Of a stretch of DNA of 64,000 nt, positions 1 to 64,000 are shown piece by piece. Made by a program: the position numbers and the translations under genes. The notes below the pieces were generated by a model. It ran no database searches and was not told the DNA's origin. It saw nothing but the letters and a program-made list of their open reading frames with translations. Origin of the DNA: Oikopleura dioica (Eukaryota; Animalia; Chordata). The stretch covers positions 6,324,001 to 6,388,000 of the forward strand of contig OU015566.1 of NCBI GenBank assembly GCA_907165135.1, given 5' to 3'. How positions within the stretch are numbered: position 1 is the first letter of the stretch; every line of letters begins with the position of its first letter.

Positions 1-2604
1 GATTAAACTTGGATCACCCTTGTCAAGATTAGAAATACTGATTCCCCTGGAGACTACAGACACGGCATTGTTAAAACAAGACTCTTTCATTCTGAGACTA
101 ATTAGTATTCAATCTCGAACTGAAAAGAGCTCCAGTAAAAAAGAACGGTCTAATTGCCCAAATCATAAATCTCGAATTTGTCCTTGAAGGTCGGTTTGAT
201 TTAGATATTGCAGCATTCCTGAGCTTGTACTCCGATGGCGAGGACGACAAAATCGACGACGAATTTGTTCCCATTGGCTAGTATAACCTGGGCAGCGTTG
301 GATTCTGTTTTCACGACGTCGCGCAGCTCAACCCCCGAATCTGAAATGGGCGTGAGATGATCCTCCCTTGAGCTGTTTGGCTCCAATTTATTCAGAACGG
401 AAAATAGATACATTTGAACCCGCAATGAAGGTTCAACAAGCAGCAGTTCAAATCCTCTGCTCCTGTCCTCGGCAACCTGTGTAGAAGACCTGAGTCAGGC
501 TTAAAAGATCTCCTATGAAAAGCGTCGTAATTTTCAATCGAGGTTGCCGAGCTCAAAATCCAGCCCCCATTAATCCCTTTTTTTGATAAAAGCCGCAGCA
601 AAATTGATGCTTTTTTGGAGCCTCGGGCACTTACTTGGTTTTTTAAATCGATTTATAAGCCCAAGATAGCTGAAACCTGCAGCTGTTACTTACGATAAGT
701 AATTTTCCTTTCCGATTCGTTCGATGTTCCAGCAAGCTTGAGGCCCTTGTGTTTGTACCAGGAGGGGCCGAGAGCGGCAGACTGGCAGACTTCTGCTCCG
801 ATGACGTTTGGAACCGTGTACTCTGATTGAGTTAACTAAAGTAAAAAAATGCGCGGAAAACAAGTTTTCTCAAAGGGAAATAAAATGACTCACAATCAAT
901 TTCCTCCCTTTTTCTGATAAACTTGAACCAAATAACAATTTTAACGCTCTCACCGTGATAAGAGCAATTTTTCGTTTCCACCTTTGGCTTTTTCTCGTCA
1001 TTTTTCTGCTCTGCCGATTCTAGCAAAAACTCCATGGCCACAGGATCGAGAAACTTTTGGCCAAAGCTTTTTTCTCTCGAGCACCAAACAATTTCCACAT
1101 GCTTGAGATTGTGCACCAGCTCAAGTGCTACAAAATGAAAGAAAGAGAGTCTTGCTTGAATAATTTTTCTTTCATTTCAAAATTTAAAATTCTCCTCCAG
1201 AGGATTAATTTATTAAAAAAATTAATGCGTACCTATACCCCCATCGCCAAAAATAGCAATTTTCTTGGAGTTCTTTTTTGCGGGTTCGGAAAAAGCTTTA
1301 ATACAGTCACATTATTCTGAGCCAATCAATAAGCGCCTTAGACCTGTATGTAACATTCCCCTGTCAGTACGCCTCCCATCCGAAAATGCTTCGGAAAAGG
1401 TGCTAGAAATGAAAGTTCTTAACCCAAAAGTGCCTGTAGCTTTCGCTCAAGAAGAAGTGCAGACTCTGTGTCACTGAAAGGTGTACCTGTTAGAAACAAG
1501 GTAAATAACTTCTTTCCACTGGCGCTGAAAATCAATGCCCGATCGATCAGAGGGCAACTCCTTCGCCCACGTCTCTTCTGACAAAAAAGACTGTATATAC
1601 AGTCCAGCAATAAATAAACATTTACCGTAAAGACAGAACAAGCTCTGGACTCGTCAGCGAAGGTACTTTTCGAGGAACGGCGCCGGTGCAGAGAACCAGT
1701 TTTCGGTAAAACAAGTCGTTTCCGCTCGCCAATCTGACGATTTTGTTCTCTTTGTTAATTGCAATAGCTCTTTCGCCGAAAACCTTTAATTCCGCCTCAT
1801 TGGATTTTTGACCAGTTTTGTTGTTTCGGTCGTTTGCTTTGGCAAAAGGCGCTTCTTGGACGAGACATTCCTCTAGGTCGTACTCTGGGAGAGAAAAAAG
1901 TTAGTATACACACACTTTGAATTTTTAATTATAAATAGAAAGCACTGAATATTTGAGCCTTCCACTTTCCTGTGAGAGGATGTAGCCTAGATCTACATGT
2001 AGGCTAGAAGTTGAACCTACCGACTAATCCAGAAGAAAGGATTTCGATGTTCTTGATGCGCTTGACGTAGTTGCCGCCAGTGACGAGAGCGATTCTTGCA
2101 TCACGGTCGGAGAGCTCCAACTTTTTTGACGTTTGAAACAATTAAGAGTATATTTTATTTATATTTGAAATTGAAAAAATCTAAATAAGGAATTTAAAAG
2201 CAAGGAACAAACCAAAAATTTGATCGGCCCTCTGAATTGATATTATCTTAGGTCGATGGTTAGATTGATAAAAAGATCATTATCGTGATTTTCTAAATTT
2301 AAGGAGAAGTTGATTGTCCGAAGCTGTCTACAAAATAAAATGCAACGAAAAGATTCAGAGTTCTCAATTGTTTTTGGATATTCAAAATGATTCAACAATA
2401 AACGAATTCGATGCCCCAGTGTCTACAAATAAAGATAAAACTGATTTTGTAAAATGAGCAAACATAATTTTCCAGTTTTTGTCCATATATATTTAAATAA
2501 ATGACTATTCTTTATTTTGCCATTTCTCACGATTCCTTGAGTTGATTGACGCATTCTACCGCAGCTATGCCGCCTCCAACAACCACAACATCAAATTTAT
2601 TCAT
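1..2604 (-). CDS. PYROXD1: Pyridine nucleotide-disulfide oxidoreductase domain-containing protein 1 (multi-exon; 3' end runs off the left edge)
   Basis: ATG at 2604 gives MNKFDVVVVGGGIAAVEC (FAD-binding GxGxx motif). Later exons give KHVEIVWCSREKSFGQKFLDPVAMEFL and DFVVLAIGV, resembling PYROXD1 segments recalled from memory. Confidence 0.78.
468..551. mobile_element. MITE family A copy (short) in a PYROXD1 intron
   Basis: CTCGGCAACCT at 468 and its inverse AGGTTGCCGAG ending at 551; contains CCTGAGTCAGG. Confidence 0.7.
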
Positions 2605-2890
2605 ACTGAAATTTTTTATCTTCAAATCAGCCGCAAAAATTTTCAGTAAAGTTTTGTTAGAACTACTAATTATTCTGCTCACTAAAAAATTAGTAGCGAG
2701 AGAGTCATTTTGAACTTTGAGAGAGAATGGGGGAATGCAGTTAACTCAGAGTAAACTTAATAAAATACTTTCTTGTTGAGGAATAAATTGCTACAGTAAG
2801 AAAAGGAAACAGAAACAGTAGCATGAAGGAAAGGATATCTACATACTAAGGGCGCAGTTGGACTTTGGCAGTGAAGCATCTTTAGGACTT

Positions 2891-5300
2891 TTATAATGGC
2901 TGTTCTCTTTTTTCTTCGCTTTCTTCCGCAATTTCTTCTTTCAGTTTTTCTTCAGTAGCGATGACGTTCCCGCCAGACGGTCCAGAGATAGCCTCTCCGT
3001 TTTCTTGATTTTCCGTGTCTTTCTTTCTCTCTGATTCGGGAATATCCTCGTACCCATTGAAGCCATCCTCTTCTTCTTCATTTTCCTCATCCGATTCTTC
3101 GCTTGAACTACTCTCATCTGAGAAAAGAAAAGTCAAACAAAAGCGCCTTCGGAAAAAATGAAAAACGTACATCCGTCCGGAAGCAGCTCGTGTCCATGAA
3201 AAACTGTCTGGTATCCACTTTCGAGCTGGCAGAAGACGCCCTTTGGTACTTCAACCCTTGGCCTTCGACTTTGATGACTTACGACGGGCTTAGCCTCGTC
3301 CTTATCATTTTCAGCGCTGTTTTCTTCGATTTTCTAAAGAGAATAAAGTGACGATCAACATATTTTTCCATTTTTGATAATTCAGATCGGCCGCAGACTT
3401 GGATCGGGTTCTGATTCGCCTAGACGAAGAATTCTCGTCTCTGATTAGCTGGTACGGCTCACACAACAGCAAACGGGTTCTCGCCAATCAGAGAGGTGAA
3501 TCCTTCGCCTGAGCGAATAAGAACCTTTCAAACCTCAATAACCCTTAGAAAACGCAGATTATGTAGAGGCCTCTATCCAGTAGATCCAACCCAGCTAGAA
3601 TTACCCGTCTCTTTTCAGGCGGAACACCTTCTTCAAATTCCTTGTTTTCTTCTTTATCCTCCTCTTTGCTTATCTTTTCCAACTCTTCTCTAGTAACTTC
3701 GCTGACCTCTGCAGCCCCGCCCGAGCCGCCGAAATCGCTCCAGCCAAGCTTATTGGCCAGCACGGCGACGATATCATCACAATTTCCAAGCAGCTCGCCG
3801 TCAAACTCGGAGGCGTAGCGCAGCGACTCGCGGTTAACTAAATTTCAATTCAAGAACTCGCCATTCTTTGACCACACTCACTCAGAATTGCGGGCACCGA
3901 GCTGTCCAGCGCGTCGGGAATTTCGTTCACTGGGCCTACTTTCAAACTCGAGCCCATGACGATTAATAGGTCAGCTTTGGAGAGAGGTTTCTACGGAGCT
4001 GAAAGTCCCTTACACCAACTAAAGTCGAATAAAAAGCTTTTCATCAAATTTTCAAAATTTAGAAACCCTCCTTTGTCCTTTTCGTCAACCATCGCTTTAT
4101 GAAAATGCTTAAAAACAAATAAAATCCTTTTCTTACTCTTCCTCAATTACCTTCGGAAGACTTTCGCCGAAGAAAACAATATCCGGTTTAATAACTGATC
4201 CGCATTCGTCTTCGTAAGTTTCGAAAGACTCTTCCTTCGTCAAAACCGTCGGGATTTCGGACTTCTCTTTTGGCCGTGGAATCAGGCGCTTTTTAGTTCG
4301 AAGTTTTTTGCAACGAGGAATTCGCTGCGCGAAGATTTCCTCTTTGATGTCCGAAGACTTGTACCTCGCCTTGCAGTTTGGATCGAGACAAGTGGCAGTG
4401 TGGAAGTGGCCGTGGCATTGGATCACGTTTTGGATCCCTGCTTCTTGTTCTGAAGCAATTTTAGGAGATGGAGAAAGAGGTGGAAGTACCTAGGCCGTCG
4501 ATGTTTTGAGTGAAATTTCTGAGAAGTTTGCCGCGTTTTTCGAGTTCGGCGATGAATTTGTGCGAAGGGGAGGGCTGGAAGCTGCCGGGGTAGATTTCCT
4601 TCGCAAAGCGAAAGAATGGGCGCTGATCGCCTTTGAAAAATTGCAAGCAGAACATCGACTGAAACGAGATTGCAGGAAAGGGCCACCACAAACGGGAAGT
4701 GTACCTGTGGATCTGGAAGCTCAGGAAAATCAACTGCTAATTTTGCGTAGAGACCATTTTTCGATCTAAAATCAGGAATGCCGCAGGAAACACTTATTCC
4801 CGCTCCCGTCAGGATCATGATATTTTTTGACTCTAGAATTCTTGTGAGAGGAAAAACGCGCCCTGAGCGTACTTTGGATAAGTTCGACGATTTCCTCCAG
4901 CGAGAGTTTTCGCTGCCGCTCTCGTTTTTCTTCGGCAAAAGCGGCTAGGAGGTGCTGAATGACACGCATTGGATTTTCATCGCGGGAGAAGTCGAGGCCG
5001 ATCATTCTCGCCAGCTGGTAAGGGTCACCGCCGTCCCTCAGCATTTGTACCAAAGCATGGAAGGCGCCTGAACAATTCGATGAACGCTGACTCATTTCTG
5101 TCTAATTTACCGCTTCGCTGGGGCTTCCAATCGCTTTCTGACGCATTGTCGTCATCATTTTCCGCCCGACTACTGCTCGGTTCTGCCCCTTCAAAAGGTG
5201 GTTCGCTTCCGCTTGGAAGGACCCTTTCGCTCCAATCTACTGTTTGTTTTTCGGTTTCCTCGATGTTTCGATTTACAGCTTCTGACGCTGCCTCGCTCAT
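2891..5300 (-). CDS. SIRT1: NAD-dependent deacetylase sirtuin-1 (multi-exon)
   Basis: Motifs [46 protein letters not shown] and [13 protein letters not shown]; acidic N- and C-terminal extensions; canonical short introns can be traced. Confidence 0.93.
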
Positions 5301-5366
5301 CTGAAAACTACTGCCGTTCAGCTACTGCTAGAGTGTGAACCATTTTTTTCTAAGTCGATAGGAGGG

Positions 5367-5452
5367 GGGCTGGGTTGGGTTAGGGTTTAGTTTAGGGTTA
5401 AGGGTTAGAGTAAGCCTGGGATGGGTAACTCAAAGGGGTTAGGGTTACGGGG
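5367..5452 (+). repeat. Degenerate interstitial TTAGGG-like G-rich tract
   Basis: GGGTTGGGTTAGGGTTTAGTTTAGGGTTAAGGGTTAG...GGGGTTAGGGTTACGGGG directly upstream of SIRT1. Confidence 0.7.
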
Positions 5453-5497
5453 TAGGTCCACAAAACTGACAAAAATGAAATTGAACTTTTTTATTAA

Positions 5498-6159
5498 CCT
5501 TACGACCACAAACGGGAATTTCACCCCCCGACCACAATGTGCCATATATGGCACATCGCCTTTACTGCCCTCTGGAGGCTATTTTACAAACCGAACCCGA
5601 GCCTTATCCCGAACCCAAACCGAAATCAGACATTGGAAGAAAATCTAAACTAAAATTCTTCCCCAAACCCGAACAAAATTTCTCAAAAAAATGCAAAATT
5701 TTGCCGGCGGAAGATATCCTACCGACCACAATGTGCCATATTTGACACATCGCCTCTACCGCCATCTTGAGATCGTTTTATTGGCTCAACCCGAACCTTC
5801 TAAGTCTAAATCAGATTCCAAACCCAAAATATGATGAAGACACGCATCCAAACCCAAACCACAACCCCGGAAGTCAATTGTTTCTCCGGCAGAAAAAAGT
5901 CCCCCCGACCACAATGTGCCATATATGGCACATTTTTAATGCATTTGTGTGCCATATATGGCACACGAGTAGCGAAGCTAAATTCGCTATTCTGATGCAT
6001 TTGTAGCGAAGCAGCGGTCATTTCGGGCATACCACGTGAAAGGTCGGCGAAAAGTAGGGCCTAAAAGGGGGGTCGGCGAAATTCTCACAGCACGTTAAAA
6101 ATGAGTTACGGGCCTTTGTTTGCCTTTGTGCCATATATGGCACACTTGTGGTCGTAAGG
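5498..6159. mobile_element. Non-autonomous piggyBac-like element (TTAA-flanked, 14-bp TIR)
   Basis: TTAA (5494-5497) then CCTTACGACCACAA; TTGTGGTCGTAAGG (6146-6159) then TTAA (6160-6163). Internal repeats about 190 bp apart start at 5528, 5722 and 5905. No transposase ORF. Confidence 0.82.
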
Positions 6160-7226
6160 TTAATTGATTTTGATTTTGTTGTTTTCTCATTTGTTTTGAA
6201 AGAATAAACCTTTTTTGCAATAAAAATAAATACTTGTTGAATCAGGAAAAAGTTGAAAATTGAACAGGAGGGAAAAACAATCTTTGGCACGTCGCGAGAA
6301 TCAAAGTTTGGGTTAATCAAAGTTGATGATTAAAAAAAAAACAATATGAATTAAAAACTGATAAAATTACAATTTTTTTTTGAAAATAGGTTTTGTGAAA
6401 AATGAAGGAAAATTTGGAATTCTTCACAGTTCGTTTTATGAATTTTTAAAACAGGTCACATGTATTTTTTTAGAGTCAGGGTCGAAAGAAGTTGGATTTG
6501 ATTAGGTATCGAACAGGGATTTTTGCTCAGTACTTTCGGACTTGATTAATTTGATTGGCGCCATCATTTTCTTATTGAGACTTCTGAAGTTCTTTTATCT
6601 TGAAACTGGCAAATGAAGTGAGATAAATTGTCGGTAAGACTTTGGCTATTATTCCTAAATTGTCGATTTTCTGAGACAAATTGCGTTTTGCGGCATTTCA
6701 TTCGCCACAGGTAGAGAAATATTGAATAATCTCTAAATGGACACTTTAGGAACAATACTCGACGCTTCATCAACAGTTTAGGACATATGCCAACGAAGTC
6801 AAGTATTCAGTGATTTTCTGATTTTGAACTTAAAAATTACAGCTAGGATTTTTTCGGGAAACATGTTTCGAAAAGTTAACTTTATTGAACAAAATAAAAA
6901 GTGACATTTGAAATTTTTGAAGACCTGCTCTGTGGAATAAAAAATAAGAGAAGTGTTGATTTTTCTAATTCTGTTTTCTTTGTTTCAAGAATCAAACAAT
7001 CGTTTAGGAAAAAAGCTGACCGGATCAGTCAGGGTCACAAAAGCAAGTCGATGATGACGCTAACGCTGGGTCAAGGCAGAATTTCGATAAATGTAAAGTT
7101 TTGTCTCTTTCTTTCTTTTTTTTCGCAGGTTAGAGCTGTTTTCTGTCGATGGATGATTCGTAAGCACGCGTAATGAAGCCACGCTGAAAGAAAATTTGCA
7201 ATTTTTTTGCTGAAGAGTGTGAGTCT

Positions 7227-9658
7227 TCAATCAGCGTCTCTGATCTTTAGAAAAGACAGGTTTAAAGGGTTTTGTGTACCTTTGCTAGCGAAGCGGGCAC
7301 ACCCCCTATATCAGCAGCGTTTTTAATATATTCCTTCTCGTCGAAGTAAGCAACGACTTGGTCGATCTGCGGCCGCTGCTGGTCGCCGTGGCCGAGAAGA
7401 TACTCTAAAAGCGTTTACTCTGAATCGATCATCCTCCAATTCAAACTCGCTCGTCTTTTTTACCTTTCATGTCCTGGACGATTTGCTCGTCGACTTTTTT
7501 GAACTGGGCGATTTCGGCCTCTTCTGCTTTCGGCGCGTTTTCCAGGCTCACCAGAATGACTGACATGTTATCTCGCGAATTCTGAACAGAAAAGGATTGA
7601 AACTTAATTTCTGCAGCCGCAACCCGAGCTTTGCAACATGAGTAGAAGCTTTAGTCAGTAAAATATCACTGCATTTTTTTTTAGCCTTTACGAAAGATTT
7701 GACAGGACCCTTACTCAGGTTTCTACACAGTTAGCAAAGCACAGGCCGTTATCATTACCTTTGCGAGACACAAGTCTAACAGGTCGTTTGTAACATCTCT
7801 CTGATCTCGTGCTTTCAACGGTTCGAAATTCATTTTCAATCAAGATCGTAAGAAAATTTTGAGGTTTTTGATTGGCAGTCGATTAATTACTGGTTTCTTA
7901 TTGGCCAAAAAAGGCCTTGCACACCACAATTCTTATTGCCCTTTTTCTGAACCGCTGGCTGAAGTATATCTCTTTGAGCAGAACTCCTCGATCTGTTCAT
8001 TTTCCAAAACATCGTAAATGCCATCGCATGCGACGACGATGTAGTTGTCGTTTGCTGCGTCTCGGTCAACCACTGTCACGTCTGGTTCCGGCGACACCAG
8101 CTGCTCGTTGTCTGCCAGCTCAGTTTTTGTCTTGTAGTCGAAGTCGCCTGAAAATAACGATGAGACGCCCTTAATTTCATTTTTTCATACCAAGCGCTCT
8201 GGAAACAGCGAGAGAACCGTTGATTCTTTGTATCATCACTCTTCCGCCCGCGTTTTCTATTCGCCTCTTTTCGTCTTCGTTCGTTGGCTTGTGGTCATGT
8301 GAGGCAAAGGCGACTTCTCTGTTGCGAATAAGTAGCGTTCGCGAATCGCCGATATTGAAGAAGAAAAAGTGCTTCGGCGTTATAAGCACGCCTGTTGCTG
8401 TACTAAAAGTCAGTTTTAATTCGATCAAATTCACAAATTCAATTCAGAAGAGCTTTTTTTCAGCGGGTTTCTTTGGGAGACAATCGCTTGGCTGATGAAT
8501 ATTATTCAGGATGATCGGGATCAATTCTCAATCGTTTATGAAGGGTATAAAATAATAAAGATGATTCATCTTAGATGAATTTCAATAAGAAATTCTTATT
8601 CTTATTGAGAATTTAGGGAGAAGGATAAGGAGAAGCTAAAGAATCGAATAAAGCTGTCTTCAGATCTACGTAGTGGAATAGCCGTTGTCCAGACTCAGGG
8701 GAACTTAATCAAGTTCTTTTAAACTTTCAAAGACGCGAAATTTCTGCTATAGCAGCATCTGCATATGCAGCATAGCCTATGCTTGAAAGCGCATGTGCTG
8801 TGTCATCTCAAGATCGAAGAGATCCAAGACAGAATGTCTTGTTGCGAAAGCACACAAAGAAAGTCTGTCCTGATGCTGATTAATTTGTTTACTATTCAGA
8901 ATTTACTATTCATTTTATCGAACCATCAGTGATGGCCCATCACTGATATCCGAGTCTGAATTTGACTGACTCATCAGAAAAAAAGACTAGTCGTCAAGTT
9001 TTCCCTTTTTTCAGTTCTCGATTCCAATTTCTATTTGTCCAAAACTCAAAAGCTCTTACCATCCGCTCCGGTCGCCTCTGTCTTTCGTCTTCTGCCTCAG
9101 AACCGTGTCCCAGTGTCGGAACGCCTCAGAAAGACCTTGCTTTACTTCTTCGATGTCATATTTGTCGCCGCTCATGTCGCAAAATGGTTTTCTAGTGATC
9201 AGTTCTTCCACAAAGCTCTTTGCTGTTTCCTCGGCGACGTACTTTCCGGCGTGCCCGTCGAACACTGCGAACATCGACACATCTTGCAGCTTTTCTGACA
9301 AACCGATCTATAAAAAGGGTAATAAGGATAACTATCGAGTCGATAGGCTATCCACAAAACTTGAGTCCTGAGAAGACTACGATGAAAAGCCGCTACGCGG
9401 CTTTTTTAAAACGAAGCCGCGAAGCGGCTTCGCCTAATCGCCATTATAGTCTATTTTCATGTTTTGTCGATTTTTATTCGAAAAATTCCACTACGCGGCA
9501 TTTGAATAAAGGCTGATTTATAGACTAACCGTGGTAATGTGTGCATCTTCCATGTCGACTCTCCAGCCCTGCATAGCGCCCATGCTCCAAGTGAGTCCAT
9601 TTTTCGATCCCTCTTCCGATTTGATGTAGGTCAACGGTTTCGGCAAGAACGCTCCCAT
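7227..9658 (-). CDS. PPM1A/PPM1B: Protein phosphatase 2C, PPM1A/PPM1B type (multi-exon; C-terminal end uncertain)
   Basis: MGAFLPKP...[68 protein letters not shown]. Confidence 0.9.
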
Positions 9659-10773
9659 ACTCGATCAAATTCTAGTGCCGAGATTATCGTCCCTTCCTTC
9701 TGCGCGTTTTGATTGTTTCTCGATTGAGCAAATTGTCACGAAGCCGCTTCTCAGTTTAATTTTCTGAAAAGGAGAAAAACCGTGAAGGTCAAATATCACA
9801 AGAGCAAATGTTTGAAGAATACGAAAAAATAGACAGAGGCCGAACTAGCTGGGTGGAGCCGGACAATTCAAAATTCAGCTTCAATTGAATTCGCTTTCAT
9901 TTCTTTTCAGCGAAATAATGAGCGAAAACGCCCGAAAACGGAGAATTCGAAAAGTGGAGAATTTGACACTAGCGCTCGTAAAAAAGCTGGCCCTCGATCT
10001 TGATATTTAAAGATATTAGCGCGCTGTGACGGCTTATTATGAGAAACTGTTTTCCCTACGGCTTATTACTAATAAACTGAAATACTGTAAAACTCGTTTT
10101 GAAATGCGGTGTTTTCAATTCTCAGTACCCGGGCTCGGCAAACTGAGTCGCGGTCTAAAAGAAGCAAAGCGGCTACGCTAGAATTCTAAAAAAGATTAAT
10201 TGATGATTTTTTGTTGAAATTGGCAAATTATCGAGCACTAATTTGGTCAAATAAAACGAGAATTTTCTGAAAATGGATTCAGTTGAAAAGTGTTTTCAAA
10301 AAGGATTCTTCACTGCTTTCATTTGAAATTATGCTGGTCTCTCTTATAAAAAAAACTTTAAAAAGTGGACTCATCGCGAGTGAGTAATAAATCTACCGCA
10401 CATTTTAAATAAAACGAATCTTCTCGTAAGTCATAATTTTTTATTTGCTTGACCATGCGCGCTTTTCCCTTTTTTACAACGAGCTCTTTTTACGCTCTCC
10501 TTTATTATTTACCTCCTTTTCAAATCGTGAGTCTGCTCAGAACTCTTTCTGCGGTGGTAATTTATATCCGAATATCTCTGCCTATATACCTCCTTTATGG
10601 GACCTAATTGAGTAGAACTAATATTCAATAAATTCATTTGCTTCTTTGAGAATCTAGAGAAGCGTCGTCGAGAATTCAAATCATCCCTGCAATCTTGAGA
10701 ATCTCTTCCATGATTTCAAAACTAAATTTCGGTGAAAAATGATTTTTTTAAGAATTGAGAATCTTTTCGACAT

Positions 10774-10937
10774 GGGTTCTGAAACCTGTATAAAAACCTG
10801 AGTCAGGGCTTGGCTACCTGCGTAGAGACCCTGAGTCAGGATTTGAATACAGATACATTTGAAGCCGCGAAGCGGCTTTTCCAGAAAACACGGCACTTTT
10901 AAATCCTGACTCAGGTTTTCTGCACAGGTTCACGAGC
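10774..10937. mobile_element. MITE family A copy with internal GAA-loop hairpin
   Basis: Left GGGTTCTGAAACCTGTATAAAAACCTGAGTCAGG; right CCTGACTCAGGTTTTCTGCACAGGTT; AAGCCGCGAAGCGGCTT at 10862-10878. Confidence 0.75.
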
Positions 10938-11246
10938 TATTGCAGACCATGACTTAGATTTCAACAAAGATTCTGAGCCCTATTTTCAGCTTTCTTTTGA
11001 ACATGGTATATTACTTTTTTGAATAATAAAAGAGAGAGAGGAGTGAATAAAACGAAAATTCTGGCTTCGTTAGCAGACACATAAAAGACAGATATTAAAA
11101 ATACTGGCAGGAAGAAGAAATTTTAAATTTCAGAAAAAGTTGAAAACAAAGTTGGACGAAGTTGAGTCGCGGCTTCGAATAAAGGAGGAGTGAAACAGGA
11201 TAAATTATCTATTAAAGTTTGCAGCTCTAGTTTTCTTCAATTGGCT

Positions 11247-13366
11247 TCATCGTCTGTTTCCGCCTCTGCCGCCTCGTTTTTGAGCTCCTCCTCGACGAGC
11301 TCCGCCTCTTCCGCCGCCTCGGCCAGCGTTAACTTTTCGCCCCGCGCTCTTCAGCAGCTGGCTGAATCGGTCGTCCAAAGATGTTTCCTGAGATCCGGAA
11401 GTTTTCAGCGTGTCTCGGACCACTTGCGCTTTTCCTCGGCCTCGGCTAGGGAAAACATGATAAGATTTTGAAGACAACAAAGAGAAACTGAGCTCAGAAG
11501 TCTGCGCAATGCTAACTGAAAAGCCGCGCAGCGGCTTTTACAAATATAACCGCGAAGCGGCTTCGATTTCTATTCATTTCTGGCGATGAAACAACTTACC
11601 CAGATGGACCTCGATTCTTGATTTTGATCGAAACACCGCCAGTATTTTGCTGTCTTCTATTTCCCTGCTTTTGTCCTTGTTGATTTCCGCGCTTTTGGAC
11701 CTTGTTCTTGTTGGGTTGTCGCTGAATTCGCTGGTTGTTCTGGTTTTGCGCCTTTTTCGGAGCTCCACCGGCTTTCCTAAAAAAAGTAAATAAAGAAAGG
11801 AGAGATAAGAGCTTACTTTTGAGGAGTTTTTCTTGGTGCTGGCTGAACTGCCTTCTTCTGCGCGGGAGTGAGCGTCTTCTCGAGCTTTTTGTTGGCGTCG
11901 TTGACAGCCTTCACCGCCTTTTGAAGAGTCGCCCGAGCTTTGTTCAACCTGTCGATCGCCGCTTTTTGAGTGATGGTCTTCTGCGGGGCCTTTTTCTGGA
12001 CCTTCTTCGCTCCTCCAGCTCCAGCTTGGGTCTTTTTCTGCGCCTGCTTCTTCGATTTTTGTTAGTTGAATGTCGGATTTGATCCTTTACCTTCTGGGTC
12101 TGTTTTTGGCCTTGTTTCTGAGCCCCTTGGTTCTTTGGTTTTTGCCCGGCTTGGTTCCTCTTGGCGGCGCCCTGGTTCGCCTTGGCGTTAGCCTTGTTGC
12201 CCGCGTTTTTGGCTCCACGCTTGGGTTGCTGCCGGGTTCCGGCAGCTCCGGCCTTTTTAGGGCCGCCTTTTCCCTTGCTTTGGGTCTTGGAAGACTTGAT
12301 AATGTCGTCTATAAAGAGAGATGGTAAATAAAGGACTCTGAAAGGTGGATGATGATGATAATGAATCTGAAGTCGTTGTTGTTGGCGAATTGGTTGAATT
12401 TGAGTTGAAATTGAAATTCAGCTGGGTTCATTTTCGTTTTGGGCAACAGAGAGCAGGAGCAGTCCACAACATTCATTTCAAAAACAATCACTTGATTTGA
12501 ACGATTTTGACGATTTTCGTGACGAGCCAAAAGTTCGCCAAAAAGAACCGACGTCCCAAGTGCTGGTTTATAAAAGATGTGTGTGCCCACATTATTTTTT
12601 TTAATCGCGCATTTTGGGGGCGGCCGATGCCATTTTGGCCGAGTCAGATTCGCCCTGAGGAGAGTGATCAAGTCACTTTTCCTCAGTTTTCCGAGTTTTC
12701 TAGCGCAAGTTTTGCGGCGAGCGCTAGAAGGAAAAACGGGTCAAAAGTGGATTTTTGTCGCGAAATATTTGAGGTTGGAACTTTCGGACTTGCTTCTCGA
12801 AAGAAGCGGTAAACCAGCAAAGGCCGGATTTGCTACTTTACCGGGCTGGAGAGCCGGATAAAGAGCAAGTTTCCGGGTCGAAGAAAAACTTCTGACCCGG
12901 ATCCACTTTGGGGCACAAAAGAGTTGTCAAAAAGTGGTCAGAAATGACCTTGTTTTCTCGCCTCTAGGCAGGTCCAACTCTGCCTCGAGGGAAATGAAAA
13001 GTGACTCGTTTTGAAGAGTCTTAAAATTTGACCGGCTCTACGAAAAAACCGGCAAAAATTTTTGACAACTCGTGACTCAGCAATTCCACTGCTGAATCAT
13101 CTTTCGTTCTACTTTCGACTCGAATAAGCCGAAAGTATTAATGAAATCACGGAAGACACGCCCAAGGGCATGTCAACCTGGACCCGTGGGAAATCTGACT
13201 TTACCCCCATTCCAATTTGGAATTATGCGGATTTTCTAAGTTTAACAAAGTTTTAAACTTTAATTCTAGAGGAGGAAAGAGCCGGAAATTCGCGTGAAAT
13301 CGAGTTTTTCTGTTTGAATTTTTCTGTACCTAAGGCCATATCGATCTTGTCAGTTTGTCCAGCCAT
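11247..13366 (-). CDS. FYTTD1: UAP56-interacting mRNA export adaptor UIF-like (multi-exon, K/Q/G-rich)
   Basis: Spliced N-terminus MAGQTDKIDMAL|DDIIK (exon 13330-13366 joined to 12308) is a UAP56-binding motif like the DKIDMSLDDIIK of FYTTD1. C-terminal TSLDDRFSQL resembles the MTLNERF motif, followed by an RGG tail. No RRM, which argues against ALYREF. Confidence 0.75.
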
Positions 13367-13622
13367 CGTTAAGTTTTTTTGCTTTTCTTCTTAGTTTTTC
13401 TCAAAAAAGATTGATTTTTTTCTTTCAAATCGGCGTTTTTGAAAAATTGAGTTAGATTCTCGAAAACGGGAGCTTTTATCGCGCGCGACGTAGCGGGTGC
13501 CAGACGCGAGCAGCTGATTGGTCACTTGCCGAGTGGGCGCGAATTATTACTGAAGAGCGAGACAATACCGAAATTATTTCTTTTCTTCGGGAAAAGACGG
13601 GAATGGTCATTTTGAATTGCGA

Positions 13623-15111
13623 ATGATTGAAATTATTCAACTGGAACATACGAGGATAGAAGAATTGATTGGAAAGGCTCGAAAATTACCTAGGTTTTTC
13701 TAGAGCTAACGTGCTTCTAGAAAATCCCTATGAATAACTATATTTTCACTAAGAATATTTAATCTTCAGAACTTATGGCGGCTTTAAAATTATTTATCGA
13801 TTAGTCAGCTTTTTAGAGCAATTTTCATTATTATGATGTGCCATAAAATTATGATTTCTTAAGCTCAGTGCAACTGTGTTTGTGATTTTATAATTTTATG
13901 GTGCATCATTATTCTGAAAATCGCTATAAAAAAGCTGACTAAGCGATAAATCATTTTATAGCTGCCATAAATTCTGCAAATTATTAAAAAACAATATTCT
14001 CAATTCAAAGAACATAAAATCTGTATTGAGAATATTCAAACACAGAAAAACATATATATTGGAGCCCTTCTGCAGATTTTATCGTTGAAAATTTGGAGCT
14101 AGAATTCTCCGCTTATGAAAAACTCGAGCGTCTGATTCTGCACGAGCTACTCGGCTCCATCAACAGTCAGGGCGTGACTACAGTAGCTGTCAACGGCGAT
14201 GAGGATATTATTGGCCTCTGCTTGGCCCAGCGGTCGACGGCCGCGCTCCCCAGGGAGAGTTGGAACCACTATCTCAAAAGAATTTCGTCATCCGGGTACC
14301 GAGCCGCCTTTTCAAGGCCATTGCGTAATCATTTATTCTAGTTCGATTTGGGAGGGATCGCTGGAACTGATGAAATCTTTGAATAGCTCGCTCCAAAGTC
14401 TCCCCGAAATTGAGTGGCGAAAGAATCTCGCTTCTTCGACTTCCTGGGCGATGAGTTTCATCACCAACCACAGTCAGCTGATCAACCAGTTGGTCGAATA
14501 TCAAAGCAAAGTTGAGAAGCTCTTTTCTTCCGTCAGCTGCTCGATTCAAGCGAAAAATCAACAAGGAAACCAGCATGAAATTCTTGCAGTTCCATTTGTT
14601 CTTGTTTCCAAAGAATACAGGTGCGACTTTTAACAGTCAAAAAATGTGTAGAGGGGGCTACAGGTAGCGACATTTTTAGCGACAAAATCTGTCATCAATC
14701 AACCATCAGATTTAGACAAAAAACGGCTTTTCTTGTTGCCAAAAGACAAGCAACAAAATTTTACTGACTTGTGCGACAAAAAATATGTCGCATTTTTGTC
14801 GCTTTCTGGCGTCTCCGTCGAAATAACAGATTTCCATCCAAAAGCTTGACAAAATCTGTTTCAGAAAACAGGGGCTGATAACGATGATGCTCTCCGATCT
14901 GCACGATTTCTGCCGATTAGAGCGACTCCCCGAACTGCATCTTATCTACCCGACCGGCTTCGGATCGCTCTCCAAATCTCCTTCTTTTCATCAAGCTCAG
15001 CTTTCCCACTCAAGTTCTGAAAGCTCTTCTTCTTCAACTTCATTTCCTTCAAAAAACTCAAGTTCCAATTTTTCCCTGAATTTAAATTTGTTCACTTCAA
15101 GAATCGAATAA
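13623..15111 (+). CDS. GNAT-family N-acetyltransferase (arylalkylamine NAT-like; 4 exons)
   Basis: Model MIEIIQLEHTRIEELID|FIVENLELEF...TTVAVNGDEDIIGLCL...ILAVPFVLVSKEYR|KQGLITMML. VSKEYRKQG resembles GNAT acetyl-CoA motif A. The first intron needs a GA donor. Confidence 0.5.
13767..13976. mobile_element. AT-rich fold-back (hairpin) element in GNAT intron 1
   Basis: Imperfect inverted arms of about 80 bp: TTATGGCGGCT...TTAGTCAGCTTTTT...CCATAAAATTA versus TAATTTTATGG...AAAAAGCTGACTAA...AGCTGCCATAA. Confidence 0.7.
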
Positions 15112-15470
15112 ATCAAAAAAGATATGTCATGAAAGCTGCGGTTTTCCATTTTTCTTCGGCTCAATTATGGGATTTCGATCGTAGTAAAAAAGGGCTGAAA
15201 GATGGGTCCAATCAGCGAAAAGCGCTCTTTGAGATAGGCAGACACTGCATCGGTCAATAGACTTGATTATTCGAACAAAAAAAAAAACGAGGAAAAGAGA
15301 AAATCCCCGCGTTTTTTCTTCTTTCATGCGTTCTGATTTTTGCGATTTATTCTGCCTTATATTGAAAATTGTATCTGTCGCCTTAGAATTAATTTCTGAC
15401 TTCTTTGAGAATATTTGAATGATCACGTGATTGATCGTTTTTAAAAGGAAAAATATTTGCTAGATTCACG

Positions 15471-15603
15471 AAGCGACTAAAATTGCGACAAAATTTGCGT
15501 GGGCGGCTTTTTTGGGGAAAATGTCTCGAATTATTAGAAAACTGCGACAATTCTGGGCAAAATTTGTGCCGCCAACGCATATTTTGTCGCTTTTTTGTCG
15601 CTT
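15471..15603. mobile_element. MITE family C copy (GCGACAAAATTTGCGTGGGCGGC type)
   Basis: Inverted ends AAGCGACTAAAATTGCGACAAAATTTGCGTGGGCGGC and GCCGCCAACGCATATTTTGTCGCTTTTTTGTCGCTT; core shared with copies at 58210 and 63874. Confidence 0.65.
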
Positions 15604-15710
15604 CATCGTTGTTTTTAAAATAATCGAAGATGTTCAATTTTTAACAGAAAACTCCTAGAATGCGCGAAACGATAAGTTGAAAAATAATTCTGTGCCTTTT
15701 TTCTTCGTGA

Positions 15711-18700
15711 ATGTTTTTGGCCGACTACTTCGCCATAATCCGTAGCGATGCGGAATCGCAGTCTGGTTGTCGCATCTCCTGTCGAATCCCCGCCGAAGAT
15801 CATGAGCACTTGGCCTTTCCTGGCGGCTCGGAAAGCTTCGCTATTCCAAATGGCTGGGCAAACACCAAAACCCACCAGTCGCCGATGTTTCACATGCTGA
15901 CGAATACGAAAGTGGATGGAACGGTTTATTACTCCGTCTTTTTACCTTTTATACGGTCGTCAAGGAAAGAGTTTAGAATTAAATTCAAATTTTGAATCGT
16001 CAAATTCTCGAAGGAAGATTCTTTTACTAAAGAATATTTTTCATTTGAACTCAAAAAGGAGGTTGAAGAAGAGTACGAGCCGACCTGTTTGATGCTAGTC
16101 TCGAGCCACTCGTATTTCCAACCGCTGAAGAATGCATTATTCATGCTCTTCGACCAGCACGTCCGCCGCTCCGAAGATCTGGAAAAGCTCCTGGCACACA
16201 TTCTCGCACAGCAAGTCCCAACGCCCGGTTGGAAAACGCCTGTCCGCTTCAATCTCGGCGACAGAATGACCCAGCACGCGGTTCAAGCGCCTCAATCCCC
16301 GACGATTCCGGCAACGGGCGATTCTATTGCAAAATTGTTGAATTACCTTGGCCCTAGAAACTTGATCACTCTAGTCGTGTTGCTTTTGACGGATTACAAA
16401 ATCGCTCTTTTCGGAAAATCTTTCTCCGCTCTTGCCGAAGCCTCCCGAGCTCTCGTCGCGCTGATCTACCCCTTCACCTACACAGGCACTTTGATTCCCG
16501 TGCTGCCCAAGAACTTGGCCGACTACCTCATGTCTCCCGTTCCATTCCTCGTAGGCGTCCACACCGATATCTGGGAATCCCGCCGTTCGGACTGCCCCGA
16601 CGTCGTTGGCTGCGATATTGACGGTGGAAAGCTCGTTATTCCGGACAATTTCGTCGTTCCCAAGCTTCCGCATTCGGTCGACAAGGAGCTTGTTCATAGA
16701 TTGACGCTTGTTGCTAAGGAAAGGATGCGAATCATCAGTGTTCTTGTTTAAAGCAAGTGGGGCTCGCGAACCTGTGCAGAAAACCTGACGCAGGGTCCAA
16801 AAATCTTTAATGAAAAGCCGCGGAGCGGCTTTTTTACAACGAAGCCGCGAAGCAGTTTTGCAAGGGTTAGAAAATTGATAGTAAGATAATTTTGCGAAGC
16901 CGCTTGTGCTTTCTCAGACCCTGACTCAGGTTTTCAACACAGTTTACCGAGCTCAGACACAAATATAAAATGAATCCTTGAAAAAGCCTGCTCTTGTCTC
17001 CGCCGATCTGGCTTTTCCGCCCAAAAGCTCGCCCAAAGCCCGGGCCCCGTTCTCGACAAAGAAGTTCGCGCAATTTTCCTGATGACCCTCGTCCGCATTC
17101 TCTCCAACTACCGTTCCTCGCTCCAGTTCAGCCGCATCCACCCAGAAGTCCAAACAAAGCTCAACCGTCAAGAATTTCTACAAAGCGCAGATCCCCAAGA
17201 TTTCAAAGTGAAACTCTCCGCCGCGCAGAGTTTTCAAGTTTTCGTCCAAGAAAGAGGACCCTCTTTCCGCCCACTGGATTTATTCGACAATTTGATGGAA
17301 GATTTCGATGAAAAGAACCCGCCAGAATTTGATACGCAAAGTATAACGCTGTCCAGGGAGGTGATTAAAGTAAGGAACGAGTTCATGGTCAATGAAATGC
17401 CGAAATGGAACGATCGGGAAGGGATCTTTATTTCATTGTAGTAGTTTGGTTTAATTTTTCATTTTGAGGGAACAAAGTTCTTTTCTTGTCGATTTGGTCA
17501 TTTTCAGGCGGCGAAGAAAAAAGGCGCCGCGTAAGTTAAAAATCGATTTTTCTGATTCTGTAGATCCCAAATAAGCCTCGACTTATCTGAGTGCATGCCT
17601 GCGGAATTAATGAATTTCAGGAGCGTGGTTCGCAAAAAAATACAAGTAGGACAAAACAGAGTGCAGTAAAAAGAAAAGCTACGGTGTCTATTAAATCGCA
17701 TTAGTGCAGCTTTTGGCGAACCTAAGTGTTTAGTAATGGACTTGAAACTTTTGAAGCGGAGTCGATTCCTGACCTGTCGGATTTGTCCGTCATGGGCCAA
17801 AGAGAAAGACTGCTCGATGGCAAGAATCAGAACAGATTTCAGTTTTGGCTTAAAGCTCGATCAAAATTCAAGGAAAAGAAATGGAATTCAGGGTCTGTGT
17901 TAACAACCTGACTTAGGGTCAAGAAAGGGCCGAAAAGCAGCTTCGATAGAATGAATAAGGTAGATATGGATGATTATTCTAGTCTTTCTGTATTAAAGCT
18001 CTCTCTGGACCTTGATTTAGGTTTCTACACAGGTTTTCGAGGACAGGGACATGATTTCTCGTAAATTTTATTGCTTCTGCAGAAAACCTGAGTCGGGTTT
18101 AGAAATCTAATACCAAGTAGCGGGTTTAAATTTTTGCTCTGAGCCTGACTCAGGTTTTACTCACAGATTGCGGAGCACAGTCCATATTCTACCACTGCTG
18201 AACTGGCATTCTTTCTTGTTTTCACCAAAATCCAAAACTGTTAACAGGCTGAGCCACAAACGAGCGTCAGAATCGTCCACGAAATCCAGCCAGTTTCAGT
18301 TGTCGAGCTGGATACAGAAAGTCAACGTCACCAAAACGTGCTCGACGAGTTCCTACGTCATGTGGAGGCAAATTGCATCACCGAAATGCGAAAGAAAATC
18401 CCTGGTGCTTGTCGAGCCCTGCAAAAGTCGTTTATTCGAGCGCGACTGTTGGAAACGCTCAAGAATTGGAGCGAAGGAGTGATGAGCCAAGACTCCGATC
18501 CGAAGGGTTTGAGCGATGCGCAGTTTTATTATATTCAGTTGCTGCTCGATTTGACACTCAAGAACTCGGAAAAGAACAAGGACCAGTATCACGTCGCCAG
18601 CTCGGTGATCGCCATTTCCGCGGAGCTGGGAAGAAAGGTCGAGACGGAGCAAGGGGCGATAAGACAGCAAGTGATGTCCAAGGAATAGGTCAAATGGAAA

Positions 18701-21700
18701 CTCGAAGCAAGAAATATCTCCTTTGAACACATGTTTGCAAAAAATTGTCAATTTTACATAAAATGAATGGGAAAACGGTACCGAATTTCTTGGACAGACC
18801 ATAGAGACAGAGCTCGGGTTATCAGGAGACTGGGATCGTTTTAATTGTCGGTGATAAGGGGTACTTCGTACCCCGAAGTAGATTATCTCTTGGTCCTTCG
18901 AGAAAGACATGTCTGGGCTCATAAGGTGGTGCATGTGTTGAAATCACGGATGTTTCATACATGACTTGGTAGGTCAAAGAATAATCATCGCCCAGTATGA
19001 TGGTGGTTATCATAATACGATATTGTTTAGTTTAAAAACTCTTTATGGTTTCATTTTAAGACCTTCTTTCAAGCTCCAAGATCATTCAATCTGGTGCAGC
19101 TTCGATTTCTGGATCGAGTACTTTCACATAGGCCCGGATTTCACTCGTTTTAGCAGCTAGCTAAGCTTCTATATAATCTGCGAGCGACAAGACAAGAGCA
19201 CGTCGGCATCCATCAAAAAAGAACTGCAATGCTTTTTGACAGAGCATTATCGAAAGTCACTGGCCGACGATCCATCGATCCGAACGTCTAACTCTGTCAT
19301 CATGAGGGTCGTCGCCGATCAACTTGCCGAATGGCAGGAAATTGAACAAATTTTGATAAAAAATTTCGCTGAGTGAAAATCTTTTATTTCAAATCTTTTC
19401 TTTTTCTCCCAATTTTTTCAATAACGAGAAAAGGCAAAGACGGACGAGAGAAAGAAAGAAATCGCCCATGAAGAAGAGGGAATCGTCTACAATCAGTTGC
19501 TGAAGCTTGTTACCTACATGATCCCCCTTTTGGTTCCTTTTACTCCGAGTAAAATGGCCGCATTGAGGAGAAACATGAGAAACAACCAGCAGGGAGCGGA
19601 TGGAAACAGCAGCTTGTACACCTCGAGCAATGCTGATCCTGACGATGAGGAGGATGACTCTGAAGATGAGGGCTTTGCAGATCAACCGAATAAGATTATT
19701 AACAGGTTTCGTTCTCCCCCTTCCCGACCAGATCTTTATTTTTGTCCCCACTCGCCAATTTAAATTTCTTCAGATTCATCGAAAAAGTCTCCGACAACCT
19801 TTGCATCGCCTGCAACATCATGAACTCGCGCGCTTCGACGCTTGTCCAACATGTCAGCTTCGAAATCCAGCGCGTTGCCGAGGACTACGATCAACTATCC
19901 GGCGCAACTGCGCGAATCCAAAAGTTCAAGCGCCCAGCTGATCTGTCGCCAAAATATTTGGAAAACGAGAAAGTCGAGGCTTCGATTTCAGTTCACTTGT
20001 GGGATGATCGACGAGAATTTGGCATTTTTGGGAGTTACGGGAGCTCGAGCAAGGATGGACTGAGACACTCAGATGGGGAGGTCTTTTTGCCTGCTGAGGG
20101 GACGCTGTACTTGACCAACTACCGCATCCTCTTCTATGGCTATTCCAGGGAGTTGGAACATCTCCTGGTCATCCGATCCGCCCCGATTACTTCGATCATC
20201 AAAGTGAAACAAACAACCACTCCTTCTGCTCCCCGGCCTCTTTCGAACCATCGTTTGGAAATCAGAACCGCCACCATGGAATTCTTCAACGTTGTCTTTA
20301 CTTATGAAGTTACAGAAGACACGAGGAGGAAGTTTTACGATACTTTGATGCAGCTCCGATTTCCGGAAGACAATTCGCCTCTGAGCGTCTTTGCTTTTGC
20401 CAAAAATCCAAAGGGACGGGGTCGAAGCTGAAGTTTAAAAATGAACTTGGAAGCTTTTTGTAATAAGTTTAAAAACAGTGAGACCCAAGGGAAGGCGATC
20501 AACAAGACAATCCAATTTAAAACGAAGACAGGCCTGAAGGATATCATGCACAGGCGTAAAAACATCGGAAAAGTCGGCGAATTGCCCACCATCTCGGAAA
20601 ATATCACTTCGACGCTGAAAAACAAGGGGACGCTGGAAAAATTCAACGTAAGAAAATGAAAAAAATAAGAACTATTTGTCTTATTCAACGATCTATAGGA
20701 GCGCTCCTCAAGAAATGGCGATTTCGACCGTTTAGGACTTACGAGCGGCTCGTTCCGGCTGCTGAACACTTCGAAATTGAACGCGCCTTTTTCGCTTTGC
20801 AAGACTTACCCAGGAATCACAGTTCAACTCGCATCGATCACAGATACGACCGTCCAGGGAGCTGCAAAGGCTTTTAAGAGGTCTCGTTACCCAGCTATTG
20901 TCTGGCGGCATTCCCGAAATGGCTGCATTTTGGCAAGAAGTGAAGCTATTTCTGGCTCTGTTATCCATAGATTGCTCAGGCGACGAAGATTTGATGAGAT
21001 TGACGAGGTTGGGCTGGCGAATCCGACAAAAGACTTGGAGAGCTGGATCAAAGCTGTTGTTTCATTAGGGCTAGGGTTGGCATATGCTTGGGGGAAGGTG
21101 TAGGTGAGGGTTAGGGTAGCCAGCAATGTTTCCACCCTAAAAATAGGCAACGTAAATCTGCGAAACAAGGAGAACCTTCAGCAAGTCTCCATGCTCCAGC
21201 GATCGAGCATCTACGCTTCCGCCAATTCTGTTTCCTCCTCTTCCACTCTTGCCTCGACCGGACTGATGGGCGGCTTCCGCGATTCAATCCGAATCCCCAC
21301 TCTTCAGCGATCCAGAGCCGGCTCTACTCTTCCAAGTCCGAAGAAAAATTCCTCTTCTTTTTCAAAACTGGTGATCTTTGTGGACAAAAACACGCGAAAA
21401 CTCAAGCCAGAAGTCGACCACCAAGTCGAGTTCCTTTCAATCGACACTCCAAGCACTGACGCGATCAGAGACGCCTTCAAAGATCTTTGCAAAAACGCTC
21501 CGTCAAGCAACGGGAAGAATCACTTTTCTTTTGGCGAAAACAGTCGCTGGTACTCGTATGTGCTTTCGGCGCTGAGTTGTGCTTCCGCGGCCGCAGATTT
21601 GATGCATCAAGACAGTATTTCTGTTTATTTTGCGCTTGAAGGAAAATTGGTTAAAATTTTAAAGTAACTATTCTCCTAACTTCTCCTAAATCTGACATAG

Positions 21701-23578
21701 GTTGCCGAGATAATAGTGGTCGGAAGCTTTGAAGAACGCGTAATAATATAAATTACATTTCAGGACACACTTGTCGGTGTTTAAATTGACCTAGCCCCAA
21801 GGGTTTTAGCAAATAACATTTATAACAAAAGAGGGAGTAACATTGACGCTCCCATTATGAAAAAGTGAAAGAAGGATAGAGAATGATTTATATTGAGTTT
21901 AGCTTGTTTTAACCAGTGAAAGGCGGATGGGACTTTACTTGTGTTCTCACAGGTCGGGTTGGAGGAAGAGACTTTCTCTGCGAAAAAATGAGATTTTTTC
22001 GGAAAAAATTTAAAGCAGAAGAGATAAAAGCAATATCAACAAAGAAAACTATTTCCAACCCTGTAAAAAGCGATTATCCAGTTGATTCTGGACCCTTTCT
22101 ACAGAACTATCGACGGATTTCGAACTTTGGTGCAGCGCGAATTCATTTCCTTCGGGCATCGATTCTCAACGAATGGAATCCAACGCGATTATCCCTCGCC
22201 CTCTCCATTTTTCATCCTTTTCCTCGATTGTGTCTTCCAGCTCATCAATCAGAACTTATGCTCATTCGAATTCACTGAAGCGTTTTTGCATCTGACAGGC
22301 CTCGATTTTTAAAATGCGAAAAAACAAAAGATAGTTGCTTATTTTTTGCTTCCCTTAAAATTAATGAAAAATTCATGTTTCGCGCAAAGAAAAATCCGGA
22401 AACAGCGTATCACACCTTCTCCGGTCGCTTTTCCACCTTTTTGCTTGATTCAGAACACGACCGAATAGAGAGCTTGATCATGTTCGACAGTTCACCGAGA
22501 TCCTGCTTCTGGAATTATGTTCAGGAAGCTCTTCAAAACCCGGTAAGAGATGCGAAATGCCGGTTGATTAAAAATGATTGTTTAGAAATGCCCTCTTATC
22601 AACAAGTTTTACCTGCCAAACGAAGAAGCCAAGCCAGACGTGCTTTCCATGACAGCCGAAATGGAGTTTATCAAGCTCTTTCCTTATTTATCTGGACTAT
22701 CAACCACCTCCCCACATGATATGGACAATCTTCTCGACGAATTGTCGCTTGATGTCGCTGAGGTAACACCCTTTTCTTTAATCCTCAATCTCTGTGGAAA
22801 ACCTGAGTCAGGTCTTCTACACAGGTTGTCGTGGCGAGCGCGTATTTCTTACAAATCTTCTAGGACAAAGATCTGCGTCAGAACTTCTTGTATTCCGGAG
22901 TCGACAATATTCGTACTTTCTTCAATGTCGATCAAAAACGAGTCGATTCCTTCTCTTCCGAATCATTCCCTTCCCATGTCTTATCCGAGTTGAAAGAGAA
23001 AACCGAGGCAAGAATAAACCAGCGCGTCAAAAATGGAAGTCAATTTATCAATCGCTGCAGACGGCTTAAACTAGCAGAGGATGGTGATCATGGAACAGGG
23101 AGTCCAGCGCATCAGCCCGCGAACTCGGGCTATATTGTCTACGAAGGTTATTTGTGGAAGAAAGGAAGGCAGTTTGGCGGATGGAGTGGAGATTACTTCG
23201 CAATTGTCAACAATAGATCCGTAAGTTCGTCTTTTATCAAGAAGAAGAATCAATTTCCTAGCAGTTTTTTTCCTTTTGAATTTTATCGAGCATTCCTTCT
23301 CAGATTGTCCAATATGAAGCCAGAGGCGGAAGAATCACAAAAGAAATCCCCCTTAACCAAATCACCTCCGCTGAACTTGTGCCAATGGTCGATCCGAGAT
23401 CTTTACCTCGCGATACTCGCCCTGACTTCCATTTTCAGGTTTGTCTTCTGTTTCTTCACCATTTTCATCCCCCCTTTTCTAGCTGAGAACAAACTCGAGA
23501 AACTACAACTTTGTGGCTCAGAATGCCGCTGCCGCCAAAAGATGGGTCGATGCTGTTCGCGAAAGCATAGACTGCTAA
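15711..23578 (+). CDS. SBF1/SBF2: SET-binding factor / myotubularin-related pseudophosphatase MTMR5/13 (DENN-GRAM-PTP-PH; many exons)
   Basis: MFLADYF start; DENN segments (LIYPFTYTGTLIPVLP, PVPFLVGV, ADLAFPP, LDKEVRAIFL); GRAM (LPAEGTLYLTNYRILF); RYPAIVWRH; dead catalytic loop ALEGGWDFT lacking the Cys; DPFYRTIDGFRTLVQREFISFGHRF; C-terminal PH (YEGYLWKKG...WVDAVRE). Apparent 1-nt frameshift near 17035. Confidence 0.9.
16760..16954. mobile_element. MITE family A copy with hairpin doublet in an SBF intron
   Basis: GGGCTCGCGAACCTGTGCAGAAAACCTGACGCAGG ... CCTGACTCAGGTTTTCAACACAGTTTACCGAGCTC; GNA hairpins at 16813-16860. Confidence 0.78.
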
Positions 23579-23836
23579 AATTGAATCTGATAACCCCCTT
23601 AACTCTTCACCTCCAAGTGCCATACTCTTACACTTCGGTCTTTCCAATCTATGCCTATATAAGTCTATTTATTTAAAAAGAAAACATGTAATTGTGAACT
23701 TATATTCTACTGTTTTTATTATTAATACTCATAATCGGCATTCCAACTGTATGTTACTGTATCAAGAATCAAGATCTTCTTCTTTTTTAATCCCTTTTAA
23801 CCCAAACTCAGATCCTGTTTACAAAATCTCTGGGGT

Positions 23837-23943
23837 CAGCATCCTGTGTAGAATCCCTGAGCTATATTCTGAAGAGCTTAAAACCCGTGCAGCTTCGAGG
23901 TTTTCAGAACCTGACTCAGGTTTTCTACACAGGCTGCCGAGCC
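23837..23943. mobile_element. MITE family A copy downstream of SBF
   Basis: CAGCATCCTGTGTAGAATCCCTGAG ... CCTGACTCAGGTTTTCTACACAGGCTGCCGAGCC. Confidence 0.65.
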
Positions 23944-25294
23944 TAGCAAAGGCCTGTTTCCATTCAATTAGATGTTTGCCCATGACTTCGTGTTTTGTCG
24001 TTGGAGCCATTTGTTCGTTCCCAGGCTGCAAAAAACACAACCATCCCAAAAAATAATTCTTTCTGTAAAATTCAAAAACCCTTTCTTTCCTTCCTTATTT
24101 TCAGAGAGGCTCAGAGAAATCGAGCACTGGCGAAAAGCTCTTGGAAAATTCGATGACGCAACAGGCGAAAGGGCCGACTTGGACACGAGTTCTGACGATT
24201 GTACTGTATTTAATCTTCGCCAGTTTGCCAGCACTTTCTTTCGCCATCTTTTATTCGTCCTTATGGGCAACGGTTTTTGAACTTTTTCATTTGCTAATTG
24301 CGCGTAATGATAGTTTATGCCTGGGCTTGATTTTTGATTGGCTAAGTGAGAGAAAGAGTGAGATCTGATAGGCTGGGGGTGCTCAAAGCTATTTATTTTA
24401 GATTTTGTCCTCCCTAGCCTAGGGTGGGCGATATTTTCAAAGCCATTTGGTACCTAGCCATTCAGCATCCCCCCAACATTTGCCCCCCTTTCGGCCAATC
24501 AGATACTAATATTTTACGCTCGAGCCAATCAAAGGACGCCAGACCCCCAGAATTCCCCCTCTCCCTCGTCCTGGGGGCATAGCCCCCTGGGTTAGGTTTA
24601 GGGTTAGGGGCAGCCCGAATGATAACCTCCTACTACCCCCTTGTTCGGCCTACCATAGGCCGTACCATCATAAGGACCTAAGTATTTTCGAATTTCTCGT
24701 TAACGAACACCCAAAAACCGAAAAACAGACCGGGACCATGAACTTCGAACGGGAGAACGAAATGACGAATTCATCCCTTGCAATGCCCGCGGGCGGCCGC
24801 CTGCATCGCTCGCTGTAGAAGAAGCCACCTCCTCTTCATCCCTCTTCTTTTCTTCACTAGTGTTTTATTTCTTCTCGACCCGCATTATTTTATTATTTTC
24901 TTCAATTCGTTTTCTTGAGTTTCTTCCTCCCTTATTTTCCTTCCTCGCTCGTTTTTACTTATTTTGATAGTCCAACTTTTGACTTTTACCTCCAAAAAAC
25001 AAACAAACAAATAATATACAAAATTTAAACAGAATCTTCTTCCTTGATTTCAATTTTCAAAACTTGATTTCAACTTTTTTTTTCTTCAATTTTATTTTTC
25101 TTTTTGCGACATTTTTTATCTCATCTGTCTTATAAATATGCTTAGAACAAGCGCTGCAAAAGTACTTAAAAATCTTAAAAATTAAAAACAAAAAGGTGGG
25201 ACGCCTTTTTGTCCCACCTTTTTGTTTTTTAACAAAAAAATCAAAAAAGGACGTTTTTTCAAACGAAAAATCTTCAGAAAGCCAAAAAGCTATC

Positions 25295-25956
25295 ATGTCC
25301 GCCCCAGCACCATCGAAAGAAGAAATTGTTCAGCATTTCCAAAACCTCTGCGGACAACAGGTTTGTCGTTATTTGAGCTAAGCAAGCTGCGTGGAAACCT
25401 GAGTCAGGTAAGCGTTAGGTTTAGGTTCTTGCTGAAATTTTATCAAGACCCTGACTTAAGTTTCTTCACAGAGCTGAGCTGAAACTATTGATCGGTTTCT
25501 CCATGAATATCAATATTACCATCCTTTCTAGCGACAGTACCAAGGAAAACTCGCCGAGCTCCGACAAGAAAAAGGCGAGCACGAGCTTGTCGCTGCCACT
25601 CTCAAGGATGCGGACTCCAGCCGAAAAGCCTGGCGACTTGTCGGTAAATATCAATCATATTTTCCTGCCTTTAAGACGTTTGTAGGTGGCGTTTTGACGG
25701 AACGAACTGTCGGAGAAATCCTCCCAGCTCTGGAAGAACAAATCAAGGGACTCACCGAAATCATGGAGAAAATCCAAACGGCCATGAACGACAAGGCCAA
25801 AGGTAAATCGTCTTTTGCCCGATCCTCCTCGTTGATTGCAAATTTTCAGAAATCACGGCCTACCGAGAAAAGCACCAGATCATGGTCAAGGGAATGGCCG
25901 CTTCCGGACCCGCCACTGGCTCTGGACAGGGCAAATCCGGCGTCTTAGTCCAATAA
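25295..25956 (+). CDS. PFDN2: Prefoldin subunit 2 (4 exons)
   Basis: MSAPAPSKEEIVQHFQNL...EKGEHELVAATLKDADSSRKAWRLV|GGVLTERTVGEILPAL...EITAYREKHQI...GKSGVLVQ*. Confidence 0.9.
25381..25480. mobile_element. Degenerate MITE family A copy in PFDN2 intron 1
   Basis: AAGCTGCGTGGAAACCTGAGTCAGG ... CCCTGACTTAAGTTTCTTCACAGAGCT. Confidence 0.6.
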
Positions 25957-26110
25957 ACAACATTAAACTACTTTCTTCTCCAACCATAGAAGTTCGCAGA
26001 TTAGCGCAATCTGTATCTCATCAACCGCTCCGAAAATTTAAAACTGGTGTCTTTACAAACAAACGAAAATGCCGAAGAATATTCTTTCTGTCCTTTCTTC
26101 TTTGCTTGTT

Positions 26111-27300
26111 TTATCCTTTTAGTCTTCTTTGAAAATTATCAATAAAGTGACCTTTATTTCGATTAAAAAAGGTTAGATAACATTTTACTAACCCGTTTTT
26201 GAATTTTTTACGAGTTGTGTTACGTTTGAACATACATTTGTGCATTGCAGGAATTTGCACTTTCAGCACTTTTTTTCTGTATTTTACGAGTTGCGCGGTC
26301 AGCACCAGCCTGGTGATTTTCTGTTCCCGAGTTAATCTCGGCCAGCTTTTCGCCTCTGTAAGGGGCATCAGAAAGTACCATTTTAAAAATCGCGTTCCTA
26401 AATTTTTTTGAATTTCCATTTTTGCAAGACAACCTCGATCGAAGGAACAAGTTATTGGAATTTTATATTATATATTTCTTTCATTCTGAAAGTGAACAGA
26501 AAAATTTTAACTTGGAGAGTATTCTGAACAGCAACTTTGATCTTTTCCACATTTATATTATGAAAATATTGATAAATTTTTAAGGTATTAATAGTTTTTT
26601 TAGTCATTAAGAAGCTTAATAAATAAGAAATAGTATCAACAGACTCAGTGCTCAGCAACCTGTGTAGAAAACCTGAGTCAGGGTCTGAAAGCGGTTGAAA
26701 AGCCGCTTTAAAATGGCCCTGATTCATGATCACAACACAGGGCGCAAGCACATGGTTTCTAAAGCAGAAATATCAAAGTACAGTTTCGTCTTTTTTTCTT
26801 CATTTTCTACCTCCCCTCCGCCGCTGCTTGAGCGAATCCTTCTCGTGCAATCCGCTCTATGAGCTCTTGCTCCAGCTCTTTGAAAGTGACATAAGTGGCT
26901 TGCTCATCTTGTTCAAGAAATTCAATCATTTTTGTCAAATTTTTCGCTGCTTTTTTTTAATTCTCTTCTGAGAACTGCGATGATGATCAGCGTCTAAATC
27001 GCGGGGCAATAAAAAAGTGAAAGTTATTTTCGAATGTCGTTACGAACAATAAATGGTATCGATAAATGGTATCTGTCGGGCTCTATTACTTTTGGCTGAG
27101 TCTGGCAGCTCTCTTGGGACTTCTCTGAGTCTTACTGTCTATTTTTAGCGAAAAGGATGGCCTCTGGCAGGAGCAACAGGCGAAGAGTGCAAATTATGGA
27201 CGACGATTATTTTGAAAACTCTGTCGTCCCGGCCTTGAAGAAATAGACTTTTACTTTTCTAAGCATTTTTTCTTCCTGGTTCTCAGTCTGTCTGCTTTTT
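26111..27300 (-). CDS. Uncharacterised multi-exon gene (boundaries uncertain)
   Basis: Exons joinable with GT-AG: ...RLSQK|TLIIIAVLRRELKKSSENLTKMIEFLEQDEQATYVTFKELEQELIERIAREGFAQAAAEGR|NHVLAPCVV. No family recognised. Confidence 0.4.
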
Positions 27301-27957
27301 CTAGGGCAAAACTGGTTGAAATAAAAAAAATATTTAATTTTTTTCGAAGATTCTGGAGAATCGTACTATTATTACTGTCAACATTTGAAGCGAAAGACCC
27401 GAGGACATATCGCCTCCCAAAATAAAAGGGTTTGTTTTTGCAAAAATACGTTTTTACGTCAATTCGCTTGAATTATGAAATTAGCTTATGAACCCAAATG
27501 AGAGTTCAACTATTGCTGACATCGTAAAATACGGCCAAAATGACACAAGAAAAGACTCTTCTCTTAATGACACGCCTTTATAATTACGAATGGGTATTTT
27601 AGCGCCCGAATTACCATGTTAGTTCGGAAAAATATGTCCTGAAAGTCAAAATTACTTGGAGGCACAAGTTGCTTTGGAGACGAGTCGCGTTAAACTAGCT
27701 CCTATCCGAAGTATGATCTAATAAAACTTCACTATCATTGGATGTACATAGAAACGATCGCAGTCGTTGAAAAGCATTCTTTAATTTCAGCTTCGCATTT
27801 TCGCGATGACTCTACCATTTGAGGTCAATCGGTCTTATAAAAATTGCATTATCAGTTTAAAATTGGTGAACGTAACCATGCAATTCCGTATTTTGCATTT
27901 CAAGTTTTCAATCGAGTTTTTGCATTCATTATTTTTCAATTTTTCTGATTGTCAAAA

Positions 27958-28767
27958 ATGAAATTGAACACTAAAGAGAAGCTTTTTTGTGCAAGGAATG
28001 TTTCAATAGACATTTTTGATTGATCGAGAGATTAAAAAAAAAATTCTGAAACTGAACAAGTCTTCTTTGGACTCTTCTGACTGGTTTATCTCTAGCATTG
28101 GCCGTTTTCTATGTGCATCGGCTTATTTGGATCGATTTCATTCCAGCTGGGTTTGGCAACCTGAGTAAAGAACCTGAGTCAGGCTCTGGGAGAGCTAAAA
28201 TAAAAAGATGCGTGGCGGCTTTTTCAAAAACGAACGTATATAATTTATAGCTCTTCCAGAGCCTGACTCAGATTTTTTACTCAGGTTGCCGAGCCCTGCA
28301 TTCCAGGTTCTGGAAGCAGCCTTGTCGTTGCGGAAGTGTGGATGATCGCTGATGCCGTTGCGATTTTTGTTGGGAGCATTATTGGGATAAGCGGCTTTCT
28401 GGGAATGTTTTCTCGTTGCGCGAAAAATGTTCATCTCTTTTTTATTTTCTACTGGTTGACATGGATAGCTGTAAGAATTAAACTCTTTTTAAGATTGAAA
28501 ATGTTTAAGAATCTCTTGGTTGGTGTTCCGTATGCTTGCTTTCTCATCGCCGGAAGCATCACGGTTTTTTTACTGTACCCCGACATTTCTGACGAAGGTA
28601 TACTCTCATTTCACGGCGAAATTTGGGTTTACTACCTGCTCGGAATTATAATCATGATTCTCGGAATATGTTTGCTGATTAATTTCATTTATGCTCTGAT
28701 TTTATGCCCTCGATACTGTTGCTCGAAACGAAAAAACACCGTCAAACCTCTGGAAGAAAAAAATTAA
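27958..28767 (+). CDS. Small four-transmembrane protein (tetraspan-like topology, family unassigned)
   Basis: Model MKLNTKEKLFCAS|LLWTLLTGLSLALAVF...IPA|GSGSSLVVAEVWMIADAVAIFVGSIIGISGFLG...|NLLVGVPYACFLIAG...YYLLGIIIMILGICLLINFIYALILCP; at least four hydrophobic segments. Confidence 0.6.
28149..28296. mobile_element. MITE family A copy filling almost an entire intron
   Basis: Inverted arms of about 45 bp: GGGTTTGGCAACCTGAGTAAAGAACCTGAGTCAGGCTCTGGGAGAGCTA and TAGCTCTTCCAGAGCCTGACTCAGATTTTTTACTCAGGTTGCCGAGCCC. Confidence 0.85.
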
Positions 28768-29124
28768 GAATCATGTTCTGAATAAATTTCATGGCAGAAA
28801 AAAATAATTAGCAAAAATGTCTGTGCGGAGAATTGAAATTATCCAGCTTTATTATAGATCATAACTTATGATTACTTCGAAGTCTACTACTCGCGGAGTA
28901 ACAGACTTTCCTTGACCTAAATATTCTCAAAATTTAGTTGCTCTCGATACCGGTATTTGAGAATCGTTTCTTTTAATAACGCGATGATTTCAAAGAAATC
29001 GGTCGACATGGAGATATGCGCAATTTAGTTGCACTGATTATTTGGGAATCATAATTTTTATAACGCCAGCTCTATTTATGCGCTCCTTTCTCGCTCATGT
29101 CGAGCAGAATTCTCTCTTCAAATC

Positions 29125-30785
29125 ATGAAATTTCTATTTCTATTTTGGAGATTTTTTCTTGGCTCTTTCGCCTTTGAGATAACAAAAACTTGCCCGTAAG
29201 AGTCTCAAAATTTTTAAAAGGTTACTCTACAAAACTAGGGATTTGGATTTGGGAACTGAGTGCGACGCGTCATGCAGGTTTGAATTCATCCAGTGTCGCG
29301 AAAATTGCGCAGATGCGATTTGTGAGAATGAGTGCGTCGCAACTTACACAGGTTTTTACACAGAATTAACTCAGAAAAATGATAAATTTTATAAAGCCTG
29401 CTCTGCTGGATGTCCTTGCTACAGTAATTGCCCAGATGGCTGCGAAAACTGCGAACATCCTATCTGTTACTGCAAGAGCCCGCAAATAGACAATCCGAAT
29501 TACCAGCGTTGTGTAAAAGATGCCCGCGATGAGTTCGATGAGTGCGTTGAAGACTGCTCTGCTGCTCAAACTTGCTTTGAAAGTTGCTTTGAGTTCTTTC
29601 AAAATGCCACGGATAAGTGCCCTTGCATGAGTGCTTGTCCCAACGGTTGCCCTTGCGATGGTCAGCCTGGCTATCATTGCGAACCGTTCATTACCCATAT
29701 TTGTCAACGAACAACCGAAAACTGGTCAACTTTTCCGAGCTACGTAATTTCTGCTGATGGTCAGTTCAAAGAAGACAGATTCTACTTTCAACCTGAAACT
29801 GATAAACAAAATTATTTGGAAACGACACTTCATGCGTCTCTCAACGGAATCATATATTTATTTGGCGGAAAGTCTAATAGGAAAAAAGTAAATTTTTTCA
29901 TCTTGAAAGCCTCTTTACCCTTAGGCTTTAGATCGCCAAAATCGATGGATGTACGATCGAAGAGTTGCCTGTAGTACTTACCTACAACTACGACCACCAC
30001 AGCAGCATAGTCACAGTCCCAACGAACCCAAATGAAATAATGCTTTGCGCAGGTCGTGACCAGATATCAGGTCCTTATACAGTATGCGAAGATTTTGACG
30101 GAGAGAGGACTGTGGTCAGTCCGTTTACTCTGAATTCGGAGCATGATACTGGATGCATGGCGTTGTACCAAAATCTCTATCCAATTATAATCGGCGGCGG
30201 GCCAAACTCGCATCCTCTATCTGACAAAGTGGAAATGCTCGGACTTAGTGGCTGGCATTACGAGGCGAATCATCCACGCGCTCTCCGAAGTATGGCCTGC
30301 ATTGCCTTTGAAGATGGAACGCTTACGATTGGCGGAGATTTGACTGTCGACAATATTCAAGACAGAAATTTCATAAATGATGTTTATCACTTCGTCAACG
30401 GAGTTTGGAAATTTGCTGGAAAGCTTCAACAAGTTTTCTCAAAAAATTCACGACTCAATTACTAATTATTTATTTTCAGCCTATTGGGATGCCATCAGTC
30501 ATCGCTTTTGACGACTACTTTATCTCCTTTAGCGGCTTTCACTCAAATTTTACCGGGTATTTATGCGAAAACAGACTCGAGAACGTACTAGTCAAAACTT
30601 ATTTAAGAGAGTATCCAGTTGAAAGAGCGAATTGGAACGGAACTCACGTGACTTCTACAACCATTCTCACAACTCACGAATACGAGTGTCACAAACCAAT
30701 CCTCTTCGAATCAGCACCAGATGTTTGTTCTGACTCCTGCGATGACTTGTGCCAGGACTTTTGTTTTCCAACTGTTGAGCTTTAG
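29125..30785 (+). CDS. Secreted Cys-rich repeat plus Kelch-like repeat protein, member A
   Basis: Signal-like MKFLFLFWRFFLGSFA; CPCYSNCPDGCENCEHPIC and CPCMSACPNGCPC repeats; GG-containing blades (YLFGG, IIIGGG, LTIGG). Confidence 0.7.
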
Positions 30786-31054
30786 AAAAAAGCTGTGTTA
30801 CTGCTACTCTTTTATTTAAAAAAAGTCAAAAAGAGCAATAAATATTTTTTCAAGCAAAAATTTTAGCATTTTTCTTTTGTCCCAAAAATTATCTATCTTC
30901 TTGATTGCCAAATTAAAAACGCGTTAAATTGTGAAGCTCAATGACAATGAGCAGACGGAAGAAAATTAACGTACAGCTCGTTAATTCGACTTTATGACCT
31001 AAGCCAGAGTTCGGAAACAACAAGCTTAACTATTAACTTAATTTTCCAGCGAAA

Positions 31055-32278
31055 ATGAAAGAAAACGCAGCAATTATATTTTCTTGCCTTTTACTCGTTG
31101 CATATTTTTACATAAACGAAATCGAGGAAAAGCTGTCGGAAATCATGAGAAAGGAAAAAATCAAAATGCGAGAGGAAGAAGAAGAAGGCACTTTTCAGTT
31201 CAGAGAAACAGCGAAAACGCAAGAATCAGTCGAAGAAGGCGTCGGGCAGCAAAAAGTTTATGAAAAAAGATTGCCAGATTTCATCATAATTGGGATGCAA
31301 AAATGCGGAACGACAGCTTTAAAATACTATTTGGAAGTTCATCCGAATCTTCTAGCGCCAGACCGGGGAGAGATTCACTTTTTTGAGAAAGACGGCAATT
31401 TTAACAAGGTGATGAAACGCTCAGTAAATTTGCATTAACATTTTCAGGGAAAAGACTGGTACATCAGCGAAATGCCAAGTGCTGGTCCTGACTCCCTCGT
31501 CTTCGAAAAGACTCCCGATTACATGGCAGTCCCGATTGTTCCGAAAAGAATCTTCGAATTGAAACCTGATGTGAAGCTGATAGTAACAACTTGTGATCCC
31601 GTAAAACGAGCATTTTCAAATTTTTTGCATCTGACAAGCGTGGAAAGACCGATCGACGAAGTTGCTCCAGGAGTTCAATTTGTTATGAATTCAACTTTTG
31701 ATGAGGCCATTTTTGCAGCGCTGAAAAAATCTGTCGGCGAAAAAAATGCAAAGCTTATTTTTGAGAAGCCGGATGAAATCAACGAGGAGAAAAGAGAAGA
31801 AATAAGAGAGACATTTACTTCATTTGCGAGCAAAATTTGGGACGATAACAAGAAATTTCCCATGCCAGAAGGTCTCTTAGGCAGGGCTTCAAAATTGTAC
31901 TTCCATCGGTTATTTACCGCAAATAACCCGATTTACAACCCAAAAAGCCTGTTTCAAGTGAAAGGATACTACAAATTTCTCATCGAAAAATGGTCCCAAA
32001 TCTTCCCTCCCGAAAACATCCTCCCCCTAAACGGCACTCTTCTCTCATCCTCGCCCTGGAACGCCTCACGCCAAATAGAGGATTTCCTGGAAATAGAAAA
32101 CTTCCTGACAGAAGACAAATTTTCAAGAATCGAAGACACGAATTTTTATTGTATCAAAACAAATCGTAAAAAACGACCTTGTTCAAAACCTGGCGGCAAA
32201 AAAGGCCGTACTTTGGAAACGAAAATGAGCGAAAAAGCTCAGTATGCGCTTCGAGTATTTTATCATGCTCTTAGCTAA
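31055..32278 (+). CDS. Heparan-sulfate 3-O-sulfotransferase-like type II membrane protein
   Basis: N-terminal TM segment; 5'-PSB LPDFIIIGMQKCGTTAL; EIHFF; FEKTPDY; 3'-PSB TCDPVKRAFSNF; C-terminal KGRT. Confidence 0.82.
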
Positions 32279-32390
32279 TTTTTGCTTGTAAGAACTTTCA
32301 AAATTCTTTTACCATAATCTGCACTCACTGTATCTTTATTTCTTTATCCTTACAAAATATATATTTTCACAGCTTCGAATTTCTCAAATT

Positions 32391-35323
<2,933 letters not shown>

Positions 35324-35686
35324 TTTTCGCGGAAAAGCAAGATGAAACTCGTTATTGCGCCGTTACTAAAAGCGACCTTCCAAGGTCAAACAAATCTCAA
35401 ATGCTTATGAAACTTAAATGTCAAGCAGATTCGAGCGGTCTTTTTTAGGCGAGCTCAGAGTCAATAATTTTTTCATTTATTATTATTCCTTGACTCAGGT
35501 TGCCGAGCCCTACTCGAAGTTGTCTTCTCTTGAAATTTTCATGATGAAAATATCAGCTGATGGGTTGAGACGCGTATACGAAGTTGCTCTGCTGTTGAAA
35601 TTTTTAACTTGAAAAATGATTACACCTAGATTCTAGATCTGTTTGCTCTTTGAGACCGCTCTTACAAGTGATGGACAGATTCAAAA

Positions 35687-36928
35687 ATGGACTGCGAGGA
35701 GAAAGAAGAAGATACTCGGCCGATCGCTTTTCGAGTTGAAATCAACGAAGAAACCAGAGAGCACTTTCTCAAATATGCAAGAGAATCAGGCCTCGTATGT
35801 ATTCATAACTCTTCGATAGACTCATGTCTTTTTGAAGGACAAAATCAAGCCAGAAGACGACTATTTCAGCACCTCCGATGAAGAAGAACATGCTCCAGGA
35901 GACTCGAGAAATTTAGCAAAACAAATCGCAAATCACTTTGATGGAATTCTCCTTCGACCTCATAAAACAAAAGTAAATCGCTTTTTTTCTAGAGAAATTA
36001 ATTCAGACAAAATTTTCAGTGTGATAAGTTCCTGGACTACTACCAAGTTTACGACGCTGAGAGCTTGATTGAATTCATTCCTGAAGACGAATTTGGGCCC
36101 GAAAAAGAACCGCCTCTAAAAGAACTTTGCTTGGAAGCTGCAAAAGAAGCCGCAATTGAAAACAAAGAACGATGGAAAGCTGAGAAGTTGAGGAAAAATA
36201 GGGAGCGGAAAAGAGAAAGAAGGAGAAAAGAGGCGGAAATGAAGATGCAACTTGCGGAGAATTTTAGCGGGAGGATTGTGGATCAAGATGTTGAAATGGC
36301 GGATGAAATGGATGACCAACCGGCGCAAAATTTCGTGGAAATGGAAGACGAAGAAATGGTCTCAGATTCAAGAAAGGGCTAAAAATTTGATTTCTTTCCC
36401 ACTAAATTGTTATGAGAAAAAGCCCTCTTTTTAGTTTTTCATCAACAGACAACGATCAAAAAGAGCTGCCAACGGAGCAGTTGCGGAAAATGAAAAATGA
36501 TAACAGGAAGCGCAGAATGCGACGAAAACCGATCATGACTGCGCTTTTCGGACAAGAAAACTCGGAACTCGATATCACGAAAAGAGACCTGAGAGATGCG
36601 TTTTGGAAGCGGAAAAATTATCTCAGAGATCTCAGGAAACTTTTCAAAAGCAAATATCAAATTCACTCTTCGTCGAAGAGTCTTCGACGCAGCTTCTGAA
36701 AATAAGAAAAGAACTCATCACTGGATAAACCCCGAAACGAACAAATTCTATCTTCTCCCATCCGACCGAAAGACCGAATCTCACTTTTCCAAGTTGCGGG
36801 AGTACTTTCAAACGCTAAAGAGAGAAAACAAGCCCGGAATTTATCTCTCACTGCCTGTAATTGATCAGACTCTTTCCTCTTCGTCGGACGAAGAAATGGT
36901 CGATGTTTCTGGAGATGTATTTGTTTAA
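35687..36928 (+). CDS. Uncharacterised charged protein (multi-exon; apparent frameshift near 36646)
   Basis: GT-AG joinable exons MDCEEKEED...GL|DKIKPEDDYF...KTK|CDKFLDYYQV...; basic RKNRERKRERRRK run; no family recognised. Confidence 0.5.
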
Positions 36929-36959
36929 TTTTATATTTTTTTGATTTTAATAAAACAGA

Positions 36960-39900
36960 TCGTAAAAAATTACACCTAGCCTCCACTTCTCTTTCTTTCT
37001 TCATCTTTCGGTCTTCTTGGACAGAAATTATATTCAGATAAAAATATTATCGGTTGAGGAATGAAGCTGCGATGGTTTCCGATAATCTCTGTTCTTAAAA
37101 CTTCATTGTTGTCTTTATTAAGGGATGCATACATTTCTATTTTCTGAATAATATTTCAATCCGATTTCCCTTGCCTAGAAAAATTCGCTGGATAGGATAC
37201 GCATATTCGCGGTTGTTGACACCAGGAAACATGTAGATTGTTTCTTCAATAAGTATAACAGATGAATGATATACTTGCTAGAATTATTTTTGAATATCAT
37301 CAAAACGCCAAGCCCGGAAGCTGACCTTCTGTAACGATGTCTTTTTTGCCCAGTCATCAAGCAGCACCCAAATTTCTTTTGAGTCCACTCCCTCATCAAA
37401 ATTCCATCCGCCGAGGGTCGCAATCGCTCCTGAAGGCAATCCGATGACGGAATGTTTATAGATGCATCTAAAAAGTCAAAGTTACTATTATAGGCGAGAT
37501 TGTTACGCATTTTACCTTGGATGTCGTTTTATCTCGCGCCAGCCTTCATCAGTCAGCATCTCAGAGTATCGACAATTAGTAGGTTTTCCAGAAATACGGT
37601 CATTCACTGGCTTGCCACCGATCGTTGTTGGTTGTCCTTTATAAAAGCCCATCCCACCTTCCCAGTGAATTTCCGTTGAATGGAAGGTATCGTTGGTTAC
37701 TCGCTCTCCGTCGAATATTTGACAAGCTTTTCCTGTTTTGCCGTCGAAGCAAACAAGTACTTTGAGGATAATCATGAAATGATTTTAGATAAATATCTAA
37801 CCATGAGTGTCGAAAACAGAGAGAAAGGAAGAGCCTGCTCCGAAAAAGTAAAAATTCAAAAAGTCGTCTATTTCGACGAGCTCACAGTGATCAGACAGTT
37901 TCGCAATCTATGATTTCCCACATGCGAAGAATAAAGATTGCTCTTACCTTCTCAGTGTCATAAGATCCTCCAAAAATGAAGAGTTGGTCCTTCAATACCG
38001 CATAACCGGCTAGATGGAGATATTCGGCAAGGGTGCCGGTGTACTTTTTTAGGTGGGCGAATTTTTTCTTAAAATGATAGAAAACATAATCACACCATAA
38101 ATGAACGGATTTCGGGGGAAGAATTTTAATTTCGCCGATTGAACCATCTCCAAATAAGGCATATTGTCGTTCCTGCGTTTTTTCGGTTGAAAGGATATTT
38201 ATTTGACGCTGCTTGTATTTGAAGAAGCCCACGTTTTTTATCTTCGTCTCATCACCGAACTTGAAAACCCTAACTCGTTTGTCTGAAATCTTTTCCAGCC
38301 CATTCATTATTTTCGAAGCGAGCATTATCCCTTTTTCGTTTTGAATTTTTAACAACATGGAAGAATCTCTTCGCTCATCGAATCTAATTTCAAACGAGTA
38401 CAATGGATAGTTCAAAAAGAACAAATGAACATTTTCTTCGAAAAAATCCGATTTTAAACCAACAGAATCGTTTCGATGAAGCTGCATTTCGAAAATTGTC
38501 TGCCCAGTAAAAGATCGAAATTCGAGTATTTTCGTCGTTCTTTCAACTTCTTTGCATTTACTGATTTGAAAATTTAGTTTTCTTGTCTGATCGAAATCAA
38601 GCTCGAATGAAGAAATATGATCGAACTCGACGAAAGAGCGAAACGACGAATCTGGCACGATTACCAAAGGAAAGGGAGGACTGAAACTGCTTGCTGAACG
38701 AGGAAAAAGGGGCTGGGAAGCGAGATTCTTAGCGAAAGATGGAAACACATCATCGTGAAAAGCGAAGAAGGGATTGGCCTTGACATGCATGAGATTTCGT
38801 GCTTTTTGCTGACGGAACTCGACTTCAATTAGATCTTTCAACTGATAGAAAAACAAAGTCGAATATCAAATAAAAATTTGGTTAAAGTTCTATCTCTCCT
38901 AAGTCAAAATGAACCTCAAAAGTTGCATCGAAGACCAAACTTTGAAGAAAGAATCGATCGTTGTTGAGAAAGGCGTTGATAAAATACTCACACTCGTCGT
39001 TGTTCATTCCAAACTCATTTGTATATGAGTAGTCGTTAGGAGCCATAAGTCCAGAGTAGCAATACGGCGGATGTTCGTATTTGACCAGAGATCCAATCCA
39101 CTCGTTGCCGAGCGTAAGGAACTTTCCTTCTTTTTCAAGCAACAAGGAGTACATCATATTTGAAAGAACAATACTCCTGGTAACCAGAACGAGTAGCAAT
39201 CGCCCAAGATCGGTCTTTCTCTGGTTCTAGTCAAAATCATTCTATAGAGAGTCGTTGGTTGGGCAACCACTTATCCCCCGGTACTGCGGGCCGGTAGGAG
39301 TCCTAACAATCAGTCTCTAAGAACCGTTTTCAGAGGCACAACATGAACCAAATCAAGATCCCTGAACTCGACCGGTTTTGCGATCTCGTCCTTTCGCCAT
39401 CCTTTCTCGAGTTCTTCACTTTTTCTGATCCGATTAAGCGCGACGGTCTTTGATATTTTGATCCACCCATCTCCGATTCTGATGCTCATCAGGTAGAAAA
39501 TCCCACCAAAACTTATTGAAGATACTTTTGCGTTGATATGATTGCTTGCGATGTAGCCTTGAGCAGTTTCAAATCGATTCAAATTGTAATCAGGGGCGTA
39601 GTAGTAGCATTTGTCATTTCTCTTCGAAGGAGAGCAAATAACGACAACGGGAAAGACACTTTTTCCATGGTCTTTTCTTCTTATTTGAATATGATGATTT
39701 CCAATGGAAGAGGAAAAATGAAACATAAAGTAGCCAGTGCTAAAGAATCATAAGCGAATTTGATGATAACAGTACCCTTGAAAGTTTCTGTTTCGAATAA
39801 ACAAAACGGTCTCTCCATTCTCGATAACTCGTTTCAGATTACCCTTTGCATCTACCAGGTAATGATGTCCGTTGAGAAAAGAAGCTCCAATGACCTTCAA

Positions 39901-40761
39901 AGTTTCAAAACAAGAGTTATGCTAAGTTCGCACCAGATTTTTCAGAAACTTTCATGATGTGTTAGGGGTTCTTCTTCAGTATTGATTTGCACTGTAAAGT
40001 TATCCTTCCTGGAAAAATCGAAGAGAACAAGAGGGTATTTTGTAATCTTCTCCTCCCGTAGTTCTTTTCGCCGGTAAATTGCGAGTGATTTCTCTTCCTC
40101 CTTACGACCAAAAACTTTCACTTCTCCCCTTTTCAGATCCCAAGCGGGAATCATCGTCGGTTCGTTTTGTATTTTCTCGCACTGATAATACTCACAAGGG
40201 CATCCCGATTTACAGTACTTTTCAAACGGACAGATTTGACCCGCGTCAGAAGAAGTTCTGGTTATTTCAAAACATATAATTTCGCATGGACTAAAACTTG
40301 CAGTCTTCGTTGATTTCAAAATAATACTTCTTGAACACAAGTGGCGGCAAATTTTCTGATCTTTTCTTCGTTTTTTAAAACACTAGAATTTTTTTTATAA
40401 TTCTTTTTTGAAAACGAAGCATAGAAATTCTGCTTTCTGCATCGTAAAAGATTGATTTCGTTTTCTTTTTCCGTGAAAACCAGAGCTGGCTCATTTCGAC
40501 TTTCGAGCTTAGTGAACTCATCCGGCAGATTAAACTCTCTTGTGGTTTTACAACCGTAAAGAAGATGCGCACAGTAATCCATTTCGGTAGTCCTGATACA
40601 CTCTTTGAAGCGGGCTTGGCAGACAGAGGTCAAGTAGGTAGGCTGGATTCTCGAGGCGAGCAAGGAATAATAATTGGCTTGAATGAACAATCAAAAAAAG
40701 AAAGAAGTCGTGACTTACAGATGACAATGATGATGAACCAAAAAATGACGCCAAAGAACAT
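36960..40761 (-). CDS. Large Cys-rich plus Kelch-like family member C with apparently two propeller regions (3' end approximate)
   Basis: MFFGVIFWFIIIVI signal; CPFEKYCKSGCPCEYYQC; DATFE|LKDLIEVEF join links the 38882 and 37891 ORFs; LFIFGGSYD, TTIGG and ATLGG blades. Confidence 0.55.
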
Positions 40762-40833
40762 GTAAGAAACAAATTGTTTCTTAGTCGCGTAGCCACTAAA
40801 ATTCAGTGCTGATGTTTTCAAATAGCTAAAAAC

Positions 40834-41575
40834 TCACTGGACAGCAAAGCGTTTCCACGATTTCCAGGCATCATCCTCTTCGAATTCATCCGAAAACAAG
40901 CCAGTGTATTTGTTAGGCTTTGTCGTTTTCCGGCTTTCGAATTCGAGCGTCTGCCTCAGTCCTTCTCTTTTTATTTCGATGATATTTAGTAGCTCCATTT
41001 CACTTTTGATGAATTTTCTGGCTCTTTTCATTTTAACCTTCGTCTTGTCAATCAGTCCCGATTCATTTATACCCTCATCCGCCGATATATTTAACTCCTC
41101 TGCTACTCGTTTTGCCTCCTTTAGACTCATTTTAAAATCTTTCATTCCATTCAAGTACTTTGGCATAAAGAAACCCCCACCAAGCTCTGGCAATGTGGTC
41201 TTCACCTTGTCTGGCCGGAGAACTGTACCCTCTGCGGTGTTCCACAAAGTTCCAATGCAATTACATTCGAGGCATCTAACCAGCTGTTCCTGATGCGCTT
41301 CAATGATCGTTTCATCGTCAACGGGCTTGATCTCTTCCTCTTCTTCTGTGCCAAATTTAAAAATCATTGAAGACGACTGTCAGACTCGCGAAATGAGTAA
41401 AAACGTCGGGTTCTTGATCTATACCGAGCTCGTAATTGCTATGATCTTAAGCTTCCTGCCCTTCAAAAATGCAGAGCAAAGAAGACATCATCGTCTTGAG
41501 TTTGTTCAAGTTCGTATTTAAATTTTAAAAATACAAAAAATAAATTCTTGAGAAATGAGTCTCTTGTGTCGCCAT
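40834..41575 (-). CDS. Uncharacterised protein (start uncertain; apparent frameshift near 41360)
   Basis: 177-aa ORF 40834-41367 extends into an upstream frame across an A5 run; no family recognised. Confidence 0.45.
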
Positions 41576-41820
41576 AGGAAGAAAATTTCTTAAACCAAAA
41601 CATTTCTGACAGACATATAGACAATAAACAAAATATAAAACAAAAGGGCGAATCATTTCATTCAAGTTCACATCCGAAAAGACGCAAATCACCGTAAAAC
41701 GTTGCCTATAAAATGGCACGTATTCTCGATTGCATGTCATATTTACTCAGTTACTATTTGCCCCGAACTTTTTATAAAAGAGATTTTTCCTTGCTCTAGC
41801 ATTTGTTCCAAATATCTAAG

Positions 41821-44752
41821 ATGAGGCTTCCTCTTCTTTTTTCGGGAATTTTTTGCCACGATGGTCCCCACTCGTGGCCAATAAATAGACTTACAAATAC
41901 AGAGATATCAGTAAAAGTCAACAGTAATTGGCTCGACAAAGGAGGTTACGAGTTCGAACTTTTTATCACTCCTTCTGGAGATTTGGCTAACAATGCAACA
42001 CGTATGTACTGGTTTTTTGATTTTATGCTTATTCGATTAAAGACAAATGGGAATTGTGCTTTGACACACCGATGCCGACTGGAGAGACAAGCGAACAAAT
42101 GCAACAAGCCCGAGAGTTGCCAGGTCTTTCGCTGGGCTTCAGAAATTGCAATATTTTTCAATACCCTGGTACTCATCGTTGTCTCCGCGACTGCGATTCG
42201 CATCCAAAAGATGAAGAAATTGGCTACAAAATTATCGCTAATCCTCATTCACTTGCGAAATCAGATTTCTTTGGGAACTTTTACTTCGTGACTCATGATG
42301 ACAGCCAAAAACACGGGGATGAAAACACACGACAAGCATATTTTAGTAAAAGCGAAGTTTCACGCGCGGAGCCTGTATATATAAGTGCCATCTATCTCAT
42401 CGACCTTGATCAAGAATTCATTGCAATCGAAGAGGTATTGAGTACTCAATGCAAAGGCTCTGTTTGCAAAACACAGGATTTTGTGCAAGACCCAACTGAG
42501 GAAAGCCAGCTACTTAACAAAGAATCCAGTAAGTGGCTACCGTGGACGCCTGAAGAACGATACGAACGAAACCAGAACGAAAACGATCCCTCGACAGACG
42601 CGGAAATCGCTCCAGTTACTGACGATTCTTTGGAAATACGAGTGTTGCACGTTGACATCGCAAGAAATTTCCACAGCCTGGAAACGTTGGAAAAAATACT
42701 CAAAGAAATGGCCGTGGTGAACATGACGCATCTTCATCTACATGCGACGGATGATGAAGGTTGGAGGATTGAGATTCCTGCCTTGCCAGAATTAACGACA
42801 ATCGGAGCTCATCGATGTGCTCCTATTCAAAACGAGCCATGCATGATTCCTCAGGTTACTAAACAATACCTCAGAACAAGGTTAATTAAAAAAATTCAGT
42901 ACGGAAGTGGGTTATCTAAGGACGCACCACAAAATGGCTTCCTTAGTGTCGACCAGTACAAGCAGCTCCTGACGACTGCTGCCGACCTTGGAATCCACGT
43001 CATAACAGGTAGCCTCGAGTGAACTTTCGAGTGTCTTTGAAGTTTAATTTGAGAAATAAACGGCCCTGGACACGCGCGCGCTGCTATAGAAGCAATGAAA
43101 CTTAGAAACGACGAAACATTCTTCCTTCACGATCCCAATCAGACCGTTTTCGACGTTCCTAGCGTGCAATTCTTCACCGATAATGTAATGAATCCCTGCC
43201 AGGAATCCACTTGGACTTTCTTGGAGACAGTGATTTCTTATCTCAAATCCGTGCACGACGAATTCAATGGTTTCCATGAAATCATTCATCTTGGAGGCGA
43301 CGAAGTAGCACATCTAAATTATGCTGGGGATCAAAAGTTCCCCTGGGAAAATTTTCCGTCTTGCGAGAAAATGATCGAGGCAAATAGACAAGATCCAAAC
43401 AGCTCTTGGGAAAACGGAAGACCCACGGATATGAGCGAGCTTCAGTGGTATTTTACTTCAAAGTTCATGAAAATTGTCAAGGTAAAACGCTTCCGTTAAT
43501 ATTGACAGGCTCCTAAATCAAACGTCCTCAGGATAATGGCTTTACAGCGGGAGCTTGGGAAGAGTCCTTCCTGGACAAGTGGACCGATAAAGGATAGCGG
43601 TTCTAAATCAAGGAAGATATCTGACTTGATTTACGATTTTCAACCGCAAGTAGCGTTTCCAAAAGTCCAGCCACTCGAGAAATTCGGAATGACTGCTTCT
43701 GACAATGTCCACGTATTCGTCTGGAACATTGACTGGGAATCAGAAGTGAAAGACTGGCCATACCAATTTGCAAACGAAGACTACAAAGTTGTCATGACGC
43801 CCGGTTAGTTGAGAGGAGTTCGAATTTGAACATGATTCTTTCTTTTGTTAGCTACGCATCTGTATTTGGACCATCCGAATGAGCCGCATCCTTCGGAAAC
43901 GGGATTTTACTGGGCGAATAGATTTACTGATATGAAGATTATTTACGGCTTCCAGGAAGGGCTTTTATATCACTGAATGCATCAATCATAAGAATAACCC
44001 CTTCATGTGGCGATAAGTCGTAAGCTCCAAAAAAGGTCTATGATTTGTACAAAAACTCTGCTTTCGCCATGAATTGGTCCCCTCTCGGCCCCGGAACTCC
44101 TGTGCCACCAAACTACAAATGCGATGCAAACGGGCAAGATGCTTGTGTCAAACTAGAAGAGTCGAAAAAGTCAAACATTGTTGGTCTTCAATGCTCAACT
44201 TGGAGCGGTAAGGCCGCGGAAGATTTCTCCCCTATCATATTCAGAGTCGCTGCTAACATCCGAACTGCTCCTGAAAAATATCTTCCCTCGAGTGTACGCT
44301 TGCGCAGCCCGGGCTGCTCAACCTACCCCAGTTTTTGACACGGCCGAAACTCCAGAATTCGATGCCGATTTCACTAAATGGGTTTCAAAAGTCAAGCCTC
44401 ACATGCAACGACTTTCAGATAACGATGTCGATTTCTATTTAGGAACGGAATTTACACAATGTTAAAACTTTTGAAAGTGAAACTGGTGTAAATTATAAAT
44501 GAAGCGCCTCCTGGAGCAAAATGCGAAAATGGCAAGGTCCTAACAAATCACCAGATTCCGGGAATCGACGTAATTGTCGAGGAGAACGATTCTATTCGCG
44601 AAGACTCTGTCTTCACCGCCCAAGCTACTCTTGGGAAGACGAAGAGCCGCTCCGTTGAGATTACCTGCGAATCTGCTGGCGATGGAGATGGGGGTGGAAG
44701 CGCTTCAGTTGCGTTTTTCTCCCTTTCTATGATTGCGATGCTCCTTGTTTAA
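41821..44752 (+). CDS. Beta-N-acetylhexosaminidase, GH20 chitobiase type, with predicted GPI anchor
   Basis: RVLHVDIARNFHS, HLHATDDEGWRIEIPALPELT, EINGPGHARAA, catalytic IHLGGDE, YLDHPNEPHPSETGFYWANR, APPGAK; N-terminal signal; C-terminal GGGSASVAFFSLSMIAMLLV*. Confidence 0.88.
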
Positions 44753-44868
44753 TAAAATTGACAAATCAGCTAATGAGCAAGATGTTTTATTGGAAGGCAG
44801 TTTGTAAGTTAGACATGTGATAATAAATTTTACTAAAATGGAATTCGGGAGGATGAAAGAAAGGAGAT

Positions 44869-47800
44869 TTAGCATTCTGTATTCGACTGCGGATTCACAG
44901 CATCGCGGAGGAGGACGTCTTTCAGATGAACGAGGGCTTGCTTCAGGCTTCGGTGGTTGCCCTGGTTTCGTAGCCAGTGCGTTGGAAGATTCTTAAGAAA
45001 GAATTAATACTACAAAACTTTCTGAGGGCTTACCATCGTTTCTGCTCGCTGAGGATGAACAGAAGCGATCATCTTGTCCCACTTCGAAGCAGGTGGCTTT
45101 CCACCGTCCAAACCTTCCATGTACTTCATATAAGCATCCGAGTGAAGAACCCTCGTCGGTTTGGGAGGATTCGTTACCAACGGTCCAATCGCTCGTGATT
45201 GAATTTCTCCTTGTCGAACTAAAAATCCGTGAAGATGTGAAACAAATTGTCTCTTTCTTACCGTTTGTGTGGGGTTTCATCGGGCTCTGAGCAATTCTAG
45301 TGACGGTGTGTGTTTGAGCGACGGTTTGAGCTTGTGCGATTGGATTTGCTGCGACGTACTGTTGCGGTGTTGCTGGAGGCGGGTGTCCATTTGCTTGGCC
45401 AGGGCTTTGAGGCTGGAATGCTACGAAAAGGAAGGTTAGAATGATGTGGAAAATATGAAGAAAAAATAAGTTTTTGTTTGATAAATGAAGTTCATGCAAA
45501 AATAAAAGAGAGTTGGGATGATAAATCGTCGTTTTTTCTTCTGAGAAAATCTTACTGGAAGAAGTATTTAAACTTGATATCTTGACAGGCTTGAGGTTCC
45601 CAAGAGTTCTATTTGCTTCCTTTGTCTTTTGTTGAGTACTTGCCTCGGGAAATTCGACTGGCTCAAGGATAGTCGCAAAATCATCAATCGGTGCGATTGG
45701 TATTTTTCCTTTTATAAGTTTGTTTCTCAGCGATTTCACAGAATTTAATGCGTCACTGTGCACTTGCTAAAGCTTCGAGTTACTTACCCGTTGTTTCTTT
45801 TCAAAAGCTACCTTTGTTTTTATCAATTTTGCTTGTAAATCATGTAAATCTGCGAGCGTTCGGTGTTTTTTCTCATGTTTGCTTGTAATGTCGCTTTGAG
45901 ACCCCTCAAATGTCTCCTGATTTGCCCCAAACCCTGGCTAACAGATTCTTTTAACAGGCATATCGGGCTGTTGATGCGTTAACGAGGGCTTTAGTTCTTT
46001 GAATGCTTTCCTTGAGCTGGGTCTGAGGGCTCGCAAAGGATGTTATCTAATGACTCCCAGTTTGGCGCCCATTCGTTGTCATTAAAAATGGGAATAACAG
46101 GCACCTGCGCGACGTGACGACTGCGCTCAGAGACCCAATACTTACCCTGCGAGTGGTTAGAATCTTCGCCGACGGAGTCAGATTCGAGCATTTCCATTTC
46201 GCGGCGTCGCTTGTCTTCGACTTTCTGTTGGTCGAGTCTTTTCTGCGCCTCCGCGACCTAAAAGGATCAATTCAAAATGAAACATCAACAGACCAGCAAT
46301 TTACCTTTGCTTTGGCCTTATCTTCATATTCCTTCTTCTCTTCAGCAGAAAGCGCTCGCCAACGCTCTCCGATGATCTTTGACAAATCGCCAAAGCCAGA
46401 TTGCGGGTTTTCCTCTCGAACTTGTTTATTAACCGCGGCTGTGAAGAGAGTGTATCCAGTTTGAGATAAGCCAGAACCTTTCGTGCTTCCCTTCGTTCTT
46501 TTGCCTGTTTTGGGTGTTTCGGTTCGAGAGCTTTGCGTTTGCTGGAAAAAACGATTAAAAAGGGAAGGAAAAAATGATAATTACCTGCATTTGGGGAGTA
46601 AACGGCGCTCTCTGTATAGGTACAGGAGAAGAAATTGCCGGATAGCTCGGCCCAGGGGAATTAGCGAATGGATGAGGGCTACAGATGCATTAATTCCTTA
46701 TGATCTCTCTCTTTTTTGAACTGAGATATACTCGCCAAGTTTGCCGATAAATTGAAAACAAAAACGCCTCGAAGAGAACCCAGAAAATGATCGATTTTAG
46801 GACTCGAAATTCGCGCGCATCTCATTCCAAAATCGATAATTTAGGGGTTCCCTTCGAGGGATTTATGGAAAATCTTGGGTTGTTCTTTCGTGTTACCTGT
46901 GGGACATTGGCGGCCTCTGAAGATGTGGCATCGGCATTCTATGCATGAATCCCGGCGGTGGAACTGGCGAGCCAGGGTGATGATAAGGCGATCCAGGATG
47001 CATCGGCGGACGAGCATGCATTTGCGGCGCAAAACCCGGTCGAGGAGGAAAGCCCTGGTGCGGGTGGTGCTGAGGCTGTTGGTGCTGCGCTGGAGTTGCA
47101 GCTCCGTTTTGCTGCGCTTCGAATGTTCGTTTGCGAATTTCCGCTTTGACCATTTGATCGAGCCGTGGCGAAGGAGTCGGGAGCAGCGGAATCGGCTTGT
47201 CGGTGAAGTAAAAGTACTCGTCGTCGACGACGCGGTTCGACGGAGAATAACGCTTGAAGCTTCGAATCTTTTTCAGCATCAATTTCGGCTGTCCGTTTTC
47301 GATGAATTCTTTGTAGTTCGCCTCGTGGAAGTACACGTGATTTTCCTGGATATTCACTGGTCGCATTGTTTGGAAGTCAGGCTTGACGAGGACGCAGCAT
47401 TTTCCGCGAATCGTATGCATCGGAATTATGTGCTCCGTTCCAGTCATGATGAGTTCTTTGAAGTGAAAGTTTCGCACTGGCTCGTGTTGGCACTCTTCGG
47501 GGCGGTGGTACATAATGGCTTTGCACATGACGTTGTTTTGATGATCCTTCCAGATTTTGACAATCCTGGCGATTCTTGGCCCGCGGGTGTCGTTTACCGA
47601 GAGGTAAACGCAGTCGTCGATTTTGTAGAGAATCGGAGGCATGTTTTGCTGCGGGTGGGGCATGTGATATTGCAGGAAATAGGTACAGCCGTCGTTGCCA
47701 AGGTTGATTTCGGTCTCGATATCTTCTGTTTCTACTTGGAACATGTTTGACATTGCGTCGACGTCCCATGTCTCGCCGTTTTGCGGGGAAAAGTCTCCTT

Positions 47801-50289
47801 CTTCACGTCGCTTTTTCAGATCTTCCAGGGAGTCTTCTATATCCCCCAGGCCATAAGCACAAGCAGGGGAGGAATAAAGCTGTCCGCTTTTTGTCAAAAC
47901 ATCTCGTTTTTCGATAAATTGCTTGTGCAGCTCCAGCGAAAGCTTCCAAATCTCATCTCCCGGCTCACATCGTTCGCGAATCGCCTCAAAGAGCGAGAAA
48001 ACATGTCCTTGATAGACGTCGAGTCTTCTGTATCGCTTCGCGTCAAGCCAAACGCCAATGTCTCCCAATTTTCTCGGTCGATTTCTCTCCACTGGAATAA
48101 AATCGGCGAGGACTTCTTCGATCTTTTGAAAGTTCGAATTCGACAACATGTGTTTCTGCAAATCGCGCATCATCTGCTGAAGGAAGCTTTGAGGATCCTG
48201 AATTTTGAACACTGGATTTGGATCTTCCCGCGTTCCGTTTTCGATCATGTGCAAACAGTCGATCGCCACCTTGTGGAGAATCAGCGCATCCTGGTAGATC
48301 GTCGAACCGGGCTCGTTATAAATCGTCGCGTTTTCGAAGACAAGTAGGAGTTCTTCCATGAATTCTTCAATGTTCTTGTAGCCGTTTTCCTCTGGGATTT
48401 TTTTCACCCGCGCTTGGATTTTATCCAGATCCATTGGTCGCTTCACGACGCGATAATAGTCCGGCAGCTCGATTTTCGATGGCAGCGATTGAAACATCAT
48501 CGCGAGATTTCGCCCCATTCCGTCTTCTTGCTTATTGACTCGGTGAAGGATGAAATCGTACTTGGTCTTTGGTCCGGCTCTCCAGCCAGGTTGAGTCATT
48601 GTCTCCGCTTTTCCTACCTTCTCCGGAGTGACAGGGATGTTCTTCTTTTGGCAAATCTCTTTGACCTTGTTGGTAGCTACTTGTTCGAGAATATTGGCGT
48701 CGATGAAGACTTGGGAGTTTGGCTCGTTGTATTGTTTGGCGTTTTTGCACATAAGACTAATGTCCTGCATTAGTTCTTCGAGAGAAGAGTACTGCCCGCT
48801 GGAGATCTTTTTGTCGATGCTGCCCATGTCCATCGGCTCCTTGATGATCTGGTAGTAGTCTGGGTAGATTTCCGGATCGGGTTTGACCATGAAGAGCGCG
48901 CAAACTTGCCGCCCGGTTGGATCTTTCTGGCTAAAAAGCGCGTTGTAGACAGATCGCTGGAGACGATTTCCTTTGGCTCTTTCTTCGTTGTTGTCCTGCG
49001 CGGAATTATGCGACTTGCGCCCCTTTTTCTTTGGCTCTTTTTTCTTCGGCGAAGGTTTTGGCGACGCGGAGCCTTCAGACATTTGATCGCCGAACTGCGC
49101 CTCGATCTCGATTCTCTTCGTCCTGGCGACTCGCATCATTTGCGTCGCGTCCATGAAGATTTGCGACCCCTCCATGTTGTATTCTCGAGCGTTGTTGCAC
49201 ATGAGCACGATGTCGTCTTCCATCTGCTCGAGGTTTTTGTATCGCCCTTTTATCACCTTCTGGCGGATTTTGTCCAACGCGATCGGCTAAAAATGAAGTT
49301 ATTGTCTAAAAAAGACTACAAAAATTGAATAGGGTAAATGACAGAAGTCTTTCGTACCTGTGTAATATCTTCATAATAATCAGGATATTGTTTCTTCGAG
49401 GGGAGCTGCAAAAACGGCCCGGAAATCGGGTCTCCATCGCTATCTGTTAGCAGCACGATGTTATCAAAGAACAGCGAGTACGGATCATCATTATCTCCGA
49501 TCACGTAATCGTTTTCATCGTCCGGCCTTTCTGGCTTCACCGACGCCGGTTTCACCGCAGTCGGTCCCTTTTTCGCCGGAGTTGCTTTTGCCGATTTCGC
49601 TGCTTTCGGAGTTTTGGCCGTTTTTCGCGGTCGTGGAATCGGGATTTCTTCCTCAGACTCCTCCTCTGCTTCGTCTTCCGATTCCTCTTCGCTGGAACTC
49701 GCATTGCTAGCCATTTTCGCCAGCGTCTTTTTGAAAACTGCCCATAGTGCGCAACCATCAATATACTCCTGTAGTGGGCTCGGAAACAAAGAATTTGAGC
49801 TCAGGAAAAGGTAAGGAAAGCGATTCATAAAAAGCCGCGTAGCGGCTTTGTCAGAATAGAAAGAATAGAATAAAAGGGTTTCCTCAGGATTCTATTCAAG
49901 TTGTAGAGCCCAGTTCCTTGTCATTTACGTCGTAGAACTTTTTCGCGTTGTCTGTGAGTAGTTCTACGTCTTTTTGAAAAAGATCGAAATCAGGATACTC
50001 GTCGTTTCTTATTTTTCGCTGGATAGTGGAAAGATCAATTGGGGATTCGATGATTTTGTAGTATTCCGGATTCGAGCGTTTTTGAGGGAGACGGTTGAAA
50101 GGAGCGCTGATAAGGTCCCCGCTGTCGTCTAAAATGGGGGTGATAAGCATGGAAGATAGAAGGGAAAACTTTACCTTTGTAAGTTTTCATCGCGTCGAAG
50201 ATTTCTTGGAACTTGGCTGGCTTGAACTTTTTGGGACTTGGGGTGCCCGCGACGGAGCCACCTTTGCGGCGAGCCCCGCTTTTTCCCAT
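44869..50289 (-). CDS. PBRM1: Polybromo-1 / BAF180 (5 bromodomains, 1 BAH, HMG box)
   Basis: Tandem bromodomains (PDYY...P.D/PMD...NA..YN), RYRRLDVYQGH-type last bromodomain, BAH (RPEECQHEP...GKCCV), HMG (TGYTLFTAA...GERWRAL), C-terminal PPKPTRVLHSDAYMKYMEGL and LPTHWL. Confidence 0.92.
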
Positions 50290-50814
50290 TTCGAACTTTT
50301 CTGAAGATTTTGAATTTTAACGAACAGAAAATAATAAAGCTTCTCAAAACAAAGAAAAAATAGATCAATAAGTGTCTGGCAGTAAATATAGAGCCTATCG
50401 CGAATTCTTAATGACTCTGAAAAAGAGCTGTTTTCATTTTATCATTTTCTCTTCACAAGTCATTCTCTCTTTCGCTTTTTTGTCGAAAAACGAACATTCA
50501 TTACGCGCTCGATTTCCCGCCCAAAAAAAGCTGAAAATCGCCCACGCGCGCGACCGTGGGAAAACGCAACGCCCAGGGCTGGAAGCAGAAATCAACGAAG
50601 AAAACAGACAAAAAATGCAAAAAATGGAAAATGTCTGAAAACAATCGGAAATCTCTAATGTTCGAGTTTGTCCATGTTTTACTTCAGTTGTAGATATCGA
50701 TCGATTATGGGTCCCCCCCCCCGGAGTACAATTCTGAATTGGAAGAAATCTCTAGAAAAGTTGTTATCTTCTGACTGAAAATGCTGCTAGTTTCAGATAA
50801 AGAAATCTTCAAAA

Positions 50815-52481
50815 ATGAGAGTTTTGAGCATTCTCCTGTTTTTTCTTGCGGCAGATGCAAAAAGAAAGAAACGAGGAAGAGTCAAGGGAGGAACGAAAGT
50901 TAACAGCGCCACCAAATATCCCACTTATGTGGCGCTTGTTAAAAAAAATTTCTTTCCTTTTTGGTAAGAAAATAATCAAAATTCTTATTTTCAACTTTCT
51001 AGCGGCGGATCGATTTTGGACGAAACAACGATCCTTACTGCTGCTCATTGCCTACCCAGCACTGATCACATCATCGTCTTTGGAACGAACAAACGGGGAA
51101 GCACCCTTTCCAGCAGCGAAAAACGCACCAACACGGTCGGAATCAAAAGCGTCAACATCATTGGTAACATCATTGCGGGGAAAAATACGTGGAACAACGA
51201 CTGGGCTATTGTGAAGTTGGCGAAACCGCTTCAATTCGGACCGACTGTGGCAAAAGCTGAGCTTGGCACTTGGAAAGAGTTTGAGCAATATGTTTTGGTA
51301 AACGATGAATTCAAACTCGTTTTGACTAAGTTTGTGTTTTTAAGAAAGGAAACGATAAATGTACTGTAATTGGAAACGGTAGAACGGATGGACAGTATTC
51401 AGGTAAACTCGACTACACTGTACTTCTCGATTTAGAATTTAATCATTTTTCAGAGGTTATGAAAGAAGGCAAAGTCAGCTTCGTAAAACCAAAACCTTCT
51501 GTCGGGGGATCCGATCCGCGCCAGCAATGAGACACTGCATGAATCTGGGAGGGAAGAACTGTTTCGTCTTCAAAAACACGGAAAGAGTGCTTGTCGGTTC
51601 TGGTGACTCCGGCGGGCCGATGTTCTGCAAAGGCGACGGTGGCAAAATGAAAGTGTTTGGAGTTGCCTCTTGGGCGACGAACGGCCCGGCGAGTGACCTT
51701 CAAAAAGGGTTCATGGGCTACGCTCCTGTTTTCTCTCCAGAGGCGCAGAAACACCTCGGCCAGTGGAATCCTCAAAACAGACCGCCGAATGCAAACACTT
51801 TCCAGGGCTTCGACAAAATGATGGAATATTATTTTTTCAAGAAAGAACTGCCTGATTGGGCGAAAGGCTCTGCATCCTCCTCAGGCTCCTCCTCATCAGG
51901 TTATTCAACTGGTTCTTATCAAAGTGGAAGAAGTTCTTCCACTGGATCATCTTACCAGAGTCAAAATTCGCGCTCGCAAGGCAGGGTTCAATTTTTATGA
52001 ATTAAAATTGTTCAACCAATTCAAAGAAAAAAAAAACGACAAACCCAAAAAAGGCACGACAGGTGGAAAATTGCCCCGATGCTCTTATTGCCCTCCACGA
52101 AACAAGCCTCTTCAGGCCCCCAAGAGAAGCCAATACAGTCAGCCTCAGTACAAGCCACCACCTTCATATGCCAGAAATCCCCCTTCTCGATCGCCGTATT
52201 CCGGCTCTTCTTCATCGAACAACCGATATCCCTCGAGAAAACCAGTTTATAATTCTCGCAATTCCGGTTACACTGGCAATTCCCGATCGTATAATTCTGG
52301 TTCTCCCTCTGGATCATCCTACCAGAATCAATATTCAAAATATTCTCCGAGGAAACCATCTTACAATCCTCCGAAATCTGGCTACGGCTCGCGAAATTCT
52401 GGCAATTCTGGATCACCAAGCTCAAACGCCCGGCCCAACTATCAAAATCGAATCAGTGGTCGATACAGACCCGGAGGATAA
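50815..52481 (+). CDS. Secreted S1 serine protease with Ser/Tyr/Pro/Arg-rich C-terminal tail, copy 1
   Basis: Signal peptide, KRKKRGR|VKGG activation site, triad TAAHC / NDWAIVKL / GDSGGP. Confidence 0.85.
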
Positions 52482-52657
52482 GAAATCATGTTTTCTACAA
52501 ATTTCACTGTTTTCTCATTTTAACTGCCCTGTTATCAAAAATAAATATTTTTCGAAAAATTCAAAATTTCAATTTCAATTTTGCTCGTAAAAATCTCTAG
52601 AAAAACTGTTTTCTTCTCGCTAAAATGTCCTCCAGCGTCAGAAAAGAGTGACAAAAA

Positions 52658-54515
52658 ATGAGATTATTGAGCATTTTTCTTGTTTTTCTAGCGGCTGATG
52701 CAAAGAGAAAGAAACGAGGAAGAGTCAGGGGAGGAACAAAAGTTCGCAGTGCAACCAAATATCCTTCTTACGTCGCGATGTTGCGGTTTAATCAACATTA
52801 CTGGTAAAGAAAAGTCAAAAATGAGAGATTTATTTTCTCTTTTGAATTTCTCGAAAACATGAATGATCAAAAATATTTTAGAACAACAACGAGTTCGACA
52901 ATTTTTCATCTCAATTTCTAGTGGCGGATCGATTCTGGACGAAACAACGATTCTAACCGCCGCCCACTGCAAACCCCGAAACAGTGATCTCGTCGCCTTC
53001 GGAACAAACAAGCGAGCGGAACACCTTTCAAGCAGCGAAAAACGCACCAACACGGTCGGAATCAAAAGCGTCAAGCTGCTCGGCAGAAAGCTCACTGGCA
53101 GCTCGCACAGCAAATGGGACGAGAAGATTTGGGACAATGACTGGGCAATCGTAAAATTGGCGAAACCGATTCCACTTGGACGAACTGCTGCGAAGGCGGA
53201 GCTTGCTACTTGGAAGGAATTCGAGGAAAATTTATTGGTAAGCTCGAATAAACATTTTTTCTCCAAAACCATTTTCAGAACGGATCAAATAATAAATGCA
53301 CAATTATTGGCAACGGCATAACAGATGTCAAAGGACAATTTTCAGGTACTAACCGATTCTCTTGATTCGGCAACCTGCGAAGAAAACCTGAGTCAGGTTT
53401 TGAAGAGCTTAGCGGCTTTTTTGTTTTAGTTCTTCAAAACCTGACTCAGGTTTTCTTCACAGGTTGCCGAGACCAGACTATTCTATCAACCGTTTTCTTA
53501 ACCCATTTTTAGAGGTTCTAAAAGAAGGAACAGTGACTTTCGTCTCCGAGAGTCCGAAAACATCTGGTTTCCGAACAATTTGGAACTGCAACAAGAGATC
53601 CGGCAAAAACTGTCTTCTCTTCAGAAACAGCAACAGGGCGATCGTCGGTGCTGGCGACTCCGGTGGGCCGATTTTCTGCAAGGGCGACGGTGGCAAAATG
53701 AAAACGTACGGAGTTGCTTCCTGGGCCTCGAAAGATGGCAAGTCAGATGATAATACTTTGACGATGGGATTTGCGCCTGTTTTTTCGCCTGATGCCCAGA
53801 AACACTTTGGCCAGTGGAATCCCCAAAATAGGCCGCCAAATGCCAGCACTTTCAAGGGTTTTGACGAGTTGATGAATCACATGTTTTTTCCGGAGAAAAT
53901 GGGCCCTTTCCCTCAGTGGGCCAAAGTTTCCGGATCCTCTTCAACAACAAGATCCTCCTCCTCACCATCAAAATCATCTTCATCATCGAGATCATCCCAT
54001 TCATCAAGCGGTAGATCATCGTCATCAGGTTATTCTCGTGGATCTTATGGTAATCAAAGAAGTTCTGGATCATCCTACAAAAGACCGAATTCGAGCTCAC
54101 AAGGAGTGGGTTAAATCTTTGCTTTAATATCGACTATATTAGAAAGAGTATAAGCGTAATAATTTACCGAAAGAGATAACCCCAAAAAGCTTCCTCTAGT
54201 GGAAACTCGCCCGGATGCACCTGCCCCCAAGAAAACAAGCCGCCACAGGCTCCCCAGCGAAAGCAATACAGACAGCCTCAATACAAGTCACCCCCTTCAT
54301 ATGCCCGAAATTCCCCTTCTCGATCGTCGTATTCCGGCTCTTCTTCGTCGAACAACAGATATCCGTCGAGAAAGCCCACGTATAATTCTCGCAATTCTGC
54401 TTATTCCCGTTCGTATAATTCTGGCTCTGGTTCCCGAAATTTTGGCAACTCTGGATCACGTTCGAACTCTCAGCCCAGCTACAGAAATCGAATGAGCGGA
54501 CAATACAGAGGATAA
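52658..54515 (+). CDS. Secreted S1 serine protease with low-complexity tail, copy 2 (tandem paralog)
   Basis: Same exon layout and motifs as copy 1 (KRGR|VRGG, TAAHC, NDWAIVKL, GDSGGP); last splice junction ambiguous. Confidence 0.83.
53367..53470. mobile_element. MITE family A copy in a protease-2 intron
   Basis: TCGGCAACCTGCGAAGAAAACCTGAGTCAGGTTTTGAAGA and TCTTCAAAACCTGACTCAGGTTTTCTTCACAGGTTGCCGA, a near-perfect inverted repeat of about 40 bp. Confidence 0.85.
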
Positions 54516-55026
54516 AAATTATTTCTTTTAATTTTACTGTTCCCACATTTAAACTGCCCTATAATCGTCAATATAATATTCTCCTTAGTTTGATATCATT
54601 AATTTTCAGCAGGAGCGAGCTCAGACTACTAATTTGGAAGAAAGTGAGTCTGATTGCTGCTATTAAACAGAATTCGTCTAAAACTCTACTGAGCCGGTAA
54701 TTTCAGGGCTTAGGCCCCACCGCGCCGGCAAAAAATCACCGCTTGTCGGAAAGTCGATTCAATCATAGGATACGCTAACCGAGAAGCCCGCGATTCTTGC
54801 TGACATGACGTTGATTTTGTGAGAATCAAGGCTAACTAGTTGTGATTCACAAGTATGAGTATCACGGATAATTTCTTCAAAAAATCTGATATGATGTTTG
54901 AAGGCTCTATCGGAAGAATACGCCGGTTGGTCTCAGGATCAACTTTTCACTTGTAAAGGAAGCAGTTTTATATAAAGAGAATGCCTAGTTTTGGAAAATG
55001 CGAACTCCCGGAAGACTTGAATCTAG

Positions 55027-55821
55027 ATGAGTACTCGCAAGTTAACAAGTAAGAATCTCTCGTTGAACATCAAATTGAAGATATTTTCAGCGATGAAAGA
55101 CCAGAAGAGCAGACAGCCCCGGGAACAAGTCCCTCCCAATCTCCCCCGCCTTATTTTTCAGTCGTCGTTAATAATTCTCCGAGTGCACCCTCTACCTCAG
55201 AACTTGCAACGGAACAAAAATCATGGATGGAAAAACTAAAGGGCATTTCGATTATTTTGAAGATAGTTATCGCTCTCTTTACAATCGGAGGAATAGTGAC
55301 GCCGATAGTCGTTTCAAAAACAAGTCTTCGTTCGGCTCCAGTTTCAATTGAAAAGGTAGACTACTCTTTCCTTTATTTTATTGTCAATCGTCAAAAAAAA
55401 AACGAAATAGATACGATGCGTTGAATTCCGACCGATGACGTCAGATTTTTCTGACTCGACATTTCCCTCTTCAAAGGCAACCTGTAACCGAATCGGAGGC
55501 GAAGTGGCATTTTTCTTGAACCAGCAAGAATTTGAGTTCTTCGAAGACCGAGATCATCCTAACGAGGAGTGGTTAGGAATTTTTCGTGTGAATGGAAACC
55601 AGTGGTTCACGCCTTTGGGAGAAGAAAGTCCAGTTTTGAATTGGAGAGCGGGCGAACCAAGCAACCTTGAAGGCCGCGAAGATTGTGTTCAAAGAAGATC
55701 GACTGGTAAATGGAATGACGTTCCTTGCGATTCTTGGAACAGAAGCTTTTCATGCAGAATAGAAAGAATTCTTAATGCTCCTTCCAAATGCAATGAAAAT
55801 GAGCTGAAATCTTATCGTTAA
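55027..55821 (+). CDS. Type II transmembrane C-type lectin (3 exons)
   Basis: Cytoplasmic PPPY, TM ISIILKIVIALFTIGGIVTPIVV, CTLD with WLGI, NWRAGEPSN...EDCV...WNDVPC...FSC. Confidence 0.8.
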
Positions 55822-55929
55822 ATAAAAGAATTGTGACAACAAAACAAGACACAAGTATTTTTTCGCTCTTTTCTCTTCCTTGATTTCTTAAAGTACCATA
55901 AAAATTCAGACAAGTCATTTCGTTTATTA

Positions 55930-56994
55930 TCAATATGAGTTCTTTTTAAAGATTTTCGCGAAAGAATCGATCATATTCTCCAACGCATCGGCGATGATTT
56001 CCAACATGTTGACTGTTTGGGTTAAAACTATTTTTCAAAGCGATTTTGAATAGAAAAGAAGCTTTGAACCCAAGCTTTGAAATCATGAATGACATCGTTA
56101 AATGTTCCATTTTCCCCAAGAACGTCCATTACTCCTTCAAGAAATGCCTCGTAAGCCTTAAAAATCAGGAGTTGAAACCTCTTTCAAGGGGAACCTGATG
56201 GAAGGGCTTGTCTGAAGCGCTGAGCCTGTCGATAATGAGCATGATCTTGTCGATAATTTCCATTTTGCCGAAGTCCTTCAAGAATTTCGAAACGCTCTTT
56301 TTCACGAGTTTCATGAATTGAGCCGGTTTCAGATCTCCGTTTGGGTCAAAAGTAAGTTCTAGCGCTCGGAGGAGATCAAGGAGGAGAATATCTAAAACCG
56401 GGCTTTTCAATATATTTTCGAGAAAAATCTTACCTTTCGGCGATTCGACAGAAAAGCCATCATCATACGTCATTTTTTCAATGAGTTCGACAACTTCATC
56501 AAAGAGCACAACCGAAGCTTCCTCAATCGCTTCGTCCAATATTTTGAAGATTCGCTTTTTCGCTTCGTTGAGAACTTCCTTGATGGGCCGGGAAGAGTCG
56601 GGTCCAAGTTGGTCTTCGAGAAGATCAATGACGACGTCGATGACGTCTTCTTTGAAGTTGGCTATCTAAATGGGAAATTAGCGAACTGTATTCTTGAAAA
56701 GTGTTATTACAGTCACATCTTTGTCGAAGTCAAGATTGCTGGTCAAAATGACCATCACATCTTCCAGGTCATCTTTGAGTCTGATCAAGAGTTCCGCCAT
56801 CTCTTTACCAAGTTTTTCTTTGAGTGACTCGAAATCTTCCAAATCGTTGTTGAGCAAATCGGCGACTTTTTCAAAGAGCTTTGCGCCGATTCGAATCTGA
56901 AATTGGCAGTTGGAAAAATGCCCTTTTGATCACGAGTCTAAATTTGACAAAGTTTTGACGTTACACTGAATTGGGGTCGGACAAAGTCTGGCAT
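55930..56994 (-). CDS. Uncharacterised acidic, all-alpha-looking protein (multi-exon; start uncertain)
   Basis: Amphipathic segments FEKVADLLNNDLEDFESLKEKL, EDVIDVVIDLLEDQL, MLEIIADALENMIDSFAKIF separated by GT-AG introns. Confidence 0.55.
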
Positions 56995-57069
56995 GAACTT
57001 CCGCTGGAAGAGGGAGAAGATCTTTTTTATCCAGTTTTTCGGGCGGAGATTGCTTTTTGAAGAGTTATT

Positions 57070-57534
57070 TCACCGTAAAAACTTATAAGAAAAGGAGTAA
57101 TGAAAACCATAACTCCAGTCAAACTTTCCGCTTTCGGCCATCAAATTGCCGAACCAGTCCTTGATATTAAACACTCGCACTTGAGGCGCGGGCATAATGA
57201 CCGGCCCTTGAGCCATTTCTTCTTCGTAATCATAGGGCACCGCCTCGGGCCCTTGTTCACTCTCCTTCGCAATTTCGGCGACTAAAAAGGCCCAAATCAA
57301 AATCCTCGAGCTGTTTTGCTAGCCTAGCCAGACCTTGGTTGTAAGTAGGGCAGCATTTTGTACGGCCCATCGCGCAGCTGTTTTTGAAACACTTTGGCAC
57401 CCATTTTCCGTCAATATAAACCGCTGTTTTGCGATGAATTTTTGTATAATTACAGTCAGTTTCGACCATCTCTCAGTTCAAATTCATCACGCGATTCCTG
57501 ACGCGAGCGCTAGAAATGGCAAAATCAACCGCAT
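57070..57534 (-). CDS. Small secreted Cys-containing orphan protein
   Basis: MRLILPFLALASGI signal-like start; WVPKCFKNSCAMGRTKCCP segment; acidic/Pro exon ending ...YSFSYKFLR*. Splicing not fully resolved. Confidence 0.45.
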
Positions 57535-58209
57535 TCTCAGCCAGCTACAGGTAGTAAAACGAAACTCTCACACAGGCAGCTTATGAGTTGGGCTCGTTTA
57601 TATTCGCCGGGAGTGTCCAGTTTGGGAAGGGCGAGGCCAGAAAAGAAAACGTCAGAAAACAAATGCAACAGTAACTATGGTAAGACAGAAGATCAAAGAA
57701 AGAATGACTGGCCGATGAGTTCATTTTCTAGCAAAAACGATGAGTTCACCGGTTAGTTAGTCTTTTCTCGTATTTACGCAAAAATACAACTTTGTCGACC
57801 CAAAACATAGCGGATAATGCGGATCAGCATAAACTTGCTATTCTTAACCTCTCACTTTTGACGTAAACAATACACAATCAGAAACAAACTTAATTGATGA
57901 AATAAAGAAACGAAAATAAACCCGCTTCGATTTGATAATAGACTAAGAAAATTAGACGCACGTGTTTTTAGCAGAAAGAACTAGGAAGAGAGTTTATTAG
58001 AATTATATACAGCCGGAAATGGGTTTTTTAGCTCACTGGTGGCCGAATAGCGGAACTTGTTGGAATCGGTTGAAATCATCGATGCTCGAGGTGCTTCCGT
58101 TTGATGCTGGGAATTCTGTTTTTACGATTGTGCCTCATTTTGGATCAGATTTTTTTGACAAAAATATCCATAAAATCAAAGTCAATAAAACTCTTGAAAT
58201 TAAGGGGAT

Positions 58210-58356
58210 GGTGTCTGGAACCGACAAAAAAATTCGACAAATTTTGCGTGGGCGGCTACTCGGCTGCTGATTGGCCGATTTGCCAAAGCCAGGCTTCTGA
58301 TTGGTTGAAAATTTCCACGCAAAATTTGTCGAAATTTTTTGTTGGTTCCAGACACC
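58210..58356. mobile_element. MITE family C copy downstream of FoxE
   Basis: GGTGTCTGGAACCGACAAAAAAATTCGACAAATTTTGCGTGG and CCACGCAAAATTTGTCGAAATTTTTTGTTGGTTCCAGACACC; two internal ATTGG boxes. Confidence 0.85.
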
Positions 58357-58398
58357 CCCAAAATAAAGCTCACGATCGTTTTTTGGCCAACCAAAATT

Positions 58399-63479
<5,081 letters not shown>

Positions 63480-63873
63480 CTAGAAATATTTAATTATTGA
63501 AGTTCCATGATGCATAAAATGGAAATGTACGGCTTTGAATTTGTATAAGAGGTCATTTGGCGAAAATGTGAAAAGAATGAAAAAGGTCATGTGATTTGCA
63601 TTTTGGCTGGGGCTAGTGACGTCAATCTGATTAGAGCAAACAAGAGCACCGGCCCGTTACCGCGCTTGGTTTTTTCGACCACGTTAGAACGGGCCAGTGT
63701 GAGTTTTTTGATAAAAACGGAGGGGTTTTATCATGAAAAAGAGGAGATTTGAACACCTAGGGAAAATACCAAATCGTGGGAACTAGCGGCCAAAGATAAA
63801 AAATGTGAGGAAAAGGGTCATTTCTGAAAATTTACATAGACGCTTTTAATTTTCACAAAAATTTTGGGGGACG

Positions 63874-64000
63874 GGGTCAGGAACCGACAAAAAAAATCGA
63901 CAAATTTTGCGTGGGCGGCTACTCCGCTGCTGATTGGCCGGTAAGCCGAATCTAGACTTCTGATTGGTTGAAAATTCCCAAGCAAAAATTGTCGAAATTT
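63874..64000. mobile_element. MITE family C copy (truncated by the window edge)
   Basis: GGAACCGACAAAAAAAATCGACAAATTTTGCGTGGGCGGCTACTCCGCTGCTGATTGG..., closely similar to 58210-58356. Confidence 0.82.

Follow-up and report, generated by a model that had tools for sequence, protein, structure and literature searches.

Mini-hairpins of Oikopleura dioica are subterminal modules of an abundant MITE and probably serve as transposase docking sites

The closest described counterparts of the repeats analyzed here are hAT MITEs and the subterminal repeats of hAT transposons (Hermes STR1/STR2 with BED fingers, Ac, Tag1, and Tol2). The Oikopleura dioica family has in common with them an 8-bp duplication, short terminal repeats, cis-requirements ~100 bp inward, and short motifs that recur at a fixed phase. 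Two BED domains of Hermes bind a palindromic AAGT/AAGC pair cooperatively; the pair is flanked by AT-rich DNA, and its phasing is critical (PMC10368747). The half-sites of the MITE likewise begin with AAGC and lie between A- and T-runs. They differ from those of Hermes in being longer (AAGCCGC), 3 bp apart, arranged as perfect 7–9-bp palindromes, and present twice per arm, and the MITE ends are mirror-symmetric, whereas the Hermes ends are asymmetric. The MITE tips are CTGGG instead of the CAG/TAG of hAT elements. Bacterial REP and BIME units with their RAYT (Y1 HUH) enzymes are also abundant short GC-rich palindromes that are often paired, like the MITE hairpins. REPs are without such terminal inverted repeats or target-site duplications and rely on the HUH enzyme. 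In contrast, the carrier of the O. dioica hairpins has both, and no Y1 domain match was found in the genome. The d(GCGNAGC) mini-hairpin DNA studied by Hirao and co-workers resembles the MITE hairpins in sequence, with a C-GNA-G core and a C·G closing pair at 59.6% of sites (PMC13037366, PMC3201870), but ANA loops occupy 27% of the MITE sites and other loops 13%. Its known occurrences in nature are in single-strand origins of phages and plasmids and not in eukaryotic transposons. The foldback MITEs and MITE-derived introns of Fritillaria borealis (Henriet et al. 2019, via PMC11282704) share a larvacean host, a short palindromic element, intronic copies, and CAG ends with the present family, and, as far as the account relayed there goes, include no GC mini-hairpin modules.

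The window is the whole stretch of O. dioica DNA analyzed (64,000 nt). A motif search found exactly six GCCGC-NNN-GCGGC sites in it, with cores at 9389 (loop TAC on the plus strand, equal to GTA on the minus strand), 9416 (GAA), 10864 (GAA), 11523 (GCA), 16817 (GGA), and 49834 (GTA). The chance expectation from dinucleotide shuffles was 0.04, and none of 100 shuffles gave six sites. A sequence-only reading of the window had reported these six perfect GNA hairpins, and all are at the places it gave. Their stems reach 7–9 bp, exactly as quoted in that reading, and each site folds as a DNA hairpin at -7.9 to -11.8 kcal/mol by nearest-neighbor folding, in which the sheared pair is outside the model. 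The three doublets it described were confirmed with a pitch of 27–28 bp, and the decayed partners at ~11550 and ~16840 are visible in the sequence. Alignment to the family consensus took in all six sites (6/6) and bore out the assignment of the hairpins to copies of a "MITE family A," both intact and decayed.

The hairpins are internal subterminal modules of one high-copy nonautonomous MITE and not free units. The element model is ~243 bp long and nearly a perfect palindrome, with the ends CTGGGCTCGGCAACCTG...CAGGTTGCCGAGCCCAG. From the tip inward, each arm consists of a 37-nt terminal inverted repeat (CTGGGCTCGGCAACCTGTGTAGAAAACCTGAGTCAGG), evident in the alignment of 28 copies, a ~22-nt linker, the outer hairpin H1 (AAAAGCCGC-GTA-GCGGCTTTT), and, 28 bp inward of H1, the inner hairpin H2 (CGAAGCCGC-RAA-GCGGCTTCG); a variable center follows. 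The hairpins begin ~55 nt in from the tips, i.e., not at the termini, and the spacing is constant (22–23 bp, 28 bp, and 56 bp). The consensus arms are mirror-identical at 101 of 103 positions. The two arms of an element resemble each other somewhat more than arms taken from different elements do (0.83 versus 0.75), and the coupling of H2 loops between the arms of one element was not significant. An 8-bp target-site duplication was found in 17 of 27 full copies (7 or 8 of 8 positions matching at the predicted junctions), nine of them perfect. The copy statistics rest on 320 kb of genome DNA and on whole-genome pattern counts, and the terminal repeats were searched by Hamming scan. In the 320 kb, 185 of 186 perfect hairpins lie inside element-model matches, 175 of these 185 with at least one terminal repeat nearby. 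The whole genome contains 3042 perfect GCCGC-NNN-GCGGC sites versus 37 in the control, 1976 one-mismatch sites versus 897 in the control, and 546 exact copies of the terminal 15-mer (1571 within one mismatch); the first look gave 1254 element candidates. A tandem array of these hairpins as the basis of a 56-bp GAA-triloop hairpin satellite was considered and rejected, since just a single genomic location carries two GCCGC-GAA-GCGGC sites 53–59 bp apart. Terminal inverted repeats, a duplication of fixed length, small size, lack of coding capacity, and high copy number are all those of a MITE. The literature search found no account of this family in Oikopleura.

Within the window, the doublets are H1 and H2 of one arm, and the solitary hairpins are remnants in truncated or internally deleted copies. 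A partial copy on the minus strand at 9356..9503 (model columns 23–188 in the alignment to the family consensus) carries H1 at 9385–9405 with a flipped loop (TAC on the plus strand), H2 at 9412–9432 (GAA), and a decayed far-arm H1 at ~9484–9500. All other copies are on the plus strand. The internally deleted copy at 10806..10937 retains both terminal repeats (CCTGAGTCAGG at 10830 and CCTGACTCAGG at 10905) and a sole hairpin at 10862–10878 (GAA), with an extra arm fragment beside it at 10770–10807. At 11481..11582, a partial arm with a decayed terminal repeat has a perfect H1 (11519–11539, GCA) and an H2 at ~11546–11565 with a 1-nt deletion and a GAA loop. The copy at 16758..16956 is decayed but full-span (model 3–243), with the right arm partly deleted, H1 perfect at 16813–16833 (GGA), and H2 decayed at 16840–16860. 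It lies in the intron that separates a DENN exon from the following in-frame exon. The decayed, internally deleted copy at 49774..49945, which adjoins a bromodomain/BAH gene, has recognizable ends (TGGGCTCGGAAAC... and ...GTAGAGCCCAG) and a single perfect H1 at 49831–49849 (GTA).

Here, we propose that the half-sites within the subterminal modules of this hAT-like cut-and-paste MITE are paired transposase-binding sites in double-stranded DNA, a reading that we consider likely, though well short of certain. The carrier inserts with an 8-bp target-site duplication and hence moves by DDE cut-and-paste of the hAT-like type. The hAT target preference nTnnnnAn is weakly visible, with T2 and A7 together in 15 of 32 duplications against 30% expected (p=0.03). 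Nine matches to the hAT dimerization domain (PF05699) were found in the genome. Around the copies of this domain on contig 1 (636.9, 641.8, 732.6, and 737.5 kb), the exact terminal 15-mer is absent over tens of kilobases, and among the hairpin matches listed, a single perfect one lies in their vicinity, at a distance of 3.9 kb. The element ends in CTGGG...CCCAG and lacks the hAT CAG/TAG (YARNG) termini; these tips count against the hAT assignment. The P-element RNase H-N domain gave no match in the genome, a weak negative because the control was silent. In the proposed mechanism, the AAGCCGC/GCGGCTT half-sites, held in fixed phase with the tips, would be bound in duplex DNA by the mobilizing transposase, possibly through a BED-type finger, in the way that Hermes engages the palindromic AAGT/AAGC repeats in its subterminal regions. 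A lineage that lost the half-sites would cease spreading, and inserted copies would then decay neutrally. The hairpins are probably docking sites for the transposase of the element and not independent signals of the REP-like, rolling-circle, or splicing kind. No autonomous element with these ends emerged from the analysis, and the binding-site role is put forward as a candidate.

The stems are the best-conserved part of the element. In copies not picked by hairpin, the divergence from the consensus was 2.6–2.8% in the stems, 7–10% in the terminal repeats, 12–23% in the loops, 13–24% in the linkers, and 27–35% in the center. Genome-wide, the per-site divergence was ~3.5% in the stems and ~11% in the terminal 15-mer. 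The stems are conserved approximately three times better than the terminal repeats. We suggest that this difference arises because lineages without half-sites would stop spreading. Singleton (private) changes amount to ~1–1.7% and are equally frequent in the stems and elsewhere, which places the constraint on the spreading lineages and not on the inserted copies. Three features fit the simple half-site model less well. The outer two stem pairs of H1 and H2 differ in a compensated way (AA:TT versus CG:CG), a difference that the model has no need of; the purine-N-A loop lacks the symmetry to be expected of a symmetric dimer site; and a second family (B) has the same stem core with a 2-nt spacer, where family A has 3 nt, a change that a rigid dimer should not tolerate.

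An alternative is that the palindromes act as DNA structures, either as extruded cruciforms or as hairpins on transiently single-stranded DNA. The transposase or a host factor would recognize these structures, or they would prevent gap repair once the element has excised; the stable GC-GNA-GC fold would then be decisive. We regard this as unlikely. The GC-GNA-GC sequence motif itself is present as reported, and its closing pair and loop fit the stable d(GC-GNA-GC) class (PMC13037366, PMC3201870) at 1812 of the 3042 sites genome-wide (GNA/TNC, 59.6%). However, 829 sites (27.3%) have ANA/TNT and 401 (13.2%) have other loops. The statement that the G and A of the loop are fixed and only N varies holds for the six window sites and not for the genome. 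In H2, the loop varies most at its first position (A in 55 and G in 39 of 100) and not at the middle. The four loop variants are the GTA of H1, the GAA of H2, and recurrent point changes at a loosely constrained loop. Both H1 and H2 retain 9-bp palindromy despite their different outer pairs, the second family has the same core with another spacer, and the loop is exactly inverted in 5 of 203 hairpins, which requires the palindrome to pair in vivo with itself or with a mirror copy. Against these points, the stems show no real excess of paired changes. Compensated transitions at pairs 2–5 number 3, 1, 2, and 2 genome-wide, compared with 74 single changes at pair 4, and among the core-pair departures in the copies of the 320 kb, one is compensated and the others are not. 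The approximately eight compensated changes over four pairs exceed the ~2 expected under uniform ages (with ~300 singles expected), an excess that age heterogeneity can explain. The single changes at pair 4 on the GNA strand comprise 39 A·C and 33 G·T, with no wobble or strand bias. Moreover, the foldback of the whole element (100 bp, -209.8 kcal/mol) outcompetes and absorbs the four mini-hairpins. The stems are therefore conserved as sequence and not as structure: of the earlier suggestion of selection on single-stranded DNA or RNA structure, the constraint on the hairpins is borne out and the structural part is not supported. The variation within the family largely matches what that reading had named as its own refutation, neutral decay of one MITE without covariation.

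A further alternative is that the hairpins are functionless, i.e., passenger palindromes perfected by template-switch correction that look uniform because the successful lineages are young. This is improbable, although several observations agree with it. After insertion, the hairpins decay like the rest of the element, as the equal singleton rates indicate. Where all four hairpins are perfect, the duplications are intact and the divergence of the terminal repeats is lowest, and copies lacking hairpins are older. Loop variants were also considered as subfamily markers and rejected, since arms with GCA, GAA, GGA, and ATA loops are no closer to each other than to GTA arms; they are found in the more diverged arms and are recurrent changes in older copies. 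Youth does not account, however, for stems that diverge by ~1% among lineages whose terminal repeats diverge by 8% and whose linkers and centers diverge by 20–30%, and the pitch stays constant while the linker sequence drifts.

A role of the AAGCCGC/GCGGCTT mini-palindrome as a signal common to families A and B, which a eukaryotic DDE transposase or a host protein would read by its structure as a cruciform or single-strand hairpin, is rather improbable as well. Such a signal agrees with the compensated outer stems of H1 and H2, with the loop flips, and with the existence of two spacer lengths, and the absent covariation is against it. If true, this would give eukaryotes an equivalent of the recognition guided by hairpins in bacterial REP/IS200 systems.

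Action at the RNA level, by which the hairpins or the foldback would define MITE-derived introns, terminate transcription at a T-run, or feed small-RNA pathways, is very doubtful. Copies do lie in introns, such as the one between the in-frame DENN exons; both strands of the element end in CAG; the whole-element fold has z = -29; and MITE-derived introns are known in F. borealis, at least from the summary of Henriet 2019 in PMC11282704. Nevertheless, neither strand has a wobble-preserving bias, covariation is absent, the element is palindromic and inserted in either orientation, the constraint acts on lineages and not on inserted copies, and no Rfam family matched in the window. The initial interpretation as REP/BIME-like units moved by an HUH (Y1) nuclease or a Helitron-type rolling-circle or peel-and-paste enzyme through single-stranded hairpin recognition is hardly credible: the likeness (short GC hairpins, often paired, in thousands of copies) is superficial, and the interpretation is contradicted by hairpins that are not terminal, by a carrier with 37-nt terminal inverted repeats and 8-bp duplications, which HUH elements do not make, and by the absence of Y1_Tnp (PF01797) matches in the 64-Mb genome, with positive controls in 6 of 14 genomes. 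Helitron_like_N (PF14214) gave no match there either, but the control genomes were silent too.

These results remove a tempting but wrong reading, that of REP/HUH-like elements in an animal, and provide the anatomy (ends, duplication length, and module lattice) of a repeat that seems to rank among the commonest in a very compact chordate genome, 44% of whose repeats had been left unclassified (PMC8008620). The one unusual point is that subterminal palindromes surpass the terminal repeats in conservation, and the family offers a natural system well suited to asking how subterminal sites are read by hAT-type transposases. An exact element model also aids studies of intron gain, as many copies are intronic in a lineage known for transposon-derived introns. 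A metagenome scan for the terminal motif with H1 gave no matches and is uninformative on age or spread. The window also contains family members without a perfect hairpin, all on the plus strand: a 152-bp member at 28147..28298 with a decayed H1 and a perfect 8-bp target-site duplication, 117- and 119-bp deletion derivatives without a hairpin at 23830..23946 and 59040..59158, and a 116-bp deletion derivative at 53361..53476 in which both terminal repeats survive but no more than half of a hairpin.

A pattern search of the window for GCCGC-NNN-GCGGC returned six sites, against 0.04 expected by chance, and these are exactly the six mini-hairpins listed in the sequence-only reading; its decayed partners and its doublets, with a pitch of 27–28 bp, are likewise present. 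The stems lengthen to AAAAGCCGC/GCGGCTTTT or CGAAGCCGC/GCGGCTTCG, and each site folds as a DNA hairpin at −7.9 to −11.8 kcal/mol. In the whole assembly (64.28 Mb, 19 contigs; the window is G000:C4:6324001-6388000), the pattern occurs at 3042 sites versus 37 for the reversed control pattern. The genome list contains doublets at a distance of 28 bp and mirror quartets of the form GTA-28-AAA-56-TTT-28-TAC.

Copies of the carrier were gathered from 20 hairpin-bearing pieces of contig 1 and from 30 further loci that best matched one full quartet. Alignment of 28 copies gave a single element of ~243 bp. From the tip inward, each arm consists of a 37-nt terminal inverted repeat (CTGGGCTCGGCAACCTGTGTAGAAAACCTGAGTCAGG; tips CTGGGCTCGG), a linker of ~22 nt, the outer hairpin H1 (AAAAGCCGC-GTA-GCGGCTTTT), and, 28 bp further inward, the inner hairpin H2 (CGAAGCCGC-RAA-GCGGCTTCG); a variable center and the mirror image follow. 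Of 27 full copies, 17 are flanked at the predicted junctions by an 8-bp target-site duplication in which at least 7 positions agree; nine of these duplications are perfect, and the chance of one such match is <0.001. The duplications favor T at position 2 together with A at position 7 (15/32, p = 0.03), in agreement with the hAT target consensus. Its terminal repeats, its 8-bp duplications, and this preference therefore identify the carrier as a MITE that moves by cut-and-paste. It is best described as hAT-like, even though its CTGGG tips differ from the usual CAG/TAG of hAT elements. In 320 kb of genome DNA, 185 of 186 perfect hairpins lie inside matches to the MITE model, 175 of them with at least one terminal repeat nearby. 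The spacings are fixed at 22–23, 28, and 56 bp while the linker sequence drifts. In many deletion derivatives only the terminal repeats remain, as typically results from abortive gap repair. Elements of this kind, hAT-like MITEs with subterminal repeats, are well known; no description of this family was found in the searched Oikopleura literature.

All six window hairpins align to the MITE consensus, in copies at 9356–9503, 10806–10937, 11481–11582, 16758–16956, and 49774–49945. The doublets are H1 and H2 of one MITE arm, and the solitary hairpins are members of truncated or internally deleted copies. A further copy at 28147–28298 (152 bp) is bordered by a perfect 8-bp duplication, and its hairpin has decayed. 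The ORFs of the window are short and encode pieces of bromodomain/BAH, DENN, GRAM, and GH20 proteins, as in a eukaryote with introns. The copy at 16758–16956 fills most of an intron; the DENN exon before it ends at ~16745, and the exon after it, which keeps the reading frame, starts at ~17000. Typical introns of the O. dioica genome are ~49 bp (PMC8008620). Each terminal repeat contains the palindrome CCTGAGTCAGG, with an AP-1/GCN4-type site, TGAGTCA, at its core. Within one mismatch the palindrome has 35 matches in the window versus 0.6 expected (489, 10797, 10830, 22802, 25398, 26672, 28173, 53387, 59066, and others). At G000:C1:2665396-2666430 (L019:9396-10000 and L020:1-430 in our numbered pieces of genome DNA), a full MITE lies inside this motif of another copy, with the duplication GTCCTGAG. 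Nested in the center of the inserted MITE is an unrelated 0.78-kb element, which has the ends GGCATAACGCAC...GTGCGTTATGCC and is flanked by a duplication of ~9–10 bp. The duplication of the copy at L036:1473-1729, GTAAGGGT, resembles a 5′ splice site; MITE insertion at such a target would duplicate the donor site.

The stems are the most constant part of the element. In copies not selected by their hairpins, divergence from the consensus is 2.6–2.8% in the 9-bp stems, 7–10% in the terminal repeats, 13–24% in the linkers, and 27–35% in the center. Whole-genome counts agree with the lower stem divergence: the 3042 perfect stems and 1976 with one mismatch (897 in the control) correspond to ~3.5% per site, and 546 exact terminal 15-mers and 1571 within one mismatch to ~11%. 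Singleton changes (1–1.7%) are equal across all column classes, and the difference between stems and other columns resides in variants common to several copies. Thus, the stems were held constant as the spreading lineages diverged, and inserted copies decay neutrally afterwards. Accordingly, end divergence is lowest, and the duplications are intact, in copies that keep all four hairpins perfect; copies without hairpins are older.

The proposed rule that the loop is GNA, with only the middle base free, applies to a majority of loops genome-wide (59.6% GNA or its reverse complement TNC), but 27.3% are ANA/TNT and 13.2% are other. In arm orientation, H1 loops are GTA (55%), GCA (10%), GAA (7%), ATA (6%), and GGA (3%), and H2 loops are AAA (47%) and GAA (31%). 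Variability is highest at the middle base in H1 (34%; first base 19%, third 13%) and at the first base in H2 (45%). Overall, the loop columns diverge by 12–23%, like the linkers, and the third-position A alone (5–13% variant) looks mildly constrained. Because arms with variant loops form no subfamily and are more diverged overall, these variants must have arisen repeatedly, in older copies. In the window, the four loop variants are thus the GTA of H1, the GAA of H2, and two decay products.

Selection on single-stranded DNA or RNA structure, which had been suggested for the hairpins, is not borne out by variation within the family. Only one compensated core pair was found in 203 aligned hairpins, the remaining departures from pairing being uncompensated. 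Genome-wide, the G:C pair beside the closing pair shows 74 single G-to-A changes versus two compensated A:T pairs, and the other tested core pairs have 3, 1, and 2 compensated sites. The total of ~8 compares with roughly 2 expected for copies of a single age, an excess that mixed copy ages can explain. The single changes split into 39 A·C versus 33 G·T on the GNA strand, so neither strand is preferentially tolerant of wobble. Folding of the complete MITE yields a single 100-bp foldback (−209.8 kcal/mol, z = −29) that absorbs the mini-hairpins. The variation within the family therefore gives no sign of selection for pairing, and the stems are conserved as sequence. A structural DNA signal, in which the paired form is what matters, is a less probable rival reading. 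The two outer pairs differ between H1 and H2 in a compensated manner, and in 5 of the 203 hairpins the loop is exactly the reverse complement of a standard one, beside a normally oriented neighbor (window 9385–9405, site 9389; L006:6578-6702; L045:915-1066; L004:4469-4695; L011:5059-5201); both observations point to pairing. Such a loop flip amounts to inversion of the spacer within a short palindrome, an event known from chloroplast noncoding DNA, and the palindrome must therefore have paired at the DNA level.

Here, we propose that the AAGCCGC/GCGGCTT pairs are candidate subterminal binding sites of the mobilizing transposase. hAT elements depend on 100–200 bp at either end. In Hermes, a palindromic AAGT/AAGC pair between AT-rich flanks is recognized cooperatively by two BED fingers, and its phasing with the tip is critical (PMC10368747). 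The MITE stems fit this model in where they lie, in their phase, in being conserved as sequence, and in being constrained at the level of lineages. This reading is the best supported, and because no parent element was linked to the MITE, it is one that we infer. hAT dimerization domains (PF05699) occur at nine places in the genome (C1:636914, C1:641782, C1:732634, C1:737494, C5:13847453, C4:380299, C4:393172, C3:1859826, and C3:1689025). Seven equal-scoring ORFs on contigs 1, 4, and 5, with 177-aa open frames, may represent a young multicopy hAT. Those on contig 1 form two pairs, each 4.86–4.87 kb apart (636914–637105 and 641782–641973; 732634–732825 and 737494–737685). No exact terminal 15-mer lies within tens of kb of these contig-1 copies, and only one listed perfect hairpin is near any of them, at 3.9 kb. 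Among the other rivals to transposase binding, passenger palindromes simply carried along by the MITE are less probable given the constancy of the stems across lineages, and an RNA role, for which splicing had been suggested, is improbable given the lack of a wobble bias on either strand. The idea of HUH mobilization conflicts with the terminal repeats, the target-site duplications, and a genome with no match to a Y1 HUH transposase, for which control genomes gave matches. Helitron Rep and the P-element RNase H domain also had no match in the genome, and the controls were silent too.

A second foldback family of ~100 bp has the same AAGCCGC/GCGGCTT core with a 2-nt spacer (TCGAGAAGCCGC-TT-GCGGCTTCGAG). 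Its TT hairpin is followed by a central GCCGCGC-loop-GCGCGGC hairpin and then by the mirror hairpin with AA. Copies were found at L017:6115-6210, L019:3660-3780, L016:6150-6260, and L015:5465-5560, all outside the window. Genome-wide, AAGCCGC-NN-GCGGCTT occurs at 733 sites versus one in the control.
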